From positions 187 through 64,186 of the forward strand of contig PKTJ01000066.1 in assembly GCA_002869205.1 (NCBI GenBank): a stretch of DNA of 64,000 nucleotides. Direction: 5' to 3'. Each line of letters opens with the position of its first letter. Position 1 is the stretch's first letter. A model generated the notes under the pieces. That model did no database searches. It worked only from the letters and a program-made list of their open reading frames with translations, and had not been told where the DNA came from. Positions 1-64,000 of the stretch are shown here, piece after piece. The stretch is from Candidatus Parcubacteria bacterium. Its GTDB lineage: Bacteria > Patescibacteriota > Patescibacteriia > Magasanikbacterales > UBA922. The position numbers were made by a program, and so were the translations under genes.

Positions 1-1017
1 ATACCCTCTTTCCCCCGTATCTTCTTTGGGTGTATCTTCTTTAGGTTTTGGTTCTTCTTCTTTTTTTGGTTCATCTGTGTCACTAAGAGAATCAGCCATT
101 TGCTTCCATTTTTTGTCGCCCCATAGACTGGCTGGCCCTCGTGGGCCACCTTTTGTGCGCAATGGTTTTTGTGAACCGTCATTATCTTCGGGCTCTGTTG
201 TTTTTTCTTGTGCTTTGTCTCTGGGCGCTGTTTCATTATTTGGTTTATCTTCTGGTTTTCGGTCTTCAGCTCTTTTTGTGTCCGCTACTTTACCCTCTCC
301 TTCTTCGTTTTGATCTTGTTCTGAAGAATTACCATCCTGAGCTTCTGTCTCTGATTCATTTTCTTCGTTATCTCCATATTCATCTTCTGGTGTGTCAACA
401 ATGGATCTGCGATCATCATCAGTGAGAGGCGAATCATCAAGATTGTTGGCGCGATTTGTCCATTTGCTATTATTATCTTGTGTTGGGTCAGCATCTGATT
501 TACGCTCTTCATCGGTAAGAGGATCATCGCTTAGATTGCGATTACGATCTGCCCAATCACCTGTGCCATAATCATCTGAACTTTCTGGCTTCTGTGATTC
601 TTCTGTAGGTTTTATACCTTCTTTCTTTTCTGATTTAGGAGTTTGTTTTGGTTCTGGTTTTTTGTTTTCAGCTTTTTTTGCATCACGTGCATCTTGTTTA
701 TCAGCGCGCTTACTCCATTTATCATCACCTGTATAGTCATCTTCTGGTGAGTCGACAATGGATTTACGGTCATTATTACTCAGAGGTGCATTATCAAGAT
801 TTCTGGCACGTCTGCCCCATTTATTATTATCTTCCGCAGATAGTGGTGTGTCTGTGGAAGAGGATTTTTGTGGTGCATTAGTATTTCTTGATTGCGACGT
901 AGACGATTTCGTTATTTTTCTAGTTTTTTTACTTTTACTATTCTGACTCCTTTTCGCCCTTTGTTGGTCTCTGCGTAATTGCACGGCACGTTGTTTTTGT
1001 TTGCCTTTTTTTGGCAT
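1..1017 (-). CDS. hypothetical low-complexity charged repeat protein, N-terminal 339 codons (C-terminus lies beyond the window start)
   Basis: Manual translation of the minus strand from ATG (rc of 1015-1017) is open to position 1 with no stop. N-terminus MPKKGKQKQRAVQLRR; a ~40-aa motif NNxKWxxRAxNLDxxPLxxxDRxSIVDxPEDxYxGD occurs about three times. The ORF track missed it because it has no in-window stop. The plus-strand ORFs 26..946 are its antisense. Confidence 0.5.
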   Translation of the reverse strand, partial: MPKKGKQKQRAVQLRRDQQRAKRSQNSKSKKTRKITKSSTSQSRNTNAPQKSSSTDTPLSAEDNNKWGRRARNLDNAPLSNNDRKSIVDSPEDDYTGDDKWSKRADKQDARDAKKAENKKPEPKQTPKSEKKEGIKPTEESQKPESSDDYGTGDWADRNRNLSDDPLTDEERKSDADPTQDNNSKWTNRANNLDDSPLTDDDRRSIVDTPEDEYGDNEENESETEAQDGNSSEQDQNEEGEGKVADTKRAEDRKPEDKPNNETAPRDKAQEKTTEPEDNDGSQKPLRTKGGPRGPASLWGDKKWKQMADSLSDTDEPKKEEEPKPKEDTPKEDTGERGY

Positions 1018-1030
1018 ACGGAGGCTTACG

Positions 1031-3565
1031 TTAGTTTAAGCTATATGTATTATCACGGTAACTTAGTTTGTATGCTTCTTTTTTTGTTTTGTCCTGAAGT
1101 GTTTCTACTGCTAATTCGTGTAGTAATTCTTGCACCTTTTTTTCTATATTTCGTGCACCAAGGTCAATATTTGATGTTTCTTTTGTAATTGATTTGAGCG
1201 CAGATGCGTCAGCCGTAATACTAAATTTCTGTGTTTTTTTGAAATGTTTACTTACGCGATCTATGTGTTGTTTGATTATCTTTTCAATATCTTTTTTTCC
1301 TAGTGTGTTGAATACACAAATAGTTCCGAGTCTGCTCAATAGTGCATTACCTAATGTTTCTTTTAATTTATTGTGTATGTTTTTGGTAAAATTAGTATCT
1401 ACATCTCGGTTTTCGTGTGTTTCGTTATCAAATCCAATGCCCTGAGATTTGAATAGTTCATTTCCTACATTAGTTGTGAGAATTATAGTGGTGTGTTTGA
1501 GACTTATCTTGCGTCCATTGCTATCAGAAATTTCTCCTTCATCTAGTATTTGTAATAAGAGTTTAGAAACATCTGGGTGTGCCTTGTCAATTTCATCAAA
1601 GAGAAGCACACAATATGGTCGCTTTTTTAATTTTTCTATAAACGGATTTCTATCCTTGTATCCAATATATCCAGCAGGGGAGCCAAGGATTTTTGACACG
1701 CTATGACTCTCACTAAATTCTCCCATATCGAGTTTTATAAGTGCTTGTTTGTCATGATAAAGTTCTTCTGCAAGACGTTTTGTTAGTTCAGTTTTCCCTA
1801 CACCACTTGGGCCAACAAAAAGAAAAGAGCCAAATGGTTTGTTTTGGTTTTGTATACCAAGTTCAGCACGTTTGAGTGATGCAATAACTTCTTGAATGGT
1901 TTGTTTTTGCCCCACAATATGTTTACTCAATCGCTTTTCGAGTGTCTTGAGATTTTCCCATTCATTTTGTGAAAGAATTGTTTCGTCGATGTGCATTTTT
2001 TTACTCAGCACACTGCGAACATGCTGTTCTGTGACGCGGAGTTTTTTCTTAGTTTTATTTTGCGTTGTTTTGCTCAAGTCAGTTATTTGTGTGTCTAACT
2101 TTTCTATTTTCTTTTTGAGTTCCAGAGCATCTTTGAGTCGTTCTTGTGAAATTGCTTTATCTTTTTCTTCTATGTATTCTTCTTGTTTTTGCTCTAGTGC
2201 AAATAGGCGTGTTGTGTGTTCACTTGTTTTTCTACTTGTCTTTACTGAGCTCGCAGCTTCGTCTATTAAGTCTATAGTTTTGTCTGGTTGAAAATTGTCG
2301 TGAATGTATTTATTACTCAACCTCAACGCTTCTTTGAGCGCGTTTTCAGTAATTGAGACATGATGAAATGATTCGTAGTATTTTTTTATACCTTGCAAGA
2401 TCGTGAGTGTTTCTTTGTCATTTGGTTCTTCTACATCGATCATTTGAAATCGGCGTTCAAGTGCAGGGTCGCTGGTAATATATTTTTTATACTCATCATA
2501 TGTTGTTGCTCCAATACAGCGTAGTTGTCCGCGTGCAAGAGCGGGTTTGAGTATGTTGGCTGCATCCATAGTTCCTTGGTTGGATCCAGCTCCGATAATG
2601 TTGTGAAGTTCGTCAATAAATAAAATATAATTTGGATTGGCACTGCACTCGTCTACAATTTGTTTGAGTCGTGCTTCAAATTCTCCACGATATATGGTTC
2701 CTGCAACGAGCAGTGTAAGGTCAAGTGATAATATTTTTTTGCGTTTCAATACATCTGGCACGTCACCTGACGCAATTTTTTTGGCAAGTCCTTCTACGAT
2801 TGCAGTCTTACCAACACCTGGTTCACCAACAAGAATAGGATTGTTTTTTGTCCTACGTGCCAAGATATTTATAATACGTTCAATTTCCTCATCTCTTCCC
2901 ACAACAGGATCAATTTTTTGTTGACTTTGTTTCGATGTGAGATTGGTAGTAAATTGTGTGGTGGCATTTATTTTTTTATTTCCTTTCATGTGTGGCGGCA
3001 TTGGCATACTAGATGGGGGAGGTGGCATAGATCCTGGTGCAGGCATGTCCCCTAGATTGTCAAAAACTTCACTCACATCTCCCATCTGTGAAAAACGGGT
3101 TGTGTTTTGAAATGAAGTATCTAGCTGATCTTTTATGTGCTCATATTCAATATTGAGAGATACAAATACTTCGGTTATATCTTTGTTTTGTGCGTGTACC
3201 AATCCAAACAGGAGGTGTTCAGTTCCTACGTACGTGTGTTCTTGATCATGTGCAAGGACAAGTCCTTTTTCCAATACTTTTCGTGATGTCGGACTTAGTT
3301 CTGGTAGATTTTCTGGTCCTGTTGTTTTTGATGATTGGTTAAGCGTTTGTATATCTAGTGAAGAAATATTTTTTATAAATTCTGGTGTGATACCAAATTT
3401 TTTCAAAATCTCTCCTGCAACACATCCTTGTTCTTCTGACAAAGCAAGAAATAAATGGATAGGTTCCACTTGTTTGGAATTATAATGTGAAGCGAGGGAA
3501 ATAGCTCGCGCAATGACATTTTTTAGGTGGGTGGAAAAATTATCAATGAGTTTTTGTGCGTCCAT
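1031..3565 (-). CDS. Clp/Hsp100 family AAA+ chaperone (ClpB/ClpC-like), two AAA domains plus Clp_N
   Basis: Clp_N repeats ([22 protein letters not shown]), Walker A GEPGVGKT and GPSGVGKT, and a coiled-coil middle region. Start placed at MDAQKL (Met 26 of the track ORF). There is a Pro/Met-rich linker after the N-domain. Confidence 0.9.
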
Positions 3566-3691
3566 ATTTTGGTTATATATCAAAACAAATAGTTGCTTTA
3601 GAACTACGCTTATTATATAATAAATGTCCCTTTTTATCAATTACTTTGAATTATAAAATTATATATTAGTTTAGCTATTTATTTTGCATTG

Positions 3692-3739
3692 AACCCTACC
3701 CATTCCCTCCCCTAGTAGGGGAGGGTCGGGGGAGGGGTT
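3692..3739. repeat. GC-rich nested-palindrome intergenic repeat, copy 1 (core CCCTCCCCTAgTAGGGGAGGG)
   Basis: Near-identical ~47-nt elements at 24503-24549 (inverted) and 45384-45430. Sits in the divergent intergenic region between the clp gene and pgm. Confidence 0.6.
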
Positions 3740-3789
3740 GCAAAGCAATAGTATAGTTTTATAATTCGGAATAAATATTTTTATTTTCT

Positions 3790-5154
3790 ATGAGCTTTCC
3801 AGATCACATATTCAAGGCATACGATATTCGTGGGCTATATCCACAAGAATTAGACGAAAAAATGGCATATAACATGGGTCGTGCTTATGCTGAATTTATG
3901 AAAAAAGATACTGGAAAAGACGATCTGAAACTCGTGGTCTGTCAGGATATGAGAGACTCTTCTATTCCGCTCAAAAAAGAGTTGGTTCGCGGTATGCTTG
4001 AGCAAGGAGTCGATATTGTTGACATTGGTCTTGCCTCCACCCCAACGTTTTATTTTGGTGTGAGTTTTTATGGGTATGATGGAGGTGTCCAGGTTACGGC
4101 ATCGCATAATCCAGGAGAGTATAATGGATTCAAGATTGTGCGTGCTCGCGCAGTGCCTATTAGTGGTGAGACAGGAATTCATGAGATCCGAGATATGGTT
4201 AGAGGTGCTCAATTTGATCCAGTGGAAAAACAAGGGCAGATTGAAACACGAGAAGGGGTTCTCGAAGAGCAGATTGCTTATGCACTCAAACATATTGATT
4301 ACAAATCAATCAAACCATTGAAAGTCGTGGTAGACACTGGGAATGGTATGGGCGCTCCTATTATTGAGGAGTTGTTTAAACATTTGCCATGTGAACTTGA
4401 TAAAATGTACTTTGAGCTTGATGGTAGTTTTCCAAATCATGAATCAAATCCGTTTAAGGAAGAAAATAACGTAGATATTCAAAATAGAATTAGGGAGACG
4501 GGGGCTGATTTAGGTATTGGGCTTGATGGAGATGGAGATCGCGTATTCTTTTTTGATGAGACAGGTAGAACAATTGATCCAGGTATTATTCGTGGTATTT
4601 TGGCACAGCTTGTGTTGCGCGATCATCCGGGTGCCGCAATTGGATACGATATTCGTCCGGGTAGAATTACACGCGATATGATCGAAGAAGGTGGTGGTAA
4701 ACCATTTGTAACACGTGTCGGTCATTCATTGATTAAAATGAAGGGTATTGAAATGAAAGCACCATTTTCAGGTGAATCATCTGGTCATTTCTTTTACAAT
4801 GAGCCACATGGGTTTTTTGAGATGCCTGCATTTATCATCCTTAATTTTTTAAAAGAGATATCGCAGAGTGGTAAGACGGTGAGTGAATATACAGCACCAC
4901 TCTATCGTTACTCACATTCTGGTGAAATTAATTTTAATGTGGATGACAAAGAAAAAGTATTGCAATTACTAAAAGAAAAATTTGCCGACTCAAAGATTAA
5001 TGATCTTGATGGATTATCTTTTGAGTACGAGGATTATTGGTTTAATGTGCGACCAAGTAATACTGAGTCTTTACTTCGGTTAAATTTGGAAGCCAAGACA
5101 GACGAGATTATGAAGGAAAAAGTTGAAGAGGTAACACGCGTTATTGAAAGTTAA
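3790..5154 (+). CDS. phosphoglucomutase/phosphomannomutase (alpha-D-phosphohexomutase family)
   Basis: TASHNPGEYNGFK phosphoserine loop, GDGDGDR metal loop, FDIRG N-terminus. Confidence 0.9.
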   Translation: MSFPDHIFKAYDIRGLYPQELDEKMAYNMGRAYAEFMKKDTGKDDLKLVVCQDMRDSSIPLKKELVRGMLEQGVDIVDIGLASTPTFYFGVSFYGYDGGVQVTASHNPGEYNGFKIVRARAVPISGETGIHEIRDMVRGAQFDPVEKQGQIETREGVLEEQIAYALKHIDYKSIKPLKVVVDTGNGMGAPIIEELFKHLPCELDKMYFELDGSFPNHESNPFKEENNVDIQNRIRETGADLGIGLDGDGDRVFFFDETGRTIDPGIIRGILAQLVLRDHPGAAIGYDIRPGRITRDMIEEGGGKPFVTRVGHSLIKMKGIEMKAPFSGESSGHFFYNEPHGFFEMPAFIILNFLKEISQSGKTVSEYTAPLYRYSHSGEINFNVDDKEKVLQLLKEKFADSKINDLDGLSFEYEDYWFNVRPSNTESLLRLNLEAKTDEIMKEKVEEVTRVIES

Positions 5155-5200
5155 GAATTACATAATTAAAAAAGACGTGTGCAGCACGTCTTTTTTTGTT

Positions 5201-5968
5201 TTAATTATTTTGTATCCATCCGGTAATCTTTGTCGCCACATTTCTCGGTGCTAGTCTATTTGCAAACGCAAGAAGTTTGTTTCTAAATCCTGGTATCACT
5301 ACACGTTTGTTTTTTATCAGTCCTCGATATCCAACATAGGCGACTTCGTCGGCATTCATAACCTTCATTGTTTTGGGAAAGCGTAGTTCGGCAGCTTTTT
5401 CAAAACCAGTCCGAGTAGGGCCAGGACACAGTGTAGTGACACTCACGCCGGTATTTTTTAATTCTTCTCCAAGAGCTTCTGAGAAATGAAGTACAAATGC
5501 TTTACTTGCATAATATACTGCCATGCCAGGACCTGGTTGGAATGCTGCGGTTGAGGCGATGTTTAAAACTTTTCCACTTTTTTTAGATATCATGTCTGGT
5601 AAGAAAAGTTTTGTAAGTTCTGTCAGTGCAGAGATATTTATTTTGATCATGTCGAGTTCTTTTGCTAGATTTGTTTCTGTAAATTTTCCATATAATCCAA
5701 ACCCAGCATTATTCACTAGTATGTCTATAGTAATATTGTTTTCTTTTATCTCAGCATACAGTTTTTGAGGTGCGTCATCGTCAGTAAGGTCGTGGGTAAA
5801 TACATGGGTTTGAATATCGTGTGTACTCGAAAGTTCTTTTGCAATTGTATCTAGTTTTTCTTTATTACGTGCCACCAAAACGATATTGTGATTGTTTTGT
5901 GCAAAACGTTTACATAGCTCATATCCTATACCACTTGATGCGCCAGTGATGAGTACTGTTTTTTGCAT
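5201..5968 (-). CDS. short-chain dehydrogenase/reductase (SDR) family oxidoreductase
   Basis: TGASSGIG cofactor motif, NNAG, YxxxK (YYASKAF). Confidence 0.85.
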   Translation of the reverse strand: MQKTVLITGASSGIGYELCKRFAQNNHNIVLVARNKEKLDTIAKELSSTHDIQTHVFTHDLTDDDAPQKLYAEIKENNITIDILVNNAGFGLYGKFTETNLAKELDMIKINISALTELTKLFLPDMISKKSGKVLNIASTAAFQPGPGMAVYYASKAFVLHFSEALGEELKNTGVSVTTLCPGPTRTGFEKAAELRFPKTMKVMNADEVAYVGYRGLIKNKRVVIPGFRNKLLAFANRLAPRNVATKITGWIQNN

Positions 5969-5978
5969 AATATATCTA

Positions 5979-6632
5979 TTAGATTTCTATGTCTTTGAGA
6001 GATTCTGACAAGAAAATAGTATCAAAATTTCCATTAAAAAATTCTTTTGGATGAAGTGCGCGAGTTACCATGAGGAGGTTTTTTTCAATAACATTTTCAG
6101 CTTTCTTGTGATTTGCGAGTCCTGTGTTGAATCCTGCTTGATGGTATGCATCGTTCACAAGTTGTGAACAAAAAAATTGTTGTTGTTTTGATGCAAAAAA
6201 GAAATCAAAAGGTTTGCCAATTTGTTTTCGTGCATAGCGCACAGTTTTCTTTATTATTGTTTTTTTGTGTTTTTTGAGACGTGGTCTGAGAATAGCGAGC
6301 GTATCATATTCTGAAAAGAAATTTCTAAATTTTTCTCTTACAACACCATCTGAAACTGCATGTATGACACGTCCGCCACCGGTATAGATACATGCATGCG
6401 TGACAGGACCGCGTATGAATAAGCCACTTGCCCTTCTGTGGTTTCCGACCAAGAGCATGTCTCCTTTTTGGATTATTTTTAGTGCATTTTTATAATCTTG
6501 TGGAGTAAGATTATTTTTTCGCCACGTAACTTTTGTAACCCCAATCAAAAAAATAATATTTCCAAATATTTTTTTGAATACTGAAGCATTCTCTTCAAAA
6601 TTTTTTATGAGATGATATCTATAGGATTTCAT
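5979..6632 (-). CDS. YiiX/YaeF-like permuted papain-fold (NlpC/P60-related) putative amidase
   Basis: FFCSQLV cysteine motif and HAV/HACIY histidines; family assignment made from memory of motifs only. Confidence 0.45.
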   Translation of the reverse strand: MKSYRYHLIKNFEENASVFKKIFGNIIFLIGVTKVTWRKNNLTPQDYKNALKIIQKGDMLLVGNHRRASGLFIRGPVTHACIYTGGGRVIHAVSDGVVREKFRNFFSEYDTLAILRPRLKKHKKTIIKKTVRYARKQIGKPFDFFFASKQQQFFCSQLVNDAYHQAGFNTGLANHKKAENVIEKNLLMVTRALHPKEFFNGNFDTIFLSESLKDIEI

Positions 6633-6639
6633 TTTTTGT

Positions 6640-7509
6640 TTATACTAGTCCACGAAGTTTTTTAATACGATCTTCTGCTGGTGGATGTGTAGAAAAGAAT
6701 TTTGAAAAGCCCTTTCCTTTGAGAGGGTTTGAAATGAAGAGGTGGGCTGTCGCAGTGCTTGCGGTAGGGAGAGCTGAAGATTTGGAAATTTTTTCAAGCG
6801 CTCGCGCAAGACCTTCTGGATATCTTGTTAGAAGTGCGCCAGATGCATCTGCAAGGTATTCGCGTTTTCGTGAGATAGCGAGTTTGATGAGTTCGGCGAT
6901 AATAGGGGAGAGTATGAGTAAAATCAGTCCGATAATCGCAAAATATCCACTTCCTTTACTATCACTTTTTCCACCACCATACCATCGTGCACGGAAAAAC
7001 CAATTACTAATCAGAGATATTGTTCCGACAAGGACGACTACAATGGTCATGAGTCTAATGTCGAAATTTTTGATATGAGATATTTCATGTGCGATCACTC
7101 CTTCGAGTTCTTCGTTTTCGAGTGCTTTTACAATTCCTGTGGTGACAGCTACTGATGCGTGCTCTGGATCTCTACCTGTGGCAAATGCATTCATGGCAGG
7201 GGAGTCTATAATATATACTTTTGGGGTCGGGATTCCGGCGGTAATAGCCATGTTTTCTACCATGCGATATACATATGGATCAGCTTCCTTCGTTGTTTCT
7301 CTGGCGCCGGTAGAGCGTAGTGCGATTTTGTCTCCCTTGTAGTAGCTTATGAGTGTCATGAGAACAGAAATAACCATAGCACCCACGACCATAGCGTATC
7401 CACCGCCATAATATACATCGAGTGCCCAGCCGATTGCGAGAATGATTATCATAAACACAAAGATGAGAATCTTTGTCTTGCGTTTGTTTGAGTCTATTTG
7501 AGAATACAT
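6640..7509 (-). CDS. htpX: protease HtpX (M48 zinc metalloprotease)
   Basis: HEISH zinc motif, N-terminal TM helices, typical HtpX length; adjacent LemA as in many genomes. Confidence 0.9.
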   Translation of the reverse strand: MYSQIDSNKRKTKILIFVFMIIILAIGWALDVYYGGGYAMVVGAMVISVLMTLISYYKGDKIALRSTGARETTKEADPYVYRMVENMAITAGIPTPKVYIIDSPAMNAFATGRDPEHASVAVTTGIVKALENEELEGVIAHEISHIKNFDIRLMTIVVVLVGTISLISNWFFRARWYGGGKSDSKGSGYFAIIGLILLILSPIIAELIKLAISRKREYLADASGALLTRYPEGLARALEKISKSSALPTASTATAHLFISNPLKGKGFSKFFSTHPPAEDRIKKLRGLV

Positions 7510-7597
7510 ATTATTTAGTATTTAGTTCGTAGCCAATAGCCAATAGAAAATTTACAAAAGGTATTCCTATTGGTTGTAAATTATTGGTTGTGAACTT

Positions 7598-8164
7598 TTA
7601 GAGTTTTACTTCGATATTCTCACGTTCAGTTGCATCTTCAATTTCGAAGAATACAAATTTCTCAAATCGTTTAAACATTCCTGCAATAACATTGTTTGGG
7701 AATGATTCAATTTTGATATTGAAATCACGTACATTGCCGTTGTAAAATCTACGTGCTGCCATGATTTTGTTTTCAGTATCAGAAAGTTCGTCCATGAGCT
7801 GCATAACATTTTGATTTGCTTTCAAATCTGGATATGCTTCCATAGCTACTTTCAAATCACGCATCATTGAGTTGATTTGTGTTTCTGATTTTGCAAGACC
7901 TTCTGTGTCACCAGCTTCTTGTGCTTTCATAGCATCAGCACGAGATTTGGTAATGTTTTCGAGTAGTTCACGCTCGTGTTTCATGTATCCTTTCACACTA
8001 TTGACCAAATTTGGAATGAGGTCGTGACGACGCTTGAGTTGTACATCAATATCACTCCAAGATTCTTTCGTGCGATTTTGGAGTTTGATAAGTACGTTGT
8101 AGACACCAATAATCCAAAAGAGGACAACGGCGAGGATAATAAGGATCGCGAATAATACTGGCAT
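7598..8164 (-). CDS. lemA: LemA family membrane protein
   Basis: N-terminal TM helix followed by the conserved LemA core (KESWSDIDVQLKRRHDLIPNLV...RRFYNG). Confidence 0.85.
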   Translation of the reverse strand: MPVLFAILIILAVVLFWIIGVYNVLIKLQNRTKESWSDIDVQLKRRHDLIPNLVNSVKGYMKHERELLENITKSRADAMKAQEAGDTEGLAKSETQINSMMRDLKVAMEAYPDLKANQNVMQLMDELSDTENKIMAARRFYNGNVRDFNIKIESFPNNVIAGMFKRFEKFVFFEIEDATERENIEVKL

Positions 8165-8271
8165 AATATAAACGGTTACGTGGATAAGTTTCCACTATTG
8201 ATTAAGATACTACATTATGAGATAATGATACTGTTATTTTACGCTAATTTATAGCTTTTCGTCAATATATT

Positions 8272-9477
8272 ATGATTACTGTACTACTTTTTATACTTAT
8301 CTTAGGGGTTTTAGTAATTGCTCATGAATTTGGACATTTTATTACCGCACGTATGAGTGGTATGAAGGTCTATGAATTTGGTTTTGGGTATCCGCCGAGG
8401 GTATTTAGTTTCTATAGAGATCCAGAGACAAAGAAAATTAAAATTATCTGGGGCAAAGGAAAGAGTAATTTGAAGAAGACTGTTTCAGGAGATGAGCAAC
8501 AAGATGAGTTTCCTGGTATGCTTTGGTCAATTAACCTTTTACCAATTGGTGGTTTTGTACGTATTAAGGGAGAGAATGGTGAGGAAGCTCAAGATCCTGA
8601 TAGTTTTGGTGCTCACAAAGCGTGGAAACGTATTGTTGTTTTGGTTGCCGGCGTTACCATGAATGTAATTTTGGCTGGTATTGTGCTTGGTGTTGGATTC
8701 ATGATCGGATTACCTACAGACATGTCCCAAGGTGTTGATAAACATGCTCAGGTTTTAGAAAGTCCGAGTATTATTGTTCAGCAAGTTCAGCCTCATACTC
8801 CAGCAGAGGAGGCAGGTGTAAAATTTGGAGACAAAATTTTGCGTGTTGGTGAAGGAGATACAGAGTGGACAAAAGAAAAAGAGTGGAATGGTGAGTCTGT
8901 AGATTCGATGTCTTTTATATCATTTGTAAATGAGCGTGAAGGAGAAGAGATTTCTCTTGTTATTGCTCGTGGTGAAGAAGAGTTTATTACCACGTTAGTG
9001 CCTGAGGTTTTTGAAGGAGAAGAGGTGGCGAAAATAGGTGTTGCATTGGCTGACGCAGGCATTGTTCGTTATCCGTGGTTTATTGCAATTTACAAAGGTT
9101 TTGTCGCAGCAGTGTTTGGTCTCATGAATATCTTTATCGCTTTTTATTACTTGATTAAGAATCTGATGTTGGGGCAAGGTCTGTTGTTTGATGTCGCAGG
9201 ACCAGTAGGTATTGCAAATATTGTGGGACAGAGCGCTAAGCTCGGAATTAATTATCTTTTGAATGTGACAGCCATGCTTTCTCTTAGTTTGGCGGCTATC
9301 AATATTTTGCCAATTCCTGCTCTTGATGGTGGTCGTATATTGTTTATTTTGATAGAAAAAATAATTCGTCGTCCTGTCCCTATAAAGTATGAACAACTTG
9401 CTCATACTATTGGATTTATGTTGCTTATGTTACTTGTGGTTGTGGTCACATGGCGCGATGTGGTAGGGTTATTTTAA
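8272..9477 (+). CDS. rseP: RIP metalloprotease RseP (site-2 protease, M50) with PDZ domain
   Basis: HEFGH near the N-terminus, PDZ-like middle, LDGG motif near the C-terminus, multiple TM helices. Confidence 0.9.
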   Translation: MITVLLFILILGVLVIAHEFGHFITARMSGMKVYEFGFGYPPRVFSFYRDPETKKIKIIWGKGKSNLKKTVSGDEQQDEFPGMLWSINLLPIGGFVRIKGENGEEAQDPDSFGAHKAWKRIVVLVAGVTMNVILAGIVLGVGFMIGLPTDMSQGVDKHAQVLESPSIIVQQVQPHTPAEEAGVKFGDKILRVGEGDTEWTKEKEWNGESVDSMSFISFVNEREGEEISLVIARGEEEFITTLVPEVFEGEEVAKIGVALADAGIVRYPWFIAIYKGFVAAVFGLMNIFIAFYYLIKNLMLGQGLLFDVAGPVGIANIVGQSAKLGINYLLNVTAMLSLSLAAINILPIPALDGGRILFILIEKIIRRPVPIKYEQLAHTIGFMLLMLLVVVVTWRDVVGLF

Positions 9478-9486
9478 GTACGATAT

Positions 9487-9771
9487 ATGACTAATATTCC
9501 TTCATTTAGATTAGCACAAGTTAAAAAAGATCTCAGGGATGGGCGATTGAAGTTTAGTCTCGATTTGGTGGATGCTTTGGCAGATATTATTATTGAAGCA
9601 GAAGATGAAGAAACACATATGGATCCCATGACTCTGGAAACTCGTTTAAAAGATTTAGTGGGTAGCTTGGAAGGTAAAAAAGCTGAACAACAGTACGATT
9701 TTTTATGTGGTATTGTTCGGGATGTGGCCAAACGTACTCCATGGTCTCGCATGGCCCTAGATCGAAGATAA
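9487..9771 (+). CDS. hypothetical protein (94 aa, charged/helical)
   Basis: ORF only; GC slightly above neighbours; no recognisable motif. Confidence 0.4.
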   Translation: MTNIPSFRLAQVKKDLRDGRLKFSLDLVDALADIIIEAEDEETHMDPMTLETRLKDLVGSLEGKKAEQQYDFLCGIVRDVAKRTPWSRMALDRR

Positions 9772-9781
9772 TTATATTTTT

Positions 9782-10195
9782 ATGGATTCCTATACAAGAA
9801 CTCTTACTGATGACGAAAAGAAACGTCTCAAAGAAGCGATTGAGACTAAATTACAAGAGACAATCGTACAAGAAGATAGAGTCAAAGATCCAGAAGCAGC
9901 GACGGAATTGATCGAGCGTATTGTTGGTAGATTGGATCAGGACGGTATGAATATTAGGGATTTCCAAACAGCCATGGCTCAAGAACTCGAACGTCTGTTA
10001 CGTGTTGCAGGTGATATTTTCAAAGAAGGTCCTGAAGGTGAAATGAGAAGAGGTGTCCAGCAACAAATAGGAGTTTTTACAAGGTTTTTACAAGATGAGT
10101 CTCGTGCCATACTTTTTCCCCCAGAGGGTGGGGGCAGGGATGCTTCTACAGAATTTCCTGATAACGTAACAAAAGGACCCTGGTCAAAAAGATAA
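9782..10195 (+). CDS. hypothetical protein (137 aa)
   Basis: ORF only. Upstream context AGATAATTATATTTTTATG nearly identical to that of pheS at 10187-10208. Confidence 0.4.
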   Translation: MDSYTRTLTDDEKKRLKEAIETKLQETIVQEDRVKDPEAATELIERIVGRLDQDGMNIRDFQTAMAQELERLLRVAGDIFKEGPEGEMRRGVQQQIGVFTRFLQDESRAILFPPEGGGRDASTEFPDNVTKGPWSKR

Positions 10196-10205
10196 CTATA
10201 TTTTT

Positions 10206-11237
10206 ATGAAACAAGAACTCGAAAATTTACAAAAAGATTTTAAAAAAGCAGTTGACGACGTCAAAGATGTTTTGAAACTTGATGAAGTATATCAGAGATT
10301 TTTTTCACGCAAGTCTGGTGAGATGACAAACATCATGAAGAATTTGAAAGAGCTCACTGGTGACGCGCGAAAGGAAATTGGTAAACTTGCCAATGAGGTA
10401 AAAGGAGAGCTTGAGGATATATATGGTAAGAAAAAAGACGAGCTTGAAAATCAAAAATGGGATGAGATTGCACAAACGGAAAAAATTGATATCACGCAAC
10501 CAAAATTACCAAAGAAACGAAAAGGTCATTTGCATCCTATGACCATTGTGCACAATGAGTTGGAAGACTTATTTACCAGCATGGGCTTCATGGTGCTTGA
10601 TGGTCCAGAACTTGAGAGTGACTTTTATAATTTTGAAGGATTGAATATTGCGAAGACTCATCCTGCTCGAGATAGCCAGGATACTTTCTTTATAAAAAAT
10701 AAACCAGAGTGGGTGATGCGCACGCATACGTCACCAGTACAAGTTCGTGCTATGCAAAAGTATGGGGCGCCACTTCGTACTGTGGTAACAGGGCGGTGTT
10801 TTCGAAACGAATCAACTGATGCGAGTCACGAACACACGTTTTATCAGATGGAGGGTCTTGTTATAGATCGTGAGATTTCCATAGCAAATCTTATTGGTAC
10901 CATGAAAGAACTTTTGCAAGGTGTGTTAAAACGAGAAGTTGAAGTACGTCTTCGCCCAGGGTATTTTCCATTTGTGGAGCCGGGCTTTGAACTTGATATG
11001 AAATGTCTCGTGTGTGAAGGGCAGGGCTGTGGTGCATGCAAACATAGTGGATGGGTGGAAACACTTCCATGTGGACTTGTAAATCCAAAAGTTATTGAAC
11101 ATGGGGGTCTTGATCCAAAAGAGTGGACTGGATTTGCATTTGGTCTTGGGTCTATGCGACTGTGTATGCAAAAGTATGGAGTGGAAGATATCCGTCATCT
11201 ACATGCGGGGGATATGAAATTTCTTGAACAATTTTAA
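10206..11237 (+). CDS. pheS: phenylalanine--tRNA ligase alpha subunit
   Basis: Class II aaRS motifs (FRNESTDASHEHTFYQMEG, GFAFGLGSMRL) and zinc-ribbon Cys; followed by pheT. Confidence 0.95.
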   Translation: MKQELENLQKDFKKAVDDVKDVLKLDEVYQRFFSRKSGEMTNIMKNLKELTGDARKEIGKLANEVKGELEDIYGKKKDELENQKWDEIAQTEKIDITQPKLPKKRKGHLHPMTIVHNELEDLFTSMGFMVLDGPELESDFYNFEGLNIAKTHPARDSQDTFFIKNKPEWVMRTHTSPVQVRAMQKYGAPLRTVVTGRCFRNESTDASHEHTFYQMEGLVIDREISIANLIGTMKELLQGVLKREVEVRLRPGYFPFVEPGFELDMKCLVCEGQGCGACKHSGWVETLPCGLVNPKVIEHGGLDPKEWTGFAFGLGSMRLCMQKYGVEDIRHLHAGDMKFLEQF

Positions 11238-11248
11238 ATTTTTGAAAT

Positions 11249-13720
11249 ATGTTAGTAAGTTACAATTGGTTAAAATATTACGTTGATCTCCCAGATTCAC
11301 TTACACCCGAAGAGTTGGGATTGAAATTGACTATGGGGGTGGTTGAGGTTGAGGGTGTGGAGAAACTTGGAAATAATCTGGAAAAGATTTTTGTTGGCAA
11401 AGTCTCTGGCGTTCAAGATCACCCAAATGCAGATAAGCTTAAAATCTGTACAGTTGAGTTTGGACAGGACCATCCTGCACAAGTAGTGTGCGGTGGTTCA
11501 AATGTGACAGAAGGAATGCTGTGCGCGTTTGGTTCGCTTGGTGCAAAAGTAAAATGGCATGGAGAAGGTGAATTGGTTGAACTCAAAAAAGCAAAAATTC
11601 GTGACGCAGAAAGTTATGGAATGATTTGTGCCGCAAGTGAGATTGGTCTTGGGGAAATGTTTCCTGCAAAAGACGATGCAGAAATTTTGGATTTGAGCGA
11701 TATGAAATTAAAAGTAGGGGAACCTCTTGCAAAAGCACTAGGGTTAAATGATGTCGTATTTTATATTGATAATAAATCAATGACACATCGTCCAGATCTC
11801 TGGGGTCATTATGGTATGGCACGAGAGGTCGCAGCGGCTTATGGCAAGAAGTTGAAGAAATATGAGCCGGCTGAGATAGGTAAGGCAAAAAAGACCGAAG
11901 GGGCAGCTCTAGAGCTGTCCGTACGGGTTGAGGATGCGCAATTATGTCCACGATATATGGCAGTCGCAATAGATGGTATCAAAGTCGGTCCGTCTCCAGA
12001 TTGGATGCAGACACTATTATTAGCAGCAGGACTTCGTCCGATTAATAATATTGTAGATATCACCAATTTCATTTTGTTGGATCTGGGTCAACCAATGCAT
12101 GCTTTTGATAAGTTAAAAGTAGAAAGTGAAAAGGGAAAAGTAGACATACTCGTGCGTAGAGCAAAAGATGGAGAAAAGTTTACAGCTTTAGATGAGCAAG
12201 AGTATGAATTGACGAGTGATATGCTTGTCATTGCTGATAACAAAAAAGCCGTTGCGCTTGCCGGTGTGATAGGTGGTTTAAATAGTGAAATTTCAGATGA
12301 CACCACCGCTATTGTATTTGAATCAGCAAATTTTGATGCAACAAATGTTCGTAGAACCGCTACGAAATTGGGTTTGAGAACTGATGCGTCAGCTCGTTTT
12401 GAAAAGAGTCTTGATCCAAACAATGCAGAACTTGCACTTCGTCGTGCTGTGGAGCTTACACTTGAAATATGTCCTGAAGCAAAAGTTGTGAGTAAGGTAG
12501 CTGATGAAAAGAATTTTAATTTGAATCAAGGTCCAATTGAATTATCTTTAGAATTTTTAAACAAAAAAATTGGTAAAGAAATTTCTAAAAAAGAAGTTGT
12601 TAAAATTCTCGAAGGTCTTGGGTTTGAAATTAAAGATAAAAAAGATGTATTGTTTGTCACTGTTCCTACGTGGCGTGCGACAAAAGATATTTCTATCCCA
12701 GAAGATCTCGTAGAAGAAGTTTCTCGTGTGTATGGATATGATAATATTGAGACGGTTTTGCCTTCTTTTCCTGTTGCACCGCCAGAACGCAATGAATTAC
12801 GTCTTCTTGAGCGCACGGTAAAGAATGTAATGTCGATGTCTCATGGATATACTGAGAGTATTAATTATTCGTTTATTTCTCCTGATCTCTTGAATGCTGT
12901 TGGTTTAGAGGTTGGTAAACATATTGAGCTTGATAATCCGATTGCAAAAGATCGTCCATATTTGCGCAGAACTCTTTTACCAAATTTATTTGAAAATGTA
13001 GAGAAAAATATTCATGACAGAAATGACCTCTATCTATTTGAAGTAGGTAAGGTTTTCAGGTTGGAAGAATCAGGTGAACGTGTGAGTGGTAATAGTGATG
13101 ATTTGTTACCTCGGCAAGATGTGGTGTTTTCAAATGTATACGCAAGCAAGAATGATAAAAAACCATTTTATGAAATTTCACAAAGCGTAGGGTCTTTACT
13201 CAATGAGTTAGGTGTCCATACCTCGTTTGATATAGTGGGTGAGACACAAGAAAAATATATTCATCCCGGCCGTGTAGCATACATTACTGTCAATGGTGAA
13301 AAGCTTGGTGTAATCGCAGAACTTCATCCTGCCGTCCAAAAAAAGCTTGGTATTGATGTACGCGTTGGTTTTGCTGAAATAAATCTTACTAGACTCCTGG
13401 AATATTCAGCAGAACGTGCCAACTATACGGGTGTACCAGCATATCCACCAGTTTTGCGCGATATTGCTCTTGTCGTGGATGAAGGTGTGATGAATCGTGA
13501 TATGATTAACACTATTAAATCTGTGGACAATCTTGTTTCTGATGTTGAATTATTTGATGTGTTTGAAGGTAGTAAGCTAGGAAAAGGTAAGAAGAGTGTG
13601 GCATATCATATTACATACATGTCAAAGGAAAAAACACTTGAAGCAACTGACGTTGATAAAATCCATGACAAAGTTGTGAAGGTGCTTGAGAAGGAATTTA
13701 AAGCAGAGGTGAGGAAATAG
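11249..13720 (+). CDS. pheT: phenylalanine--tRNA ligase beta subunit
   Basis: tRNA-binding N-terminus, B3/B4, B5 and FDX-ACB-like C-terminus; 823 aa, immediately after pheS. Confidence 0.95.
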   Translation: MLVSYNWLKYYVDLPDSLTPEELGLKLTMGVVEVEGVEKLGNNLEKIFVGKVSGVQDHPNADKLKICTVEFGQDHPAQVVCGGSNVTEGMLCAFGSLGAKVKWHGEGELVELKKAKIRDAESYGMICAASEIGLGEMFPAKDDAEILDLSDMKLKVGEPLAKALGLNDVVFYIDNKSMTHRPDLWGHYGMAREVAAAYGKKLKKYEPAEIGKAKKTEGAALELSVRVEDAQLCPRYMAVAIDGIKVGPSPDWMQTLLLAAGLRPINNIVDITNFILLDLGQPMHAFDKLKVESEKGKVDILVRRAKDGEKFTALDEQEYELTSDMLVIADNKKAVALAGVIGGLNSEISDDTTAIVFESANFDATNVRRTATKLGLRTDASARFEKSLDPNNAELALRRAVELTLEICPEAKVVSKVADEKNFNLNQGPIELSLEFLNKKIGKEISKKEVVKILEGLGFEIKDKKDVLFVTVPTWRATKDISIPEDLVEEVSRVYGYDNIETVLPSFPVAPPERNELRLLERTVKNVMSMSHGYTESINYSFISPDLLNAVGLEVGKHIELDNPIAKDRPYLRRTLLPNLFENVEKNIHDRNDLYLFEVGKVFRLEESGERVSGNSDDLLPRQDVVFSNVYASKNDKKPFYEISQSVGSLLNELGVHTSFDIVGETQEKYIHPGRVAYITVNGEKLGVIAELHPAVQKKLGIDVRVGFAEINLTRLLEYSAERANYTGVPAYPPVLRDIALVVDEGVMNRDMINTIKSVDNLVSDVELFDVFEGSKLGKGKKSVAYHITYMSKEKTLEATDVDKIHDKVVKVLEKEFKAEVRK

Positions 13721-13797
13721 TTTGGTGATGTAATAAATTGTGGTATAATACTTTCACCTTTTAAACTTTTTACTTTATAAACTAACTTGCCTGTCAT

Positions 13798-14148
13798 ATG
13801 TTTGAAACAAGTAAAGATCTACTCTATGTAGTCTTATCACTTTCAATACTCTGGTTTACTGTATTTCTGTGTTGGCTTTTATACCAAGCAGCACGAGCTT
13901 TGCGTAATGCCAATAAGATTATTGAGACGCTTACACAAAAACTCGAACTTATCACTGATGCAGTAGAATTTATCCGTGCGAAGGTCGATAATATGTCGAG
14001 TCACATGGGTGCGGTAAGTGGTGTTGCATCAAGTCTGGTAAATAAATTTGTTTTGGGGAAGATATCAGATAAGCTTGATGAGAAGATGGGTGAAAGGAAG
14101 GCTAAAAAAACACCCAAGAGGAAAACGACCAAGAAAAAGAAAAAATAA
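13798..14148 (+). CDS. hypothetical small membrane protein with lysine-rich tail
   Basis: One TM helix, C-terminal KKTPKRKTTKKKKK. Confidence 0.4.
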   Translation: MFETSKDLLYVVLSLSILWFTVFLCWLLYQAARALRNANKIIETLTQKLELITDAVEFIRAKVDNMSSHMGAVSGVASSLVNKFVLGKISDKLDEKMGERKAKKTPKRKTTKKKKK

Positions 14149-14156
14149 TACTAATA

Positions 14157-14186
14157 AACCCCGCTAACGGCGGGGTTATTTTTTTG
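14157..14186 (+). terminator. rho-independent terminator
   Basis: AACCCCGC-taac-GGCGGGGTT hairpin followed by a T7 run. Confidence 0.7.
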
Positions 14187-14813
14187 CATATGCTTACCAG
14201 TTTGAAATTTTATAGTTTTTTCAACAAAGAAATAAAAATTATAAAAAAGAAAGATCTATCAGGGTCTATAAAAGATGTGGTCATGCAGATAGACAGCAGT
14301 GGCTCTGCTGAGGGCTGTGTTTTTCGTCCCACACCAGATGTAAGCAAAGTCATGACTGTAGTTATGGGTTTGTTTTTTATCATGTTTAGTATACTTGTGT
14401 TTCAAGGGTTGTCTTTCAAGGGTATGTTTACTGCAGAGTTATGGTGGTCTTTTCCTGCTGTCTTTTTTGTATTTTTTATTTTATTTTATTATAGTTTTTT
14501 TATTTATTGGATTGGTCCTGTGTATGTGAAAAAAAATATAGATAATTATTTTATTTATATTGGTAAGGAGGGGATTATACGTAAAGAATCAGGTAGGGTT
14601 GCGTTGGTGCCCTGGGAGATTATCACGGGAGTAAGCGTAGTCTTTGGCGTACGTGGTGGAGGTAATTATCTCGAGCTTGAAATAAAAGGACATCAGGTGT
14701 GGACACCCAAGCTTGTGCGAGGTGCAAATGAATCTACTTTGTTTGCCGACTGGGTGGAATATAGCGCACAAGACATGAGAGCGATGAAAGATATAATCCA
14801 AAAATTTTTGTAA
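14184..14813 (+). CDS. hypothetical membrane protein (true start probably an internal Met near 14283)
   Basis: ORF with two predicted TM helices; no known motif. Confidence 0.4.
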   Translation: MHMLTSLKFYSFFNKEIKIIKKKDLSGSIKDVVMQIDSSGSAEGCVFRPTPDVSKVMTVVMGLFFIMFSILVFQGLSFKGMFTAELWWSFPAVFFVFFILFYYSFFIYWIGPVYVKKNIDNYFIYIGKEGIIRKESGRVALVPWEIITGVSVVFGVRGGGNYLELEIKGHQVWTPKLVRGANESTLFADWVEYSAQDMRAMKDIIQKFL

Positions 14814-14828
14814 GTTTTTCATAAAATA

Positions 14829-14860
14829 AAAAATCACCTGTATGGTGATTTTTTATTTTA
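14829..14860. terminator. bidirectional hairpin terminator between convergent genes
   Basis: AAAAAATCACC-tgta-TGGTGATTTTTTATTTT, with an A-run and a T-run on either side. Confidence 0.65.
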
Positions 14861-14879
14861 TCATACAAGACAATATTCA

Positions 14880-16361
14880 CTACATGAGTTGGTATACATA
14901 ATAATCTACAGGAGCATACTCATCAGTGAGTATCGGCATGTCGTTTGGTATTTCTTTTTGCCATACATTATTTAGTCGTGAGTTTGTTTCGATATCATCG
15001 GATTCAAAAGATGGGGGAACGTCTCCCTTGAGCGCGACAAGCATGAGGTTTTGTATATCAGACCCATCGTCTGGGTTTGCAACTGGTATGATATATACGT
15101 AAGGAAATATGCTTTTGTATGTGGCGTACTGTGCGCGAAGAAATTTTCCCTTATCTCCTTCGATCGCAGAAATGATGTTCACCAAAGTAACCCCACCATC
15201 ATTCAAGATATCGTATGTTTTTTGGATGACTTCTTGGGTAGTGAGTTGGTAGGGAAGTGAATAATATGAATCAAATGCGTCTCCAAACACTACATCGTAT
15301 TTTTTCTCTGTCATATTTAGAAATGTCCTTCCATCTTCATGAAAAATGTTTAATCGAGGACTTTCTTCCAAACGAAAATATTTTTTTGCGAGTTCTGTTA
15401 CTTTTGGATCTATCTCAATGACATCCATAGATGCATCAGCGTATTCTCTGAGATAATATTTTGGATAAGAAAATGCAGCTCCACCGAGAAGTAGGCTGGT
15501 TTTGAAATTTGGATTAAAATGTTTTGCGAGATCATAATATTTTGTGTATTCAAATACCAAATCATCATTTTCTAAGAACATGGCAGAACTTGCATTGCCA
15601 TCAATACTCATTCGTCGAATTTCTTTTTTTGTCCGATGATCTATTGTGTCGCGGATAATAACACGACTATATGAGGTGTCTACATCGATAAAATTATGTG
15701 ACAGCTTTTCTGCTTCAACCGTGTTGATGATTAGTAGTGATGATGCAATCAGGGTGAGCATGTAGATTTTCAAGATAATTCCTTTTTGTGTAAATAATAG
15801 GATTGACACCAATATGAGAGTCAAGGATATTAACAAAAGTATTTTGGTTGTACCAAGTGTAGGGATAAGCCAAAAACCAGCAGCAAATGTGCCGACAATG
15901 CTACCAATAGTCGATATGGCGTAAAGATTTCCGACAGTAGAGCCAGATGTTTCTAGTGAATTTATTTTGAGTTTCACTGCATAGGGAGAAACCATTCCAA
16001 GAAATACACTTGGTAGTGAAAATAATGTAATAGTGCTCAAGACAGTACGGAGCTTGAAGTCTCCTATAATGTTTTGTAAGAAAATAAGTGTCGGTTCTTT
16101 TATCAGTGTGATAAAACTAATAAGGATCGCTGAAGTAAAGATGATCCACGAGAGTGTCTTTACATTTGCTTTTTTGTCAGACAGTTTACCACCAAGCCAA
16201 TATCCTAGACTCAGACTTCCGAGAATAATACCGATTAAGCTCGTCCATACAAATATAGAATTTCCAATATAAGGAGAAACGACACGAGATCCAACGACTT
16301 CGAAGACCATGACCACGGCCCCACTAGTAAAAACGACGAGTTCGAGTATATATTTTTTCAT
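14880..16361 (-). CDS. fused polytopic membrane domain / spermidine-synthase-fold protein (fused MFS-spermidine synthase family)
   Basis: N-terminal ~8 TM helices. The C-terminus aligns to SpeE (VIEIDPKVTELAKKYF, PRLNIFHEDGRTF, YDVVFGDAFD, LNDGGVTLVN), but the GGGDGG loop is replaced by GGAAFS. Confidence 0.65.
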   Translation of the reverse strand: MKKYILELVVFTSGAVVMVFEVVGSRVVSPYIGNSIFVWTSLIGIILGSLSLGYWLGGKLSDKKANVKTLSWIIFTSAILISFITLIKEPTLIFLQNIIGDFKLRTVLSTITLFSLPSVFLGMVSPYAVKLKINSLETSGSTVGNLYAISTIGSIVGTFAAGFWLIPTLGTTKILLLISLTLILVSILLFTQKGIILKIYMLTLIASSLLIINTVEAEKLSHNFIDVDTSYSRVIIRDTIDHRTKKEIRRMSIDGNASSAMFLENDDLVFEYTKYYDLAKHFNPNFKTSLLLGGAAFSYPKYYLREYADASMDVIEIDPKVTELAKKYFRLEESPRLNIFHEDGRTFLNMTEKKYDVVFGDAFDSYYSLPYQLTTQEVIQKTYDILNDGGVTLVNIISAIEGDKGKFLRAQYATYKSIFPYVYIIPVANPDDGSDIQNLMLVALKGDVPPSFESDDIETNSRLNNVWQKEIPNDMPILTDEYAPVDYYVYQLM

Positions 16362-16427
16362 AGATATGGGTGATTTGATTTTGTAATGGATATATTATAA
16401 ACTAGTGGAAGCTTTTAGCCAAATACT

Positions 16428-19400
16428 ATGGATTTTGTACATCTCCATGTACATTCACATTATTCACTTTTGAACGGTTTGTCCAAGGTCAAAGCGCTTG
16501 TTAAGGCTGCAAAAAAACGTGGTTTTAAGGCTCTTGCGCTTACTGACTATGGTTCTATGTATGGTGCTATAGAATTTTATCAGGCGTGTCTAGCAGAAGA
16601 TATCAAGCCAATTATTGGGTTTGAGGCATATGTGGCTCCACGGAGTCGGCATGATAAGGATCCAGAAAAAGACAAAGGTGTATACCATATCATGTTGTTG
16701 GCAGAAAATTTTGAGGGATACCAAAATCTAATGCGTCTTTCTTCCATAGGACACTTGGAAGGGTTTTTTAATGATAAGCCTCGTGTTGATAAGGAGCTTT
16801 TAAAAGAGTTTGGAAAAGGAGTGATTGCGTTGTCTGGACCTATAGAAGGGGAAGTGCCTCAATTATTAAAAGATAATAAAGATGATGAGGCAAAAAAGGT
16901 GGTAGCCGAATTTGAAGAGATTTTTGGAAAAGGAAATTTTTATCTTGAACTTCAGGATCATCCAGCAATTGAGGGTCAGATGCAGGTGAACACAAAACTT
17001 ATTCAATTATCAAAAGATGTGAATACACCTTTGGTAGTTACTCGAGATGTACATTATTTAGATTTTAATGAAGCTGAGGCGCAAGATGTCTTGCGTTGTA
17101 TTTCCAATGGATGGAAAGTGGGGCAGTCTGATAGAGAAGATTACCGGCATGTAGATCGTTCATTTAATACTGCTCAAGATATTATTTCACGTTTCAAACA
17201 CGTACCAGAAGCAATTGAGAATACGGTAAAGATTGCAGACAGGGTGGACCTAGATATTCCTCTCAATAATTGGCACTTTGCACCAGTAGATTTGCCAGAA
17301 GGAAAAAATGCAGATGAACATTTGCGCGATGAAGCGTACCGATGTGTCAGTGATTTTTATGGAGATACCACACAAGAACTAAAAGATCGTATTGAGTATG
17401 AACTTGATATTATCAAGACAAAAGGTTACTCACCGTATTTTATTTGTGTTGCAGATTATGTGAGATATGCAAAACGCAATGGTATTGTAGAGTCTACTCG
17501 TGGTTCTGCTGCTGGTTCACTTGTGTCATACATTCTTGGTATTACGACGGTTGATCCTATGCGGTTTAAACTTCCGTTTGAACGTTTCTTGAATCCATAT
17601 CGTCCGAGTCCTCCTGATATTGATACAGATTTTGCTGATGATCGAAGAGAAGAGATGATCGAGTATATGACACGCAAATATGGTGAAGATAAGGTGGCTC
17701 AGATTATTACATTTGGAACAATGGCTGCGCGTGCAAGTGTACGTGATGTCGGTCGTGCTCTTGCGCTTTCATATGGATTTTGTGATCAGGTTGCCAAACT
17801 GATTCCTCAAGGTGCACAAGGATTTCCTATGACTATCGAGCGTGCACTCAAAGAAGAGCCAGATCTCAAAAAACTCTATGAAATGAATGAAGATGTGAAG
17901 CGTCTCCTTGATCTTGCTCAGCAGGTCGAAGGGTGTGCACGTCATACATCTATTCATGCGGCGGGTGTGGTGGTTTCTCCTACACCGCTTACTGATTTTA
18001 GTCCGGTGCAGCGAGAAACAGGAGGAGATAAATTGACTACACAATATGAGATGCATTCAGTCGAAACAGCTGGTGTGCTCAAAAATGATTTTCTCGGGAT
18101 TCGTAATCTCGCAATTTTAGGAAATGCTGTGGTAATTGTAGAAAAAACAACAGGAGATAAAATTGATATTTATAATCTTCCACTTGACGATACAAAAACA
18201 TTTGAAATGCTTGCGCGTGGTGAAACTATGGGTGTGTTTCAGCTCGCGGGAGCAGGTATGACTCGATGGGTCAAAGAGCTTAAACCAAATAGAATTGAAG
18301 ATATTATGGCCATGGTTGCTCTGTATCGTCCTGGTCCGATGGAATCTATTCCAGAATATATTCATCGTAAATATAATCCAGAGACCGTAAGTTATCTTGA
18401 TCCGCGTTTAGAAAAGATTCTGGATGCATCATATGGTCTTCTCGTGTATCAAGATGATGTGATGCTTACTGCTATTGAGCTTGCGGGGTATGATTGGATG
18501 GAAGCTGATAAATTTCGAAAAGCGATGGGAAAGAAAGTTCCCGAAGAAATGGCAAAGCAAAAAATCAAATTTTACGACGGGTGTAAAAATCACGGAAAAG
18601 TACCAAAAAATATTATTGATGAGTTGTGGACTGCTATTGAGCCGTTTGCCGCGTACGGGTTTAATAAGGCTCATGCGGCTAGTTATGGTATTGTGGCGTA
18701 CCAAACGGCTTATATGAAGGCTCATTACCCTGTACAGTACATGACGTCGGTTTTGCAGGCTGAATCAGGTGACGCAGACAAGATTTCTGCTATTGTAGGG
18801 GAATGTCGTAGAATCAATATCGAAGTGTTGCCGCCTGATGTAAATGAGAGTTTTAAGTCTTTTGCTATGGTGTCAAAACCAGGCGAAAAAGGACGTATCC
18901 GTTTTGGTTTGACTGCAATTAAAAATGTTGGAGATCATATTTGTGATGTTATCTACCGTGAAAGAAAAGCAAATGGTCAATACAAAGATTTGGAAGATTT
19001 TCTTGACCGTATTGATGACAAGGATTTAAATAAGAAATCTGTAGAGAGTTTGGCCCAAGCTGGTGCGCTTGATTGTTTTGGGTATGATCGAGGAGTACTA
19101 ATGGCCAATAGTGAAAATATTTTGGGTTATATAAAACAGATAAAAGAAAAACGTACCACCAATCAGGATTCTCTCTTTGCTGGCACAGACATCGCACTTG
19201 ATTCAAAGGTGCGTATAGATGATACAGAGCCTGCTACGCTTGAACAAAAGCTGGTGTGGGAAAAAACATTGCTTGGTATTTATGTTTCTTCGCATCCGTT
19301 TGCTTATTATGAAAAATTTTTGGGAAATAAAGTTGTGCCTGTTGCAGAAGTAGAAGAAAAAGATCGGGATTCGTGGGTGGTTGTTGGTGGTGTGATCGAT

Positions 19401-19904
19401 GCAGCCAAGAAAAAAATAACAAAAAAAGGTTCTGTCATGATGTTTGCGACAATTCAAGATATGACAGGTCGTATTGAAATGTTGGTTTTTCCAAAAGCAT
19501 ATGAAGTAAGTAAAGAAGTTTGGGAAGCGGGTAATGTTGTGTGTGTGGTAGGAAAAACTCCGCGCGAAGATGGAGACAATAAGATATTTGTAGAAAAGGC
19601 ATATGTATTAACGAAAGAAAATATTGAACAAATTAGTGGGTATCTATCTTTTAATACAAGTGGTGTAGAAAAAAAGAAGAAAGAAGAAAATAGTAAGTAT
19701 ATTACAATAGGTTTGACTCAAGATGAGGTCAAGGAATATACCAATGATCTAAAAGTATTGTTAGAAGAATATCCGGGTAATTACGATGTATATGTTCGTG
19801 TTGGTATGAACACAATTCGTGCTCAATCACAAGTTGACTGGAACGAAGAGTTGAAGGATAGACTTGAGTCACTGATAGGTCCAGGTAAGGTAGAAGTGCG
19901 GTAA
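16428..19904 (+). CDS. dnaE: DNA polymerase III alpha subunit
   Basis: PHP domain start (HLHVHSHYSLLNG), polymerase core motifs, OB-fold C-terminus; 1158 aa. Confidence 0.95.
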   Translation: MDFVHLHVHSHYSLLNGLSKVKALVKAAKKRGFKALALTDYGSMYGAIEFYQACLAEDIKPIIGFEAYVAPRSRHDKDPEKDKGVYHIMLLAENFEGYQNLMRLSSIGHLEGFFNDKPRVDKELLKEFGKGVIALSGPIEGEVPQLLKDNKDDEAKKVVAEFEEIFGKGNFYLELQDHPAIEGQMQVNTKLIQLSKDVNTPLVVTRDVHYLDFNEAEAQDVLRCISNGWKVGQSDREDYRHVDRSFNTAQDIISRFKHVPEAIENTVKIADRVDLDIPLNNWHFAPVDLPEGKNADEHLRDEAYRCVSDFYGDTTQELKDRIEYELDIIKTKGYSPYFICVADYVRYAKRNGIVESTRGSAAGSLVSYILGITTVDPMRFKLPFERFLNPYRPSPPDIDTDFADDRREEMIEYMTRKYGEDKVAQIITFGTMAARASVRDVGRALALSYGFCDQVAKLIPQGAQGFPMTIERALKEEPDLKKLYEMNEDVKRLLDLAQQVEGCARHTSIHAAGVVVSPTPLTDFSPVQRETGGDKLTTQYEMHSVETAGVLKNDFLGIRNLAILGNAVVIVEKTTGDKIDIYNLPLDDTKTFEMLARGETMGVFQLAGAGMTRWVKELKPNRIEDIMAMVALYRPGPMESIPEYIHRKYNPETVSYLDPRLEKILDASYGLLVYQDDVMLTAIELAGYDWMEADKFRKAMGKKVPEEMAKQKIKFYDGCKNHGKVPKNIIDELWTAIEPFAAYGFNKAHAASYGIVAYQTAYMKAHYPVQYMTSVLQAESGDADKISAIVGECRRINIEVLPPDVNESFKSFAMVSKPGEKGRIRFGLTAIKNVGDHICDVIYRERKANGQYKDLEDFLDRIDDKDLNKKSVESLAQAGALDCFGYDRGVLMANSENILGYIKQIKEKRTTNQDSLFAGTDIALDSKVRIDDTEPATLEQKLVWEKTLLGIYVSSHPFAYYEKFLGNKVVPVAEVEEKDRDSWVVVGGVIDAAKKKITKKGSVMMFATIQDMTGRIEMLVFPKAYEVSKEVWEAGNVVCVVGKTPREDGDNKIFVEKAYVLTKENIEQISGYLSFNTSGVEKKKKEENSKYITIGLTQDEVKEYTNDLKVLLEEYPGNYDVYVRVGMNTIRAQSQVDWNEELKDRLESLIGPGKVEVR

Positions 19905-19922
19905 TAAAAATATATAAAAAAT

Positions 19923-19958
19923 TCCCTCTGGCAAAAACCAGAGGGATTTATTTTTCTT
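19923..19958 (+). terminator. rho-independent terminator after dnaE
   Basis: TCCCTCTGG-caaaaa-CCAGAGGGA followed by a T-run. Confidence 0.7.
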
Positions 19959-20034
19959 TGGAGGCGCCGTCAAGAAACGACGCCTGTCGGGGAGGGGAAC
20001 GCCCCGCCGCCCGAAGGCGGCGGGAGTAGAGCGT

Positions 20035-21078
20035 TCAGCGAGTTGTGCGGATCGAGGTGTCCCAGTGGTGGTGGTAGATGATGTGACCGAGGTCTGTGAG
20101 CCACGAGACGACACGGATCTTGCCCGACTTGACGAAGGGGTTCAAGAACTGTCGATTCACGAGCGGGACCGTGTCTGCGACGTAGAGGCGATCGAGCGGC
20201 GAGTGATCGAGCTGCAGGTTCTCCACCGCGTCACCACACAGAATGGCGTGCGTAACGATTGCCCAGAATTCGTGGATCTCGGCACGTTCTCGGACGGTGT
20301 TAGCTGTCCTCAGATTCGTGCTGACTGTCGCCGCTTCATCGTCCACAGACAGAACCAGTGCACCTTCGAGTTCATCGACATCTCGATAGATGTCTTTGAT
20401 CTCGACGTCGCGGCTGTTTCCACGACGTTTGTCACCAAACGTCGTGAAGATGTCACAGTCGAGCTCGTCGGCCACGTTCGTGACAGCTTCCTCATAGCGC
20501 TTCTTGGCGCCGTTGTCTGGGTAGTGTACGACGATCTTGTCGTGAGTTTGCAGCGCTTCTTCGAGCGCCTGCTTGAATACGCGCTTGAACATACTCACTT
20601 CGGTGATGAGACCAGGGTCACCGGCCATCACAACCTGCGAAGCGTGGAGATCGACGGAGATGATTCTGTCGAGTCTGCCTTGCGCGGCCGTCTTCATCAG
20701 CGAGACGATGAGGGGTGGAAGAGCGAACTCGTCGTCAGCTTCGTCTCTGTCGGATCGCGAGAGCGGGAAGTAGGCGGTGATGACGGTGATTCGGGCGGCT
20801 CTTCTGCCTGCCACGTGGTTGAGCAAGAAGAATAGGTTCACGAGCATGTCGGGGGTGCCAGGGCCACTGGTCAAGATCACGCAGTCGTGACCGCCGATGT
20901 GCTTCTTCTTCAGCTTGATGAAGGGTTCTTTGCTGCTGCGCCGACCGAAGATCGGAGACGCGATGTCGACAGGCGTCTCTTTCCTTTCGATCTGCTCTTT
21001 GAGAAGGGTGGCGATGTCTTCGAATCCGGGCATGGGAACGAGCGTGAGCGCGCCGTGCTGGCTGTGTCTGTCTTTCAT
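20035..21078 (-). CDS. divergent ribose-phosphate pyrophosphokinase (PRPP synthetase) family protein, second copy
   Basis: Aligns along its whole length to Prs (HDCVILTSG..RITVITAYFPLSRSDRD..DLHASQ..KRRGNSRDVE..SVDDEAATVST). Signature loops are altered: GYARQDRK becomes PLSRSDRD and DTGGT becomes EAATVST. GAGGG ribosome-binding site 8 nt before the ATG. Confidence 0.7.
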   Translation of the reverse strand: MKDRHSQHGALTLVPMPGFEDIATLLKEQIERKETPVDIASPIFGRRSSKEPFIKLKKKHIGGHDCVILTSGPGTPDMLVNLFFLLNHVAGRRAARITVITAYFPLSRSDRDEADDEFALPPLIVSLMKTAAQGRLDRIISVDLHASQVVMAGDPGLITEVSMFKRVFKQALEEALQTHDKIVVHYPDNGAKKRYEEAVTNVADELDCDIFTTFGDKRRGNSRDVEIKDIYRDVDELEGALVLSVDDEAATVSTNLRTANTVRERAEIHEFWAIVTHAILCGDAVENLQLDHSPLDRLYVADTVPLVNRQFLNPFVKSGKIRVVSWLTDLGHIIYHHHWDTSIRTTR

Positions 21079-21158
21079 AACGAAACCCTCGTAATTAGAT
21101 CAAGAAAACGACCTCCCCGGCCGTCTCCTCGATGTGTGAAATGAGCAAACATGTCACC

Positions 21159-21188
21159 ATAATAATTGTTTTGAGTTGTCATGTCAAC
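21159..21188 (-). promoter_or_regulatory. sigma70-like promoter for the prs-like gene (TTGACA-17-TATTAT)
   Basis: Minus-strand -35 at 21183-21188 and -10 at 21159-21164, between the udk terminator and the prs-like ribosome-binding site. Confidence 0.55.
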
Positions 21189-21202
21189 CATAAAAAAAAC
21201 GA

Positions 21203-21233
21203 ACACCCCGAGGCCGAAGCCACCGGGGTTTTA
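21203..21233 (-). terminator. rho-independent terminator downstream of udk
   Basis: Minus strand AAAACCCCGGTGGC-ttcg-GCCTCGGGGTGTT followed by T8. Confidence 0.65.
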
Positions 21234-21239
21234 GTTCGC

Positions 21240-21863
21240 TCAGGATGGGTGGAATCCGTTGAGCATCTGTTCGAGTCCTGCCTGAATGAACAGGCGTGCG
21301 ATCTCGTTGTTCCCGCCGTGTGGCACGATCAGGTTCGCGTGTCTGCGGGTCGGGTGACAGAATTCGTCGTGCATGGGTGCGACAGTGCCTTCCCATTGCT
21401 CGAGGATACCTTCGAGTTTGCGTCCTCGTTCCAGAACGTCTCGTTTGATACGACGCGCGAGACGTGTGTCTCCGGGCGTGTCGACGTAGATCTTGATCTT
21501 GGCGAGGCTTACCAATTCAGGTACAGCGAGCGCGAGTATTCCTTCGGCGATGATGAACGTTTTTGGGTCCACCTGGACACGCTCAGGTTCACGCGAATGC
21601 GTGTTGTAGTCCCAGCGCGGGGTCTGGACCGATACACCATCGACGAGCTCGCGAACGTGTGACACCATTAGGATGTTGTCGAAAGACCCTGGGTGGTCGA
21701 AGTTGCCGTTCTGGACGTAGGGAGACTCGGGGTCGTAATAGAAGTCGTGGCAGATTCGACAGCACTTGTCATCGCCGAGCATTCGGATGATTTCACGCGC
21801 GAGCGTTGTCTTACCAGAACCAGTGCCACCAGCGACGATGATCACGACAGGCGTGTTTTCCAT
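21240..21863 (-). CDS. udk: uridine/cytidine kinase
   Basis: P-loop GGTGSGKTT, NFDHPGSFD, FIIAEGIL, YVDTPGDTRLARRIKRDVLERGR, ANLIVPHGGNN; near colinear with E. coli Udk. Start placed at MENTPVV, which has GGAGG 9 nt upstream. Confidence 0.85.
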   Translation of the reverse strand: MENTPVVIIVAGGTGSGKTTLAREIIRMLGDDKCCRICHDFYYDPESPYVQNGNFDHPGSFDNILMVSHVRELVDGVSVQTPRWDYNTHSREPERVQVDPKTFIIAEGILALAVPELVSLAKIKIYVDTPGDTRLARRIKRDVLERGRKLEGILEQWEGTVAPMHDEFCHPTRRHANLIVPHGGNNEIARLFIQAGLEQMLNGFHPS

Positions 21864-21959
21864 CTTGAGCTTCCTCCAATTTGCAACAAAGCAGGCCATC
21901 GGCCTGCTCCTTTGTTGTATTTCAGAAATATTGTAACGCTACTTTTGTAGTTTGTCAAA

Positions 21960-22220
21960 TTATTCTACATCTCCATTTTCTTTGATTTTTTCGTCTTCGT
22001 ATGGAGCGATGTGTTTTCTATAGAGTTCGAGTTTACATGATTCAAGTGCACCAACAAGTTCGTTCCAGTCTTTATATCTTCCCTCACCTTTGTTCAATAA
22101 AAGAAGTTTTGTGATGGTGTAATTTAGGTCACCAGCACGCTGGTCTGTGCTTATGAGCTTTGCAAGTTCTGTTATTGTTGGATCAAGACGTTCGCGGTCT
22201 TGTGGTAGGATGTATGGCAT
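21960..22220 (-). CDS. hypothetical protein (86 aa)
   Basis: AT-rich, host-like ORF between island A and prs. Confidence 0.4.
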   Translation of the reverse strand: MPYILPQDRERLDPTITELAKLISTDQRAGDLNYTITKLLLLNKGEGRYKDWNELVGALESCKLELYRKHIAPYEDEKIKENGDVE

Positions 22221-22225
22221 ACAAT

Positions 22226-22317
22226 GAGTTTATAAAGTTTAAAAGTTTAAAAAGTATACAAACTAACTATATGTAAAATACTTTACAAACTTTATAACTT
22301 TAGTAACTTTCGAACTC
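22226..22317. repeat. AAAGTT-motif inverted-repeat element (MITE-like), overlaps the 3' end of prs
   Basis: Left arm GAGTTTATAAAGTTTAAAAGTTTAAAAAG and right arm CTTTACAAACTTTATAACTTTAGTAACTTTCGAACTC are imperfect inverted copies; related elements at 53854-53931 and 54097-54183. Confidence 0.5.
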
Positions 22318-23250
22318 ATTAATAGATTTTACACTTTCATTTTTATGGATTTTTGAAATAATTTCAGCAAATCGTTTGCTCACTGACACTATTTCCAAAT
22401 CTCGTAGGTTGTGATGGTCACTTGGAATTGTGTCAGTAGTAATGAATTTGGTGATAGGGGAGTTGTTTAGTTTTTCACTTGCGCCTACACCCAAATTCGC
22501 GTGTATGAAACATGCATCTACACTCACTGCTCCTGCAGAATTGAGGAGAAATTCAGCATCTTCAATCAATGTTCCACCACTAAGTGTTTCGTCATCAATG
22601 ATAAGACATTTTTTATTTTGTACATCACCAATAACACCTTTGATTTTTACTTTTTCATCATTACCAATTCTACGTTTATCCATCATAGCAACAGGTAAGT
22701 CGAGACTGTCGGCATACGATTCCATCATTTTTGCTGCGCCGCTGTCTCCAGCTACGAGAACATAATTAGATAAATCCCAATTCTGTTTTAGGTGTTTGAT
22801 AATATCTGGTGCCGCAATGAGATGATCACACGGTACGCCGAAGAAGCCATGGAGTTGTGCCGAGTGCATCTCCATGATGAGGACACGGTTTGCACCAGCT
22901 GTCTGTAGCATGTCGGCTATGAGTTTGGCAGTAATACAAATTCGTGGTTGATCTTTTTTGTCTGATCGTGCATATGAAAAGTAGGGGAGAACTGCGGTAA
23001 TTCTTTTTGCAGAAGCATCTCTGAGTGTTCTGATATACATGAGAAGTTCCATGATATGGATGTGTACCGGTGTTGTGTGAGTTTGTATAACAAACACATC
23101 ATCTCCTCGCACAGCCTCATCAACAGTCACAAATTTATCTCCATTACTAAATGTTATAGAAGATGTTTGTGTCTCTTCTATATCCAAGTGTTCACAGATT
23201 TTCTTTACAAATCCTTTGTGGCTGCTACCACCAATAATTTTGAGGGACAT
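22300..23250 (-). CDS. prs: ribose-phosphate pyrophosphokinase (host copy)
   Basis: Canonical motifs DDVFVIQTHT, RITAVLPYFSYARSDKK, MEMHSAQ, IIDDETLSGGTL; AT-rich codon usage. Confidence 0.9.
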   Translation of the reverse strand: MSLKIIGGSSHKGFVKKICEHLDIEETQTSSITFSNGDKFVTVDEAVRGDDVFVIQTHTTPVHIHIMELLMYIRTLRDASAKRITAVLPYFSYARSDKKDQPRICITAKLIADMLQTAGANRVLIMEMHSAQLHGFFGVPCDHLIAAPDIIKHLKQNWDLSNYVLVAGDSGAAKMMESYADSLDLPVAMMDKRRIGNDEKVKIKGVIGDVQNKKCLIIDDETLSGGTLIEDAEFLLNSAGAVSVDACFIHANLGVGASEKLNNSPITKFITTDTIPSDHHNLRDLEIVSVSKRFAEIISKIHKNESVKSINEFESY

Positions 23251-23253
23251 ATG

Positions 23254-24453
23254 CTATATATGTGTTAGTTTCATTTTTATAGATCTCATGAAGAGTGTTT
23301 GTATCAGTATACCGCATGCCATGATACCAAGTACAGTCTGTAGATGAGTGCTCGATAAACTCGGTACGAAAAACAGGAGGCTGTAGCTTGCGATTCTACT
23401 CATAATTACGTATACCCATTCTCGAATGACAATATATTCCACACGATGATTTTTGTAATTTGGTAACGTGTGAAGGAGATTGTCTCGGTATGTTTTGGCT
23501 GGGATTTCCATCATTGGTAGGAAGAATTGTCGTGCAAAACCGTAGAGGATATACGTCGCAAACAGAGGGGCGCCAACAACCGACATACTTGCAAGAAAGA
23601 ATATTGATCCACCAAATGTAAGCAAGCTTCTGTAATGTTTGTAATCTATTTTTTTGCCAATGAGCCAGACACTTACAATAGCAAGTATTGAAAACACAGA
23701 AAACCATGTGCCTAATTCTAACTCACTGTTTAATACATCAAAAATAAATATAGGAAGTAGACGTTCAAACGCTCCCTTGAACGCAAGGTTGCCAAAAAAC
23801 CGAGAAGCAAGAAGCTTCGTAATATCTTTGTGGGACCATAGAGCCTTGATAGTTTTTTTGTAATGAAGCGGTGTATTGGTATATTTTTCAATTTTTACAT
23901 TTCCAATGATAGCTGAGAGTACATAGGAGATTGTACCGATGATAAAAATATTTCCATAGCCTAGATTGAATATATTGAGACCGATGGCTGCACCTCCAAC
24001 AATTGGTGCAATAAGATTCACAAAGTTTCGTGTTGCCTCTATCATCCCATTATAATTGCCTCTGTTTTGTTTGTTTGTGGTGGCGAATTGTATGAATAGA
24101 TAACTGAGCCAATACATACCATTGAAAAAACCAAGTGCAAGTCCTGTGATGATAAGGTGGCTTGGTATGTATTCTTTGAATACAAATAGCACAATATAGA
24201 GAATAGATGATCCCACAAGACTCAAAAGACGTGGAATGTGGGGGCGTCCTCTATTTACTATACCTGCAAGCGAGGTGAATGATATTCCGTGTCCAATGAT
24301 TAACGCAATTGAATATGTGGCGATAGCTTGCAGGGAGTTAGTCTGTGTCCACACAAAAACCGCAAAAAATATATTAAATACGGTTCTCCCAAACATGGTT
24401 AAATTGTGTGAAATAATGAGACGTTTTATTTCCTGTGTGTTTATGCGATTCAT
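23254..24453 (-). CDS. MFS-type transporter-like polytopic membrane protein
   Basis: About 12 predicted TM helices in a 6+6 arrangement; no specific substrate motif. Confidence 0.5.
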   Translation of the reverse strand: MNRINTQEIKRLIISHNLTMFGRTVFNIFFAVFVWTQTNSLQAIATYSIALIIGHGISFTSLAGIVNRGRPHIPRLLSLVGSSILYIVLFVFKEYIPSHLIITGLALGFFNGMYWLSYLFIQFATTNKQNRGNYNGMIEATRNFVNLIAPIVGGAAIGLNIFNLGYGNIFIIGTISYVLSAIIGNVKIEKYTNTPLHYKKTIKALWSHKDITKLLASRFFGNLAFKGAFERLLPIFIFDVLNSELELGTWFSVFSILAIVSVWLIGKKIDYKHYRSLLTFGGSIFFLASMSVVGAPLFATYILYGFARQFFLPMMEIPAKTYRDNLLHTLPNYKNHRVEYIVIREWVYVIMSRIASYSLLFFVPSLSSTHLQTVLGIMACGILIQTLFMRSIKMKLTHI

Positions 24454-24502
24454 GCGTTACTTGCTTTGAGTTAAAAATATAAATACTTAGATCATTACCA
24501 TA

Positions 24503-24549
24503 CACCCCTCCCTAACCCTCCCCTAATAGGGGAGGGAATGGGTGGGGTT
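24503..24549. repeat. GC-rich nested-palindrome intergenic repeat, copy 2 (inverted orientation)
   Basis: Its reverse complement matches copy 3 nearly base for base. Confidence 0.6.
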
Positions 24550-24582
24550 TAGCACAAAATAAATAAACAAACATCCTCATCA

Positions 24583-25611
24583 TCATCTAAAATTATTATA
24601 AATTTTCCAACTTGGGTCTGCCTGAATTTTGTTCCAAGCAGTAAATTTTTTATTTTTTGCATGATTGTATGCAGCTACAGCAATCATTGTAGCGTTATCC
24701 ATACAATAGGGTAGAAGAGGAAAAGTAAAAGTAGGCTGTGGTGAAACTTTTTTAATTTCTTTTTCTAATGTGTTTCTGAGTTTTTTGTTTGCTGATACAC
24801 CGCCAGCTAGAATAATAGTTTTTGGATTATATTTTTTTGTGGCTTTGAGTGTTTTTGAAACCAATAAGTCGACAATTGCTTGCTCAAAGCTTGCGCAAAA
24901 ATCATTTTTATCGGTATTAGGATGATCTCGTAAATGATAGAGCGCCGCAGTCTTTAATCCTGAAAAACTCATATCAAAATCTTTTGAATGTATCATGGGG
25001 CGAGGAAAGTCTATTGCTTTTGGATTTCCGGCTTCGGCAAACTTGGAAATCTTTGGTCCACCAGGATAATCGAACTCCAAGAGTTTGGCAACTTTGTCAA
25101 AACATTCTCCTGCAGCGTCGTCTCGTGTGCCACCAACTTTTTTATAGCGTCCTTGTTCTTTGCTTAATATAATTTCTGTATGTCCACCAGACACAACTAA
25201 AGATAATACTGGAAAATTTATATTTCTTTTTCTTCCCTCTTTTTCATTTTCTATTAATACAGAATGTATATGACCTTCGATATGGTTCATGCCAACTATA
25301 GGTATGTCCCATAGATACGAAAGTGTTTTTGCTGTTTCTACGCCCACGATGAGCCCGGTGATGAGCCCGGGTCCCGAAGTAACTGCAATAATATCAGGCT
25401 TTTCAAAATCTTTCATAATTTCTTCTACAACGGGCGTTATTTGTTCTGCATGTTTTCGTCCGGCAATCTCTGGCACGACACCACCATACTTTTTGTGTAT
25501 TTCAATTTGACTTGCAGTTTTTTCTGCAAGTATGTTTATTTTATTGCCTGTTATATCAATCAGCGCGACTGATGTGTCATCACACGATGATTCTATGCCG
25601 AGTATTTTCAC
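24583..25611 (-). CDS. tsaD: tRNA N6-adenosine threonylcarbamoyltransferase
   Basis: Kae1/TsaD motifs: GIESSCDDTSVAL, HIEGH metal site, GGVSAN. Confidence 0.9.
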   Translation of the reverse strand: MKILGIESSCDDTSVALIDITGNKINILAEKTASQIEIHKKYGGVVPEIAGRKHAEQITPVVEEIMKDFEKPDIIAVTSGPGLITGLIVGVETAKTLSYLWDIPIVGMNHIEGHIHSVLIENEKEGRKRNINFPVLSLVVSGGHTEIILSKEQGRYKKVGGTRDDAAGECFDKVAKLLEFDYPGGPKISKFAEAGNPKAIDFPRPMIHSKDFDMSFSGLKTAALYHLRDHPNTDKNDFCASFEQAIVDLLVSKTLKATKKYNPKTIILAGGVSANKKLRNTLEKEIKKVSPQPTFTFPLLPYCMDNATMIAVAAYNHAKNKKFTAWNKIQADPSWKIYNNFR

Positions 25612-25614
25612 AAA

Positions 25615-25899
25615 TTATATTTTAATAGCATTTTTGAGTAATAATTTTATGTCTTTTGCGCTAATACCAAATTGATCCTGTATTTTTTCGATTGATTCTA
25701 TTAAAAAATGAATATTTTGTATACCAAACTCACCGTCTCTTAATTTCATTTTTTCATTTACCCAACTCTCTATCGTGTCATGGTCACTGACCATACATTC
25801 AACAAGTATTTTGTACTCTTGAGGACGCAATGATTGTATAAATTGTGACAAAGCCTCTTTTATTCCCTCCAACCTCTCTCTTTCTCTGTCGTGATTCAT
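25615..25899 (-). CDS. hypothetical protein (94 aa)
   Basis: ORF only. Confidence 0.35.
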   Translation of the reverse strand: MNHDRERERLEGIKEALSQFIQSLRPQEYKILVECMVSDHDTIESWVNEKMKLRDGEFGIQNIHFLIESIEKIQDQFGISAKDIKLLLKNAIKI

Positions 25900-25964
25900 A
25901 TAAGTGTATTATGTGAAATATGATTTTATTTTAGCAAAGAAATAGCAATTTGAACACCTTTAAA

Positions 25965-26204
25965 TTATGTAACCAAGAAGTGTGTTCCTACACTTTCTTT
26001 TCTATCTAGAGCCGACTGAGTAATCAATTTTGCTACAGTATGTAAGTTTTTAAGTTCAAGAATTTCTTTGTTTATACCATCGTTTAATATCTCTTTAAGT
26101 TCTATATTGTATTTATTTAATTCTTCAAGTGTTTTTTTCATATTTTCTTCTTTTCGAATAATGCCAACATTATTCCACATCAATTTTTGAATTGATGATT
26201 TCAT
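25965..26204 (-). pseudogene. nadB: L-aspartate oxidase C-terminal helical-domain fragment, separated from the nadB body by an in-frame TAA
   Basis: Sequence LELKNLHTVAKLITQSALDRKESVGTHF matches the NadB/flavoprotein C-terminal domain. It lies in the same frame as 26247-27485, and the only interruption is a TAA inside the 8-bp tandem repeat. Confidence 0.7.
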
Positions 26205-26230
26205 TTTTTTAATTTTTGGATCATTATTTT

Positions 26231-26274
26231 TTCCAACTTTCCAACTTTACAACTTTCCAACTTTCCAACTTTTT
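26231..26274. repeat. 8-bp tandem repeat (CCAACTTT)x5, i.e. AAAGTTGG on the coding strand; the third unit reads AAAGTTGT and creates TAA
   Basis: Read directly from the sequence. Confidence 0.9.
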
Positions 26275-27485
26275 TCTTTTTCAATATATGTTTTTGTTGC
26301 GTCAACTGCTCTCCCACTAAATACCATACACTCTAGCAAAGAGTTTGATGCGAGACGGTTTGCGCCGTGTACTCCTGTGTGTGCGACTTCGCCAAATGCG
26401 AAGAGTCCAGGAATGTTCGTCCGTCCATCGAGGTCTGTATGAATACCGCCGCATATAAAATGTGCAGCAGGGGATATAGGAATCAAATCTTTGTCCATTT
26501 TGATATCATGCCACCAGAGATTTTCATAGAGGTATGGGAAACGTTTTTTTATATAAGCACTTCCTTTGTGTCTAATATCTAAATATACGGTACCATGCTT
26601 CATTTCTTCCAAAATTGCTCGAGCAACTATATCGCGGGGCGCCAAATCTTTCAATTCATGATAGTTTTTCATGAATTGTTCGCCTTTGCTATTTACAAGA
26701 ACACCGCCTTCACCGCGAACTGTTTCTGATATAAGTAACGACGGCGCACCTTTTTTATTAAGAGCAGTTGGGTGAAACTGAATAAATTCCATATCTTTAA
26801 TTTCAGCACGTGCTTTGTATGCCATCGCGACACCATCACCTGTGGCGATTTTTGGATTTGAATTTCTTTCATATACTTGTCCTGCACCGCCGGTTGCAAG
26901 AATTGTTGCCTTTGCAGAGAAATTGAGAATCTTGTTATTATCAGTGTCCAGGACGAATGCACCTATGCATTGTCTTGGTGTTGAGACGCGATCAATCGCG
27001 TCTTTACTTTCGGCTAATTTAAATGCGACATGCGATTCAAATATGGTTATGCGCTTATGGTGGCGCACTTGGTGAATGAGGGCTCGCTCTATTTCTTTGC
27101 CAGTTGTATCGTGTGCATGAGCGATCCTGCGCTCAGAATGTCCACCTTCTTTGGATAGACATAGCTCGTCTTGTTTTTTGCTAAAGCCAACACCGACGTC
27201 GATGAGTCGCTTGATTTGATTTGGTGCTTCTTTGATCATTATCTCTACTGCTTCTTTATCATTCAGATGGCACCCAGCTTTCATAGTATCTTCGATATGT
27301 TTATCAAAACTATCCATCTTATCTAGTACCGCAGCAATACCACCTTGTGCATAGTTGCTGTTGCTTTCCATAAGCTCTTTTTTGGTCACAATAGCGACAG
27401 TTCCATACTCACTTGCTTGCAAGGCAAAATTCAGGCCTGCAATGCCGCTGCCTATTACTAAGAAGTCAAAACTGTTTTTAAACAT
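26247..27485 (-). CDS. nadB: L-aspartate oxidase, FAD-binding and capping domains (412 aa, truncated by a stop inside the repeat)
   Basis: FAD motifs (VIGSGIAGL, RHHK, HYxxGG), in the nadA/nadC neighbourhood. Confidence 0.85.
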   Translation of the reverse strand: MFKNSFDFLVIGSGIAGLNFALQASEYGTVAIVTKKELMESNSNYAQGGIAAVLDKMDSFDKHIEDTMKAGCHLNDKEAVEIMIKEAPNQIKRLIDVGVGFSKKQDELCLSKEGGHSERRIAHAHDTTGKEIERALIHQVRHHKRITIFESHVAFKLAESKDAIDRVSTPRQCIGAFVLDTDNNKILNFSAKATILATGGAGQVYERNSNPKIATGDGVAMAYKARAEIKDMEFIQFHPTALNKKGAPSLLISETVRGEGGVLVNSKGEQFMKNYHELKDLAPRDIVARAILEEMKHGTVYLDIRHKGSAYIKKRFPYLYENLWWHDIKMDKDLIPISPAAHFICGGIHTDLDGRTNIPGLFAFGEVAHTGVHGANRLASNSLLECMVFSGRAVDATKTYIEKEKSWKVGKL

Positions 27486-27495
27486 ATAATATGCT

Positions 27496-27549
27496 GATTT
27501 CCAGATAACCCAGATTTACGGATATCTGAATTATCTGGAAATCCGAATC
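27496..27549. repeat. palindromic intergenic repeat family P (core GGATTTCCAGATAATCCAGATTTACGGATATC), copy 1
   Basis: 13-bp perfect arms GATTTCCAGATAA/TTATCTGGAAATC; 5 copies in the window. Confidence 0.65.
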
Positions 27550-27558
27550 TTAAAATGA

Positions 27559-28422
27559 TTAAAGAATGTCTAAGCTTATATCCAAAGACTTAACCGAGTG
27601 GGTGAGACTTCCAAGAGAAATTACGTTTACACCACTCTTTGCATAAGAAATAATATTTTTTTCTGTAATACCACCGGATGCTTCAAAAATAATATTTGTT
27701 TTTCCAATTTGTTTTATTATTTTTTTAATATCTTGTGGTTTGAAATTGTCGAACATTATTGCGTCTGGTTTTTGTTTTACAAAGTCTAATATTTGTTTTT
27801 TTGTTTTGCATTCTACTTCTGTGAAGTAACTAGTTACTGGTAACTTGTTACTAGTTACTAATTTGAGATGGTTATCTTTTATCAAAATCCAATCATATAG
27901 ACCAAGTCGGTGGGTGCCTCCGCCGCCGAGTGTCACTGCTTTTTTGTCTACCAATCCCCATTGTGTCTTGCGTGTTGGTACCACAAGTACATGTTTTCCA
28001 ACTTTTTTTACAAGTTTATCAGTTTGCGTTGCAATACCAGACATGCGTTGCATCAAGTTTAGAATCGTGCGTTCAATCTTTAAAATATCTTTTATGCCTC
28101 CTGTTAGTTTTAAAATCTTATCTCCTTTTTTTACTCTCGCTCCGTCTCGCTTGTATCTTGTAATTTGTATCTTGTATCTTTTTAAGAACCATTTTGTTTC
28201 TTCAAGACCAGCGAGTGTGCCAGATTCTTTTGCTTTTAGTATAGCAGTAACTTTTGGATTTCCTTTTATTGTTGCGTCGCTTGTGACGTCACCTTGGCTA
28301 TCCAAATCCTCAATCAAAAAATCCTCAGTTAATCTTTTTACCTGCCTCAAGTACTTACGATTTTTCAAGGTAAGTTTTTCTCTTTGGTTATAATATTTTT
28401 TGATTTTTTGTTGCTTGGTCAT
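27559..28422 (-). CDS. nadC: nicotinate-nucleotide pyrophosphorylase (quinolinate phosphoribosyltransferase)
   Basis: NadC core (LLNLMQRMSGIAT, TRKT, GGGGTHRLGLYD, LIKDNH). Confidence 0.85.
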   Translation of the reverse strand: MTKQQKIKKYYNQREKLTLKNRKYLRQVKRLTEDFLIEDLDSQGDVTSDATIKGNPKVTAILKAKESGTLAGLEETKWFLKRYKIQITRYKRDGARVKKGDKILKLTGGIKDILKIERTILNLMQRMSGIATQTDKLVKKVGKHVLVVPTRKTQWGLVDKKAVTLGGGGTHRLGLYDWILIKDNHLKLVTSNKLPVTSYFTEVECKTKKQILDFVKQKPDAIMFDNFKPQDIKKIIKQIGKTNIIFEASGGITEKNIISYAKSGVNVISLGSLTHSVKSLDISLDIL

Positions 28423-28482
28423 ATTGACTATAAAAATTTATTGTGATATGTTTTATAAGTTACACAACGGAAGGAGAGCCCT

Positions 28483-28701
28483 ATGACGTCAAAGGATGTG
28501 GTTGTCACCATCACGATCGGAGATGCAGAAGGTGATCAAGGTATCAAGGTGTCCGGAGATGTTCACCTGACTCACAACGTCGCGAACAGGGCGCTGAATC
28601 TGTTCGCCAGCACGATGCTTCATGCGCTCGGAGAGAGTAGCATGCTCGCGCGTAACTTCTGGAGTGCGATCTCGAATCTCGCATCAACGGTCCGTAAGTA
28701 G
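28483..28701 (+). CDS. GC-rich island B: hypothetical 72-aa protein inserted inside the NAD operon
   Basis: GC-rich codons in an AT-rich operon. GGAAGGAG ribosome-binding site 6 nt upstream; TTGACT-17-TATGTT promoter 2 bp from the nadC start. A tiny ORF (MPMEVQYI, 28737-28763) with its own GGAGGA site follows. Confidence 0.55.
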   Translation: MTSKDVVVTITIGDAEGDQGIKVSGDVHLTHNVANRALNLFASTMLHALGESSMLARNFWSAISNLASTVRK

Positions 28702-28830
28702 GACTAGTGAGGTTCGGTGACCATGGAGGAAAGGACATGCCCATGGAAGTACAGTATATATGAATTTCGTTTATACTGTTCTATCATGGGTAAATAATTT
28801 TGAAAAGGACTGTAGAGATACGGTTCTTTT

Positions 28831-30180
28831 TTATTTACTTAATTCCATCATTTTATCTAAACTTATTTTTGCTTTTTGTAATACTTCTTTACCAAGATTA
28901 ATAATTTGATCTTTACGTGGATTCTTAAGTGCAGTGAGAATATCTTCTAACTTTATTTTTTTCATATACGGACAGAGCTGGCAGCTACCAACAATGTGTT
29001 TATTCGGGAATTCTGTTTGTACCCTGTCGGTAATACCGCATTCAGTAATTAGCATGTAGTGCTCAGAAGGGTTGTCTTTTACATAGTTCAACATATCACT
29101 CGTGCTACCAACTAGATCAACCGAGTCAATGACAGAGGGGGTGCATTCATAATGTGCTAATATTTTTGTATGAGGAAATTGAGCTCTAATTTTTTTTACT
29201 GCGCGTTTATCAAATTGTTCATGCACTATGCATACACCATCCCATAAAATTAACTTTTTTTTCGTCAATTTTTGTAAGTTATGCCCCATAAGCATGTCGG
29301 GAATAAAAATAATTTCATCGTTTGGAAGACTTTCGATAATTTTGAGTGCATTTGAACTGGTGACACATATATCACTTTGAGCTTTTACTTCCGCACTCGT
29401 GTTTACATATGTCAAAATAGGAACTCCTGGATGTTTTTCTTTTAGATTTTGTACATCTTTGGCAGTGATTGAGTCAGCGAGTGAACATCCTGCAACTGCA
29501 GGAATAAGGACTTCTTTTTCTGGACTCAAGATTTTTGCAGTCTCACCCATGAAGTGTACTGAGCAAAAAATAATTTTCTTTGCGCTGTGTTCTGCCGCAA
29601 TTTTACTAAGCCCATATGAATCTCCAAGGAAGTCTGCTACACCATACATAATGTCTGTTGTTTGGTAAGAGTGGGCGAGTATGATGGCATCTTGTTCACG
29701 CTTTAATTTATTTATTTCAAGTGTTGTTGGTGCAATGCTTAGACAGTAGCCAAATGTCCTTTTTGTTTTTTTTAATTTTTCAAATAGACGTGCAGCTTCT
29801 TCACGTATCTCGGTTGCGCTGATGTTAATATTTTTTTTAATCATTTTTACGTTGTAATTTTTTTCTTCAAATAATTTTTTTACTACATCATTTCCTGTAT
29901 ATACTGTGTCAAATTCTCCAACAGTATTTTTGACATGATTAACCCATTCATTTTCGTTATGAATATCAGGAATGGCGATGATTTGATAATTTAAATTTAA
30001 TCCATCTAGATTAGATTCTATGTTTTTTTTACGCTCCTCAAAACTTTGTGGATTGTCATCGGTTTCACTATATTGTGAGCTACCAACACCAATAATAATC
30101 TCACTTTCTGAGATTTGTTTAATGGCATCTAAATGCCCATCATGAAATGGCTGGAATCGTCCGATGAATAGTGCTTTCAT
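28831..30180 (-). CDS. nadA: fusion protein: N-terminal NadM-type NMN adenylyltransferase plus C-terminal quinolinate synthase
   Basis: N-terminus GRFQPFHDGH..ISATEIR (cytidylyltransferase, NadM-like). C-terminus ILAHSYQ, VADFLGDS, CSVHFMGETAKIL, TYVNTS, VTSSNA and Cys ligands of NadA. Confidence 0.8.
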   Translation of the reverse strand: MKALFIGRFQPFHDGHLDAIKQISESEIIIGVGSSQYSETDDNPQSFEERKKNIESNLDGLNLNYQIIAIPDIHNENEWVNHVKNTVGEFDTVYTGNDVVKKLFEEKNYNVKMIKKNINISATEIREEAARLFEKLKKTKRTFGYCLSIAPTTLEINKLKREQDAIILAHSYQTTDIMYGVADFLGDSYGLSKIAAEHSAKKIIFCSVHFMGETAKILSPEKEVLIPAVAGCSLADSITAKDVQNLKEKHPGVPILTYVNTSAEVKAQSDICVTSSNALKIIESLPNDEIIFIPDMLMGHNLQKLTKKKLILWDGVCIVHEQFDKRAVKKIRAQFPHTKILAHYECTPSVIDSVDLVGSTSDMLNYVKDNPSEHYMLITECGITDRVQTEFPNKHIVGSCQLCPYMKKIKLEDILTALKNPRKDQIINLGKEVLQKAKISLDKMMELSK

Positions 30181-30184
30181 GGCA

Positions 30185-30227
30185 GAGTTAGAAAGTTTAT
30201 AAAGTGAAAAAGTTTTAAAGTTTACAG
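30185..30227. repeat. AAAGTT-motif repeat (GAGTTAGAAAGTTTATAAAGTGAAAAAGTTTTAAAGTTTACAG) in the nadE-nadA gap
   Basis: Shares GAGTTAGAAAGTTTA-AAAGT with the in-frame repeat at 42577-42616. Confidence 0.5.
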
Positions 30228-31012
30228 ATAGGAGGTATTTTGTTTTTGTGAGTGGCTTTGTTCATCAACTTTCTTACTTTTTCTACATCATTTGTTTCAA
30301 ATTTATCTAGACTTTTATTTTGTTCAAGTGACGTCAAAATTTTATCGAGTGTTTCATATGTCATTCCAATCTCATCTTCATCAGTTTGCCCATCCCATAG
30401 TCCAGCCGTTGGTGGGCGATCGATTATTTCCTGCGGTACACCTATGTATTTTGCAAGCTCTCGTTCTTCGGTCTTGTATAAGTCACCAATGGGAAGGAGG
30501 TCTGCGCCGCCGTCACCATGTTTTGTAAAGTATCCAATTGAGAGTTCAGTCCTGTTTCCTGTACCGAGCACGAGTCCGTCTAGTTCGTTTGCTTTTCCAT
30601 ACAGAAGTGACATGCGAATGCGTGCTTTCAGATTTCCCAAAGATTGTTTTGAGGTATAAAGGTTATCTGTAGATTTTTGGAAGCTTTCAATAATAGTATC
30701 AATATTGAATATTGAATATTTAATATCTAGATTTTCACATATATTTTTTGCATATTCCAAATCTTGATCAGTATTTGTTTCAGAAGGGGATATGATTGTA
30801 TGAATTTTATTGCTCCCGAGTGCTTCTGCTGCTAAATATGCAACGACAGAAGAGTCTAATCCGCCACTTAATCCCAAGACGGCAGGCTTGTCTTCACAGT
30901 ACTTTTGCAAGAAGGAAATAATCGATTTTTTGGAGTGTTCTGAGTTCATGTGATAGGTATTATGATCGACAGGTATTCTAGCACAAGGATCCACAGTTGT
31001 CATTATTGACAA
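30215..31012 (-). CDS. nadE: NH3-dependent NAD+ synthetase
   Basis: PP-loop SGGLDSS, about 265 aa, NAD cluster context. Confidence 0.9.
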   Translation of the reverse strand: MSIMTTVDPCARIPVDHNTYHMNSEHSKKSIISFLQKYCEDKPAVLGLSGGLDSSVVAYLAAEALGSNKIHTIISPSETNTDQDLEYAKNICENLDIKYSIFNIDTIIESFQKSTDNLYTSKQSLGNLKARIRMSLLYGKANELDGLVLGTGNRTELSIGYFTKHGDGGADLLPIGDLYKTEERELAKYIGVPQEIIDRPPTAGLWDGQTDEDEIGMTYETLDKILTSLEQNKSLDKFETNDVEKVRKLMNKATHKNKIPPICKL

Positions 31013-31048
31013 ACTTGCCTGATTTATGTATAATTTTCTCGTCCTTAA

Positions 31049-31120
31049 GGCCCCATCGTCTAGTGGTTAGGACATCTGGTTTTCATCCAGAAAACAGGGG
31101 TTCGATTCCCCTTGGGGCTA
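31049..31120 (+). tRNA. tRNA-Glu (anticodon TTC)
   Basis: Manual cloverleaf: acceptor GGCCCCA/TGGGGCT, anticodon stem-loop TCTGG-TTTTCAT-CCAGA, T-loop GGGGTTCGATTCCCC; CCA not encoded. Confidence 0.75.
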
Positions 31121-31135
31121 CGAATTATCGTACTA

Positions 31136-31164
31136 TTGACATATATGTGTTTATATAGTACTAT
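31136..31164 (+). promoter_or_regulatory. sigma70-like promoter upstream of rplJ (TTGACA-17-TACTAT)
   Basis: Read directly from the sequence. Confidence 0.5.
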
Positions 31165-31189
31165 ATTCACATCCATAGACAGCAGGTGC

Positions 31190-31295
31190 CATAAGGCTTA
31201 ATTTCCTGCCGAGGTAACTCTTAGCTAATTTTAGCTAAAATAAGGTCGAAGAGTACCGAAAAGTCTGTGGTTAAAAACCACAGTTTTATTTTTTC
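31190..31295 (+). promoter_or_regulatory. rplJ (L10) leader with intrinsic terminator/attenuator
   Basis: Structured leader ending in CTGTGG-ttaaaaa-CCACAG plus a T-run 6 nt before the rplJ ATG; analogous to L10-leader autoregulatory elements. Confidence 0.45.
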
Positions 31296-31300
31296 AAGTT

Positions 31301-31822
31301 ATGGCAAAAACAAAACAAACTAAAGAACAAGCCGTTCAAGAGTTGGTGGAGAGCCTAAAAAACTCAAAATCAGCTGTTTTTGCAAATTTTCAAGGACTCA
31401 AAGTTTCTGAGTCTGAAGAGCTTCGCGCACTTTGTCGTGAACAAAACGTGAAGTATGTGGCTACCAAAAAGACATTGCTCAAGCGTGCACTCGCTGAACT
31501 TGATCTCGAAGTAGACACAAAAGCATTTGAAGGTGGTCCTGCTATCGTCCTCGGAGTAGAAGACGAAGTTGCTCCAGCTCAAATTCTTGCAAAATTTGCA
31601 AAAGATCATGAACTCGCAACTATGTTTGGTGGAATTTTAGAAGGAAACTATATTGACGGAGAAAAAGTCAGTGAACTTTCAAAACTTCCAAGCAAAGACG
31701 AGCTTCTTGCGAAAATGGTTGGTTCTCTCAATGCACCGGTATCTGGATTTGTAAATGTCCTTGCTGGTAATTTGCGTGGACTTGTAAGTGTACTAAACAA
31801 TATTAAAGACGCAAAAGCGTAG
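31301..31822 (+). CDS. rplJ: 50S ribosomal protein L10
   Basis: Typical L10 N-terminus (KEQAVQELVESLKNSKSAVFANFQGLKV) and position before rplL. Confidence 0.95.
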   Translation: MAKTKQTKEQAVQELVESLKNSKSAVFANFQGLKVSESEELRALCREQNVKYVATKKTLLKRALAELDLEVDTKAFEGGPAIVLGVEDEVAPAQILAKFAKDHELATMFGGILEGNYIDGEKVSELSKLPSKDELLAKMVGSLNAPVSGFVNVLAGNLRGLVSVLNNIKDAKA

Positions 31823-31830
31823 GTAATATA

Positions 31831-31894
31831 CGGATTTCCGGATAATCCAGATTTACAGATATCTGTCGATCAGGATTATCCGGAGATAAGGATC
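31831..31894. repeat. palindromic intergenic repeat family P, copy 2 (between rplJ and rplL)
   Basis: CGGATTTCCGGATAATCCAGATTTACAGATATCTGTCGATCAGGATTATCCGGAGATAAGGATC. Confidence 0.65.
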
Positions 31895-31933
31895 TAAAAG
31901 ATTAAGTTAAATTATCATAAATTTACAAAACGT

Positions 31934-32347
31934 ATGTCAGAAGAAACAAAAACAGAGGTAGTAGTACCAGAAAAATTTAAATCTCTTGTAGAAGAGGTTG
32001 AAAAAATGTCTGTACTTGACCTCGCAGAACTTGTAAAAGTTCTTGAAGACAAATTTGGTGTTTCAGCTGCTGCTCCTGCAATGATGATGGCAGGCGGTGC
32101 TGCTGCTGGCGGTGACGCTCAAGCTGCAGAAGAGAAGACTGAATTCACTGTTGAGCTTACTGCTGCTGGAGATAACAAAATTGGTGTTATCAAAGCTGTA
32201 AAAGCTGCAACTGGACTTGGTCTTGCTGATGCAAAGGCACTCGTAGACGGAGCTCCAAAAGCTATCAAAGAAAATATCGCAAAAGCTGAAGCTGAAGAGC
32301 TTCAAAAAGCTTTAGAAGAAGCAGGTGGTTCTGTAGAACTCAAATAA
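31934..32347 (+). CDS. rplL: 50S ribosomal protein L7/L12
   Basis: Ala/Gly-rich hinge and conserved C-terminal domain ([30 protein letters not shown]). Confidence 0.95.
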
Positions 32348-32351
32348 ATCG

Positions 32352-32716
32352 TTTGTCATCCTGAGCGTAGCGAAGGATCTTTCGAAAATAAGACCGGTGT
32401 TGATTCACCGGTTTTTATTTTTGTGATACACTACTAGTAGTATTCACTAACAAATTCATGTAATATGCATTTAAGTTGGGTTTTTGTTTTGATCTCTTTA
32501 ATTATTTTATACGGATTTTATGCATATAAGATGTATAAGAAAGATCAGGAGATAGAAAGGTGGAGATCAGAGTCTGAGAAATGGCATAGACGGTATAAAG
32601 AAAAAGGTGAAGAATAAAAAACTGACATTCTGCTGTCAGTTTTTCTTTTTAAAACATTTGTGGTCAGAAAGATCCCTCGACTTCGCTGCGCTCCGCTCGG
32701 GATGACAATTACATAT
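32352..32716. mobile_element. MITE-like element: ~35-bp imperfect terminal inverted repeats (TTGTCATCCYGAGCG..AGCGAAG..GGATCTTTC) flanking a ~290-bp AT-rich core with hairpin terminators at both ends and a 28-codon ORF
   Basis: The left repeat 32352-32386 and the reverse complement of the right repeat 32674-32716 align. Internal hairpins ACCGGTG-ttgat-CACCGGT+T-run and CTGACA-ttctg-CTGTCAG+T-run. Confidence 0.45.
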
Positions 32717-34955
32717 TAAATCTGTAGACTTTGTTTTCGTCTAGAAGATAGACTGATTTTTCAGATTCTTGTACCACTATGCTTGTCGGGTTTTGCCAAG
32801 CATCAGATGTGTACTGTCCTACGAAATTACCTTCCTTATCAATTGCTACAACACGCTTGTGTGTTGGTTCGAGAATGTATACATTGTTTACATCTGCATA
32901 GGTCCAGATCTCACGTGGATTTTCTAGTACTGGGTCAAGTCCTCGAATTTCAAATCCTTGTTGTGTTCCTGCAAAGAATTTAAGTATGGTATTGTCTGTC
33001 AGCACATATATGTCACCATCCACGGTAAGTGAACGTGCATTACTCAGTGAGTCTGTTTTGCTGGTTATCCATTCACTACCACGATCATATCCTGTTTGTA
33101 TTGGGTTGTGTTTGTAGATTTGATCATTTTCTGAACTCAATAGATATGTACGTCTGTTGTAAATTGATATATCAGTAAGAGGTGGGTCATCTACTGGATA
33201 TGTTATATCTTTGTTTGCAAATCCATTTGATTCCTTTTCAAGCTCAACTATATTGTTGTTGCTAGAAATAAATACCGCTTTGTCATCTTCTTTTGGTACA
33301 TCAGCCGCTGATAATTGCGCGATGGTTTCGTGCTTTTTTTGTTCTACATTTTTTGTTATTGGGTCTACGGTGTAAAGGATTTCGTCTTCAGGGCCGTATG
33401 CAAGTATTTTTTCATTAAATAATATAATGTTTGTGGTGTTTGCCTGCCCGTTTGAAACAGATAGGTCTGTGATGAGTTCAGCGTCAACAACAGTTATGTT
33501 TCGCAATGTCTGTAGTAGAGTTTCAATGCTTTGTTTTAAATTGTCGCTTGTTTCTCTTTCACTATCTTTTTTTGTAGGAAGCGTGCTTGCGAGCTCTGAT
33601 GCTTCGTTGAGAAGTTCAAGTGCTTTCTCATCTTCTCCATACAAGAGTCTACTTTCTGCTTCATCTCTTTTTTCTTCAATCGTTTCAATAAGGGTCGTGT
33701 ATTGTGCCTGTTTTATTTCACGGTTTTCTCGCACCTTTATATAGGTAATACTTCCAATAAATAGTATTACAAATACAAGTAAGGCAATAAACAATACTTT
33801 ACTTACCATGCCCATATGTCTTACTTGGTGCTTTTTGTTATCAATATATGATTTTGAACTGTCGATAGTTAGTGTTCTCTTTCCGTTCTTATTGGTAATA
33901 AAATAAAAGCTGTGTTGTAAAAATAAAGCTGTCCATTCAAGTATCTTTTTTGAAACAATAAATAATCCGGTTCCGAGAATCACAATACCTCGTCCAAGTA
34001 GGATAAGTAATTTTCCTGTCCAATTTTCTTGAGATTGGACAGAAGATGTGCGGTGGTTAGTTTCTATATTTCCATGTCGTGTTGTCTTTGTCTCTGTTGC
34101 ACGTTTTTTTGCTTTTTCTACTCGTTTATTCTTTCCTGAGGTAAATTTTTGAAATACGTCTTTTACCTTACCTTTGGCATGCTTCATGATGGGTGGAGAA
34201 AGCGTTTCTTCTGTTGCTTTTGCCGTACCAAGAAAGTTATCAAGAGATGCTTGTGAACCAACATGCTCTTTTTCGTCTTCTTCTATAAGTGGTTGTATAG
34301 ATTTTGGTGTGTGAAATAATATACCACCAAAGGAGTATTCATTTTTTAGACTTTCAAGTACCTTGCCGATATGCATGGCACTTTGTCTTGTGGTGCGCGA
34401 CTGCAGTATCTTTCGTACACGATCAGAAGAGAAGAAATCATTGACATGCGGTGTTGCAATATACACGAAATCTCCTTTGCTTATATTTCCTTCCACTACA
34501 GCTGAAAAAAGTTGGTGTGAATTGTTGGTATCTCCGTCTATAATAGATGTCTCTCTGAGTCCGTCTGGTGTTGTGTAGTAGAGTAGTGCTTGTGGTGCAC
34601 CGTGATAGGCGAGCACTAGTCGTGAATTATTGAGTGTGCCAACGAGTGCATTTATTTCACTTTCTTTGTATCCGAGTATATGGTGACTTTTGCGATTGAT
34701 ATCCTGGATGATGTGTTCAAATGTTTCATCATCAACATCTTCGGTTTCATAGTATTCAGTTTCTATCTCATCAATGATTTGTTGGAGTTGTGTGATCTGT
34801 TCATGGTGGCTCTCGTTTATTTCGATGAGTGCAAAAAAATAACCCTTTTCTTTCTCCTCTTGGGTTACGGGTTCTGCAAGGTGGAGGAGTACATGAGAAG
34901 TCTGTTGATCATTTCCTTCAACAAAAAATTCTTGAATTTCGAGTTTATTGTTCAT
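32709..34955 (-). CDS. hypothetical large membrane protein (748 aa): N-terminal cytoplasmic domain, two TM helices, coiled coil, C-terminal beta-rich domain
   Basis: ORF plus hydrophobic segments; no confident family assignment. Confidence 0.5.
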   Translation of the reverse strand: MNNKLEIQEFFVEGNDQQTSHVLLHLAEPVTQEEKEKGYFFALIEINESHHEQITQLQQIIDEIETEYYETEDVDDETFEHIIQDINRKSHHILGYKESEINALVGTLNNSRLVLAYHGAPQALLYYTTPDGLRETSIIDGDTNNSHQLFSAVVEGNISKGDFVYIATPHVNDFFSSDRVRKILQSRTTRQSAMHIGKVLESLKNEYSFGGILFHTPKSIQPLIEEDEKEHVGSQASLDNFLGTAKATEETLSPPIMKHAKGKVKDVFQKFTSGKNKRVEKAKKRATETKTTRHGNIETNHRTSSVQSQENWTGKLLILLGRGIVILGTGLFIVSKKILEWTALFLQHSFYFITNKNGKRTLTIDSSKSYIDNKKHQVRHMGMVSKVLFIALLVFVILFIGSITYIKVRENREIKQAQYTTLIETIEEKRDEAESRLLYGEDEKALELLNEASELASTLPTKKDSERETSDNLKQSIETLLQTLRNITVVDAELITDLSVSNGQANTTNIILFNEKILAYGPEDEILYTVDPITKNVEQKKHETIAQLSAADVPKEDDKAVFISSNNNIVELEKESNGFANKDITYPVDDPPLTDISIYNRRTYLLSSENDQIYKHNPIQTGYDRGSEWITSKTDSLSNARSLTVDGDIYVLTDNTILKFFAGTQQGFEIRGLDPVLENPREIWTYADVNNVYILEPTHKRVVAIDKEGNFVGQYTSDAWQNPTSIVVQESEKSVYLLDENKVYRFNM

Positions 34956-35058
34956 AGTTAAAATACGTTGACTTTTATGGTCATACTTATTATACTATAA
35001 CTCGCAAAAGCTTGGAAGAGCTGGTAGGCCAAAAAAGCCCACAGGGCCTTGAATAGTA

Positions 35059-35721
35059 ATGGAGGATTTTTTAGAAAGATGTCAGTTTATCGGCATTTTA
35101 AAATATCAGTATATGCTTGAACAACTATTTGGTTCAAAGACCAGATTAAAAATTTTACGTGTTTTCTTTCGTGATCCCCAGGAATCTTTCTTTGTTCGGG
35201 AGTTGTCACGGCAAGTAGGTGTTCAGATCAATGCCGTTCGTCGCGAATTAGAGCTACTTCTGAGGCTGGATATTATCCAGGAAAAAGAAGAGAAAGAAAA
35301 AAAGGCAGAGGAGATAACGAGTGGTAAGGCAGGTGCGGGATTACGTAAATATTACCAACTTAACCCTGAGTCAATTATTTACTCAGAGCTTCAGGCACTT
35401 CTTTTGAAAGACACCATCATTGGTCAAAAAGAATTTATAAAAGAACTTGAACAAAAGTCAGGGGATGTAAAATTGCTTGTTTTGACAGGGGAGTTTACCG
35501 GCACAAGAAAAGCACCAACTGACTTACTTATTGTTGGAAAAATAAAACCACGGTCACTTTCAAAAATTATAGAACAGTATGAGAAGGATTTGGGATTTGA
35601 TATTCGCTATACCGTGATGAGCGATGGTGAGTTTGCTGATCGTAGATATGTGATGGATAAATTTATATATGGAGTCTTTGAGGCAGAACATTTGAAGGTG
35701 GTAAACAAACTAGGTGTATAA
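35059..35721 (+). CDS. winged-helix (ArsR/MarR-like) transcriptional regulator with C-terminal domain
   Basis: wHTH segment TRLKILRVFFRDPQESFFVRELSRQVGVQINAVRRELELL. Confidence 0.5.
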   Translation: MEDFLERCQFIGILKYQYMLEQLFGSKTRLKILRVFFRDPQESFFVRELSRQVGVQINAVRRELELLLRLDIIQEKEEKEKKAEEITSGKAGAGLRKYYQLNPESIIYSELQALLLKDTIIGQKEFIKELEQKSGDVKLLVLTGEFTGTRKAPTDLLIVGKIKPRSLSKIIEQYEKDLGFDIRYTVMSDGEFADRRYVMDKFIYGVFEAEHLKVVNKLGV

Positions 35722-35735
35722 AACCTACAAAATAT

Positions 35736-36122
35736 ATGTTTTTGTTAATCGACATGTCAGAGCTAGACCAGATTCATCTGGCTCTTTTTGATTCAGAAAA
35801 GCGGTTTGACAAAACATTTGAAGGAAGAAATCGTGAGCTTCTAGCATCGATCGACACATTAACGAAAAACCATGGAGCATGGAGCATGGAGCAGTTGGAA
35901 GGTGTTATGGTTGTGGTGGGTGCGGGGAGTTTTACGAGTACCAGGATTGCATGTGTGGTGGCGAATACGTTTGCTTATGCAAAGCAGATTTCATTACTCG
36001 CTATTTCAGTTGACCAAGTTGATCAAGTGCAGGATTTAATCCCAGAACTTTTGAAACAACCAAAGGGGCAGTATATTTCAGCAACTTATTCAGCTGAGCC
36101 AAATATTGGGAAGAAAAAGTAA
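35736..36122 (+). CDS. tsaB: tRNA threonylcarbamoyladenosine biosynthesis protein TsaB-like (inactive Kae1 homolog, short form)
   Basis: N-terminal ASKHA fold pattern with GAGSFTSTRIACVVANTFAYA matching the YeaZ/TsaB GPGSFTGVRIGIG region. Confidence 0.6.
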   Translation: MFLLIDMSELDQIHLALFDSEKRFDKTFEGRNRELLASIDTLTKNHGAWSMEQLEGVMVVVGAGSFTSTRIACVVANTFAYAKQISLLAISVDQVDQVQDLIPELLKQPKGQYISATYSAEPNIGKKK

Positions 36123-36123
36123 T

Positions 36124-36399
36124 ATGAAACGTCTCACACTAAAAATTTATGGAGATGTACAAAATGTCTTTTTTCGTCAAAACGTGCTTGAAGTTGCCAA
36201 GAGACTGCAACTAACTGGTTGGGTGAGAAATGATAAAGACGGATGTGTGTCTGTTGTTGCAGAAGGTGAAGAAGATAAACTTATTGAGTTATTGGGTTAT
36301 TGTAGTGAAGGACCAAAGATGTCTGTGGTAGAAGATGTCGTAGAAAAGTGGGAACATATAAAATCTAATAAGTTTGAGGAGTTTAAAATCATGTATTAG
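36124..36399 (+). CDS. acyP: acylphosphatase
   Basis: VQNVFFRQ..A..LQLTGWVRNDKDGCVSVVAEGEE matches the acylphosphatase signatures; start placed at MKRLTL. Confidence 0.8.
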   Translation: MKRLTLKIYGDVQNVFFRQNVLEVAKRLQLTGWVRNDKDGCVSVVAEGEEDKLIELLGYCSEGPKMSVVEDVVEKWEHIKSNKFEEFKIMY

Positions 36400-37891
36400 C
36401 ATTATGCTTACTGACTATCAACGGTACAGACTATATGAGATATTGCCAGGGTTGACTATCTGGCTTACTTTGATACTCGGGATTTTATTTTCGTTTATAA
36501 AACCATTATGGATGATATATTTTATCATTCTTTTTGATATATATTGGGTACTCAAGGTTATTAATTTTGCGTTTTATCTTGTCACTGCGTGGTTTCGGTT
36601 TCGTCGTGTCAAACGTGTTGACTGGAAAGACGCTCTTCATCATGAAATTACAGATTATGATACCAAGCGTCATATTGTATTTTTGACCGTATATAATGAA
36701 TCTTGGGATGTGGTACGAAGTGCCATGCAAAGTGTGTGTGATGCATGCTATGATCATACTAAATTCACTATTGTTGTGGCGGGTGAAGAAAAAAACAAAG
36801 AACATTGTGAACAGATTTTTAGACATGTTGAACAAACATTTGGTGATTGTTTTGCTGACACCGTATTTACATTACATCCGTCAGACTCAGACGGAGAAAT
36901 CCCGGGCAAAGGATCAAACCTTCATTTTGCAGAGACACAGATGAAAGTATATGTTGATAAGAAAGGTTGGAATTATGATGATATTATCGTGACTGTCTTT
37001 GATATCGATACCGTGTGTCACTCAGGATACTTTGCATATCTCACATACTTATATTGTACACATCCAAATCCTACACGATCATCATTTCAGCCAATTGCTC
37101 TATATAATAACAATATGTGGGAATCTCCATCGATCTTGCGTATTATGGCATTTAGTACCACGTTTTGGACCATGATGAGTCTGGCTCGACAAGATTCGCT
37201 GGTTACATTTTCGTCACACTCTATGAGCTTCCGTGCATTGGTTGATGCAGGATTTCATGAAAAGCGTATTGTGAGTGAGGATTCTCGTATTTTTTATCAG
37301 TGTTTGCTCAAGTATGATGGTGAATATGAAGTAACACCAATGTACATGCCTGTATCTATGGATACGGTGCGTGATGATAATTGGTGGCAAAGTATTAAGA
37401 ATTTATATGGGCAACAACGTCGATGGGCATGGGGTGTTGAGCATGTACCTTACTTGTTGTGGGAATTTCGTAAAAAAGGAAACAAGATTCCACTTTGGAA
37501 AAAATTTAAATGGGTTTTTATAGAATGGGAAGGTAAGTGGTCGTGGTGTCTGGCAGCTCTTATTATTACTATTTTGGGGAGACTGCCTTTGTGGGTTGCC
37601 GGACCTGAGGTTCGTCAAAGTGCGTTGTTTTTTAATGCACCACATTTACTCGAAGTACTCATGCTTACCGCTATGACAGGGCTCATGCTTTCTGCTATAC
37701 TAAGTATTCCTATACTACCAAAACGTCCCGAAGTACATTCAAAACACATGTACATCATCATGCTGTTGCAATGGATTCTTTTGCCTATTGCAATGATCCT
37801 CGTTGCAGCTATTCCTGCGATTGATGCAGTCACACATTTAATGTTTGGTAAGTATCTAGGCTTTAATGTTTCACAAAAGAAAAGAAATTGA
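36374..37891 (+). CDS. family 2 glycosyltransferase, processive (cellulose-synthase-like) membrane enzyme
   Basis: DxD-type motifs (FDIDT), QQRRWAWG (QxxRW) motif, multiple TM helices. Confidence 0.7.
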   Translation: MRSLKSCISIMLTDYQRYRLYEILPGLTIWLTLILGILFSFIKPLWMIYFIILFDIYWVLKVINFAFYLVTAWFRFRRVKRVDWKDALHHEITDYDTKRHIVFLTVYNESWDVVRSAMQSVCDACYDHTKFTIVVAGEEKNKEHCEQIFRHVEQTFGDCFADTVFTLHPSDSDGEIPGKGSNLHFAETQMKVYVDKKGWNYDDIIVTVFDIDTVCHSGYFAYLTYLYCTHPNPTRSSFQPIALYNNNMWESPSILRIMAFSTTFWTMMSLARQDSLVTFSSHSMSFRALVDAGFHEKRIVSEDSRIFYQCLLKYDGEYEVTPMYMPVSMDTVRDDNWWQSIKNLYGQQRRWAWGVEHVPYLLWEFRKKGNKIPLWKKFKWVFIEWEGKWSWCLAALIITILGRLPLWVAGPEVRQSALFFNAPHLLEVLMLTAMTGLMLSAILSIPILPKRPEVHSKHMYIIMLLQWILLPIAMILVAAIPAIDAVTHLMFGKYLGFNVSQKKRN

Positions 37892-37907
37892 AATATTGAG
37901 ATACGGA

Positions 37908-37972
37908 TTTCCAGATACCCTAAGGGCATCCATCTTCGGGGATAATCCAGATTTACGGATTTTGTATCTGTA
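37908..37972. repeat. palindromic intergenic repeat family P, copy 3 (with a 23-nt ACCCTAAGGGCATCCATCTTCGGGG insert)
   Basis: Read directly from the sequence; copy 5 carries the same insert. Confidence 0.6.
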
Positions 37973-37989
37973 TATCAGAATATTATTTT

Positions 37990-39489
37990 ATGAATAATCA
38001 GTACAAACCAATTCAACTTCATAAACCACGTAAATGGCCATGGGTATTATTTGTGATTGTTTCGATATTGTTTGGTACTGGTTGGTATGCATATACATGG
38101 CTCAAACAGTTGGATCCCGCAGATATATTTGAATCTGAATTTGTACGTGATCAGGTTGAGCGTCAGCTCGGAGAGGATAAGGCTGAGTTGTTTGACCTCT
38201 TGCCAGGATTGCTTGGGTTTACTGAGAAAAAAACATACCTTGTACTACTATTGAATAATACAGAGATGAGACCAGGCGGAGGATTTATTGGAACCTATGC
38301 AGTTGTGGAGGCCAATAAAGGAAGTGTAAATGTGCTCGAGGTAGAAGGAACAGAGCGTATTGATGGGCGTACTCCTGCGAGTTGGAATCCGAAACCAATT
38401 CCTGTTTTGGAAGAGCATTTACATGTTGATAAATGGTATTTTCGTGATAGTAATTGGTCACCCGATTTTCCTACGGGCGCACAAAAGGCACTTGAACTAT
38501 ACAAAGGAGAGAGTGGTGTTGCGGCAGAAAGAATTGATACGGTAGTAGCAATTACTACGACTGTTTTAGAAGAGTTGTTAGAAATCACTGGCCCTATTGA
38601 AATACAGGGGATTACATTTGATGCTCAGACAGGTATTGAAACACTTGAGTATGAGGTAGAATATGGGTTCAAAAAGAGGGGTATTTCTTTTGCTGAAAGA
38701 AAACAAATTATTGAGCCGTTTATGAGTGAGCTTATGGATAGGTTAACTGATGATGTTTTTCAAAATCTGGATATTTATGAAGAGGCGTTGAACAAGATGA
38801 CTGAAGAAAAACATTTGTTTGTATATTCCAAAGATGAGGATTTTCAAAAAAAGATGGATGAGTATGATTGGTCTGGTCGTATGCATGAGTCAACAGGTGA
38901 TTATCTTTTGTGGACAGACGCAAACTTGGCTGCACTGAAGACTGACCATGCAATGGAGCGCACACTTTCGTATTCTCTTTCAAAGCGTCCTCCTGCTCAC
39001 GAGTTAGAAGATTTTCATTATTTGGCAGCTGCAACAATGACATATACCAATAATGGTTCATTTGATTGGCGTACGACGAGATATCGCACATACGCACGTG
39101 TATTTGTTCCACTTGGATCCAAGCTTGTTTCTGTAGTTGGGTCGATGAAGTGGGATCGCACGGATGAGGAAGGTGTTGTCGATGAGGGTATTGAGAATGG
39201 TAGACAATGGTTTGGCACCTTTATTGCAATCGAGCCAGGAGAAACAAAGTCACTTGAATTTATTTACAGATTACCAGCACATGTGACTGATGATATAGAA
39301 AATGATTCGTATACACTTTTTGTTCAAAAGCAGTTAGGAACTATTAATCATGGTTTGACGCTTGGTCTGGATTTTGGTAAAACTATTACAGTGGCCAAGC
39401 CTGCAGAAGATGAGCAGGAGTGGTTTGATACATCATATACATATAGTACAGATTTACATATAGACAGAGAGTTTCATGTGAGCTTTTAA
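37990..39489 (+). CDS. hypothetical membrane-anchored protein (possibly DUF4012-like)
   Basis: N-terminal TM helix, LLLNNTEMRPGGGFIGTYAV segment; family assignment tentative. Confidence 0.4.
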   Translation: MNNQYKPIQLHKPRKWPWVLFVIVSILFGTGWYAYTWLKQLDPADIFESEFVRDQVERQLGEDKAELFDLLPGLLGFTEKKTYLVLLLNNTEMRPGGGFIGTYAVVEANKGSVNVLEVEGTERIDGRTPASWNPKPIPVLEEHLHVDKWYFRDSNWSPDFPTGAQKALELYKGESGVAAERIDTVVAITTTVLEELLEITGPIEIQGITFDAQTGIETLEYEVEYGFKKRGISFAERKQIIEPFMSELMDRLTDDVFQNLDIYEEALNKMTEEKHLFVYSKDEDFQKKMDEYDWSGRMHESTGDYLLWTDANLAALKTDHAMERTLSYSLSKRPPAHELEDFHYLAAATMTYTNNGSFDWRTTRYRTYARVFVPLGSKLVSVVGSMKWDRTDEEGVVDEGIENGRQWFGTFIAIEPGETKSLEFIYRLPAHVTDDIENDSYTLFVQKQLGTINHGLTLGLDFGKTITVAKPAEDEQEWFDTSYTYSTDLHIDREFHVSF

Positions 39490-39511
39490 TTGAAGATTAA
39501 ATCGTTATAGT

Positions 39512-40513
39512 ATGAAAAAGGTAGGAATTGACCTCGGTACAACTAATATACTTGTTTTCGTTCCTAAGCGAGGTATTGTTATTAATGAGCCATCGGTGGT
39601 AGCAATCTCAAAAGGAGACGGAAAAATTCTTGCAGTTGGTGGTGAAGCAAAAGAAATGATTGGACGTACTCCCGATACTATTATTGCAGAGAGACCACTC
39701 AAAGATGGTGTGATTGCAAGTTATAAAACAACAGAAGCTATGCTTCGTTATTTTATCAACAAGGCAATCGGTGGTATGCGACTTTTTCGACCAGAAGTAA
39801 TGGTTGCTGTTCCTGCAGGTATTACATCTACTGAACGTCGTGCGGTTATTGACGCTGCGATGGCAGCAGGTGCAAAAGCAGCTTACATTATAAAAGAACC
39901 TATTGTTGCGGCAATCGGAGCTGATATTCCTATTGGTAGTGCGTCAGGTCATATGATTATTGATATTGGTGGAGGTACAGCAGAAATCGCTGTGATTTCA
40001 CTCGGCGGTATTGTATCAGTAGGATCTGTGAGGATCGGTGGAAATAAATTTGATCAATCAATTGCAGAATATGTTCGTAGAAAATATGGTTTGGCAATAG
40101 GGGACAGAAGTGCCGAAGAGGCAAAAATTAGTGTTGGTTCTGCTATGTTTATGGATCAGCCTCTGAGTATGGAAGTAAAAGGACGAGATATGATCTCAGG
40201 ACTTCCGCGGACTATCAAAATTACTTCTGATGATACTACTGAAGCATTGCAACATGACCTTGAGGGTTTGGTAGAAGCAGTAAAAGATGTACTTCATAAG
40301 ACACCACCAGAATTGTCAGCTGATGTTATGGATAAAGGCATTATTATGTCCGGTGGTTCAAGTCAGCTGAGAAACCTAGATGAACTCATTGCTCAGGCGA
40401 TTGGTGTGGCAACATATGTGGCAGAAGAACCATTGCTTTGTGTGGCAAAAGGAACAGGTATTGCACTTGAAAATTTAGATAATTACAAACGGTCAGTTTT
40501 GGCCACAAAATAA
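39512..40513 (+). CDS. mreB: rod shape-determining protein MreB
   Basis: Actin-fold phosphate motifs (GIDLGTTN, DIGGGT) and typical length. Confidence 0.95.
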   Translation: MKKVGIDLGTTNILVFVPKRGIVINEPSVVAISKGDGKILAVGGEAKEMIGRTPDTIIAERPLKDGVIASYKTTEAMLRYFINKAIGGMRLFRPEVMVAVPAGITSTERRAVIDAAMAAGAKAAYIIKEPIVAAIGADIPIGSASGHMIIDIGGGTAEIAVISLGGIVSVGSVRIGGNKFDQSIAEYVRRKYGLAIGDRSAEEAKISVGSAMFMDQPLSMEVKGRDMISGLPRTIKITSDDTTEALQHDLEGLVEAVKDVLHKTPPELSADVMDKGIIMSGGSSQLRNLDELIAQAIGVATYVAEEPLLCVAKGTGIALENLDNYKRSVLATK

Positions 40514-40672
40514 TTTATTAACCTGGGTGGCGTGTAATTCGCCAACTGGACGTGAGCCCAGTACCGTATGGTACAGGGTATAGCCGTCGATCCACATTTA
40601 GTGGAATGATTCCGTGCAACTCGGAAGCCAACCGTATAGTCGGGACCCTGACGTTAGTCGGGGTATCACATT
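40514..40672 (+). ncRNA. candidate structured RNA / cis-regulatory leader (GC-rich, multi-hairpin) between mreB and the EamA transporter
   Basis: About 52% GC in an AT-rich genome, with at least five local hairpins (TGGCG-tgtaatt-CGCCA, GTACC-gtat-GGTAC, CCAC-attta-GTGG, GGAA-tga-TTCC, CTGGG...CCCAG). The track ORFs on the minus strand here look spurious. Identity unknown. Confidence 0.35.
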
Positions 40673-41680
40673 GTGTTCCTGCATAGTGTGATAATAAGGA
40701 AATATATGAAGAAAACATATGTTGGTGCTTTGAGCATCATGCTCGCAGCTTTTTTGTGGGCGTTTGATGGTGTGGTTCTCACACCATGGATTATGAAATT
40801 GGGTCTCTATGACGTCCCAATTTTTGTTTTTATGTTCCACGCAGTAGGATCATTATTTTTGTCCTACTTTTTTATTACCAAGAGACAAGAACTAAAAAAG
40901 CTTGATTGGAAAGATTGGGGCGCATTTGTTTTGGTTGGTGTATTTGGAGGAGCGCTCGGAACCATGGGAATTGTTGGGGCAATTATTTTTGTACATAGTC
41001 ATCATCTAAATATTTCGGTTGTATTATTACTCCAAAAATTACAGCCTATTTTTGCTATTTTGCTTGCTATCTTAATTCTCAAAGAGCGTCCAAAGATACA
41101 ATTTTATGTACTGGCGGCTTTTGCATTGGTTGGTAGTTACTTTTTAACATTTGGATTTGGTATGCCAGATTTGAGTGCGGGTGGTATGTTGATACCTGCA
41201 CTTCTTGCGCTACTTGCTGCGTTTTCATTTGGTTCATCAACTGTATTTTCCAAACGTGCGATTACAAAGGTGAGTCACGGCACAGGAACTATGCTTAGAT
41301 TTTATATCACTACACTTGTCATGATTGTGATTATCGCAGCCGTGTCATTGTTGAAAGCTTTCGGGATGGAGATATCGTATGCAGGGTTTGGTGGATTTAG
41401 TATTGTTGGCTGGAAATTGATTGGTGCATTTGTTGTAGTTGCTCTAACAACAGGAATTTTTGGTATTTTTATCTATTATTATGGACTTAAGCGTATCATG
41501 GCTTCACGTTCGACTATTTACGAACTTATGTTTCCTGTAAGTTCTATCTTTCTTGAATGGCTCATTCATGACAAGACATTGAACATAGGGCAATGGTTTG
41601 GTACTATAGTACTGTTCACTGCAATGATTTTTATTGCACGTCTAAGTAAATCATATGAAAAAAACAGTGAAATTATATAA
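40673..41680 (+). CDS. EamA/DMT family transporter (likely start at MKKTYVG, 40706)
   Basis: Ten TM helices in a duplicated 5+5 EamA pattern. Confidence 0.7.
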   Translation: MFLHSVIIRKYMKKTYVGALSIMLAAFLWAFDGVVLTPWIMKLGLYDVPIFVFMFHAVGSLFLSYFFITKRQELKKLDWKDWGAFVLVGVFGGALGTMGIVGAIIFVHSHHLNISVVLLLQKLQPIFAILLAILILKERPKIQFYVLAAFALVGSYFLTFGFGMPDLSAGGMLIPALLALLAAFSFGSSTVFSKRAITKVSHGTGTMLRFYITTLVMIVIIAAVSLLKAFGMEISYAGFGGFSIVGWKLIGAFVVVALTTGIFGIFIYYYGLKRIMASRSTIYELMFPVSSIFLEWLIHDKTLNIGQWFGTIVLFTAMIFIARLSKSYEKNSEII

Positions 41681-42128
41681 TGTATTTTTTCCAATCTATG
41701 TAATGGTTTTTTTTCCACCAATAATTTTTTTGGTACTCATTGGGAACTTTGTAATTGACGCGGTTGTCATAGTGTCTGTTCTTTATTTCAGTAAAGCATT
41801 GTCTACTATAAAGCATAAAAGAAAATACATTACAAAGGCTTGGGGCTATGGTTTTTTGGCGGATATTTGTGCGGCGTTGCTTTTGCTTGTGCTAGAATGG
41901 GCTGGTCTTGTATATTCTTACAAACCATTTGAATCAGTATCTAACGTAATGTTTATATTTTTTGCTATTGTTGTTGGCGGTGTGTTTGTTGGAATATTCA
42001 ATTATAGATTAGCTCTTCGAAATGGTCTTAATAAAAAGATTGCTTTGCGTCAAGCATTGTTTATGGGGATTATTACTGCACCATGGATGTTTTTATTACC
42101 TCTAAGTTTATTTGGTTTTAATATTTGA
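41655..42128 (+). CDS. hypothetical small membrane protein
   Basis: Four predicted TM helices; TGA stop overlapping the next ATG (ATGA). Confidence 0.45.
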   Translation: MKKTVKLYNVFFPIYVMVFFPPIIFLVLIGNFVIDAVVIVSVLYFSKALSTIKHKRKYITKAWGYGFLADICAALLLLVLEWAGLVYSYKPFESVSNVMFIFFAIVVGGVFVGIFNYRLALRNGLNKKIALRQALFMGIITAPWMFLLPLSLFGFNI

Positions 42129-42129
42129 T

Positions 42130-43233
42130 ATGAAAATAGGGATAGACGCATCACGAGCTAATGAAACACAAAAGACCGGTGTAGGTTGGTATGCTTATCA
42201 TGTGATACAAGAATTGAAAAAACAAACACCTCGCGATGTCGAGGTTGTTTTGTATACGAATAAACCACTTCAAGGTGACCTTGCTGACTTGCCAAGTGGA
42301 TGGACACAAAAAGTACTCAAATGGTCACCAAAAAGATTGTGGACGCAGGTGAGGTTGAGTTGGGAGATGTTATTACATCGACCAGATGTTTTGTTTATTC
42401 CAGCTCATGTGTTCCCATTGATTCATCCCAAGAAAACAGTAATGACAGTGCATGATATTGCAGCTATAACATTTCCTGGGAGCTATAGTTGGTTTGAGAG
42501 GTGGTACAGTGTGTGGTCTGCACGCGTAGCTTTGAAAAAGTTATGGAAAATAATTACGCCGTCAGAGTTTACGAAGAGTGAGTTAGAAAGTTTAAAAGTT
42601 AGAAAGTTTAAAAGTGATAAAATTCATGTGATTCATCATGGGTATGATAAGAGGTATAGTGAGAATGAGAATAAGGTTGAGATTGAAAAGGCGTTAGACA
42701 AGTACGGATTGAAGAAACCATTTCTCATGAGTATTGGTCGTCTTGAAGAAAAGAAAAACACGGTAAGAATTATCAAAGCATTTGAGAAATTACGGCTTAC
42801 GACTGAAAACTTGCAGCTCATTCTTATCGGTAATCCAGGTCATGGTTATGACAAAGTGAAAAAGGTGATTGACAATTCAAAATATAAAGAGGATATTATT
42901 ACACCTGGTTGGGTAGACAATAATGATCTACCAATCTTGATGAGCGGTGCAGAAGTATTTGTTTTCCCGAGTCTCTATGAAGGGTTTGGAATCCCTGTAC
43001 TTGAATCCCTGGCAAGTGGCACACCTGTCGTTACCTCAAAAGGTAGTTGTCTAGAAGAAGTTGGTGGAGACGTGTGTATATATGTTGATCCAGCCGATGT
43101 TGATAGTATTGTGCATGGTATTTCAGACGCTTTTGATGCATCAGAGATTAGAATTCAACAGGGCTTGAAACATACAGAAGGTTTTTCGTGGGAAAAGTGT
43201 GCTAAAAAGACACTTGAGACATTATTGTCTTGA
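42130..43233 (+). CDS. family 4 (GT-B) glycosyltransferase
   Basis: C-terminal EX7E region (EGFGIPVLESLASGTPVVTS) and GT4 N-terminal domain. Start placed at MKIGIDAS. Contains an in-frame 16-bp tandem duplication. Confidence 0.8.
   Translation: MKIGIDASRANETQKTGVGWYAYHVIQELKKQTPRDVEVVLYTNKPLQGDLADLPSGWTQKVLKWSPKRLWTQVRLSWEMLLHRPDVLFIPAHVFPLIHPKKTVMTVHDIAAITFPGSYSWFERWYSVWSARVALKKLWKIITPSEFTKSELESLKVRKFKSDKIHVIHHGYDKRYSENENKVEIEKALDKYGLKKPFLMSIGRLEEKKNTVRIIKAFEKLRLTTENLQLILIGNPGHGYDKVKKVIDNSKYKEDIITPGWVDNNDLPILMSGAEVFVFPSLYEGFGIPVLESLASGTPVVTSKGSCLEEVGGDVCIYVDPADVDSIVHGISDAFDASEIRIQQGLKHTEGFSWEKCAKKTLETLLS
42577..42616 (+). repeat. in-frame tandem duplication (TTAGAAAGTTTAAAAG)x2 inside the GT4 CDS
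   Basis: Encodes SELESLKVRKFKS. Same motif family as the intergenic AAAGTT repeats. Confidence 0.8.
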
Positions 43234-43262
43234 GGTTAAAATTATGCTATCCTTAGACATAT

Positions 43263-44156
43263 ATGTCAGATATCATAGGTCATCAGAGAATCCTACAATT
43301 TTTCGATTCGGTCATAACGCATGGTAATTTGAGTCATGCATATTGTTTTGTAGGTCCAAAATCTGTTGGTAAGAAGGCTGTTGCCGAACGTCTGGCGTCT
43401 CAGATTTTGAATATTGATTATAATAAATTATACACCTCTCCAGATTTTAGTCTGGTAGAGCGTTCAATAAACGAAAAGACAGGTAAGACTCGAAAAGATA
43501 TTAGTATCGATCAAATTCGTAATTTAATTTCTATACTTTCTCAAAGTGCGTTTGCAAAAGATGGTTACAAGGTTGCAGTTGTCGATGAAGCGGATATCAT
43601 GAGTGTGGGTGCATCAAATGCATTACTCAAGACACTCGAAGAACCAAAAAAGAATACTGTACTTTTTATTATTACAGACGACGAATCAAAATTATTACCA
43701 ACGATCCAGTCCAGGTGTCAGATGATTTATTTTTCACCTGTTGCAAATAAGGAGATTCAAAAACACATGAAAGATGGTAGTACTGATGAAATTATTGAGT
43801 GTGCACATGGATTACCGGGAAAAGCAATTACTTGGAGTCGGGACGCAGGTAATTTTCAAGAATATAAACATGAGGTAAGTCGTTTCCAAAGTTTGTTTGG
43901 AAAAAACTTTTATGAAAAATTGGCACTAGTGGAGGAACTGTTTGGAGACAAAACTGATCACATATTAGCAAGAAGTCGTCTACAAGAAGTGCTAAATATT
44001 TGGCAGATAGAATTGCATAACAGTATCAAGCAAGAAAAAATTGCTGCACAAAATTTTGTTCAGATTAGTAAGAACATCAAACAAGCACGTACGTTACTTG
44101 GAAAAAACGTACATCCACGACTTTTGGTTGAACACATTTTATTACAATTACCATAG
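43263..44156 (+). CDS. holB: DNA polymerase III delta-prime subunit (clamp-loader AAA+)
   Basis: HAYCFVGPKSVGKK Walker-A-like, SRC-like region, typical length. Confidence 0.8.
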   Translation: MSDIIGHQRILQFFDSVITHGNLSHAYCFVGPKSVGKKAVAERLASQILNIDYNKLYTSPDFSLVERSINEKTGKTRKDISIDQIRNLISILSQSAFAKDGYKVAVVDEADIMSVGASNALLKTLEEPKKNTVLFIITDDESKLLPTIQSRCQMIYFSPVANKEIQKHMKDGSTDEIIECAHGLPGKAITWSRDAGNFQEYKHEVSRFQSLFGKNFYEKLALVEELFGDKTDHILARSRLQEVLNIWQIELHNSIKQEKIAAQNFVQISKNIKQARTLLGKNVHPRLLVEHILLQLP

Positions 44157-44160
44157 GTCA

Positions 44161-44243
44161 GTTATAAGTCATAAGCTGTAAGTCGTAGTTTCCAATATCG
44201 ATATTTAATCTAAGGCTTACAGCTTAATATTTATAACTTATAA
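44161..44243. repeat. imperfect inverted repeat element (GTTATAAGTCATAAGCTGTAAG ... CTTACAGCTTAATATTTATAACTTATAAC)
   Basis: Read directly from the sequence; intergenic between holB and the BNR protein. Confidence 0.45.
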
Positions 44244-44252
44244 CTTTTATAT

Positions 44253-45335
44253 ATGAGAAAATATCTTATATCATTTTCCCTTGTATTTGCTGTTCTGTTG
44301 TTTACGGGGCAGAGTTGTGTCTTGGGACAAGATAATAAACCAAAGACTACTGGTCCTGCTGGTATGTTTGTTAGTGTTGATAAAGGTGAGACCTGGAAGG
44401 TCATTTCATCTATGCCTACTGTTGAGGGTGTAAAACAACTTACTAGTGTGAATGTCTATAGAGTCATAGAGGATCCTCAGGATCCAAAAGCTCTCTATTG
44501 GGCATCACGTGCCAATGGATTGTTCTATAGTTTTGATGATGGTAAGTCTTGGCAACGGCCAAGTGCTCCGGTGAACAGTTCGTTTATCTATGATGTAGCA
44601 ATTCATCCAGAAGATAGATGTACTATATATACGACTAAAGCACGTATTGTGTACAAAACTGAAGATTGTGGTCGTTCATGGGAAGAGGTGTATCAAGAGG
44701 GTAGACCAGCTGATATTATTACTTCAGTATCTTTTGATCCTCATGATTCACACCATATTTATCTTACTGAAACAAATGGAGATTTGCTCAAAAGTACAGA
44801 TCTAGGTAAGACGTGGTCAGTGGTGAATCGTTTTGGTGTATATGTGCGTGATGTTGAGTTCGATCCAAATAAAAATGATTTGATGTATGTCGTGACACGA
44901 GAAAAAGGACTGCGTCGTTCTAGAGACGGAGGAGCGACTTGGGAAGATCTCTCGGAAAAACTCAAGGTGTACCCTGGTTCACTTACGTATAGAAGATTTC
45001 TTGTGTATCCTAGCAACCCAGACCAAATTTATTGGGTTTCAAAATATGGTGTACTTATGTCACGTAACGCAGGGGATGACTGGGAACCTATTAATCTTGT
45101 GACGCCTCCAGGAAGTGTAGATATTTATGGATTTACCGTGAGTCCGCTCAATGATAAGGAAATATATTACACAGGTAGTATTGATTACAAATCTACATTC
45201 TATCGTAGTATGGACGGTGGTCAAACATGGGAAACACGCAGACTTCCTTCTGGACAATTGCCTACAGAGCTTCGTGCACATGGTGAGAATGATGGATGGT
45301 TGTATCTTGGATTTACCAATCCTGCATCTATTTAA
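44253..45335 (+). CDS. secreted BNR/Asp-box repeat beta-propeller protein
   Basis: Signal peptide and seven SxDxGxTW Asp-box repeats (SVDKGETW, SFDDGKSW, TEDCGRSW, STDLGKTW, SRDGGATW, SRNAGDDW, SMDGGQTW). Confidence 0.8.
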   Translation: MRKYLISFSLVFAVLLFTGQSCVLGQDNKPKTTGPAGMFVSVDKGETWKVISSMPTVEGVKQLTSVNVYRVIEDPQDPKALYWASRANGLFYSFDDGKSWQRPSAPVNSSFIYDVAIHPEDRCTIYTTKARIVYKTEDCGRSWEEVYQEGRPADIITSVSFDPHDSHHIYLTETNGDLLKSTDLGKTWSVVNRFGVYVRDVEFDPNKNDLMYVVTREKGLRRSRDGGATWEDLSEKLKVYPGSLTYRRFLVYPSNPDQIYWVSKYGVLMSRNAGDDWEPINLVTPPGSVDIYGFTVSPLNDKEIYYTGSIDYKSTFYRSMDGGQTWETRRLPSGQLPTELRAHGENDGWLYLGFTNPASI

Positions 45336-45383
45336 CTAGGACTAGTCGTAAAATTATTTGTTTGGATTTTGCTTTTTGTAACT

Positions 45384-45430
45384 AACCCCACCCGTTCCCT
45401 CCCCTAATAGGGGAGGGTCAGGGAGGGGTG
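45384..45430. repeat. GC-rich nested-palindrome intergenic repeat, copy 3
   Basis: AACCCCACCCGTTCCCTCCCCTAATAGGGGAGGGTCAGGGAGGGGTG. Confidence 0.6.
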
Positions 45431-45480
45431 TAATAGCTGAGAAGCAGATTATCTGATTTATTATTAACACATAGTATTGT

Positions 45481-46032
45481 ATGGATTTAATCGCACCACA
45501 TAAGGAGCAGTTTGAAAAAACTATTGAACACTTACGATCTGAAATTTCTGGATTACGTACCGGTCGTGCAACACCTGCGCTTGTCGAAGATATTGTTGTT
45601 GAAGCATATGGTGTCAAACAACAGCTCAAAGCAGTTGCGTCTATTGCCGTTGCTGATGCCAAAACACTTACGGTTGATCCGTGGGACAAAGGCCTTATCC
45701 AGTCAGTTGAGTCAGCTATTAGCCATTCTGATTTGGGGATTAATCCGGTGAATGATGGCAAACTTATTCGTCTACCATTACCTGAACTAACTCAGGATCG
45801 TCGTCAAGAGCTTATCAAAGTTTTACACAAGAAATTAGAAGAGGCACGTGTGGCTATTCGTAAAATTAGAGAAGAAGCACGAAAAGAAATTGATAACAAA
45901 GAGAAAGCAAAAGAAATTGGAGAAGATGAAAAATATAATTTACAAGATGATTTAGATAAGGTAGTCAAAAGTTACAATGAAAAAGCAAAAGAAATTGGAG
46001 ATGAAAAGGAGAAAGAGATAACTACTGTGTAG
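45481..46032 (+). CDS. frr: ribosome recycling factor
   Basis: RRF signature (LRTGRATPALVEDIVVEAYG..LTQDRRQELIK). Confidence 0.95.
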   Translation: MDLIAPHKEQFEKTIEHLRSEISGLRTGRATPALVEDIVVEAYGVKQQLKAVASIAVADAKTLTVDPWDKGLIQSVESAISHSDLGINPVNDGKLIRLPLPELTQDRRQELIKVLHKKLEEARVAIRKIREEARKEIDNKEKAKEIGEDEKYNLQDDLDKVVKSYNEKAKEIGDEKEKEITTV

Positions 46033-46037
46033 TGAGA

Positions 46038-46070
46038 TTCGGATTTCCAGATAATTCAGATTTACGGATA
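46038..46070. repeat. palindromic intergenic repeat family P, copy 4 (half element abutting the dtd start codon)
   Basis: TTCGGATTTCCAGATAATTCAGATTTACGGATATG, where the final ATG is the dtd start. Confidence 0.6.
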
Positions 46071-46507
46071 TGAAAATTATACTACAGCGAGTAACACAAT
46101 CTCAGGTTGATGTAGATAATCAAACCGTTGGAAAAATTTCTAACGGTTTCTTGGTCTTACTTGGTGTAGGTCAAGGAGATACAACTCTTCATGCAGGTAG
46201 TTTGGTTGAAAAGATAATAAAATTGAGAATCTTTGAAGATGAAGATGGAAAAATGAATAAAGATATTACAGAAGTGGGTGGTGAAATGTTGGTTGTGTCC
46301 CAATTTACATTGTATGCAAATTGTAAAAAAGGGAATAGACCTAGTTTCGTAGAAGCTGCACCGCCAGATGAAGCAAAAAAACTATACGAATATTTTGTTA
46401 AAAAAATAAAAGAAAAGGGCATAAGTGTTGCGACGGGTCAGTTTGCAGCACATATGTATGTAGAGCTTGTCAATGACGGGCCTGTCACATTAATTTTAGA
46501 ATCTTAA
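46070..46507 (+). CDS. dtd: D-aminoacyl-tRNA deacylase
   Basis: MKIILQRV, SQFTLYA and GNRPSF motifs; 145 aa. Confidence 0.9.
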   Translation: MKIILQRVTQSQVDVDNQTVGKISNGFLVLLGVGQGDTTLHAGSLVEKIIKLRIFEDEDGKMNKDITEVGGEMLVVSQFTLYANCKKGNRPSFVEAAPPDEAKKLYEYFVKKIKEKGISVATGQFAAHMYVELVNDGPVTLILES

Positions 46508-46512
46508 TTTTT

Positions 46513-47085
46513 ATGAAAAAAACAATCGTACTCATAGGGGTTTTATTTGCAGTGACTTTTATTTTTACCGGTTGTACAAAAACTGATGTAGAAAATGATC
46601 TTGAACAGTCGCGTGAAGGAGAAGAACTTATGACACAAGATGAAGCTGATGTATTGCACCAGGAAGACCAAGAATTTCAAGAAGACTATATGCGTGAACT
46701 CGCTGACGCGACAGAGGAAAAACATCTTGATGAATCTATTGCGCTCATCGATGAGCTCGAAGATGGGTATGCAAAGAAAAAAGAAGGTGGCCACGCAAAA
46801 GGAAGTTGTGATGCAATTGCCGAGAGTTCTACATGTATGGAATATTATGGATCTTTCTGGAATGAAGCAGAGATGAAATTACACTGTTCTGATTCTGGTA
46901 CGTTTTCATTTGATGGATGTCCTTCTGACATGTCGGGTGGGTGTAATACTGGCACTGGTACTTCAGCAGACATGGTTGCGTGGATGTATACACGTGGTGG
47001 CGGGGGTATTACCGTAGAGTCTCTCAAATATGCCAAAATGGCGTGTGATGCAACGATGGCATCGCAGTGGATCATGACTAAATAG
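46513..47085 (+). CDS. acidic lipoprotein, hypothetical
   Basis: Signal peptide with lipobox FTGC, Cys-containing C-terminal region. Confidence 0.5.
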   Translation: MKKTIVLIGVLFAVTFIFTGCTKTDVENDLEQSREGEELMTQDEADVLHQEDQEFQEDYMRELADATEEKHLDESIALIDELEDGYAKKKEGGHAKGSCDAIAESSTCMEYYGSFWNEAEMKLHCSDSGTFSFDGCPSDMSGGCNTGTGTSADMVAWMYTRGGGGITVESLKYAKMACDATMASQWIMTK

Positions 47086-47103
47086 GTTGTCATCGATTAT
47101 GAT

Positions 47104-48417
47104 ATGCCAAAAAAAGCTTCTAAAGAAAGAAAAACAATTTTTGACACTACAGATCTTGAGATAACTAAGGAAATCAAAAAAGCCTTGGGTATAATGGAAA
47201 ATACCAGAGACAATGTGTATGTGACAGGGAAAGCTGGAACAGGTAAGTCTACGCTGCTTAAGCATTTTTGTAATAACACGACAAAAAATATTGCCATAGT
47301 GGCACCAACTGGCGTGTCTGCTATTAACGTTGAAGGAGTGACGATTCATTCCTTTTTTAAATTTCCTTTTGGAATACTCGAGGAAAAAGATGTTGAATAT
47401 CATTTTTTCAAGCAGGATATTTTTAAAAATTTACAGACATTGGTTATAGACGAGGTTTCTATGATTCGATCAGACTTAATGAATGCGATAGACCTCGCAC
47501 TGCGAAAAAATACTGGAAAGAAAAATCTTCCATTTGGTGGAGTACAGGTTGTTATGTTTGGCGATCTTTATCAGTTGCCACCGGTGGTAACGAGCAGAGA
47601 AGAGCGAGATTATCTAAAAGAAACATTTGGAGGAATATATTTTTTTTATGCACCAGTTTTTAAAAAGATGAAGCTTAAGAAAATTAATTTGACCAAAATC
47701 TTTCGACAAAAGGACGATAAAAAATTTGTACAACTTTTGAATAGTATTCGTGAAAAAAAAGTATCAACACAAGATTTGAAAAATATCAACGAACGCGTAG
47801 TACCTTACAATAAGAAAAAAGAACCAGCCATAGTGTTGGCTACGGTAAATAAAACTGTAGATAATATCAATGAAGAAAAATTAGCGCAGATAAAACAAAA
47901 AGAATATACATTTCACCACACATTAACAGGAGATTTTGATGAAAAAAAGTCACCAGCTGATACTGAGCTGAAGTTAAAGAAAGGTGCTCAGATAATGATG
48001 ATTAGAAATGATAACCAAATACCACGTCGTTGGGCCAACGGCACTCTTGGTACAGTCACTACATTGTCAAAAGATAGAATTGTAGTAACAATTGGGGTAG
48101 AAAAATATGAGATAGAAAAAGCAACTTGGGATGATATGGAATATGAGTATGATGAAGAGGAAAAGATAATTGATCGTTTTTCAAAAGGTTCTTTTATACA
48201 ATATCCTCTCAAGCTTGCATGGGCGGTGACCATACACAAGAGTCAGGGTAAAACTTTTGATCGTGTTATTTTGGATTTGGGGCGCGGTGCGTTTACCCAT
48301 GGTCAAACGTATGTTGCATTTAGTAGGTGTACCACTCTTGATGAGATTTATCTCAAACAACCTGTGAGATTTTCAGATATTATTTTGGATAGCGAAGTAA
48401 AGGAATTTCATGAATAA
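47104..48417 (+). CDS. PIF1/RecD-family 5'-3' DNA helicase
   Basis: Walker A GKAGTGKST, DEVSM, GDLYQLPPV and C-terminal ITIHKSQGKTFD motifs. Confidence 0.8.
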   Translation: MPKKASKERKTIFDTTDLEITKEIKKALGIMENTRDNVYVTGKAGTGKSTLLKHFCNNTTKNIAIVAPTGVSAINVEGVTIHSFFKFPFGILEEKDVEYHFFKQDIFKNLQTLVIDEVSMIRSDLMNAIDLALRKNTGKKNLPFGGVQVVMFGDLYQLPPVVTSREERDYLKETFGGIYFFYAPVFKKMKLKKINLTKIFRQKDDKKFVQLLNSIREKKVSTQDLKNINERVVPYNKKKEPAIVLATVNKTVDNINEEKLAQIKQKEYTFHHTLTGDFDEKKSPADTELKLKKGAQIMMIRNDNQIPRRWANGTLGTVTTLSKDRIVVTIGVEKYEIEKATWDDMEYEYDEEEKIIDRFSKGSFIQYPLKLAWAVTIHKSQGKTFDRVILDLGRGAFTHGQTYVAFSRCTTLDEIYLKQPVRFSDIILDSEVKEFHE

Positions 48418-48423
48418 TGTGGC

Positions 48424-48595
48424 TTGACATATACATTGTTTTTAAGTACCATAGATATATCATTTATGAAACATATATGGCGTATGTGGAGATGATACAA
48501 ATCTAACGAGAGATCTGGCAACCAGTCAGATAACTTGGGTGGAACCCCCCGACGCACATCGGGGCCCGAGACCGTTTTTATGGTCTTTTTTTAAT
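48424..48595 (+). promoter_or_regulatory. promoter (TTGACA-17-TACCAT) plus candidate glycine T-box leader with terminator upstream of glyQS
   Basis: AGAGA box, specifier-candidate GGC within ATCTGGCAACC, T-box-like AACTTGGGTGGAACC (UGGA fits the tRNA-Gly discriminator U), then hairpins and a T7 run 45 nt before the glyQS start. Confidence 0.5.
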
Positions 48596-48637
48596 GTAAC
48601 ATATCAGGTATAATTAACATACACATAATATAAATAT

Positions 48638-49948
48638 ATGACTTTAGATAGTTTAGAACCAGTCGTTTCTTTAGCAAAACGTCGTGGTTTTATTTTTCCT
48701 GGATCAGACATCTACGGAGGGCTTGCTAATAGTTGGGACTATGGTCCTCTTGGTGCACAAATGCGCATGAATATTAAGACTGACTGGTGGAAGAAAATTG
48801 TAGAACAGCGCGCAGACATGGTTGGGCTTGATGGTGCCATCATGATGAACCCAAAAGTATGGGAAGCAAGTGGACACGTGGACACGTTTAATGATCCTTT
48901 GGTGGAATGTAAGAAATGTAACAAGCGTTTCCGAGCTGATACTATGACAGGTGAAGAAAAATGTCTCAAAGGAAAAGATCATGAACTGTCAGAACCACGC
49001 ACTTTTAATCTCATGTTTCAGACAAGTCTCGGGAAGACAGGAGAAGACAAAGGAATGGTGTATCTTCGTCCCGAAACAGCTCAAGCAATGTTTGTAAATT
49101 TTAAACATGTATTAGATACAACACGCAAACGTCTGCCATTTGGTATCGCTCAGATTGGAAAAGCATTTCGTAATGAAATTACGCCAGGTAATTTCACGTT
49201 TCGTACGCTTGAATTTGAACAGATGGAAATTGAATATTTTCTTGAGGAAGAAGATTGGAAAGAATCTTTTGAGTCGTGGGCAAATTGGATGGAAGAATGG
49301 GCAGCGTCAGTTGGTATCAATCCAGACATGCTACATCGCTTAGAAGTTCCCGAGGAAGAGCTTGCACATTATTCCAAACGTACGCTCGATTTTGAATTTG
49401 ATTTTCCATTTGGAACAAAAGAATTGTGGGGCCTTGCATATCGCACTGATTTTGATTTGAAAAATCATGAAAAACATTCAGGAGAATCTCTCGTATATTC
49501 TGATCCGGCTGACAATAAGAGAAAAGTAGTGCCGCATGTGGTAGAGCCAACATTTGGTGTTGATCGTACACTTCTAGCAATGCTTGTGAGTGCGTATAGT
49601 GAAGAAGAAGTAAAAGATGGTGACACACGTGTGGTAATGCAATTCAAACCACATATGGCACCATATCACATTGCGGTATTACCGTTATCAAAAAAAGAAG
49701 AGCTTTCAGGTGTAACACACGAAATTTTTGAAGATCTCATAAAGACATATCGATGTGAGTATGATGACACCGGAAGTATTGGTAAGCGTTATCGTCGTCA
49801 AGACGAAATTGGTACACCATATTGTGTTACGGTTGACTTTGACTCACTCGAGGACAAGGCAGTGACTGTACGTGACCGTGATACTATGGAACAGGAGAGG
49901 ATCTCTATTGAAGAGTTAAAAAATTATTTTGAAAATAAATTTAATTAA
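48638..49948 (+). CDS. glyQS: glycine--tRNA ligase (alpha2 type)
   Basis: Class II motifs, WDYGPLG, Zn-ribbon-like CKKC, 436 aa. Confidence 0.9.
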   Translation: MTLDSLEPVVSLAKRRGFIFPGSDIYGGLANSWDYGPLGAQMRMNIKTDWWKKIVEQRADMVGLDGAIMMNPKVWEASGHVDTFNDPLVECKKCNKRFRADTMTGEEKCLKGKDHELSEPRTFNLMFQTSLGKTGEDKGMVYLRPETAQAMFVNFKHVLDTTRKRLPFGIAQIGKAFRNEITPGNFTFRTLEFEQMEIEYFLEEEDWKESFESWANWMEEWAASVGINPDMLHRLEVPEEELAHYSKRTLDFEFDFPFGTKELWGLAYRTDFDLKNHEKHSGESLVYSDPADNKRKVVPHVVEPTFGVDRTLLAMLVSAYSEEEVKDGDTRVVMQFKPHMAPYHIAVLPLSKKEELSGVTHEIFEDLIKTYRCEYDDTGSIGKRYRRQDEIGTPYCVTVDFDSLEDKAVTVRDRDTMEQERISIEELKNYFENKFN

Positions 49949-49959
49949 ATTTAATATTT

Positions 49960-50454
49960 TTGTTGCGTATGGGTGGTGTGGGATTTGGAAAAACAAGAGA
50001 AATAAATAGAACAATAGTAGAAGATGATACGCTAGATACAGAGCCCTGTACTCTTGGCGGAGCGTCTTTGTCACAAGAAGAAAGTTCACCTGATGTGTCT
50101 TCACACGAAGTAGTTACACAGGAGCACGATATCCCAACATCTATTGAAAAAGCGAAAAAGCAGAAAGAGGAATTCGAGTGTGCTTTTAAGAAAGAATTTC
50201 CAACAATGTTTGAAGGTAGAGAGAGAACGGTCTTTGATTGTATTCAGATGTTTGTGGATCAAGATGGTGCTGGTAATCATGAGTTCAAAAAAAGAGGTGA
50301 ACTTACGAAAGCAGACTTGGATAGACGAGAGGAATATGAAAGTGATCTTCTTGAAATATATAAGAGTGGGAGAGGGAGAGATTATGAAGATGCACTTCTA
50401 GAATATCAAGGTATAATCCTTTGTTTGAGAGATTTAACTACTCGAAAGAAATAA
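49960..50454 (+). CDS. hypothetical protein (164 aa)
   Basis: ORF only. Confidence 0.35.
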   Translation: MLRMGGVGFGKTREINRTIVEDDTLDTEPCTLGGASLSQEESSPDVSSHEVVTQEHDIPTSIEKAKKQKEEFECAFKKEFPTMFEGRERTVFDCIQMFVDQDGAGNHEFKKRGELTKADLDRREEYESDLLEIYKSGRGRDYEDALLEYQGIILCLRDLTTRKK

Positions 50455-50747
50455 TCTTTAATATAACACATATGAAACCAGGTAATCCATCTATGGAGGC
50501 AATGCGTGAACAAAGGGCGTTTCGCATAGAGGCTATCGAAGGACAATTAGGTATCGTCAGGGCAAAGTTAGATACTTTGTTTAAAGATAAAGGAGGTTAT
50601 GATATTAATTCTGAAGGGCTCATCTTACAAAAAGAGAGCGAAGTTGTGTTTGAGGGAGATGAGACTGAGGTTTTAAGAGAATCTCAAGAACAATTATTTT
50701 CTTTATATAGAGAACTGAATATACTCAAATCTCAAGAACAAAAATAA
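50421..50747 (+). CDS. hypothetical protein (probable start at MKPGNPS, 50472)
   Basis: ORF only. Confidence 0.35.
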   Translation: MFERFNYSKEIIFNITHMKPGNPSMEAMREQRAFRIEAIEGQLGIVRAKLDTLFKDKGGYDINSEGLILQKESEVVFEGDETEVLRESQEQLFSLYRELNILKSQEQK

Positions 50748-50750
50748 ATT

Positions 50751-52010
50751 ATGTACGAAACATATACATTGAATAATAAAGCACAAGTAATATTTGTCCC
50801 TGTTGAAGGTACGAAATCCGTGACCACGCTTGTTATGTATCCTGTTGGTTCACGCTATGAATCTGAAAAAATGTCCGGTGTATCACACTACGTAGAACAC
50901 CTTATGTTCAAGGGGACAAAGAAGCGCCCAAACACACTCAAACTGACACGAGAAATTGATCGTCTTGGTGCACACTATAATGCGTTTACGGGGAAAGAAT
51001 ATACTGGTTACTATATTACGACTGATGCTGGTTATACCCAGACTGCAATTGATATTTTGTCAGACATGCTTTTTGATTCTCTCTACGATCCAAAAGAAAT
51101 GGAACGTGAAAAAGGGGTAATTGTCGAAGAGATTAGAATGTACAAAGATAATCCACTCATGAACATTGATAATATTTTTGAAGATCTCATGTACGAAGGG
51201 TCTCCGCTTGGTAGAGATATTGCCGGTACTGAGAAACATGTACTTGGGTACAAGCGCAAAGATGTTCTTAATTATCGAGACAAATATTATGAACCTCAAA
51301 ACATGATTATTGCAGTGGCAGGCGCGGTGGATGATAAGACAAAAGAATTAGTAAAAGAATATTTTGGCTCAAGGAAAAATAAAAAGTCATCATCAAAATC
51401 ATTTAAGCCATATTGTTTTGGTTCAGAAAAAAAAGAAGACAGGATTTTGGTTGAGCACAAAGAAACAGACCAAGCGCAGCTTATGCTCGGATTTCCTGGA
51501 TTTAAATATGATGACAAACGAAATGTTGTAGAAGGTGTAATGAATACTATACTTGGTGGTTCCATGAGTTCTCGTTTGTTTATTCAAATTCGTGAGCGCA
51601 GAGGCTTGGCATATATGATTCGTAGCGGATCTGATAATTTTCGTGACACCGGGTACGCATACATACGTGCAGGACTTGATGCAAAAAATATAAACAAAGC
51701 AATTAGTGTAATTAAAAAGGAAATAGAAAAGATTGTAAAAAATGGTGTGACAAAAAAAGAATTAGAAGATGCAAAAACGCATATTCGTGGATCACTCACA
51801 CTGTCTCTTGAAGATTCTGGTGCACAAGCTAGTTGGTATGCGCGCCAAGTGATGTTTGTGCCGACAATTAAGACACCAGAACAAAGACTTGCAGAAATTG
51901 ATAACGTGACAAATGAAGATATTAAACGTGTAGCAAAACAAATTTTCAAATGGAATAAAATGCGTATCTCTGTGATTGGAAATGTCCAAAAAGAAGATAT
52001 TAAATTTTAA
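50751..52010 (+). CDS. M16 family (pitrilysin/insulinase-like) zinc peptidase
   Basis: Inverted zinc motif HxxEH (HYVEHLMFKGT) and downstream E. Confidence 0.85.
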   Translation: MYETYTLNNKAQVIFVPVEGTKSVTTLVMYPVGSRYESEKMSGVSHYVEHLMFKGTKKRPNTLKLTREIDRLGAHYNAFTGKEYTGYYITTDAGYTQTAIDILSDMLFDSLYDPKEMEREKGVIVEEIRMYKDNPLMNIDNIFEDLMYEGSPLGRDIAGTEKHVLGYKRKDVLNYRDKYYEPQNMIIAVAGAVDDKTKELVKEYFGSRKNKKSSSKSFKPYCFGSEKKEDRILVEHKETDQAQLMLGFPGFKYDDKRNVVEGVMNTILGGSMSSRLFIQIRERRGLAYMIRSGSDNFRDTGYAYIRAGLDAKNINKAISVIKKEIEKIVKNGVTKKELEDAKTHIRGSLTLSLEDSGAQASWYARQVMFVPTIKTPEQRLAEIDNVTNEDIKRVAKQIFKWNKMRISVIGNVQKEDIKF

Positions 52011-52013
52011 TTA

Positions 52014-52100
52014 AGATCCTGATATTCGGATACCCTTAGGGCATTTCTCTCCGGGAATAATCCAGATTTACAGATATCACATCCGTAGATCTGGATTATC
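52014..52100. repeat. palindromic intergenic repeat family P, copy 5 (with an ACCCTTAGGGCATTTCTCTCCGGG insert)
   Basis: ATTCGGATACCC...AATCCAGATTTACAGATATC...ATCTGGATTATCCGGAAATCAG. Confidence 0.65.
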
Positions 52101-52126
52101 CGGAAATCAGTATATAAAATAGTTTT

Positions 52127-52867
52127 ATGAAATATATATTTGGTAATTGGAAAATGTATTTAAACACACAACAGAGTATTGATCTTGCTCGTGAATTTGC
52201 ACAACTCGTCCAAGATGGTGATGGGGTTGAATACGCTGTATTTCCAAACACACTTGCATTTTATGACGTAGCCGCAGAACTAAAGAACAGTCCAGTAGCA
52301 ACAGGAGCGCAAAATGTTGGTTGGACACCGCAAGGTGCTTATACAGGTTCTACGTCTGCATTTATGTTTAGTGATGCTGGTGCCAAATATGCTTTGGTAG
52401 GGCACTCAGAACGACGCCATGTATTTGGAGAGACAAATGAAGATGTGAGAAAGAGGCTTGAGGCAAGTATTGATGTGGGGCTTACACCTGTGTTATGTAT
52501 TGGTGAGACAAAAGAGGATCGAGATGCTGATAAGACTGAATATAGGCTCAAAAAACAGCTTTTGAAGGCATTTGAGAACCTTTCGTTGAATGGCAATCGT
52601 GTGATCGTCGCTTATGAGCCTGTATGGGCAATTGGTACAGGTGATGCTTGTGTGCCAGAAGAGGCACAACGTGTAATTAATCTTATAAAACAGGAGATCA
52701 AACAGTATGTAGATACAGATGTTCCTGTGCTGTATGGAGGTAGCGTTTCTGCTGACAATGTGGTATCATATGTTTCGCTTCCAGATATCGACGGTGTGTT
52801 GGTTGGTGGAGCATCTAGCAAGGCTGAATCATTTATGACATTAATTAATAATGCGATTTCTGCATAG
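52127..52867 (+). CDS. tpiA: triosephosphate isomerase
   Basis: NWKM, VGHSERR, AYEPVWAIGTG, GGSV motifs. Confidence 0.95.
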   Translation: MKYIFGNWKMYLNTQQSIDLAREFAQLVQDGDGVEYAVFPNTLAFYDVAAELKNSPVATGAQNVGWTPQGAYTGSTSAFMFSDAGAKYALVGHSERRHVFGETNEDVRKRLEASIDVGLTPVLCIGETKEDRDADKTEYRLKKQLLKAFENLSLNGNRVIVAYEPVWAIGTGDACVPEEAQRVINLIKQEIKQYVDTDVPVLYGGSVSADNVVSYVSLPDIDGVLVGGASSKAESFMTLINNAISA

Positions 52868-52870
52868 TGT

Positions 52871-53767
52871 ATGACGGTTATACTACCATTTATACTTATC
52901 GCGGTTTCACTTGGAGTGATTATCGTTATTATTGTACGCAAATATCCACAATTATTGTTGCTTGATATTGATTCCCTTCCTGAAATCCAACAATCAAGGA
53001 AAAAAGATATCATTATAAAAAAACGTGCTGAAAAAGAAAGTAAACACTTGTATACCAAACTTTTTGAATCACTAAAACCAGCAATACAAAAATTAAAAGA
53101 TATACAGCTTTTGTTTCGTAAGTTTGTCGGTCGTATTGAGCGAAAATCTGCAATGGAGGATGGTAAGCGTGCAAAATCTGGAAGTCAAGAATATAAAAAA
53201 CAAAAAGAAAAAGAATCTCTCACTCTTGTCCAGGATGCATCTCAAGATGTAGATCAGGATGATTTTGCTACAGCTGAGAAGAAGTATCTGGCAGCACTCA
53301 AGGCAGATGCTAAGAATAAGGATGCGTACAAAGGTTTGGCCCATGTTTATTATCAGCAAGGTCAAAAACAAGAAGCAAAAGAGACATATAAATTTATATT
53401 ACAACTTGATGATAATGATGAAGAGACTCATTTGAAACTTGGAGAAATGGCGGAAGAAGAAGGAGATATTCAGGAAGCTGTGGAATGTTATCAACAGGCA
53501 GTGATTCTCAACCCTCACAATCCACAACGGTTTGTTAAGATCTATGATCTGTTATTTGGGATAGAACAGTATGAGACGGCACTTGAGGCCATAGAGCAGG
53601 CTCTGGAGCTTGAGCCTCAAAATCCCAAATATCTTGACAATTTCGTAGAAACGAGTATAATAATCGGGCGTAAAGATCTCGCAGAAGAGGGAATACAGCG
53701 TTTACGTATGATAAATCCAGAAAATCAGAAGCTCCAGACGTTTAAACAGCGTATTGAGGAACTGTAA
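52871..53767 (+). CDS. TPR-repeat protein with N-terminal TM anchor
   Basis: N-terminal TM helix and multiple TPR-like 34-residue repeats (AxxxYxxxGxxxEA patterns). Confidence 0.6.
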   Translation: MTVILPFILIAVSLGVIIVIIVRKYPQLLLLDIDSLPEIQQSRKKDIIIKKRAEKESKHLYTKLFESLKPAIQKLKDIQLLFRKFVGRIERKSAMEDGKRAKSGSQEYKKQKEKESLTLVQDASQDVDQDDFATAEKKYLAALKADAKNKDAYKGLAHVYYQQGQKQEAKETYKFILQLDDNDEETHLKLGEMAEEEGDIQEAVECYQQAVILNPHNPQRFVKIYDLLFGIEQYETALEAIEQALELEPQNPKYLDNFVETSIIIGRKDLAEEGIQRLRMINPENQKLQTFKQRIEEL

Positions 53768-53775
53768 AAATTTAT

Positions 53776-53849
53776 GCCAACTTAGCTCAGCTGGTTAGAG
53801 CAACTGTTTTGTAAACAGTAGGTCCGGGGTTCGAATCCCCGAGTTGGCT
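53776..53849 (+). tRNA. tRNA-Thr (anticodon TGT)
   Basis: Manual cloverleaf: acceptor GCCAACT/AGTTGGC, D-arm GCTCAGCTGGTTAGAGC, anticodon loop TTTGTAA, T-loop GGGGTTCGAATCCCC. Confidence 0.75.
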
Positions 53850-53853
53850 CGAA

Positions 53854-53931
53854 GAGAGTTTGAAAGTTTATAAAGTAAAAAGTTAAAAGAATTCCTTTTA
53901 AACTTTCTGACTTTAGAAACTTTAAGAACTG
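53854..53931. repeat. AAAGTT-motif inverted-repeat element between the two tRNAs (centre GAATTCC)
   Basis: GAGTTTGAAAGTTTATAAAGTAAAAAGTTAAAAG / CTTTTAAACTTTCTGACTTTAGAAACTTTAAGAAC. Confidence 0.5.
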
Positions 53932-53937
53932 TTTCAC

Positions 53938-54019
53938 GGGTCGGTTCCCGAGCGGTCAAAGGGGGCAGACTGTAAATCTGCTGGCTCCGCCTTCGAAGGT
54001 TCGAATCCTTCCCGGCCCA
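53938..54019 (+). tRNA. tRNA-Tyr (anticodon GTA), long variable arm
   Basis: Manual fold: acceptor GGGTCGG/CCGGCCC, anticodon stem-loop GCAGA-CTGTAAA-TCTGC, variable arm GGCTCCGCC, T-loop GAAGGTTCGAATCCTTC. Confidence 0.75.
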
Positions 54020-54096
54020 CAAAATCCTTGTGTGAAATACATGAGGATTTTTTTATTGTTTAGATGTTTTTTTTAAGGTATACTTTCTTTGAATAT

Positions 54097-54183
54097 AGTT
54101 TTTAAAGTTTCTAAAGTTGAAAAGTTCATAAAGAGTAAAATGTGTATGGAACTTTTAACTTTATGAACTTTATAACTTTTTAC
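54097..54183. repeat. AAAGTT-motif inverted-repeat element upstream of pyk
   Basis: TTTTTAAAGTTTCTAAAGTTGAAAAGTTCATAAAG ... GAACTTTTAACTTTATGAACTTTATAACTTTTTAC. Confidence 0.5.
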
Positions 54184-54190
54184 TTGTGTT

Positions 54191-55627
54191 ATGACAAAAC
54201 AAACAAAAATTGTATGTACCATAGGTCCAGCATGTGAAACCGTGGAGACGCTCGAAAAAATGGTGAAAGCGGGGATGAATGTTGCACGATTGAATTTTTC
54301 TCATGGTTCATACGAGCACCATAAAAAACTTATAGCCAATATTCGTGAAGTAGAAAAACGTACAGGCGAACCTGTCGCAATTGTGCAGGATTTGCAAGGA
54401 CCAAAAATTCGTATTGGGGATTTGGGTGAAAAGGGTATCAAGCTTATACCGGGTGAAGATATATATTTTTCTACTGACATGACCGATAGGCAATCTATTC
54501 CTATTCAGTATGAACACTTGCATGAATATATAAAACGCGGCGAGAAGATGTTGCTCGACGATGGAAAAATGGAAGTAAAAATTTTGGATGTAGAAGGAAA
54601 GAAAATAAGAACAAAAATTATCGTAGGTGGTCTGTTGCTCGCGCACAAGGGAATCAATATTCCCGAATCCGATTTGTCTCAAATGCAAGTGCTTACATCA
54701 AAAGACAAAAGTGATGTGCGCTTTGGTGTGGAAAATGGTGTGGATATGATTGCGTTGTCCTTTGTCATGAAGCCAGATGATATTTTGGATCTACGTTTTC
54801 ATGTAAAACAAGTGGAATCAGAATTAGATATTGTAGGCAATCAGCCAATTCGACTTATTGCTAAAATAGAAAAACCAGAAGCAGTAGAACGTATGGAGGA
54901 GATTGTTCAGGTGGTAGATGGAATCATGGTGGCTCGTGGAGATCTAGGACTTGAGATCCCAGCCGAAGAAGTTCCTCTTGTGCAGAAAAAACTAATTGAC
55001 ACAGCGATGGAAGCTGGAAAGCCAGTGATTGTTGCTACGCAGATGCTTGATTCTATGCAGCATAATCCACGTCCAACGCGTGCTGAGGTGTCTGATGTAT
55101 CAAATGCCGTTATTGATCATACTGATGCAGTCATGCTTTCCAATGAGACGGCAGCAGGGGAATATCCTGTTGAGACTGTCGCAACTATGGCACGAATCAT
55201 TGCAGAGACTGAAAAATCTCATTATGATGATTTGCCATTTCGAGAACCAAAGACAAAGATTCACAAGATCGACGATACTATTAGTGGATTGTCTCGAGTC
55301 ATGGCAGAAAAGATTGGTGCAAAACTTATTTTGGCTGCTTCCATCTCTGGTGAAACAGGCCGACTCATTTCTCGTTATCGTCCCGAGTTTCCTATTGTTG
55401 TTGCGACAAGTACAGATCGTGTGCAACGTCAATTGAATTTATCATGGGGTGTACGACCGTTTATCCTCATGCCGTGTAATTCTATTGAAGAGCTTGTGGA
55501 TCGTGCAGTGATACATCTAAAAAAAGAAGATTTGGTCAAAATTAATGACAAAATTATTGTGGTAGCAGGGGAGCCAGTCGGACATGCAGGACATGTGAAT
55601 TTATTGGAAGTTAGAGAAGTAAAGTAG
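54191..55627 (+). CDS. pyk: pyruvate kinase
   Basis: KIVCTIGPA, MNVARLNFSHG, MVARGDLG motifs; 478 aa. Confidence 0.95.
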   Translation: MTKQTKIVCTIGPACETVETLEKMVKAGMNVARLNFSHGSYEHHKKLIANIREVEKRTGEPVAIVQDLQGPKIRIGDLGEKGIKLIPGEDIYFSTDMTDRQSIPIQYEHLHEYIKRGEKMLLDDGKMEVKILDVEGKKIRTKIIVGGLLLAHKGINIPESDLSQMQVLTSKDKSDVRFGVENGVDMIALSFVMKPDDILDLRFHVKQVESELDIVGNQPIRLIAKIEKPEAVERMEEIVQVVDGIMVARGDLGLEIPAEEVPLVQKKLIDTAMEAGKPVIVATQMLDSMQHNPRPTRAEVSDVSNAVIDHTDAVMLSNETAAGEYPVETVATMARIIAETEKSHYDDLPFREPKTKIHKIDDTISGLSRVMAEKIGAKLILAASISGETGRLISRYRPEFPIVVATSTDRVQRQLNLSWGVRPFILMPCNSIEELVDRAVIHLKKEDLVKINDKIIVVAGEPVGHAGHVNLLEVREVK

Positions 55628-55711
55628 TGCGTAGTAGGGGGTGTGCCTGCCCGTCCGAAGCCTCGGCGTAGGAGGGTGAATATGCTTGAGGTGAGAGAGG
55701 TGGGGTAAATA
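55628..55711 (+). pseudogene. GC-rich relic of a second pyruvate kinase C-terminus (..VVGGVPARPKPRRRRVNMLEVREVG*) immediately after the pyk stop
   Basis: In-frame translation matches the host pyk tail VVAGEPVGHAGHVNLLEVREVK, with G/C at the synonymous positions. Confidence 0.5.
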
Positions 55712-55727
55712 ATATTTTAAACAAAAA

Positions 55728-55756
55728 AACATCGCCTGTATGGCGGTGTTTTTAAT
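55728..55756 (+). terminator. rho-independent terminator
   Basis: CATCGCC-tgta-TGGCGGTG followed by a T-run. Confidence 0.6.
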
Positions 55757-55864
55757 TATACTAACTTCGCTCTGTTTGGACTCATTATCTTCGTCTTTTA
55801 ACAAAGCTAATGAATCGGGCGGGAGCGAAGGTAGCATGGTTGTGAGTAGCAGTCGCGCCGTCCG

Positions 55865-56575
55865 CTAGTTCACGGTGTGGTCGTCGCGCCACCTGGCACA
55901 GATGTCGTCCGGGTACTTCCACGTACCGTCGTCTCGGGTGTCGAGACAGTGGATCATCGGATCTTCCTGTGAGGTAGAGATGTTGTAGGATGTGCCATCT
56001 GGTGTGATGATGATGACCGTCGAGGTGATCGGCTTGTCACCTTCATGTTTCCAGTCAGTCGGTCCACGATACGGGCGAGGGGAGATGTCGAGGTGGGTGT
56101 TTTCATCGCAGTTCTTACCCTCGATGTAGAAGCAGCGACCGTATTCCGGGATGGGATAGATGCCGTGAAACTCTATGTGACAGACCGCGTGCGTGATGCA
56201 CTCGTGAGGAAGTTCCTCACCGAGACAGTCACTCACGGTGGCGCACTCGTAGTTGTCGTAGTCTGGCGCGGGGAGCTCCGACGCTTCGATCGAATCGACG
56301 TAGATGAACGAGTCGACTTCGATTTCACCCACGAGAACCCACTCGTAGATGGATCCGTCCGGCGTCCAGAAGGGGCCGTCGAGCCAGATGACTTCATCAC
56401 GCTTGGGTTGTGCCGCCATCGTGGCGGCCTTGTCCAGCGTCTTCATCTTATCCGTCGAGTCCTGCTGCTCGGCTTCCAGGGACGCGCCGAATCCGATCGC
56501 GATCGACGCGAACAGGACGAGGGTCATCATAGGGACGTTGACGATGGTTCTGATGCTGGCCGCTCGGTTGCTCAT
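55865..56575 (-). CDS. secreted/membrane-anchored cysteine-rich hypothetical protein (~236 aa)
   Basis: Signal/TM segment MMTLVLFASIAIGFGASLEA and 10 Cys. Start placed at MSNRAAS, which has AGGAG 7 nt upstream. The plus-strand ORFs 56045-56710 and 56349-56807 are Arg-rich antisense artefacts. Confidence 0.6.
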   Translation of the reverse strand: MSNRAASIRTIVNVPMMTLVLFASIAIGFGASLEAEQQDSTDKMKTLDKAATMAAQPKRDEVIWLDGPFWTPDGSIYEWVLVGEIEVDSFIYVDSIEASELPAPDYDNYECATVSDCLGEELPHECITHAVCHIEFHGIYPIPEYGRCFYIEGKNCDENTHLDISPRPYRGPTDWKHEGDKPITSTVIIITPDGTSYNISTSQEDPMIHCLDTRDDGTWKYPDDICARWRDDHTVN

Positions 56576-56626
56576 TTTCGAGCTCCTCATTGTGTCCGTG
56601 GGCTTTTTCGAGCCCTGTTGCGATTC

Positions 56627-56818
56627 TTATCTTCCGAGACTGCAGGTGCCACAGTGCTTGCCGCAGTATCCTCCGCCCTGGCAAATGCCACGAGGTTCTT
56701 TGGGAGGTAGTGGCGGAAGGTCCTTGAACCTTTCTTCCATCGGAAGCAGCGGAGCTTTCTCCTGGTCTCCTTCCGGAACTGCGATTTCTTCTGGGTCTGT
56801 GGTATGACGAGAGGTCAT
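56627..56818 (-). CDS. small Cys-rich protein (63 aa from MTSRHTT; C-terminal CQGGGYCGKHCGTCSLGR)
   Basis: AGAGGAG 6 nt before the internal ATG; four Cys in a C-x5-C-x3-C-x2-C arrangement; sits 50 bp upstream of the secreted protein gene. Confidence 0.5.
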   Translation of the reverse strand: MTSRHTTDPEEIAVPEGDQEKAPLLPMEERFKDLPPLPPKEPRGICQGGGYCGKHCGTCSLGR

Positions 56819-56963
56819 CGGTGACTCCTCTATGCTGGAGAGTACGTTAATCATTTTTTACCAAAAAAACGGTATTTTGTCAATGTTATGTAAGAATAGT
56901 GGGACGTTTTGATTCCCGATTATTTTATGGTATACTTATGACCACTATTTCTAACCTTATTTT

Positions 56964-59900
56964 ATGGTTGCAAAGGGGGCGAAAAAATCTCGAAAAGACA
57001 AACATATTTTGTGGTTCAAAGAAATCGGCATCAAGGATGTTCCACTTGTTGGTGGAAAGAATGCAAGTCTTGGAGAGATGTATAACACGGTTACAAAAAA
57101 AGGCATCAATGTCCCAAATGGTTTTGCAGTTACCGCTGCGGCATATTGGGATTTTTTGGATAAAACAAATCTGAAAGCAAAGATAAAAAAAGAATTAAAA
57201 GATCTCGATGTAACAAATGTTCGTGAGCTTGCACGTGTAGGAAAAAAAGTTCGCAACATGGTTCTTGCAGCAAAATTTCCTGCACATTTGGAAAAGGAAG
57301 TGGAAAAAGCATATGCAGAATTATCTAAACTAGAAAAAACAAAAAATATCGCAGTTGCTGTGCGATCTAGTGCAACTGCAGAAGATTTGCCTGATGCGAG
57401 TTTTGCTGGTCAGCAAGAAACATATTTGAATATAAAAGGCGTCAAGTCACTTCAGACTGCAGTAAAAAAGTGTGTCGCGTCGCTCTTTACGAATCGCGCC
57501 ATCTCATATCGTGAGACAAAAGGATTTGACCATCTCACTGTTGCCCTGTCAGTTACGGTTCAGGTGATGGTTCGTTCAGATGTGGGTTCTTCTGGAGTAC
57601 TCTTTACACTCGATACAGAATCAGGTTTTCCTGGAGTGGTACTCATCAATTCATCCTACGGTCTTGGAGAATACGTGGTAAAGGGTCGGGTAACACCAGA
57701 TCAATTTTATGTTTTCAAAGAAGGAATAAAACAAGGCAAAAAATCTATTATTAGTAAAATTATTGGTTCAAAAGAAGTAAAACTTGTATATGGAGCCACT
57801 AGTGGTACGAAGCAACTTGCAGTAAAGAAAGCTGATCAAAATAAATTTTCTATTACACCAGATGAGGTTATTAAATTGACGAAATGGGGAATGCAGATTG
57901 AAGAGCACTATAAACGACCTCAAGATATTGAATGGGCAAAAGATGGTAAGACAGGAAAGCTCTATATTGTCCAAGCTCGACCTGAGACAGTAAAATCTCA
58001 TACAAATAAATCGGTGATTGAGACATATATTCTCAAGAAAAAGGGTAAACAAGCACTTACCGGTATTTCAGTAGGACAAAAGATTGGTGCAGGAAAAGTT
58101 CGTGTGATTGACAATCCAAAGCAGATGAAACAGTTCAAAAAAGGCGAAGTGCTCGTGACTCGTATCACTGATCCAGACTGGGAACCAATCATGCGTATTG
58201 CAAGTGCTATTGTCACAGAGCAGGGTGGTAAGACAAGTCATGCTGCTATTGTAAGTCGTGAGCTTGGTGTGCCATGTGTTGTTGGTGCGCGTGCTGCACG
58301 CAAGACTTTGAAAACAGGGAAACAGGTTACCGTGAGTTGTGCTGAGGGCGATGAGGGTATTATTTATAATGGTATTCTTCCGTTTGAAGTCAAGAAAACT
58401 GAAATTAAAAAAGTAGAAAAAACAAAAACAAAAATCATGATGAATGTTGGTGATCCTGACAATGCATTTAGTTTGTCATTTTTACCAAATAATGGCGTAG
58501 GTCTGGCACGTGAAGAATTTATTTTTTCCAATTTTATCCGTATTCATCCACTTGCGCTCGTTCACTACAATAAGCTCAAGGATAAGAAAGCCAAGAAAAA
58601 GATTGCTGAGATGACAAAAGGGTATAAGAAAAAGACTGACTATGCAGTAGATAAGCTTGCGGAAGGTATTGCACGAATTGCAACAGCATTTTATCCAAAT
58701 GAAGTAATTGTTCGCTTGTCTGACTTCAAAACAAATGAATATGCAACACTTCTTGGTGGAAAAGAATTTGAACCAAAAGAAGAAAACCCAATGATTGGAT
58801 GGCGTGGGGCAAGTCGTTATTATTCAAAAGAATATAAGCCAGGATTTAAGATTGAGTGTGAAGCACTCAAGAAAGTTCGTAATGAATGGGGTCTGACCAA
58901 TGTGATTACTATGGTGCCATTTTGTCGTACACCAGAAGAAGGAAAAAACGTGCTCAAGACTATGGCAGACTTTGGGCTCAAACAAGGTGAGAATGACCTC
59001 AAAGTATACGTAATGTGTGAAATCCCAAGTAATGTTATCTTGGCAGAAGAGTTTGCAAAATTATTTGACGGATTTAGTATTGGGTCAAATGATTTGACTC
59101 AGCTTACTTTGGGTGTTGATCGTGATTCATCTCTAGTGAGTCATGTGTATAGTGAAAAAAATAAGGCAGTAACTAAATTGATTCGTGATGTGATTCGTGT
59201 TGCCCACAAACATAAGCGAAAAGTAGGTATTTGTGGACAAGCTCCGAGTGATTATCCTGAATTTGCAGAGTTTTTGGTACGTGAAGGTATTGATAGTATT
59301 TCTCTTAATCCTGATACCGTTGTTTCTACGCGTGAACGTATTGCCTATGTAGAAAAAACTCTAGGAAAGAAAGGTAAGAAGACACACAAATCATATCTTG
59401 GTCTTGTTGCCGGTCTTGCTGTCCTTTCTGCTAGTCTGATGATGGTGGGTGGTGGCTGTGATTCAATTCGAGGTGATTTACCAACCCCTCATACCGACCT
59501 CATCGATATGAGCCCTGCAGAGATTCGTGAACGTGTAGAGAAAAAATTAAATGAAACACAGGAATTAGAAAAACAAAAACCAACACAAGAATTAAAAGTA
59601 AATAGTTTTGAACATTTTTCAATCAAATATCCACAAGAATGGTCTGTAGAAAATTGGAATGGTGGTGTCACGATGAGAAATAATGAGACAGGGGAGTATG
59701 TGAGTTTGTTTGATCAGCTTGTTGGTCACCCTGTGGCAGAAGGTGTGAAGGAGATTGTTACAGTTGGTGGAAAAGATGCAACGAGGTATGTAGAAGATTA
59801 TAAGGGTGACGATACAGAGTCAGCATCATTTACCGTAGTTGAGATTGATATGGAAGGATATGTTTTTGAAATCAACAGCAATGCAGATAATTTTGATGAT

Positions 59901-60098
59901 ATCTTAGACACGTTGGTATTTGTCTCAGAAGATTCGCCAGACAGACCACTAACACACTGGGATGTGAGAGAGAAGCGTGTGTGTATACAGATGATCACCT
60001 ATGCTCGCCAAGGAAGTGAGGGTATGTGTGAAGTATTTCCTACACCGTGTGACGTACCTGATGGGTGGAATGTCTGTGACGCAACAGACCTAGAATAA
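56964..60098 (+). CDS. ppsA: phosphoenolpyruvate synthase (pyruvate, water dikinase) with ~240-aa C-terminal extension
   Basis: VGGKNASLGEM start and PEP-utilizing His domain (GGKTSHAAIVSRELGVPCVVG). The canonical end near SLNPDTVV is followed in-frame by KKGKKTHKS-YLGLVAGLAVLSASLMMVGGGC (a lipoprotein-like signal peptide) and a Cys-containing domain. Confidence 0.85.
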   Translation: MVAKGAKKSRKDKHILWFKEIGIKDVPLVGGKNASLGEMYNTVTKKGINVPNGFAVTAAAYWDFLDKTNLKAKIKKELKDLDVTNVRELARVGKKVRNMVLAAKFPAHLEKEVEKAYAELSKLEKTKNIAVAVRSSATAEDLPDASFAGQQETYLNIKGVKSLQTAVKKCVASLFTNRAISYRETKGFDHLTVALSVTVQVMVRSDVGSSGVLFTLDTESGFPGVVLINSSYGLGEYVVKGRVTPDQFYVFKEGIKQGKKSIISKIIGSKEVKLVYGATSGTKQLAVKKADQNKFSITPDEVIKLTKWGMQIEEHYKRPQDIEWAKDGKTGKLYIVQARPETVKSHTNKSVIETYILKKKGKQALTGISVGQKIGAGKVRVIDNPKQMKQFKKGEVLVTRITDPDWEPIMRIASAIVTEQGGKTSHAAIVSRELGVPCVVGARAARKTLKTGKQVTVSCAEGDEGIIYNGILPFEVKKTEIKKVEKTKTKIMMNVGDPDNAFSLSFLPNNGVGLAREEFIFSNFIRIHPLALVHYNKLKDKKAKKKIAEMTKGYKKKTDYAVDKLAEGIARIATAFYPNEVIVRLSDFKTNEYATLLGGKEFEPKEENPMIGWRGASRYYSKEYKPGFKIECEALKKVRNEWGLTNVITMVPFCRTPEEGKNVLKTMADFGLKQGENDLKVYVMCEIPSNVILAEEFAKLFDGFSIGSNDLTQLTLGVDRDSSLVSHVYSEKNKAVTKLIRDVIRVAHKHKRKVGICGQAPSDYPEFAEFLVREGIDSISLNPDTVVSTRERIAYVEKTLGKKGKKTHKSYLGLVAGLAVLSASLMMVGGGCDSIRGDLPTPHTDLIDMSPAEIRERVEKKLNETQELEKQKPTQELKVNSFEHFSIKYPQEWSVENWNGGVTMRNNETGEYVSLFDQLVGHPVAEGVKEIVTVGGKDATRYVEDYKGDDTESASFTVVEIDMEGYVFEINSNADNFDDILDTLVFVSEDSPDRPLTHWDVREKRVCIQMITYARQGSEGMCEVFPTPCDVPDGWNVCDATDLE

Positions 60099-60135
60099 AT
60101 AAGACTACAGAGCCTCACAGAGGCTCTTTTATATA

Positions 60136-61173
60136 ATGCATATGATGTTATCTCAAAAAGAAAAATTATTTTTAATACCTCTTGGGCTTGTTGCTATTGT
60201 GGTAGCTGCGGTTGGTGGGTATGTTATTTCTGAAGTGGGTTTTTCTGGAGGTGGTGAGGAAAGACAAATAGTTTCATATAGTGAAGAATCACCTGATCAA
60301 GATGAAAATAAGATCGATACTAAAGTGGAGGATCAGATGATTTCGTGTGTCATGGTAGACAAAAGTTTGGATATTGTTCCAGACGAAGGTCTGGGTGTGT
60401 ATTACAAGACACGCTTGTTTCCTGTAGAGACAAATGTTAGGCATGATATTTTTGTAAATGATTCAGCAATTATTGCGTTTAAACATTTTAATGGAGGAGG
60501 GGACCCCTATAATTATGATGAGGAAAAGTGGAGTAAGTTTGCTGGACAAGGACCTTCTTATTTTGTCGAAATGCTAGATTTTTCTGCACCTAGGAATGTT
60601 TCTGTTATCCCAACTTTTTCTATTCCTCATGAGGTTATTACCAATGACAATTTTATGGGTAATATCACAAATGTGAGTTATGGTGATAGTTGGTTTATTT
60701 TCTCTCGGGGGTTTGCAGCGTTTACTGGTTCGGTGGTGGATCAGAGATTGACAGAGGTTGCCTATGATCGTAAGTTTCGAGAGATTGTTATTCCAGAAGA
60801 ATACACTGCTGATCCAGAATTTCGTTCTGGTCCGGTTCATGGTTTTACTGTTAATAATAATACGTCAACCATAGGAGACATGCTTGGTCTTTTGCGTGAT
60901 GATACCATTGTGTTTTCTTTGCAAAAAAATACTAGTACATATATTGGTTATGAAATAAAAAATGACTCATGGATAGAAGTTTCTGTAGATGAGATATATG
61001 ATGTTGATATGACAGTCTATGAAGAGGTTGGTGGACCACGTATATACAAACCCCTTGATCTTATCAAGGAGTATGGTTGTTTTGCACTTCCAACACCGCG
61101 TGGTGATATGGTTTTTACGTCGCATGAGCTTGGTAATCTGAATGACGAGATGGATGTGTGGTTTGCTCGATAG
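60136..61173 (+). CDS. hypothetical membrane-anchored protein (345 aa)
   Basis: N-terminal TM helix; no known motif. Confidence 0.45.
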   Translation: MHMMLSQKEKLFLIPLGLVAIVVAAVGGYVISEVGFSGGGEERQIVSYSEESPDQDENKIDTKVEDQMISCVMVDKSLDIVPDEGLGVYYKTRLFPVETNVRHDIFVNDSAIIAFKHFNGGGDPYNYDEEKWSKFAGQGPSYFVEMLDFSAPRNVSVIPTFSIPHEVITNDNFMGNITNVSYGDSWFIFSRGFAAFTGSVVDQRLTEVAYDRKFREIVIPEEYTADPEFRSGPVHGFTVNNNTSTIGDMLGLLRDDTIVFSLQKNTSTYIGYEIKNDSWIEVSVDEIYDVDMTVYEEVGGPRIYKPLDLIKEYGCFALPTPRGDMVFTSHELGNLNDEMDVWFAR

Positions 61174-61292
61174 GAATATAACATAATATCAAAAAATGAT
61201 CCGGAGAGGGTCATTTTTTATTTGCTTTTTATTTTTGGTCGTGTTAGGTTTTATATATTGTCAACAATGTTCTCCACCAGATGAGGTCTGAT

Positions 61293-62045
61293 ATGAGCAT
61301 CAGGTTTACGTGTGAAGTCGAGACGCCTGACGGTGTCGTGCGATTCGTTCTTGATTCGTGGCGTTCTTCGTCGGAGGATGATCGAACCATCGAGCCGGAG
61401 TTCTATGTGGATTACTGTGCGGATGGTCAGATCCCGCAGGGTCCTCATCACGAGGTCGAGATCCTCGAGCCGGCGAAGATCGGTGGTCACGAGCACGAAG
61501 AAGTCATCCACTATCACATCAATCGTGGTGGTGGGCAGTTCGTGTGCTGGACCGGTTCTCTGCCGTCGCTCAGTGCGGTCAGTACCATGCTTCGCGTGTG
61601 GTGTGCTGGGACTGCCTTCACCATGGCGACTGGTAAGGACTTCACGGTCGAGTTCGAGGGTGATTTCGATCAGATCGTACGCGGCCTTTCTGAGGCCGGA
61701 TACAAGGTAGTTCTGTGTCGTAACGACCTGCAGCAGTTCGAAATTAGTATGACGTTTTCTCATAACGTGACATGGTCTGCTTTCAGCTCACCGCTGGTCA
61801 AGGAGATCGTGGCGCGGCTGCCGCGTGAGCAAGAAGACGTCTTGCGTGCAGTAGTAGAACACTTGCGTTCTCGCACACCACACGAGAACGGCGCGATCGA
61901 AGACAGTCTCATGGTTGCCTGGGGTGTGTTCTGTCAGAGGCTTCGGGGTAATTTGGACCTCAGCGAGCCTATCGCGACGCCATTGGCGATCGGTGATCTG
62001 AGCGGGTGGGTTCTGTGGGCTGAAGAAAGCGCCAACATGTGCTGA
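61293..62045 (+). CDS. hypothetical cytoplasmic protein (250 aa)
   Basis: ORF with GC-rich codon usage; start placed at MSIRFT, which has GAGGT upstream. Confidence 0.5.
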   Translation: MSIRFTCEVETPDGVVRFVLDSWRSSSEDDRTIEPEFYVDYCADGQIPQGPHHEVEILEPAKIGGHEHEEVIHYHINRGGGQFVCWTGSLPSLSAVSTMLRVWCAGTAFTMATGKDFTVEFEGDFDQIVRGLSEAGYKVVLCRNDLQQFEISMTFSHNVTWSAFSSPLVKEIVARLPREQEDVLRAVVEHLRSRTPHENGAIEDSLMVAWGVFCQRLRGNLDLSEPIATPLAIGDLSGWVLWAEESANMC

Positions 62046-62118
62046 AGGGAGGGTGTTGTGGCACGTTCACCACCAAGGGGAAGCCCTGACTGATCGCACC
62101 GAACAGTCGGGGACAGTC

Positions 62119-62190
62119 AAAAACAGTCTAGTTTATAGACTGTTTTTTTGTGTTTTTACCCTTGACATAAGGGTTTTTTTGTGATACAAC
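62119..62190 (+). promoter_or_regulatory. terminator hairpin (AAAAACAGTCTA-gttta-TAGACTGTTTTT) followed by sigma70-like promoter TTGACA-17-TACAAC
   Basis: Perfect palindrome 62119-62150; -35 at 62162-62167, -10 at 62185-62190; AGGAG at 62227-62231 before the ATG at 62239. Confidence 0.6.
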
Positions 62191-62238
62191 TCGAGCAGGT
62201 TTGAGAAAGCGAAACCAGGAAACAACAGGAGTGACATC

Positions 62239-63060
62239 ATGTCGCATAAGAATAGTTCGCGTTCGTTCATGCAGAACCTCGGTACGTACCGTGTGCAGCG
62301 TAGAATCTTCATTTTTTCGACACTTATCTCTCTGATCGTGATGTGTTCACTGCGTTCGGATAGCAGCGACGACCAAGAACAAGAGGTCGCTGTGTCAGCC
62401 ACTCCTGTCATCGTGCCGACGCAGTCCGGTCGTCCGGCGATTCCTGGACCGCTCGAGATTCCGAGCGATGAATTCAGGAAGTGGTCGGCCAAAGAGCTTG
62501 ATCGAATCGTGCGTACACACCCGAGTGAATTGATCTCTCGAGATCTGCTCGGACATGTCGAGGCACGTCCTCGCCGAGTTCATCCGAGTTTCGCTCTCGT
62601 CGAGACACCGGTACCACGCATGGCACAAGCGTTTTGCGATCTTCTGCCAAGCAGTGGAACTCGCGTGGGCTTCACCATCTTTCCGAGACTGTTCTTTGCA
62701 GACAATGTCTCGGATGTGGATCGTTACACCGCGCTTTACCATGAGTATGACCATATCGCCGAGATGCTGGCAGACCCATCCCTGTGTCCGTTTTTCTCAG
62801 AGACATGGGTCGGCACGTCTCTCGAGGTCCGTAGGTTTTTTGACCTCGAGATGCAGGCCTACAGCGCGGCATGTGAATTCGAGATCGTACATGAGCTTGT
62901 GGACCGGGCGCACCAGTCGGGCTGTCGCATATATCGCGATCAGGGTCCGGAGACTTATCTGAGGCTCACCTCTACACGTCTCGAAGCTATGCCGATCTTC
63001 GCGCCGTACCGGAACAAGCTTCTGGGATGGGCGCGTGAGTACATCGAACATAATCGTTAG
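62239..63060 (+). CDS. membrane-anchored HExxH-motif protein (putative zinc metallopeptidase-like)
   Basis: N-terminal hydrophobic segment IFIFSTLISLIVMC and a YHEYDH (HExxH) motif; otherwise unknown. Confidence 0.5.
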   Translation: MSHKNSSRSFMQNLGTYRVQRRIFIFSTLISLIVMCSLRSDSSDDQEQEVAVSATPVIVPTQSGRPAIPGPLEIPSDEFRKWSAKELDRIVRTHPSELISRDLLGHVEARPRRVHPSFALVETPVPRMAQAFCDLLPSSGTRVGFTIFPRLFFADNVSDVDRYTALYHEYDHIAEMLADPSLCPFFSETWVGTSLEVRRFFDLEMQAYSAACEFEIVHELVDRAHQSGCRIYRDQGPETYLRLTSTRLEAMPIFAPYRNKLLGWAREYIEHNR

Positions 63061-63147
63061 GCTGAGGAGGTGCCTCAAGAACCCGACGCCCAAAGCGTCT
63101 GGCTGGTCCCGCAGGGATCATTCAGCGAGCGTGCATCGGGATCAGTC

Positions 63148-63209
63148 AAAAACAGCTTTTTCTAAAAGGCTGTTTTTGTTTTGACCCACTCACAAAAACA
63201 TGTTAAAAT
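63148..63209 (+). promoter_or_regulatory. second copy of the terminator-promoter spacer module (hairpin, then TTGACC-17-TAAAAT)
   Basis: CAGTCAAAAACAGC...GCTGTTTTTGTTTTGACCC parallels the module at 62110-62167. Confidence 0.55.
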
Positions 63210-63350
63210 AATCCACCTGTGATAAGGCGCGTGAGCGTTTTGTCACGGTTTTTTGTAATGTTGAGACAGAGGAGTGGGTTTGATAGCTTTGTTTGTGTCG
63301 GGATTGGCCCGTCGCTGGCAAGGTGTCTAACTCACTTTTCGAGGTAGTCC

Positions 63351-63974
63351 ATGCGCGTTTGTAGCTTGTTCTCGATCCTGGTTCTCAGTGTCTCTTTCTC
63401 CTTCCTCGCTGCGTGCAACGATGATTCGTCTGGCGGCAGCGGTACGGTGGAGGAGACTGAGTACATCTCCTGCAATCCGGCTATGGGAGGTGACTGCCCG
63501 GATGGATCCTCGTGCGCTCGTCTCGAAGGCGATGCGCACACGCTCTCGGTATGCGTCCAGGACGAGCACGTGCCCTGTGTCGCCGACTTCGAGTGCGATG
63601 GCGGGCAGTGTATCTCCGTCCAGGGTCTTCAGCAGACCATCTGCACTCAGTCCTTGGCTGAAGATATCGGCTGTCCGTTCTACGGCTTTGATGAGCTCGA
63701 GTACGAGGTGAAGGTCGGGAACGAGACGTTCTACTTGCTCACCGAGTATGTCTCGGAATCGTGTGAGCTGTCCATGAGGCTGAAGTCCGACCTTAGCAAC
63801 ATGGCCTGGCATTACGTCTTGTACGTCGATGAGGATGACAGCCTCCGTGGCGTCGTCGGCAATGGCGCCCAGGTCGAAGTCCTTCACCTCAGCTTGGGCT
63901 GGATCCAGGTTCGTGAGACCGATCCGGACGGCGGCGCCGACCCGATCGAATACACCTTCTTCCTCGTACCGTAG
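63351..63974 (+). CDS. cysteine-rich lipoprotein, hypothetical
   Basis: Signal peptide with canonical lipobox FLAAC and about 14 Cys. The minus-strand ORF 63327-63887 is judged antisense. Confidence 0.55.
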   Translation: MRVCSLFSILVLSVSFSFLAACNDDSSGGSGTVEETEYISCNPAMGGDCPDGSSCARLEGDAHTLSVCVQDEHVPCVADFECDGGQCISVQGLQQTICTQSLAEDIGCPFYGFDELEYEVKVGNETFYLLTEYVSESCELSMRLKSDLSNMAWHYVLYVDEDDSLRGVVGNGAQVEVLHLSLGWIQVRETDPDGGADPIEYTFFLVP

Positions 63975-64000
63975 CCCAGCTTCGGTGGCTGAGGATCTTA

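Follow-up and report, generated by a model that had tools for sequence, protein, structure and literature searches.

A divergent PRPP-synthetase-like gene and a uridine kinase gene in a GC-rich block near the canonical prs of a patescibacterial contig

In the window, the 64,000-nucleotide stretch of patescibacterial DNA analysed here, a GC-rich block on the minus strand holds two genes, one for a uridine kinase (udk) and one for a divergent relative of PRPP synthetase (PRPS), in the following named the Prs-like protein. With moderate confidence we read the block as an accessory nucleotide-salvage pair, made up of the uridine kinase and a divergent, most likely active PRPP synthetase located in the chromosomal slot of the canonical prs gene, presumably by xenolog displacement or differential loss. 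The Prs-like enzyme would form PRPP from R5P without the usual control by ADP and Pi, and its choice of nucleotide donor may be relaxed. CPR/Patescibacteria have no de novo nucleotide synthesis, thus they rely on salvage and the supply of PRPP is central. A second PRPP-synthetase-like family in the canonical place would alter the inference of PRPP supply from CPR genomes; members of the family are often annotated as hypothetical protein. Existing knowledge is not overturned by the locus, which poses a well-delimited enzyme-family question. The features of the locus are:

19923 to 19946, no strand assigned: bidirectional terminator common to the convergent dnaE, AT-rich left edge of the block
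20003 to 20024, minus: GC-rich hairpin CCCGCCGCC-ttcg-GGCGGCGGG, directly 3' of the stop codon of the Prs-like gene, without U-tract, as read from the sequence
20035 to 21078, minus: Prs-like gene, ORF of 347 aa, divergent PRPP-synthetase family (TIGR01251, 92.4 bits)
21099 to 21133, minus: attenuator-like leader hairpin with U-tract of the Prs-like gene, between promoter and RBS (core stem 21125-21119 / 21113-21107)
21159 to 21187, minus: sigma-70-like promoter of the Prs-like gene (TTGACA-17-TATTAT, 11/12 match)
21192 to 21229, minus: terminator-like hairpin (21229-21205) and T-run 3' of udk
21240 to 21863, minus: udk, uridine kinase of 207 aa (NF004018, PF00485)
21884 to 21907, minus: udk leader hairpin GCAGGCC-gat-GGCCTGC followed by TTTGTTG, between udk promoter and RBS
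21930 to 21958, minus: sigma-70-like promoter of udk (TTGACA-17-TACAAT, 11/12), directly 3' of the stop codon of the DUF6899 gene
21960 to 22220, minus: DUF6899 gene (PF21840, 98.7 bits)
22300 to 23250, minus: canonical prs, the resident PRPP synthetase (TIGR01251, 307 bits; host-like GC of 0.389)

Composition and gene content of the block

The contig is Magasanikbacteria-like and has a background of 39 % GC. The block spans 19,960 to 21,905 with 55-60 % GC; the GC content stepped up to 0.55-0.65 between about 19,950 and 21,900, versus 0.34-0.44 on either flank. GC and GC3 were 0.573 and 0.730 for the Prs-like gene and 0.564 and 0.663 for udk, versus 0.389 and 0.315 for the canonical prs; in a comparison of 51 ORFs from the window, the value of the Prs-like gene exceeded the mean by 2.9 standard deviations. 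A foreign composition of both genes, as implied in the first-pass annotation, was confirmed by these values. The Prs-like protein was 100 % identical to the deposited C0581_05020. The gene order was repeated in an independent assembly (L054; labels of this kind and P0267 denote compared loci or contigs from related genomes and the homolog survey), thus the locus is no assembly artefact.

The neighbour of the Prs-like gene had correctly been named Udk. It obtained 219.8 bits with NF004018 (cutoff 180), 112 bits with PF00485 and 196 bits with TIGR00235, the last slightly below the cutoff of 220, and carries the P-loop GGTGSGKTT; judged by profiles and motif, the product of 21240-21863 is a genuine uridine kinase. 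The ORF extends to 21899, and the start at 21863 is backed by an RBS (GGAGGA, 8 nt 5' of the ATG) as well as by the deposited 207-aa protein. The pairing of both genes proved to be lineage-specific: Udk adjoins the Prs-like gene in 2 of the 59 loci. In this lineage, canonical prs is commonly followed downstream by the DUF6899 gene, which adjoins prs in L054, L062, L063 and the P0267 contig. Canonical prs orthologs are 60-80 % identical across Magasanikbacteria.

Hallmarks of a mobile island (integrase or transposase, tRNA or att site, flanking direct repeats) were not found at the block. The closest tRNAs are located at 31 kb and 53.8 kb, direct or inverted repeats at the block borders were no better than chance, and a 16-nt inverted repeat (19974-19989 / 21845-21860) was one among 45 comparable pairs. 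A PADLOC search for defence systems gave no match for the Prs-like or the DUF6899 protein and P-loop noise only for Udk. The island-like traits of the block are limited to the GC anomaly and to presence versus absence in comparison to the closest relatives L062 and L061, in which both the Prs-like gene and udk are missing.

Fold, active site and family of the Prs-like protein

The Prs-like protein shares the fold of the class I PRPS (E. coli and B. subtilis Prs, human PRPS1; TIGR01251). Its AF2 model (pLDDT 90.7) has the architecture of two tandem PRT-type domains including the C-terminal helices. Foldseek matched the model over the full length to class I PRPS of human, E. coli and Thermus (TM 0.79/0.86); the best 50 matches were all PRPS, with TM values of 0.74-0.79 for the query and 0.81-0.89 for the target over approximately 335-340 columns. 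The identity to class I PRPS is 20-27 %, and the curated cutoffs were missed, with 92.4 versus 113 bits for TIGR01251 and 88 versus 297 bits for NF002320. The presence of a second, divergent Prs-fold protein beside the canonical prs, which obtained 307 bits with TIGR01251, was thus seen correctly in the first-pass annotation. The comparison of profiles and structures suggested there yielded a full-length PRPS fold, with scores below the Prs cutoffs and with matches to Adps and to PRPS-associated proteins that were weaker than those to Prs.

In E. coli PRPS, R5P binding and catalysis involve the side chains of D170, D220, D221, T225, T228, H131, R99, K194 and R196 (PMC9232217). All nine were kept in the alignment of the Prs-like protein, likewise R96, D98 and Q134. 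E. coli R96, D98, R99, H131, D170, K194 and R196 correspond to R108, D110, R111, H145, D188, K217 and R219, and the R5P ligands D220, D221, T225 and T228 to D246, D247, T251 and T254. Retention of the histidine of DLHA and of the flexible loop, with its KRR motif, had been noted before and holds (H131, K194, R196). K194 and R196 belong to the catalytic loop, while H131, D170 and R99 are ligands of metal and phosphate (roles after PMC9232217 and PMC13586617). Family members share the residues of catalysis, metal and phosphate binding without exception or with a conservation of 90 % or more. The loop motifs had been quoted with the correct letters, but the alignment does not support a rewriting of the R5P and PRPP loops: YFGYARQDRR aligns with YFPLSRSDRD (YFSYARSDKK in the canonical prs of the host), keeping R96, D98 and R99, and DDMIDTGGT aligns without insertion with DDEAATVST, keeping D220, D221, T225 and T228. 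In this phosphate loop of the window copy D224 is replaced by A and G226-G227 by V-S. Over the family the loop is relaxed to T-x-x-T, with both glycines in 56 % of the members, which keep TGGT, one glycine in 32 % and none in 12 %; 107 of 119 members have A at the D224 position. Conservation of the R5P residues, proposed as a check, was complete for the side-chain ligands, but not for the glycine pair, and a rewriting of the acceptor loops was not supported.

The adenine contacts of E. coli PRPS are F35 and D37 of the neighbouring subunit, and its allosteric residues include R102 and E133 (PMC9232217). The window copy has arginine for F35 (R47) and serine for D37 (S49), within a family consensus of R-[AS]-[SN]-G-E-P; R is found at the F35 position in at least 90 % of the family, S or N at the D37 position, and in the SGE motif of the window copy K replaces G. 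R102 is replaced by A (G in the family), E133 by S (P in the family), and isoleucine stands at the position of R49, another allosteric-site residue. As aligned, it is the adenine site, the allosteric site and two loop glycines that have changed. From the loss of the canonical adenine contacts and of the allosteric-site arginines we infer PRPP synthesis without the usual control by ADP and Pi. Class II (plant) and class III (archaeal) PRPP synthetases are without the canonical allosteric ADP/Pi site, and its presumed loss is a trait that the Prs-like family would share with them. Unlike class I, archaeal class III structures gave far weaker matches to the family profile (1u9y, 4twb and 3lpn, 38-46 bits versus 88-99 bits for class I), and the Prs-like family forms a separate clade.

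Two hundred sixty-four homologs of the Prs-like protein were found. The family comprises about 60 clusters at 50 % identity, with Patescibacteria, Myxococcota and Gemmatimonadota as hosts. The family profile gave at least 225 bits for members versus 100-115 bits for ordinary Prs, with 62 representatives at E ≤ 1e-30. With TIGR01251, the best E value over 37 family members was 2e-32, approximately at the cutoff. According to these scores, the family is discrete and sharply apart from ordinary Prs; it is uncharacterised, and a literature search found no paper on it. Family signatures are an N-terminal GGLTLVPMPGFE and a C-terminal HHWDxSIRExR, the latter presenting an invariant, family-specific HHW...R..R tail. 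The family is under strong purifying selection: at a dS of approximately 1, dN/dS was 0.09 and 0.08, close to the values for dnaE and tsaD on the flanks. The window copy sits on a long branch and reaches a best identity of 53 % versus typically 77 %. It deviates at 7 of the 72 family-conserved positions, inside the family range, and keeps the other 65, all catalytic positions among them. A neighbor-joining tree of 52 members was star-like, giving neither number nor direction of transfers.

The prs slot, gene origin and alternative readings

The slot lies between tsaD and the convergent dnaE, at the tail of a cluster for de novo NAD synthesis with nadE, nadD-nadA, nadC and nadB upstream; NadC of this cluster is a consumer of PRPP. 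As counted within the slot itself, canonical prs is the sole occupant in five loci (L061, L062, L063, L064 and the P0267 contig), and the Prs-like gene in three (L027, L031 and L049). The Prs-like gene is located beside tsaD in L042, L051, L053 and L059. Both genes are present in the window and in L054, the only cases of co-occurrence among the best 120 matches listed; at most loci, no canonical prs is near the Prs-like gene. A slot filled by canonical prs, by the Prs-like gene or by both suggests that the two are functionally equivalent. A one-off recent insertion does not fit the Prs-like genes that adjoin dnaE in several related genomes, nor the core chromosomal contexts of the homologs. 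An informative conserved operon partner was not observed in the homolog neighbourhoods of CPR, Myxococcota and Gemmatimonadota, and the MFS genes beside the Prs-like gene in L008 and L017 had no detectable relation to the MFS gene of the window at E 1e-8.

In most CPR hosts the family is much richer in GC than the adjoining genes. At 36 of 58 loci the Prs-like gene exceeds its flanks by 0.05-0.20 in GC content, and at 19 of 35 CPR loci no other ORF has a higher GC content; in Myxococcota and Gemmatimonadota its GC content equals that of the host. By its GC-rich codons the family stands out as xenologous in CPR genomes, and the GC excess may be a sign of genes passing between episymbionts and bacteria of high GC content. 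The L053 copy was 43-49 % identical to the copies of its relatives, which share 76-86 % among themselves, at a DnaE identity of 80 %. In situ gene displacement by a xenolog was reportedly described by Omelchenko and coworkers in 2003. The prs slot resembles such cases, in that a foreign homolog is found beside or instead of the resident gene at the same position in relatives; the difference is that the xenolog here belongs to a deep paralog family and is not an ortholog from another lineage. The both-copies state of the window may go back to such a displacement, or to two old paralogs that were lost differentially, but a gene of old residence would leave the persistent GC excess without account.

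Several other functions were weighed against a PRPP synthetase in the prs slot. A pyrophosphokinase of changed specificity, with a non-adenine NTP or dNTP as donor or a ribose acceptor other than R5P, retains the general idea of the first-pass annotation apart from Adps and is unlikely, though to be kept in view. The family-wide replacement of the adenine contacts, the relaxed 5-phosphate loop with its alanine for D224, the C-terminal tail, the sharp separation from Prs and the presence of a canonical prs as well in both the window and L054 are consistent with it. Yet every side chain holding R5P is kept, no conserved partner gene hints at another pathway, and the replacement of canonical prs in the same slot of several genomes is most easily read as formation of the same product. 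We regard as rather unlikely the wider proposal of a new functional class of Prs-fold pyrophosphokinases, either a PRPP synthase that lacks regulation and has a promiscuous or non-adenine donor, or an enzyme for a related ribose phosphate. The gene would be transferred horizontally between Patescibacteria, Myxococcota and Gemmatimonadota, would have displaced prs at the same slot several times and would carry a conserved leader attenuator. If this were true, the GC excess would stem from repeated uptake of the gene from donors of high GC content, among which the hosts of the episymbionts are possible. A non-catalytic or regulatory subunit, forming hetero-oligomers with canonical Prs like the mammalian PRPS-associated proteins or yeast Prs1/Prs5, is improbable. 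The adjoining canonical prs in the window and in L054, weak C-terminal matches to the PAP1 and PAP2 structures and the altered allosteric and interface residues speak for this role. PAP39 and PAP41 likewise have a divergent Prs fold and occur side by side with a canonical paralog; these eukaryotic proteins have inserts and no activity of their own. In the Prs-like family, however, there is little or no variation at the catalytic lysine and arginine, at His131 and Asp170 and at the R5P ligands; the gene is often the only one in the prs slot, and the matches to PAP were far weaker than those to Prs. Quite improbable is also a redundant passenger heading for loss, a decaying duplicate that is transient beside a functional prs. 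L061 and L062 are without the gene, and the long branch of the window copy includes unusual substitutions (VS for GG, K for G); but its 347-codon ORF is intact and has its own promoter and RBS, and both the 65 retained positions and the purifying selection on the family argue against decay.

An Adps-like ADP-ribose pyrophosphokinase for NAD reconstitution, encoded on a mobile or anti-defence island, is highly improbable and largely refuted. The analogy had been drawn in the first-pass annotation, and the Prs fold, an altered PP loop, the foreign composition and the adjoining genes of NAD biosynthesis agree with it. Phage Adps (NARP1; phrog_619; Vibrio phage ICP1 gp228) has a length of about 280 aa, binds ATP with the PP loop C215-S220 (CDxAAS) and has lost the C-terminal helices alpha11-alpha12, while catalytic lysine and DD motif are retained and the canonical allosteric sites are degenerate (PMC13586617). 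The Prs-like protein shares the Prs-derived fold, the catalytic lysine, the DD motif and degenerate allosteric sites, but the family members have 347-360 aa with an intact C-terminus, and the loop of the window copy reads DDEAATVST. With the phrog_619 profile, ICP1 Adps obtained 285 bits, E. coli Prs 193, the host prs 126 and the Prs-like protein 67.5. Likewise, hhalign gave the family profile a probability of 65 % (E 6e-5) versus ICP1 Adps and of 99.1 % (E 1e-18) versus E. coli Prs, and BLASTP versus ICP1 Adps was not significant; the profile comparisons place the Prs-like protein farther from Adps than ordinary Prs. Adps is phage-encoded beside Namat, whereas the Prs-like family is chromosomal in CPR, Myxococcota and Gemmatimonadota, and the neighbours in the window are dnaE, udk, the DUF6899 gene and prs, with no Namat or NAMPT gene nearby. 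The proposed survey of phages and mobile elements yielded no viral or plasmid copies: no family member was present in IMG/VR (2.9 million viral contigs), among 50,697 phage records none exceeded 29 % identity, and a plasmid search returned canonical Prs only. The PADLOC search gave no support to an anti-defence island either.

Promoters and leader hairpins

Under the favoured reading of a salvage pair, the Prs-like gene and udk would each be transcribed from their own strong promoter through a leader hairpin with U-tract. The promoter of the Prs-like gene was recognised in the first-pass annotation and is a real 11/12 match, and the udk terminator described there is present as hairpin and T-run. 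Equivalents of the Prs-like promoter were observed 5' of the gene in L054, L027, L031, L042, L053 and L059. The position of hairpin and U-tract, 25-28 nt 5' of the start, is kept in L054, L027, L042, L053 and L059, and both elements are discernible in the L031 sequence. In the window, the fold of the Prs-like leader has a predicted energy of -29 kcal/mol. The leader hairpins probably throttle or regulate expression, possibly as attenuators, and the succession of promoter, hairpin and RBS is a candidate regulatory element. An Rfam scan of 19,500-22,500 gave two sub-threshold matches only, both at the dnaE terminator. The leaders of the window and of L054 each contain an ORF that spans the hairpin and terminates in an ATGA overlap. 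Attenuation by a leader peptide was dropped as an explanation: in L054 the -10 box and the ATG of this ORF overlap, and no such ORF exists in L027 and L031. The element GGTCGTTTTCTTG in the Prs-like leader is identical in the window and L054. The udk leader of L054 has a homologous hairpin, ACAGGCC-attgt-GGCCTGT followed by TTGTTT, and the order of promoter, hairpin with U-tract and RBS is common to both genes of the block.

The GC-rich block and its genes

The contig, from a Candidatus Parcubacteria/Magasanikbacteria-like CPR bacterium, has a GC content of 0.39, which rises with sharp edges to 0.55-0.65 across ~19,950-21,900 of the window. The GC profile and family searches confirmed the proposal of the first-pass annotation that a foreign block with a divergent Prs-fold gene and a Udk lies beside the canonical prs; the two sigma-70 promoters (each 11/12) and the udk terminator it described are present. 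The two-gene block is real and compositionally foreign; it does not constitute a new type of system.

20035-21078, minus strand: Prs-like gene; GC 0.573, GC3 0.730; weak match to TIGR01251 (92.4 bits, cutoff 113)
21240-21863, minus strand: udk, a true Udk; GC 0.564, GC3 0.663; NF004018 219.8 (cutoff 180)
22300-23250: canonical prs; GC 0.389, GC3 0.315; 307 bits

The deposited protein C0581_05020 is 100% identical to the Prs-like protein. The block is bracketed by a 16-nt inverted repeat of imperfect (88%) complementarity (19974-19989 / 21845-21860), with one arm past the stop codon of the Prs-like gene and the second inside the first codons of udk; as one of 45 comparable pairs within 2.3 kb it is probably due to chance.

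A variant family of PRPP synthetase

The AlphaFold model of the Prs-like protein is confident (pLDDT 90.7) and superposes from end to end on the class I PRPP synthetases of human (PRPS1), E. coli and Thermus, with a TM of 0.79 (query) and 0.86 (target). Residue states were read from an alignment to E. coli PRPS, and residue roles from ligand contacts in E. coli PRPS filament structures (PMC9232217).

Residues of E. coli PRPS and their state in the Prs-like protein
Catalytic, metal, phosphate: R96, D98, R99, H131, D170, K194, R196; 7/7 kept
R5P ligands: D220, D221, T225, T228; 4/4 kept
Adenine contacts: F35, D37; R, S
Allosteric site 2: R102, E133; A, S
Phosphate loop: D224, G226-G227; A, V-S

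Rewritten R5P/PRPP loops with an altered acceptor, as initially suggested, did not withstand this comparison: the side chains for catalysis and R5P binding are essentially all there. The RQDR-to-RSDR change is not peculiar to this protein, because the host prs itself reads YARSDKK. The suggested analogy to Adps, the phage ADPR-pyrophosphate synthetase of NAD reconstitution, found no support in comparisons with the structure paper (PMC13586617) and the ICP1 Adps gene as references. BLASTP against ICP1 Adps was not significant, profile comparison gave 65% probability (E 6e-5) for Adps versus 99.1% (E 1e-18) for E. coli Prs, and phrog_619 scored Adps with 285 bits, E. coli Prs with 193, the host prs with 126 and the island protein with 67.5. 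The CDxAAS loop, C-terminal truncation and Namat (NAMPT-like) neighbour of Adps (PMC13586617 for structure) are absent from the Prs-like protein and its locus.

The Prs-like gene is a member of a variant PRPP synthetase family that is uncharacterised and sharply delimited. Its protein is no orphan: 264 homologs were obtained, and a HMMER scan of 1.84 billion representatives gave 62 at E <= 1e-30. On the family profile, scores are 225 bits or higher for most full-length members and 100-115 bits for ordinary Prs; P0414, P0415 and P0417, also full-length but weaker, reach 124-159 bits. By sequence comparison the family is a discrete clade. Its signatures are GGLTLVPMPGFE at the N-terminus, HIGGHDC, RSDKDEG, DDEIATGGT and a C-terminal HHWDxSIRExR; in the DDEIATGGT loop, 56% of members have GG, 32% have one G and 12% have neither. 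The window copy sits on a long branch, yet is a regular member deviating at 7 of 72 conserved positions. Close pairs have a dN/dS of 0.08-0.09 at dS ~1, comparable to the flanking dnaE and tsaD; these ratios indicate that the family is under purifying selection.

A scan of GTDB species genomes yielded 49 loci, mostly in Patescibacteria (Magasanik-, Uhrbacteria and unnamed lineages). A tight clade is made up of copies that bear Myxococcota/Polyangiales and Gemmatimonadota labels (L011-L015, L021, L022, L050) and share 72-83% identity between phyla, which suggests recent inter-phylum transfer or mis-binned MAGs. Among L018, L024, L025, L030, L039, L041, L045, L053 and L054 are several small low-GC CPR-like contigs titled 'uncultured Gammaproteobacteria bacterium'; they are likely mislabelled, showing tsaD/dnaE synteny with Magasanikbacteria. 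No members were found in IMG/VR viral contigs, phage records or plasmids.

Alternation with canonical prs

The genes upstream of the island, all on its strand, are nadE, a fused nadD-nadA, nadC, nadB, tsaD, a gene of the MFS type, prs and DUF6899. The prs slot therefore closes a cluster for de novo NAD synthesis, in which NadC is a consumer of PRPP.

Occupancy of the slot from tsaD to the convergent dnaE (L numbers are loci in other genomes)
Canonical prs only (with or without DUF6899, MFS): L061, L062, L063 (pyk follows in place of dnaE), L064, P0267 contig
Prs-like only, orientation unchanged: L027, L031, L049
Both (prs, DUF6899, udk, Prs-like): window, L054
Prs-like immediately upstream of tsaD, locus without canonical prs: L042, L051, L053, L059

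The nearest relatives by DnaE identity, L062 (79%) and L061 (74%), have neither udk nor the Prs-like gene. Only 2 of 59 loci have udk adjoining the Prs-like gene, and the two Udks (window and L054; 40% identical) are no nearer one another than to Acidobacteriota-type Udks.

Alternation at one position together with both-copy intermediates is the pattern expected of functional equivalents, which could have arisen by in situ displacement or reciprocal loss. Mainly because two homologs alternate in one slot, PRPP synthesis is favoured for the Prs-like protein, and we lean towards a putative alternative PRPP synthase that would exchange with the canonical one at this fixed locus. An enzyme with altered specificity, the chief rival, seems rather improbable. 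As far as aligned residues tell, the family retains the acceptor site and chemistry residues and has lost the regulatory sites and the canonical contacts to adenine.

In this lineage canonical prs has a conserved partner encoded downstream of it, the 86-aa DUF6899 protein (window 21960-22220; L054 8859-9116; L062 8992-9252; L063 8133-8393), which is missing where the Prs-like gene holds the slot alone. The nadD-nadA fusion (28831-30180, minus strand) joins a NadD-type nucleotidyltransferase (CTP_transf_like) to NadA; the cluster around it is complete (nadE / nadD-nadA / nadC / nadB), and the fusion recurs in L062, L063 and the P0267 contig. The minus-strand nadB is interrupted at 26204-26250 by an in-frame stop within a 7-codon tandem duplication (..KSWKVGKL*SWKVGKN..), its C-terminal part carrying on as ORF 25965-26204. 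Possible readings are a pseudogene, a split gene and an assembly error.

Leader hairpins and GC excess

Both island genes share an unusual leader: a consensus promoter, 20-35 nt, a GC-rich hairpin flanked by an A-tract and a U-tract, an RBS and ATG.

21099-21133: hairpin and U-tract before the RBS, Prs-like gene
21884-21907: hairpin and U-tract before the RBS, udk
Elsewhere: L054 9930-9960 and 9170-9205; L027 ~9945-9975

The 64-kb window has 37 promoter-like sites; such a hairpin follows just two of them, those of the two island genes. Six related loci (L054, L027, L031, L042, L053, L059) have an equivalent leader before the Prs-like gene, with stems of varying sequence at a constant 25-28 nt from the start codon; the L054 udk is preceded by an equivalent promoter-hairpin leader. 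The hairpins, which had no Rfam match, are likely candidates for an attenuator or expression throttle.

The Prs-like gene exceeds its flanks by >0.05 GC in 36 of 58 loci (>0.10 in 21) and is the top-GC ORF in 19 of 35 CPR loci (median z 2.2). Across L001-L059 the excess over CPR hosts reaches +0.20, and GC3 reaches 0.78 at a host GC of 0.40. Its GC equals the surroundings in Myxococcota and Gemmatimonadota loci, and a few CPR lineages (L030, L049, Uhrbacteria clade) have host-like copies. Our preferred explanation is that the gene was acquired repeatedly from GC-rich donors and has ameliorated only in part. The L053 gene (10001-11071), oriented oppositely to tsaD, is 43-49% identical to the copies of its relatives L042, L051 and L059, which share 76-86% among themselves; DnaE and TsaD of L053 are 78-80% identical to theirs, with DnaE at 80%. 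As the copy is far more divergent than its DnaE, at least one replacement happened, and L053 is a clear case of xenologous replacement. GC-rich copies were vertically inherited through dS ~1 in L027/L031 and L042/L051/L059. A maintained bias is a possible rival to recurrent acquisition, and the tree is too star-like to settle the matter.

Four further GC-rich ORFs (GC 0.54-0.585, ORF mean 0.40), without Pfam match, make up additional islands in the window:

55865-56590, minus strand
61281-62045, plus strand
62239-63060, plus strand
63351-63974, plus strand

Related CPR loci also contain scattered, mutually unrelated GC-rich ORFs; clustering of those >0.09 GC over the locus median gave 33 singletons.

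Follow-up and report, generated by a model that had tools for sequence, protein, structure and literature searches.

The frame of nadB, the gene for L-aspartate oxidase, is interrupted in this parcubacterial DNA by a single stop codon, which lies inside a tandem repeat of 8 bp. The question raised by this locus is whether the gene is dead, works in two pieces, has been misread during sequencing or assembly, or is switched on and off by slippage in the repeat. Very probably, a lineage-specific G-to-T nonsense change occurred in an inherited microsatellite of the linker; the locus would be a young gene break or a tolerated split, and not a switch in unit number.

The octamer array and the premature stop in nadB

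The following features were found at nadB (positions refer to the window, which is the whole 64-kb stretch of DNA analysed):
26247-27485, minus strand: upstream ORF of nadB, 412 aa, comprising the FAD-binding domain and the capping domain and closed by the premature TAA (ORF list, PF00890, TIGR00551)
26230-26272, minus strand: tandem array of the octamer AAAGTTGG, 5.4 copies, of which five complete units occupy 26233-26272 (Tandem Repeats Finder, pattern search, peptide)
26247-26249, minus strand: premature stop TAA, codon 413; GAA in the sister lineage, TAA also in two further assemblies, L006 and L007
25965-26246, minus strand: remainder of the nadB frame 3' of the stop, 93 codons and the terminal stop, with the linker end and the C-terminal three-helix domain (translation, PF02910)
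26201-26224, minus strand: out-of-frame mini-ORF ATG ATC CAA AAA TTA AAA AAA TGA (direct reading)
25965-26204, minus strand: 79-aa ORF that opens at the first in-frame ATG 3' of the stop and spans nearly all of the helical domain (hypothetical protein PLX26148.1 in GenBank)

On the minus strand, positions 26233-26272 read directly AAAGTTGG AAAGTTGG AAAGTTGT AAAGTTGG AAAGTTGG, with AAAGTTGT as unit 3. Tandem Repeats Finder reported a single array here (period 8, 5.4 copies, 94% matches, score 79). Pairs of AAAGTTGG gave four overlapping matches in a pattern search of the window, all at the nadB array, with 0.16 expected; four matches were reached in none of 100 shuffles. Translation of the minus-strand frame from 27485 to 25965 yielded 506 sense codons and codon 413 as the sole internal stop; neither a second stop nor a frameshift was present. 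The array encodes KSWKVGKL*SWKVGK, the interdomain linker. Repeat finding, pattern search, translation and alignment thus bore out the array, the stop and their place at the domain linker, as a sequence-only reading of this locus had described them. The TAA codon (26249-26247 on the minus strand, within unit 3) was also placed correctly by that reading. The changed base T, in contrast, is plus-strand position 26249 and not 26248, and the unmutated codon was GAA, judged from the sister lineage, and not GGA.

Relatives of NadB are 490-560 aa long and uninterrupted. The continuous ORF across the catalytic and the C-terminal helical domain that is usual for NadB is absent here because of the TAA at codon 413, and the annotation in GenBank calls both pieces, PLX26149.1 (412 aa) and PLX26148.1 (79 aa). 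Reassignment or read-through of TAA as a property of this genome was rejected, since TAA terminates 36 of the 54 genes, 13 of them as TAAA, the same context as at the nadB stop. Among the three tRNAs of the window no suppressor tRNA was detected. A known RNA element at the stop site was likewise discarded; the Rfam matches in the window are the three tRNAs and an L10 leader.

The closest relative (P0001), a sister lineage with six assemblies, shares 84% amino acid and about 80% nucleotide identity and has an intact NadB of 508 aa. Its array, AAAGTTGG x4 followed by AAAGTTAT, has five units as well and occupies the same place. At the position of the stop the sister lineage has GAA (Glu); the two alleles differ by G/T in unit 3 and are equal in length and frame. 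The sequence-only reading had named relatives carrying the insert without a stop as evidence against itself, and the sister lineage carries such an allele. Its view of the repeat as a non-native insert has to be given up: the same five-unit array stands in an intact ORF, and the linker, hypervariable in length and sequence across relatives, is not longer than others (24 aa in the window, e.g. 28 aa in P0003), so the array adds no length relative to the family. Homogenisation is not needed to explain the conservation of the array; the lineages differ in it at 3 of 40 nt, much as they do in the flanks (5/50 and 7/41).

Aligned with E. coli NadB, the stop falls near residue 420, past the catalytic part and ahead of the match of the helical domain. 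The AF2 model of NadB from the sister lineage shows residues 406-424, which correspond to the array, as a coil of lowered pLDDT that connects H381-405 to the helix bundle; the 79-aa ORF begins about 5 residues into helix 1 of this bundle. From alignment and model, the break falls in the interdomain linker and both halves are complete domains. Only 9.6% of the possible one-step nonsense sites are located in the linker.

The TAA allele recurs in L006 (ENA ERZ794998) and L007 (JGI 3300007102), so that it is present in three assemblies including the window. These are 99.99% identical and were made with three pipelines, possibly from one site. At 27820 the window stands apart from L006 and L007, and at 30721 L006 departs from it as well; the consensus sequences thus represent at least two haplotypes. 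The split is confined to these three assemblies of the window lineage; in the sister lineage and more than 100 relatives nadB is fused. Among 12 genes syntenic with the sister lineage, nadB is the sole broken one and the other 11 are full length.

These observations are consistent with the following course. A G-to-T change at 26249, in the sense of the minus strand, has turned GAA (Glu) into TAA inside an inherited microsatellite of five units. The array is probably a translated, tolerated and disordered linker between the FAD-binding plus capping domains and the C-terminal three-helix domain, in common with the sister lineage. The gene has thereby been divided between its domains: the 412-aa ORF holds all catalytic residues, and the 79-aa ORF encodes the helical domain, which could be made by re-initiation at the ATG at 26204.

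Dead gene or enzyme in two pieces

The upstream 412 aa match PF00890 (FAD_binding_2) with 3.5e-92 over profile positions 1-414 of 414 and contain the N-terminal GxGxxG dinucleotide fold. This part alone reaches 486 bits with the NCBIfam equivalog for nadB, TIGR00551 (cut-off 452.75), and the database entry for it, P0002 (PLX26149.1), bears the name L-aspartate oxidase. VIGSGIAGL, FHPTAL, LAPRDIVARA, PAAHFICGG and HGANRLASNS align with motifs of E. coli NadB and are invariant in 20 relatives. The residues aligned with H244, R290, H351 and R386 of the E. coli NadB active site (numbering of the 1CHU/1KNR literature) are all encoded 5' of the stop. Another equivalog for L-aspartate oxidase, NF004820, has 433 positions, and the N-terminal part matches its positions 4-389. 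This length suggests, as a lead only, that short NadBs exist.

The downstream part matches PF02910 (Succ_DH_flav_C) with 1.4e-14 and keeps 14 of 14 family-invariant columns of the C-terminal domain. The ATG at 26204 follows 42 nt after the stop and has an AT-rich leader without a Shine-Dalgarno (SD) sequence, which is usual for this genome (about 48 of 54 starts in the window). It also occurs in the intact gene of the sister lineage. The ATG of the mini-ORF is specific to the lineage of the window, which has GAT where the sister has AAT. The TGA of the mini-ORF overlaps the ATG of the 79-aa ORF (ATGA); translational coupling from the one to the other would be speculative. Lineage-specific changes amount to 6 vs 3 in the C-terminal and 10 vs 16 in the N-terminal part (Fisher p = 0.25), in a relative-rate test that is blind to very recent inactivation. 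The ratio of C- to N-terminal identity is 0.89 for nadB of the window vs 0.76 +/- 0.07 in intact pairs. Judged by these comparisons, the divergence of the helical-domain ORF appears normal, with no relaxed constraint downstream of the stop.

Upstream of nadB lie further genes for NAD synthesis on the same strand, in the order nadE, NMNAT-nadA, nadC and nadB:
30215-31012, minus strand: nadE (NAD synthase), intact
28831-30180, minus strand: archaeal-type NMN adenylyltransferase fused to quinolinate synthase NadA, intact, 449 aa
28423-28830, no strand assigned: 408-bp GC-richer insert between nadD/nadA and nadC (comparison with the sister lineage)
27559-28422, minus strand: nadC (quinolinate phosphoribosyltransferase), intact (profile matches)
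27495-27544, minus strand: hairpin with a 20-bp stem between nadC and nadB, formed by a dispersed 21-nt element that is present twice in inverted orientation (RNA fold)

The insert carries an ORF of 72 aa on the plus strand (28483-28701) after a strong SD sequence, AAGGAGA. The sister lineage lacks it, and its nadA and nadC adjoin directly. The insert is foreign and a second lineage-specific lesion of the same operon. The hairpin, too, is absent from the sister lineage; its fold has -28.4 kcal/mol (z = -6.7), and five copies of the 21-nt element are found in the window, with none expected.

Since the C-terminal domain is without decay and nadA, nadC, nadE and the NMNAT domain are intact, either the lesion would be young or the downstream part would still be in use. 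Whether de novo synthesis of NAD is still running or has freshly been lost is about evenly poised.

The alternative of a pseudogene, put forward by the sequence-only reading, stands as one of these two options. Its chance is a little short of even. The stop would then be a fresh loss of function, the first step in losing de novo synthesis of NAD in a reduced and probably host-dependent genome. The stop is premature relative to all intact orthologues, and the insert between nadA and nadC is a second disruption of the operon in this lineage. Furthermore, two other relatives, P0055 and P0062, have a disrupted C-terminal domain of nadB; neither has a Pfam match for this domain, and their rating as natural short NadBs was rejected because the disruption is explained by a frameshift in an A9 run in one and an in-frame TAA in the other. 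The adenylyltransferase fused to NadA belongs to the archaeal, NMN-accepting type, so that salvage of NMN or the riboside could bypass NadB. However, nadB has no other lesion and no relaxed constraint downstream, nadA, nadC and nadE are intact, and no salvage gene (pncA/B, nadV, pnuC, nadR) was detected among about 50 proteins scanned in the window, with most of the genome lying outside it.

A tolerated split is possible and regarded by us as the more doubtful option. The 412-aa fragment may be active alone or may form a non-covalent pair with the separately translated 79-aa domain, as in an early gene fission. The stop stands outside the domains, in the coil linker that receives the small share of possible nonsense changes given above; all catalytic residues precede it, the fragment alone exceeds the cut-off for nadB, and NF004820 hints at short NadBs. 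The C-terminal part is intact, with its invariant residues kept and no excess divergence, and its ATG has the normal leader of this genome and the window-specific mini-ORF with the ATGA overlap; the remaining genes of the pathway are intact. All this is found in one lineage only, though, and a young pseudogene would look identical. The ATG exists in the intact sister gene too and so was not created for a split. The insert in the same operon and the disrupted C-terminal domains of two relatives fit decay of the pathway better. Arrays also look mutation-prone, so a stop in the linker is a weaker sign of tolerance. A literature search on the dispensability of the helical domain of NadB gave nothing usable.

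The locus resembles unitary pseudogenes and genes split by nonsense mutation in reduced bacterial genomes in its single premature stop relative to intact orthologues and in the two ORFs called. In contrast to typical unitary pseudogenes, the break lies exactly in the interdomain coil, and further lesions and relaxed constraint downstream are missing. With these properties a dead gene and a two-piece enzyme look the same in these data. The stop by itself matters little. It flags one MAG whose de novo synthesis of NAD may recently have been lost or may depend on NadB in two pieces, a point of relevance for metabolic reconstructions of Parcubacteria, and it offers a simple test whether the helical domain of L-aspartate oxidase needs covalent attachment.

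Sequencing error and slippage as explanations

It is improbable that the T is an error of sequencing or assembly, or a minority variant picked by the assembler, with an intact nadB in reality. L006 is a low-coverage metagenome assembly (NODE_356, cov 4.55, a k-mer coverage of about 4.5x), mapping and consensus are least reliable within a repeat such as the one around this site, and the three nearly identical assemblies may share site or reads. Yet the same base was called in three assemblies from three pipelines that differ at other positions, substitution errors seldom persist into a consensus, and all 11 remaining genes of the syntenic set have their full length. An intact allele of the window lineage was found neither among the top matches of a search of 5.8 billion clusters nor in the gene calls of GenBank, JGI and ENA. 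A GAA allele may still exist in the population, as a minority or even as the majority.

Least probable of all, with hardly any chance left to it, is the other alternative of the sequence-only reading, a contingency switch for de novo synthesis of NAD by slipped-strand phase variation. Such a switch is suggested by the unit of 8 nt, not a multiple of three, within a CDS (period 8, 5.4 copies), by the fact that four of six period-7/8 arrays in CDSs of the window belong to genes of the NAD operon, and by the clustering of SNPs in and beside arrays. One of the two SNPs among the assemblies of the window lineage, 30721 of L006, falls within the array of nadE, and the other is 5 nt from an array. 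Arrays at the same site also have different units in different lineages, which indicates turnover on an evolutionary time scale. But the off state was made by a base substitution without gain or loss of a unit. Both lineages have five units with about 20% of their bases apart, and no indels were observed among three assemblies of the window lineage and six of the sister lineage, a comparison of limited power with consensus assemblies of near-clonal populations. The protein collection holds no length variant of the window or sister protein. The tract is short and interrupted, with a longest perfect run of two units on either side of the T in AAAGTTGT. Moreover, similar arrays are present in the essential genes tsaD, pheT and prmC, whose switching off would be lethal.

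Polymorphism in unit number is the defining property of SSR contingency loci. In Haemophilus, candidate phase-variable octanucleotide tracts vary in unit number between strains, with 1-6 or 12-15 units (PMC2651432). The nadB array is comparable to the contingency loci of Haemophilus influenzae with tetra- to octanucleotide repeats (PMC2651432) as a non-triplet repeat in a CDS, where a slip by one unit would shift the frame. Unlike these, the tract has five units, is interrupted and constant across species and assemblies, belongs to a housekeeping gene and was turned off by substitution. A role of the nadB array as a slipped-strand switch is thus unlikely. In its evolutionary core the idea of slippage is partly supported: linkers and loops in this clade seem to be built of arrays of 7 and 8 bp with slow turnover of the loops and no reversible switch. 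Should the pattern hold genome-wide, it would warn annotators that such arrays are normal coding sequence here and no evidence of phase variation.

In-frame arrays of 7 and 8 bp in the clade

Besides the octamer array, three heptamer arrays were detected by array search in the NAD operon of the window:
28150-28180, minus strand: in-frame heptamer array AAGATAC x4.4 in nadC
27825-27860, minus strand: in-frame heptamer array TAGTAAC x5.1 in nadC
30701-30726, minus strand: in-frame heptamer array ATATTCA x3.7 in nadE

In-frame arrays of 7 or 8 bp with about four copies occur across the clade in variable loops of nadB, nadC, nadE, tsaD and pheT. In 112 kb of clade DNA, 27 of 32 arrays with period 7 or 8 have period 7, and four units are favoured. 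We consider it an evenly balanced matter whether loops and linkers of housekeeping proteins (NadB, NadC, NadE, TsaD, PheT, PrmC) are built and renewed by microsatellites of 7 and 8 nt, which would be an undescribed mode of loop evolution and a standing source of inactivation. About four copies would correspond to a seed and three units, the smallest gain that keeps the frame. Different units at the same loop positions in different lineages would point either to concerted evolution or to arrays that arise and are lost again and again at fixed hot spots. With units of 7 or 8 nt in a gene whose frame stays open, all three frames of every unit are translated, and a mutated unit can yield a stop in just one of these frames; hence the arrays would be hot spots for nonsense and frameshift alleles. 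The TAA of nadB may be one visible casualty of these. Hypervariable insertions in CPR proteins are well known, and if the arrays are genome-wide, non-triplet in-frame microsatellites would offer a concrete mutational mechanism for them.

Comparable repeats are described for Borg elements, in which perfect tandem repeats in ORFs create disordered regions with unit lengths divisible by three (PMC9879509). As in Borgs, nucleotide repeats are situated within ORFs without breaking them, disordered loops are added or renewed, and the repeats are lineage-specific and fast-evolving. In contrast to Borgs, the units here have 7 or 8 nt, and a surplus of about three of them (21 or 24 nt) preserves the frame. 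The heptamers described for Xanthomonas and Nostoc (work of 2007, as cited in PMC4692102) are G-rich, mostly intergenic and under-represented in coding regions. The dominance of period 7 and the preference for four units are shared, whereas the arrays of the clade are AT-rich and lie in frame within conserved genes at orthologous loop positions.

The comparison DNA, which was chosen for an octamer array, also contains 1.7 arrays of period 7 or 8 per 10 kb; the clean control for array density is the codon shuffle alone. Scans of metagenome and genome collections with AAAGTTGKAAAGTTGKAAAGTTGK returned, among the matches listed, unrelated arrays from many phyla, apart from L237 (sister nadB) and L151 (sister prmC). 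A search with the peptide (KVGKLESW)x5 gave only hypothetical ORFs of 30-70 aa, apparently spurious calls over non-coding arrays. With PrmC of the sister lineage as query, no orthologue of the window lineage was found. The array in prmC of the sister lineage is not an insert; its peptide KVGKLESWKV is a conserved motif of the clade (KIGRIENWKI and similar).

The split nadB gene and its octamer array

The source genome is a MAG of an uncultured 'Candidatus Parcubacteria bacterium'. Its L-aspartate oxidase gene follows nadC in a NAD operon with these members:

30215-31012, minus strand, nadE
28831-30180, minus strand, NMNAT-nadA fusion
27559-28422, minus strand, nadC
25965-27485, minus strand, nadB

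Downstream of nadB lie a 94-aa ORF, tsaD, an MFS transporter gene and prs. Quinolinate synthase NadA carries an N-terminal archaeal-type nicotinamide-nucleotide adenylyltransferase (NMNAT; fusion of 449 aa). This fusion is common to the sister lineage and to the genome of P0003, the NadB of another relative. A GC-richer insert of 408 bp (28423-28830) separates NMNAT-nadA from nadC and contains an SD-bearing 72-aa ORF of unknown family on the opposite strand (28483-28701). Both genes adjoin directly in the sister lineage, and a different GC-rich spacer of 278 bp was found at this junction in the genome of P0003.

Translation of nadB from 27485 to 25965 stops only at codon 413 (26249-26247), which bears out the single TAA of the sequence-only reading. 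GenBank lists the upstream 412 aa as PLX26149.1 ('L-aspartate oxidase') and 79 aa of the downstream part as PLX26148.1 ('hypothetical protein'), both on a 74.6-kb contig. The upstream part matched PF00890 end to end and passed the nadB equivalog cut-off on its own; the downstream part matched PF02910. The five-unit octamer array was likewise confirmed. Tandem Repeats Finder reported one array at 26230-26272 (period 8, 5.4 copies, 94% matches), with the units AAAGTTGG, AAAGTTGG, AAAGTTGT, AAAGTTGG, AAAGTTGG. The AAAGTTGG array is unique within the window (4 overlapping matches vs 0.16 expected; no shuffle reached 4). Two details had to be corrected: the mutated base is 26249, not 26248, and before the mutation the codon is GAA rather than GGA. 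Whichever frame is used, 24 nt of the repeated 8-nt unit encode one cyclic peptide (KVGKLESW). G-to-T at unit position 8 creates a stop in a single frame, which is the frame hit by the change in the window.

Inherited linker and base substitution

The closest relative among the matches listed, and the best full-length match there to the window NadB, is P0001, an intact NadB of 508 aa from sister-lineage MAGs named Ca. Parcubacteria (GCA_018655875.1; isolate SI034_bin149). Identity is 84% for the protein and about 80% for DNA over the syntenic block. At the same site its gene has four copies of AAAGTTGG plus one AAAGTTAT, with GAA opposite the TAA of the window. The array had been regarded as a non-native insert, and a relative with the array and without the stop had been named beforehand as evidence against both insert and switch; the sister lineage, with the array in an intact gene, is such a relative. 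Across 20 aligned relatives, the stretch between YI(K/R)K and IQKLMW was hypervariable in sequence and length, and the linker of the window (24 aa) is shorter than, for instance, that of P0003 (28 aa). Aligned to PDB 1CHU, the stop corresponds to about residue 420 of E. coli NadB, between the catalytic part and the C-terminal helical-domain match. The residues aligned to H244, R290, H351 and R386, which we take to be the active-site residues of the E. coli enzyme, are all upstream of the stop. In the AlphaFold2 model of P0001 (mean pLDDT 90.8) the array-encoded residues 406-424 form a coil with a local pLDDT minimum (76-86), between helix 381-405 and a three-helix bundle (425-441, 448-471, 475-496). 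Alignment and model agree with the stop being placed at the domain linker. Judged by sequence comparison and structure prediction, the array is inherited, translated linker sequence and not an insert.

The identical TAA was found in two other assemblies of the window lineage, L006 (ENA ERZ794998 NODE_356) and L007 (JGI 3300007102 Ga0102541_1121165). Position 27820 separates both from the window, and 30721 additionally separates L006; hence they are separate consensus haplotypes and not copies of one record. No intact nadB allele of the window lineage was among the matches listed in the protein collection. Compared with the sister lineage, nadB is the only broken gene of 12 syntenic genes. As far as the assemblies tell, the stop is a real base substitution; the population, seen only through consensus assemblies, may be mixed at this position. 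The finding is real but of an ordinary kind: a single-base nonsense mutation has split nadB within a linker of translated, inherited microsatellite sequence.

Recoding of TAA was rejected, since TAA is the main stop codon of the genome (36/54 genes, 13 of those as TAAA). The proposed slipped-strand contingency switch is not supported by the sequences compared. The off-allele is a substitution, broken and intact alleles are equal in length, and the unit number is five in both lineages, though these are ~20% diverged. In Haemophilus the unit number of candidate phase-variable octanucleotide tracts varies between strains, 1-6 or 12-15 (PMC2651432). The tract has few units, and the T of the window allele leaves no more than two perfect ones on either side of it. 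All assemblies compared are consensus sequences of near-clonal populations; no indels were detected across 21 kb among three of the window lineage, nor among six of the sister lineage, where the look-up by exact protein could not surface length variants. The 90%-identity clusters of both NadB proteins have a single member each.

Pseudogene or two-piece enzyme

Split nadB would be either a pseudogene or a two-piece enzyme. Several features suggest that the break may be benign or very recent. The stop lies in the coil linker, home to 9.6% of the possible one-step nonsense changes of nadB; the arrays look mutation-prone, which weakens this location argument and favours decay. All 14 family-invariant columns of the C-domain are retained. 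Lineage-specific replacements were 6 vs 3 in the C-part and 10 vs 16 in the N-part (Fisher p = 0.25), and the C-part/N-part identity ratio of 0.89 exceeds that of intact pairs (0.76 +/- 0.07). The rest of the pathway (nadA, nadC, nadE and the NMNAT domain) is intact in the window. The first in-frame ATG (26204) lies 42 nt past the stop, and its leader is AT-rich with no Shine-Dalgarno, as at about 48 of the 54 starts in the window. This ATG is overlapped as ATGA by the out-of-frame mini-ORF 26224-26201 (MIQKLKK*), a speculative hint at translational coupling; the mini-ORF's own ATG is lineage-specific, made by a G (GAT; sister AAT). The L-aspartate oxidase equivalog NF004820 (NCBIfam) spans 433 positions only, so short NadBs may exist, which is a lead only.

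Other features would fit decay. The 408-bp nadA-nadC insert is a second lineage-specific lesion in the operon, and the nadB C-domains of two other Patescibacteria relatives are disrupted, by a frameshift in an A9 run (L247 ~1930-1960, GCA_041643095.1) and by an in-frame TAA (L248 ~2700-2712, GCA_964359965.1). These disruptions may be errors; alternatively, the C-domain may be dispensable or decay recurrently. NAD salvage genes were absent from the about 50 window proteins scanned; most of the genome lies outside the window.

Heptamer and octamer arrays in the clade

In window CDSs, six period-7 or period-8 arrays of 2.5 or more copies were detected, vs 0.075 expected (40 codon shuffles, maximum 1):

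12106-12141, pheT
26230-26272, minus strand, nadB
28150-28180, minus strand, nadC, array 1
27825-27860, minus strand, nadC, array 2
30701-30726, minus strand, nadE
35871-35893, further ORF

No array with a period divisible by three reached 2.5 copies there. Heptamer or octamer arrays occur in the nadB linker of 7/9 clade genes (units TTACCAA, CTATAAG, CAATTAC, CTAAAAC, AAAATGC, CCTAAAA, TACAAGC, CAAATAT, ATTCAAC, ACACATA), several of which also bear arrays in a second variable loop. In nadC, window, sister and P0003's genome share two array positions with units differing each time (first AAGATAC, AGTTCAG, AACCTAT; second TAGTAAC, TCCTAAG, CACTTCC). The tsaD loops likewise have arrays with lineage-differing units. 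Counting the window and the clade loci L001, L247, L248, L249 and L251-L254, the variable loops with in-frame arrays of about 4 copies belong to pheT, nadC, nadE, tsaD and nadB. Copy numbers are concentrated at 4.0-4.8, which fits the addition of three units to a seed, the smallest frame-keeping gain (21 or 24 nt). TTACCAA, AAGATAC and CCTAAAA recur across unrelated genes and across genomes, as does AAAGTTGG in sister nadB and prmC. Window and L006 differ by two SNPs, one inside the nadE array (ATATTAA <-> ATATTCA), the other 5 nt off a nadC array.

A bacterial heptamer excess is already known, with a polymerase-footprint explanation proposed (Mrazek 2007, as cited in PMC4692102). Genic perfect repeats of Borgs create disordered regions, but their units are divisible by three (PMC9879509), whereas those of the clade have 7 or 8 nt. 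The sole natural control set, DNA chosen for carrying an octamer array, is biased and also array-rich; our claim is therefore enrichment of in-frame 7/8-nt arrays over codon shuffles, not clade uniqueness. Such arrays at orthologous loop positions merit a separate systematic look.

A second AAAGTTGG array (3.75 units) lies in prmC of the sister MAG SI034_bin149 (L151 6866-6889). It encodes YKVGKLESWKV, and homologues of 57-62% identity have related peptides there (KIGRIENWKI, KIGRLRNWKI), so it codes for a conserved clade motif and not an insert; prmC of the window lineage was not found. Among the matches listed, many unrelated taxa have arrays of AAAGTTGT and AAAGTTAG in DNA that appears to be non-coding (many loci among L008-L246; e.g. 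L164 1-130 and L217 ~90-180, both from other Patescibacteria MAGs). Some MAGs of Syntrophomonadaceae, Bacteroidota and Phycisphaerae contain several such loci each. Gene callers frequently report these arrays as hypothetical ORFs of 30-70 aa.

The tRNA-Glu(TTC) at 31049-31121 is 100% identical to that of the sister lineage over 96 bp. The sister gene adjoins a block of serine recombinase, Zot-like ATPase and REP_ORF2-G2P replication protein (L001 2850-7036), apparently an integrated inovirus-like element; the block is missing from the window. Shine-Dalgarno motifs are almost absent across the window genes, and leaders are AT-rich. The exceptions (20035-21899, 28483-28701, 60136-63060) are in GC-richer, foreign-looking segments; one is the 72-aa ORF of the nadA-nadC insert, another holds a Prs-like 347-aa gene without sister counterpart and a uridine kinase with 35% identity to the sister's. 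Five copies, vs 0 expected, were counted for GGATTTCCAGATAATTCAGAT, a 21-nt element dispersed between genes:

27495-27544, two copies, inverted
31832-31852, one copy
46041-46061, one copy
52089-52109, one copy

The inverted pair folds into a hairpin with a 20-bp stem (-28.4 kcal/mol, z = -6.7), and 10 nt separate it from the nadB start downstream. The sister lineage is without the element and has a different hairpin upstream of nadB.

Follow-up and report, generated by a model that had tools for sequence, protein, structure and literature searches.

Five intergenic palindromes of a Candidatus Parcubacteria genome as probable gene-less members of an inverted-repeat family associated with GxxExxY genes

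The window analysed here, a 64,000-nucleotide stretch of DNA from Candidatus Parcubacteria, holds five copies of a dispersed palindromic repeat, each lying between ORFs, small, bounded by terminal inverted repeats and without coding capacity. A sequence-only reading had reported the five copies and their intergenic location, and both were borne out: the core ATAATCCAGATTTACGGATAT was matched six times at no more than two mismatches (in copies 1-4 by a single arm each, in copy 5 by both arms), where 0 matches were expected from 100 dinucleotide-preserving shuffles, and a scan of the 64 kb with a profile of the repeated unit returned only the five sites. This unit is a 33-nt arm built from four tandem sub-repeats of 8-9 nt (period 8, 9, 8), for which 72 unit instances gave the consensus ATYCRGAT WTMCRGAT AATCCAGAT YTACRGAT with near-invariant columns, ATYCRGAT forming the outer and YTACRGAT the inner end. 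In the window the arms form three inverted pairs and a further pair in which one arm is truncated, and one arm stands alone; in copies 1, 2, 3 and 5 the arms have the '> <' orientation that is also found in the gene-bearing elements described below. The spacer between the arms measures 0-5 nt in the window and 5-35 nt elsewhere, without conservation, and what had been taken for a conserved loop is actually the inner half of the arm (sub-repeats 3-4).

Copy 1 lies between nadC (stop at 27559-27561, minus strand) and nadB (start at 27483-27485, minus strand) and consists of a full arm on the plus strand (27491-27523; ATGCTGAT TTCCAGAT AACCCAGAT TTACGGAT; 35.4 bits, model positions 2-35) and an inverted arm on the minus strand that lacks sub-repeat 4 (27524-27548; reverse complement ATTCGGAT TTCCAGAT AATTCAGAT; 23.7 bits, positions 2-27). 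The two arms together make a hairpin of 13+5 bp, and it is only in this copy that the perfect 13-bp arms attributed to all five are present. Copy 2 begins 5 nt past the stop of rplJ with a full plus-strand arm (31828-31860; ATACGGAT TTCCGGAT AATCCAGAT TTACAGAT; 41.9 bits), followed by a diverged inverted arm on the minus strand (31861-31893; reverse complement ATCCTTAT CTCCGGAT AATCCTGAT CGACAGAT; a partial match of 8.9 bits). In copy 3 the plus-strand arm is split into an outer half with sub-repeats 1-2 (37901-37917; ATACGGAT TTCCAGAT A) and an inner half (37942-37960; ATAATCCAGAT TTACGGAT; 25.3 bits) by a nested insertion of 24 nt on the same strand after sub-repeat 2 (37918-37941; CCCTAAGGGCATCCATCTTCGGGG; family D6), and the inverted arm on the minus strand is truncated to sub-repeats 1-2 (37964-37981; reverse complement ATTCTGAT ATACAGAT AC; 9.3 bits).

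Copy 4 is a solo arm on the plus strand (46037-46069; ATTCGGAT TTCCAGAT AATTCAGAT TTACGGAT; 38.7 bits; no hairpin) between the frr stop (46030-46032) and dtd. The copy had been said to supply the ATG of dtd; the unit itself ends at 46069, and the ATG (46070-46072) directly continues the arm in the way of the usual ...GGAT|AT, being a real start because the Pfam match spans residues 2-144 of dtd. Copy 5, which begins 5 nt past the stop of an M16 peptidase gene, has a left arm on the plus strand with an outer half (52016-52032; ATCCTGAT ATTCGGAT A) and an inner half (52057-52075; ATAATCCAGAT TTACAGAT) around a nested plus-strand insertion of 24 nt (52033-52056; CCCTTAGGGCATTTCTCTCCGGGA), then a spacer (52076-52080) and a full inverted arm on the minus strand (52081-52113; reverse complement ATACTGAT TTCCGGAT AATCCAGAT CTACGGAT; 40.0 bits). 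Copies 3 and 5 thus have an insertion in common, as had been noticed, and it occupies an identical place in the unit in both; its length is 24 rather than 23 nt, with 18 of 24 positions identical. The genes whose starts adjoin copies 1-5, at 5, 40, 8, 0 and 13 nt, respectively, are nadB, rplL (ATG 40 nt past the end of the copy), a DUF4012 gene (ATG at 37990), dtd and tpiA (ATG at 52127), that is, unrelated housekeeping genes.

The unit was also found outside the window, in 59 fetched loci (numbered with an L, e.g. L077 and L031) from at least 23 Magasanikbacteria-type assemblies with a G+C content of 33-49%. The elements fill junctions between co-oriented genes and lie near the start codon of the downstream gene, at a median distance of 9 nt for elements without a gene and of 5 nt for those with one, and 60 of the 67 gene-less elements adjoin a gene start. 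Only 1 of 44 doubly classified elements (4 of 57 with the other gene caller) was located between convergent gene ends. The elements behave as insertions: the junction between hyp505 and the DUF4012 gene, filled in the window, is empty and about 27 nt long in L071 (73% amino acid identity), and the orthologous M16-tpiA copy in L031 lacks the 24-nt insert and shows an inversion of the central 25 nt (24/25 identical once reverse-complemented). The subfamily defined by the shared indel has a relative in L063, while L027 and L071 carry another palindromic insert at the same point of the unit. At orthologous junctions, L090 and L031 keep the element and L078 and L059 hold other repeats. Some junctions carry an element in more than one species, namely gap-pgk (L102, L106 and L107), rplJ-rplL (the window and L090) and M16-tpiA (the window and L031), so the elements may be old and nearly immobile. 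An identical GxxExxY protein (P0007) was found in one genomic context across 19 contigs. No target-site duplication was detected around 27 arm pairs, for which flank repeat lengths were distributed as in shuffled pairings.

The full-length members of the family consist of two inverted arms, inner ends facing, around one GxxExxY gene (PF13366/TIGR04256) of 125-146 aa. In the search that started from DNA, the ORFs enclosed by a facing unit pair (in L077, L049 and L040) were PF13366 genes only, and no recognised transposase gene was among them; in L018 the GxxExxY gene is flanked by one full and one truncated arm. Gene-less pairs far outnumber gene-bearing pairs, and both forms occur within the same MAG in DOYU01, MFQN01, MFRB01 and JAHFHV01. 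Against the unit profile the window arms score 35-42 bits and those around GxxExxY genes (L077, L049, L040, L018, L095-L106) 19-45 bits, and all five window copies match, in the profile, the family trait of 3-5 tandem sub-repeats of 8-10 nt per arm. Neither tblastn nor a profile search identified a GxxExxY gene in the 64-kb window, and the window copies are therefore non-autonomous.

The association was also recovered starting from the protein. For 47 of 61 non-identical metagenomic GxxExxY genes, picked by protein alone, the flank-versus-flank inverted-repeat score exceeded the 99th percentile of 113 control ORFs (medians 23 and 8.5, respectively), and over all fetched loci the median was 22 for GxxExxY genes versus 8.5 for 2784 other ORFs. 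Exactly the CCGGAT-type unit is carried by the nine distinct genes closest to that of L077, and a tenth (L101) has it on the upstream side only; more distant GxxExxY clades are flanked by arrays of other sub-repeats (GCGAAT, GCCAAT, GCGGAT, ACGAAA, CACAAAT). Arm sequence follows protein clade: protein identity correlated with arm similarity (Spearman 0.63), and none of 2000 Mantel permutations gave a value as high. Such co-variation would also be expected from simple co-inheritance of a linked block.

The same build was found outside the CPR, in Bacteroides finegoldii, Bernardetia and Sphingomonas (in the last between fabD and fabG). Inverted arrays of this kind also surround the genes of another small protein family with no relation to GxxExxY, PF05635 (the four-helix-bundle '23S rRNA IVS protein'), in 4 of 5 cases; those located outside rRNA in the fetched Magasanikbacteria loci are flanked, like the GxxExxY genes, by inverted arrays of sub-repeats of about 8 nt. 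Since PF05635 genes also lie inside such arrays, the enclosed gene need not be the engine and could be cargo. The GxxExxY gene of L019 is decayed.

The enclosed proteins match TIGR04256 (NCBIfam) with 69-103 bits (cut-off 35) and PF13366 (Pfam) with 82-88 bits (cut-off 22), residues D71, E81, K83 and Q95 are invariant in GxxExxY proteins, and the AF2 model (pLDDT 91.5) has lambda exonuclease, LHK-Exo and Cas4 as best PDB folds. With its restriction-endonuclease-like fold, the GxxExxY protein is a minimal Cas4/lambda-exonuclease-like PD-(D/E)XK nuclease in which the D...ExK...QxxxY site is intact. The family is large (9,828 clusters at 50% identity, E<=1e-3), and its function is given as 'Unknown' in Steczkiewicz 2012; in the literature searched we found no link between PF13366/TIGR04256 and flanking repeats.

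Taken together, the five palindromes of the window are probably gene-less (REPIN/MITE-like) members of a nuclease-associated selfish inverted-repeat family of Magasanikbacteria-type CPR. The sequence-only reading had described them as REP/MITE-like, which holds for build and behaviour (multi-copy, intergenic and non-coding, with pairs and solo arms, a shared-indel subfamily, patchy occupation of junctions and a gene-bearing partner with the same arms) and not for membership of either named family, as there is no tag, RAYT, target-site duplication or recognised transposase. That the elements are selfish, and how they spread, we infer. The nuclease would recognise the sub-repeat arrays, both those that flank its own gene and those in the gene-less copies, and cut or nick there, after which host repair or recombination would copy or retain the arms. 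Cutting would be hydrolytic, without a covalent transposase intermediate, which would explain why target-site duplications are missing, and movement would be rare and inheritance mostly vertical, as in REPIN-RAYT systems. To our knowledge, a PD-(D/E)XK nuclease alone cannot rejoin DNA, which counts against spread driven by the nuclease. A wider proposal can be put forward only tentatively, and it may well fail: GxxExxY proteins might be sequence-specific nucleases by which their own inverted arrays of 8-nt sub-repeats are maintained and spread, which would amount to a second form of the REPIN-RAYT lifestyle, one without an HUH enzyme. Together with the PF05635 'IVS proteins' they might then form a single widespread class of selfish elements that insert at junctions, ranging from CPR to Bacteroidota and Alphaproteobacteria, with the window palindromes as REPIN-like offspring.

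The alternative that survives best, though we consider it unlikely, is that the palindromic arms existed beforehand and were spread by something else, and that the GxxExxY nuclease spreads only itself, by cutting the centre of an arm pair and being copied in by repair through arm homology. PD-(D/E)XK homing endonucleases such as I-Ssp6803I exist, and the position of the gene, always exactly between two inward-facing arms, the excess of gene-less pairs and the missing target-site duplication would all be in line with such homing. Nevertheless, the length and sequence of the inter-arm spacer are not conserved, so that there is no fixed central recognition site, arms of about 33 bp are short for recombinational repair, and the arms of distant clades are wholly different, which indicates that arm and protein diversify together.

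It is also improbable that the element acts at the level of RNA, with hairpins in operon transcripts being selected as RNase III sites, mRNA stabilisers or terminators. All copies are embedded in runs of co-directional genes and are therefore probably transcribed, copies 1, 2 and 5 form hairpins (DNA-fold z of -6.2, -4.2 and -3.9, respectively), and RNase III is known to excise rRNA intervening sequences that have terminal inverted repeats (PMC4990558). However, solo arms and truncated pairs cannot fold, as seen in copy 3 (z -1.3), where the left arm is full and the right arm retains two sub-repeats, and in the single arm of copy 4 (z +1.0), and solo arms point along transcription about as often as against it (about 12 versus 11). 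Covariation between the arms was absent, identity in variable columns being 0.546 versus 0.59 for shuffled partners, with 1955 of 2000 shuffles at least as high. No terminator-like T tract was called at any copy, and no Rfam 15 family reached its gathering score there; the sub-threshold matches were to mir-9424 only, of the palindrome type on both strands (36 bits, the gathering score being 90). The 64-kb window contains no rRNA. In the reading that we prefer, that of a nuclease-associated selfish family, arm pairs transcribed in operons would fold into long hairpins that RNase III could cleave, as it does rRNA intervening sequences, and we treat this putative role as a side effect, not a selected function.

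A palindromic operator for a genome-wide regulator had been suggested as well, the sub-repeat arrays then binding a global transcription regulator of the downstream genes. The proximity to gene starts, the tandem short repeats typical of protein-binding arrays and the preservation of the sequence across species of very different G+C content speak for such a role, which is nevertheless very improbable: the adjoining genes are functionally incoherent, the architecture varies (one arm, truncated pair or full pair, with nested insertions in some copies), both orientations are found, an orthologous junction can lack the element or carry a different repeat, and the arms lie on both sides of a nuclease gene. 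Moreover, with the start codon 0-13 nt away, a promoter would not fit downstream of the site, and promoter-like matches were at background (61 versus 63.5). That the copies descend from a DDE-type insertion sequence as ordinary non-autonomous MITEs, or are REPs moved by a RAYT (HUH Y1) encoded elsewhere, is hardly probable at all. Their inverted arms, small size, high copy number and lack of coding capacity would fit, and a Y1_Tnp (PF01797) gene was found in a single Magasanikbacteria locus (L055). That gene, however, has unrelated hairpins of the GTAG type on its flanks instead of the unit, and the units enclose PF13366 genes and no transposase gene, lack the unpaired GTAG/CGTC tag and leave no target-site duplication.

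With these results PF13366/TIGR04256, a phylogenetically wide family of unassigned function, gains a first genomic context: GxxExxY genes are embedded in clade-specific inverted arrays, gene-less arm pairs populate CPR genomes, and insertion at operon junctions is precise. A testable function is thereby suggested for GxxExxY proteins, namely array-specific DNA binding and cleavage (predicted), and the elements possibly represent a new class of minimal selfish element. They could account for the conserved 'mystery' palindromes of streamlined CPR genomes. With respect to annotation, they explain why ORF calls recurrently extend through the arms into host genes and why contigs break at the sites. 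The link with PF05635 suggests that ORF-bearing rRNA intervening sequences are a special case of a broader element class.

Compared with known systems, the element shares with REP/REPIN-RAYT the extragenic singlets and foldable inverted doublets, the one small nuclease-type gene between two inverted copies, the clade-specific repeat per protein, an apparently mostly vertical inheritance and the missing target-site duplication. The protein is of the PD-(D/E)XK type (PF13366) here and an HUH Y1 transposase (PF01797) there, and the arm is an array of four sub-repeats, whereas a REP is a simple stem, a palindrome of 20-40 bp with an unpaired GTAG or CGTC tag at one end (PMC3733652). In our elements the outer ends read ATYCRGAT, and YTAC is present solely in the inner sub-repeat, as part of the stem. 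REPs are mainly located downstream of genes, between unidirectional and convergent ORFs (PMC3733652), whereas the elements described here adjoin gene starts, not gene ends. Correia elements of Neisseria and similar MITEs are likewise non-coding, with inverted ends and many copies near gene starts, are co-transcribed with their neighbours and have subfamilies defined by internal indels and a longer partner with the same ends; Correia elements duplicate TA, and in our case there is no such duplication, the partner has no recognised transposase and the ends are sub-repeat arrays. Free-standing or homing PD-(D/E)XK genes (e.g. I-Ssp6803I) resemble the gene-bearing form as small selfish nuclease genes at a precise spot in conserved gene strings, co-oriented with the host genes and without promoter space of their own, but need no terminal inverted repeats and leave no dispersed gene-less repeats, and the sites found here are many and unrelated. 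Finally, the 23S rRNA intervening sequences (S23p/PF05635; Coxiella, Leptospira) are also selfish inserts with terminal inverted repeats forming a long stem and with an optional small ORF, and they are excised by RNase III and transmitted vertically after acquisition (PMC4990558); the window copies differ in lying between protein-coding genes instead of in rRNA helices 25 or 45, and the ORF of the family encodes a PF13366 nuclease, not PF05635. Without belonging to either, the element would thus be best read as an analogue of both REP-RAYT and the ORF-bearing rRNA intervening sequences.

Copies of the palindromic element lie in the window at 27496-27549 (copy 1, between nadC and nadB, which are on the minus strand), 31831-31894 (copy 2, between rplJ and rplL), 37908-37972 (copy 3, between hyp505, encoding a 505-aa hypothetical protein, and a DUF4012 gene), 46038-46070 (copy 4, between frr and dtd) and 52014-52100 (copy 5, between an M16 peptidase gene and tpiA). 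The sequence-only reading had placed five intergenic copies here, and all five are indeed situated between ORFs: a 21-nt core, with up to two mismatches allowed, had six matches (one arm each in copies 1-4 and both arms of copy 5), where 100 shuffles gave an expectation of 0, and a profile of the unit retrieved no additional copy in the 64 kb. The dtd start, said to be supplied by one of the copies, is real, and the unit runs straight on into its ATG. The "conserved loop" of that reading is in fact the inner half of a 33-nt arm. An alignment of 72 instances showed that the repeated unit is this arm, not a stem plus loop, and that it consists of four tandem sub-repeats (ATYCRGAT, WTMCRGAT, AATCCAGAT and YTACRGAT). 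Arms occur solo or as inverted pairs with their inner ends facing each other across non-conserved spacers of 5-35 nt; in copy 3 the right arm is truncated, and copy 4 consists of one arm alone.

The insertion described as common to two copies does occupy the same point of the unit in both, but it is 24 nt long and the two versions are identical at 18 of 24 positions. Nested inserts at this one point define subfamilies in several MAGs, and the point after sub-repeat 2 looks like an insertion hot spot. The 12-nt beginning of the window insert (CCCTWAGGGCAT) was absent from all loci fetched from other assemblies and metagenomes; a diverged relative of the insert was spotted by eye in locus L063, and L027 and L071 have a different near-perfect 20-nt palindrome (CCTGCCTRCCGGCAGGCAGG) in the corresponding position. 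In several species (loci L007, L008, L020, L022, L062, L072 and L086) a conserved GTGAMCTRY...TTTAA stretch and ATTTGTG-type sub-repeats come after a solo CCGGAT-type arm, these sub-repeats being the arm type of the GxxExxY gene of L062 (see below); such composites could represent hybrid arm pairs or insertions lying side by side.

Reading the copies as operator sites of a genome-wide regulator, as had been suggested, is less well supported. An association with gene starts was found, with 60 of 67 gene-less elements abutting a start at a median distance of 9 nt; solo arms can point with or against transcription, and a sigma-70 promoter scan remained at background level. We dropped the possibility of hairpins bridging a Shine-Dalgarno sequence and the start codon, because the genome of the window shows no Shine-Dalgarno signal (GGAG, GAGG, AGGA or AAGG precedes only 6 of 51 genes in the window, equal to the 12% background). 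The regions upstream of starts in the window are A/T-rich, and AAGGAGG precedes the start of GxxExxY genes in other MAGs, unlike the window genes. A structured RNA is likewise less well supported: copies 1, 2 and 5 do fold (z -6.2, -4.2 and -3.9), but copies 3 and 4 do not, and paired arms show no compensatory covariation (variable-column identity 0.546 versus 0.59 for shuffled partners), so that pairing is not what maintains the sequence. Rfam (gathering score and E<=1) gave nothing except palindrome-type sub-threshold matches, and no terminator was called at any copy. What is conserved is the sequence of each arm by itself, as would be expected if a protein recognised it. At the R of the inner sub-repeat, 14 of 16 pairs have unlike arms, a hint, from a pseudo-replicated sample, that left and right ends are differentiated.

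Full-length members of this family enclose a gene. Among the loci listed, facing pairs of the unit enclose only genes of 125-146 aa belonging to PF13366 (PDDEXK_3), namely in L077, L049 and L040, and in L018 the upstream arm is full and the downstream arm truncated. The enclosed proteins correspond to NCBIfam TIGR04256, "GxxExxY protein". In the reciprocal test, 80 metagenome loci were picked by the protein alone, and for 47 of the 61 non-identical GxxExxY genes with both flanks available the flank-versus-flank inverted-repeat score exceeded the control-ORF 99th percentile (medians 23 for the genes and 8.5 for the controls); taking all fetched loci together, GxxExxY genes had a median of 22 and 2784 other ORFs one of 8.5. 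The CCGGAT-type unit borne by the nine distinct genes nearest to the L077 protein is exactly the one found in the window, and a tenth gene (L101) has it on the upstream side only. Distant clades show the same arrangement with other sub-repeats (GCGAAT, GCCAAT, GCGGAT, ACGAAA and CACAAAT), and arm similarity tracks protein identity (Spearman 0.63, with none of 2000 Mantel permutations as high). The same build was encountered in replicons of cultured bacteria, namely Bacteroides finegoldii (CACAGAGG arrays), Bernardetia and Sphingomonas (GCGCGAAG arrays, located between fabD and fabG), and in part in Treponema and Gemmatirosa. A search of the 64-kb window returned no GxxExxY gene, and its five copies are thus gene-less members of an inverted-array family whose gene-bearing members encode a GxxExxY nuclease. 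As for intermediates of internal deletion, the 75-160-nt spacers of L050, L080 and L087 hold no protein remnants, and the sole decayed GxxExxY gene met in this search (L019) has a different arm type.

The function of the GxxExxY family has been given as unknown (PMC3424549), and our literature search found no paper tying it to flanking repeats. This large family comprises 9,828 clusters at 50% identity (E<=1e-3). No sequence homologue was found in the PDB; the confident AF2 model (pLDDT 91.5) best matches the solved structures of lambda exonuclease, LHK-Exo and Cas4 (E ~5e-4, TM ~0.5), and D71, E81, K83 and Q95 are invariant. On these grounds the protein is a minimal Cas4/RecB-type PD-(D/E)XK nuclease whose active site appears to be intact. 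Many of the family representatives P0061-P0204 have 270-900 aa, and in them the GxxExxY domain may be N-terminal, central or C-terminal; they probably result from ORF calling that continued across the arms into neighbouring host genes.

A core-pattern scan of species-representative genomes gave at least 94 stretches. About 35 of those listed are single chance matches in unrelated phyla lacking the outer sub-repeats; among the matches listed, the whole unit is present in the remaining 59 loci. These come from 23 or more assemblies (G+C 33-49%), with titles naming Candidatus Magasanikbacteria, Magasanikiibacteriota, Parcubacteria or Patescibacteria. The search of relatives proposed earlier thus recovered the same unit, SI034_bin149 being the closest relative of the window among the fetched loci, and the window is accordingly assigned to a Magasanikbacteria-type CPR genome. 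Contigs of this kind are present in groundwater metagenomes from the Hainich. The family is widespread in Magasanikbacteria and its architecture reaches other phyla. Viral contigs scanned with the core pattern gave four matches, all without outer sub-repeats and therefore regarded as chance. Several carriers (L009, L010, L015-L017, L025, L028, L036, L053, L063, L066, L067 and L078) are titled "uncultured Gammaproteobacteria". At least one of these, L078, shows synteny to the window (aa identity of 60% for hyp505, 44% for DUF4012 and 57% for frr), and these titles are therefore probably wrong, at least for L078.

Gene-bearing elements take up the junctions between co-oriented genes: 39 of 47 have a downstream ORF of the same orientation that begins no more than 120 nt away (median 5 nt from the arm), and the median distance to the upstream stop is 1.5 nt. 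At the rplJ-rplL junction L090 has a solo arm at the same spot as the window, and at the M16-tpiA junction L031 has an orthologous pair without the 24-nt insert, its central 25 nt being inverted relative to the window (24/25 identical after reverse-complementing). At the hyp505-DUF4012 junction L071 (73% aa identity) has no element, and L078 (~6090-6210, minus strand) has a different palindromic repeat, of the GTCATTGCGAGGAGCC...GGTCGCAATGAC type; a repeat related to the latter is nested between two arms in L087 (~4745-4885). In the relative L059 (4629-4695, minus strand) the place of the CCGGAT-type element in the nadC-nadB spacer is taken by a one-sided array of sub-repeats that are AAGCCTTC-like and 8-9 nt long. 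A look-up of the window rplL returned only the same genome and no empty site. An identical GxxExxY protein was looked up for differing contexts, which would be a sign of recent movement, and it was seen in one context only across 19 contigs. This, together with several element-holding junctions common to different species, suggests that movement is rare and inheritance mostly vertical.

The window contains further repeats. Arrays of an 8-nt AAAGTTWR sub-repeat (at 13756, 22225-22320, 26235-26272, 30184-30280, 42579-42621, 53855-53930 and 54097-54185; 17 matches versus 0.4 expected) form a second dispersed family of the same build, often as inverted pairs, one of them between tRNA-Thr and tRNA-Tyr; one ends 6 nt ahead of the ATG at 54191 and another lies directly against the start codon at 30180. 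The fetched loci showed no partner gene for these arrays. A third dispersed family, also palindromic, consists of intergenic GC-rich hairpins (CCCTCCCC TAATA GGGGAGGG, with extended complementary flanks) at 3669-3736, 24493-24572 and 45374-45432. An FMN-riboswitch-like match of full model length at 40514-40661 (+), directly upstream of ORF 40673-41680, scores 55.8 bits (E 2.4e-10), below the gathering score of 66.2.

As a control, every ORF of all loci was scanned for inverted flanks, which also picked up a Y1_Tnp (IS200/RAYT-type) gene and PF05635 genes. The former (L055, 147-596 (+), in a Magasanikbacteria MAG) sits between inverted GTAG-type hairpins (GTAGCCAGGGGCTTTAGCCCCTGG ... GTAGTCCCGTAGGGACG) unrelated to the CCGGAT-type element, indicating that the method detects RAYTs and that RAYTs are not tied to the unit. 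This speaks against an ordinary REP, as does the absence of any detectable target-site duplication against an ordinary MITE, and both are less well supported. PF05635 is the "23S rRNA intervening-sequence protein", a four-helix bundle. In four of five cases its genes are flanked by inverted arrays of ~8-nt sub-repeats (ACATTGTT, TTGACAAT, AACACA and AACTTGG), at sites outside rRNA (L009 1201-1626 (-), L072 1084-1437 (+), L007 1747-2097 (+) and L061 3108-3470 in minus-strand coordinates). The architecture is that of the GxxExxY loci, and two unrelated small proteins thus live in the same kind of vehicle.

We infer that the elements are selfish DNA, in which the GxxExxY nuclease would recognise the sub-repeat arrays and cutting followed by host repair would bring about spread or retention. 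The presence of PF05635 in the same vehicle weakens the nuclease as engine, as opposed to cargo, and it also ties this class of element to the ORF-bearing rRNA intervening sequences, selfish elements with terminal inverted repeats that are excised by RNase III (PMC4990558). For each of REP, MITE and IVS, at least one of the defining features tested is missing from the element, so that the earlier suggestion of a REP/MITE-like family holds in its likeness and not in its class. Of the systems already known, it most resembles REPIN-RAYT systems and ORF-bearing IVS elements.
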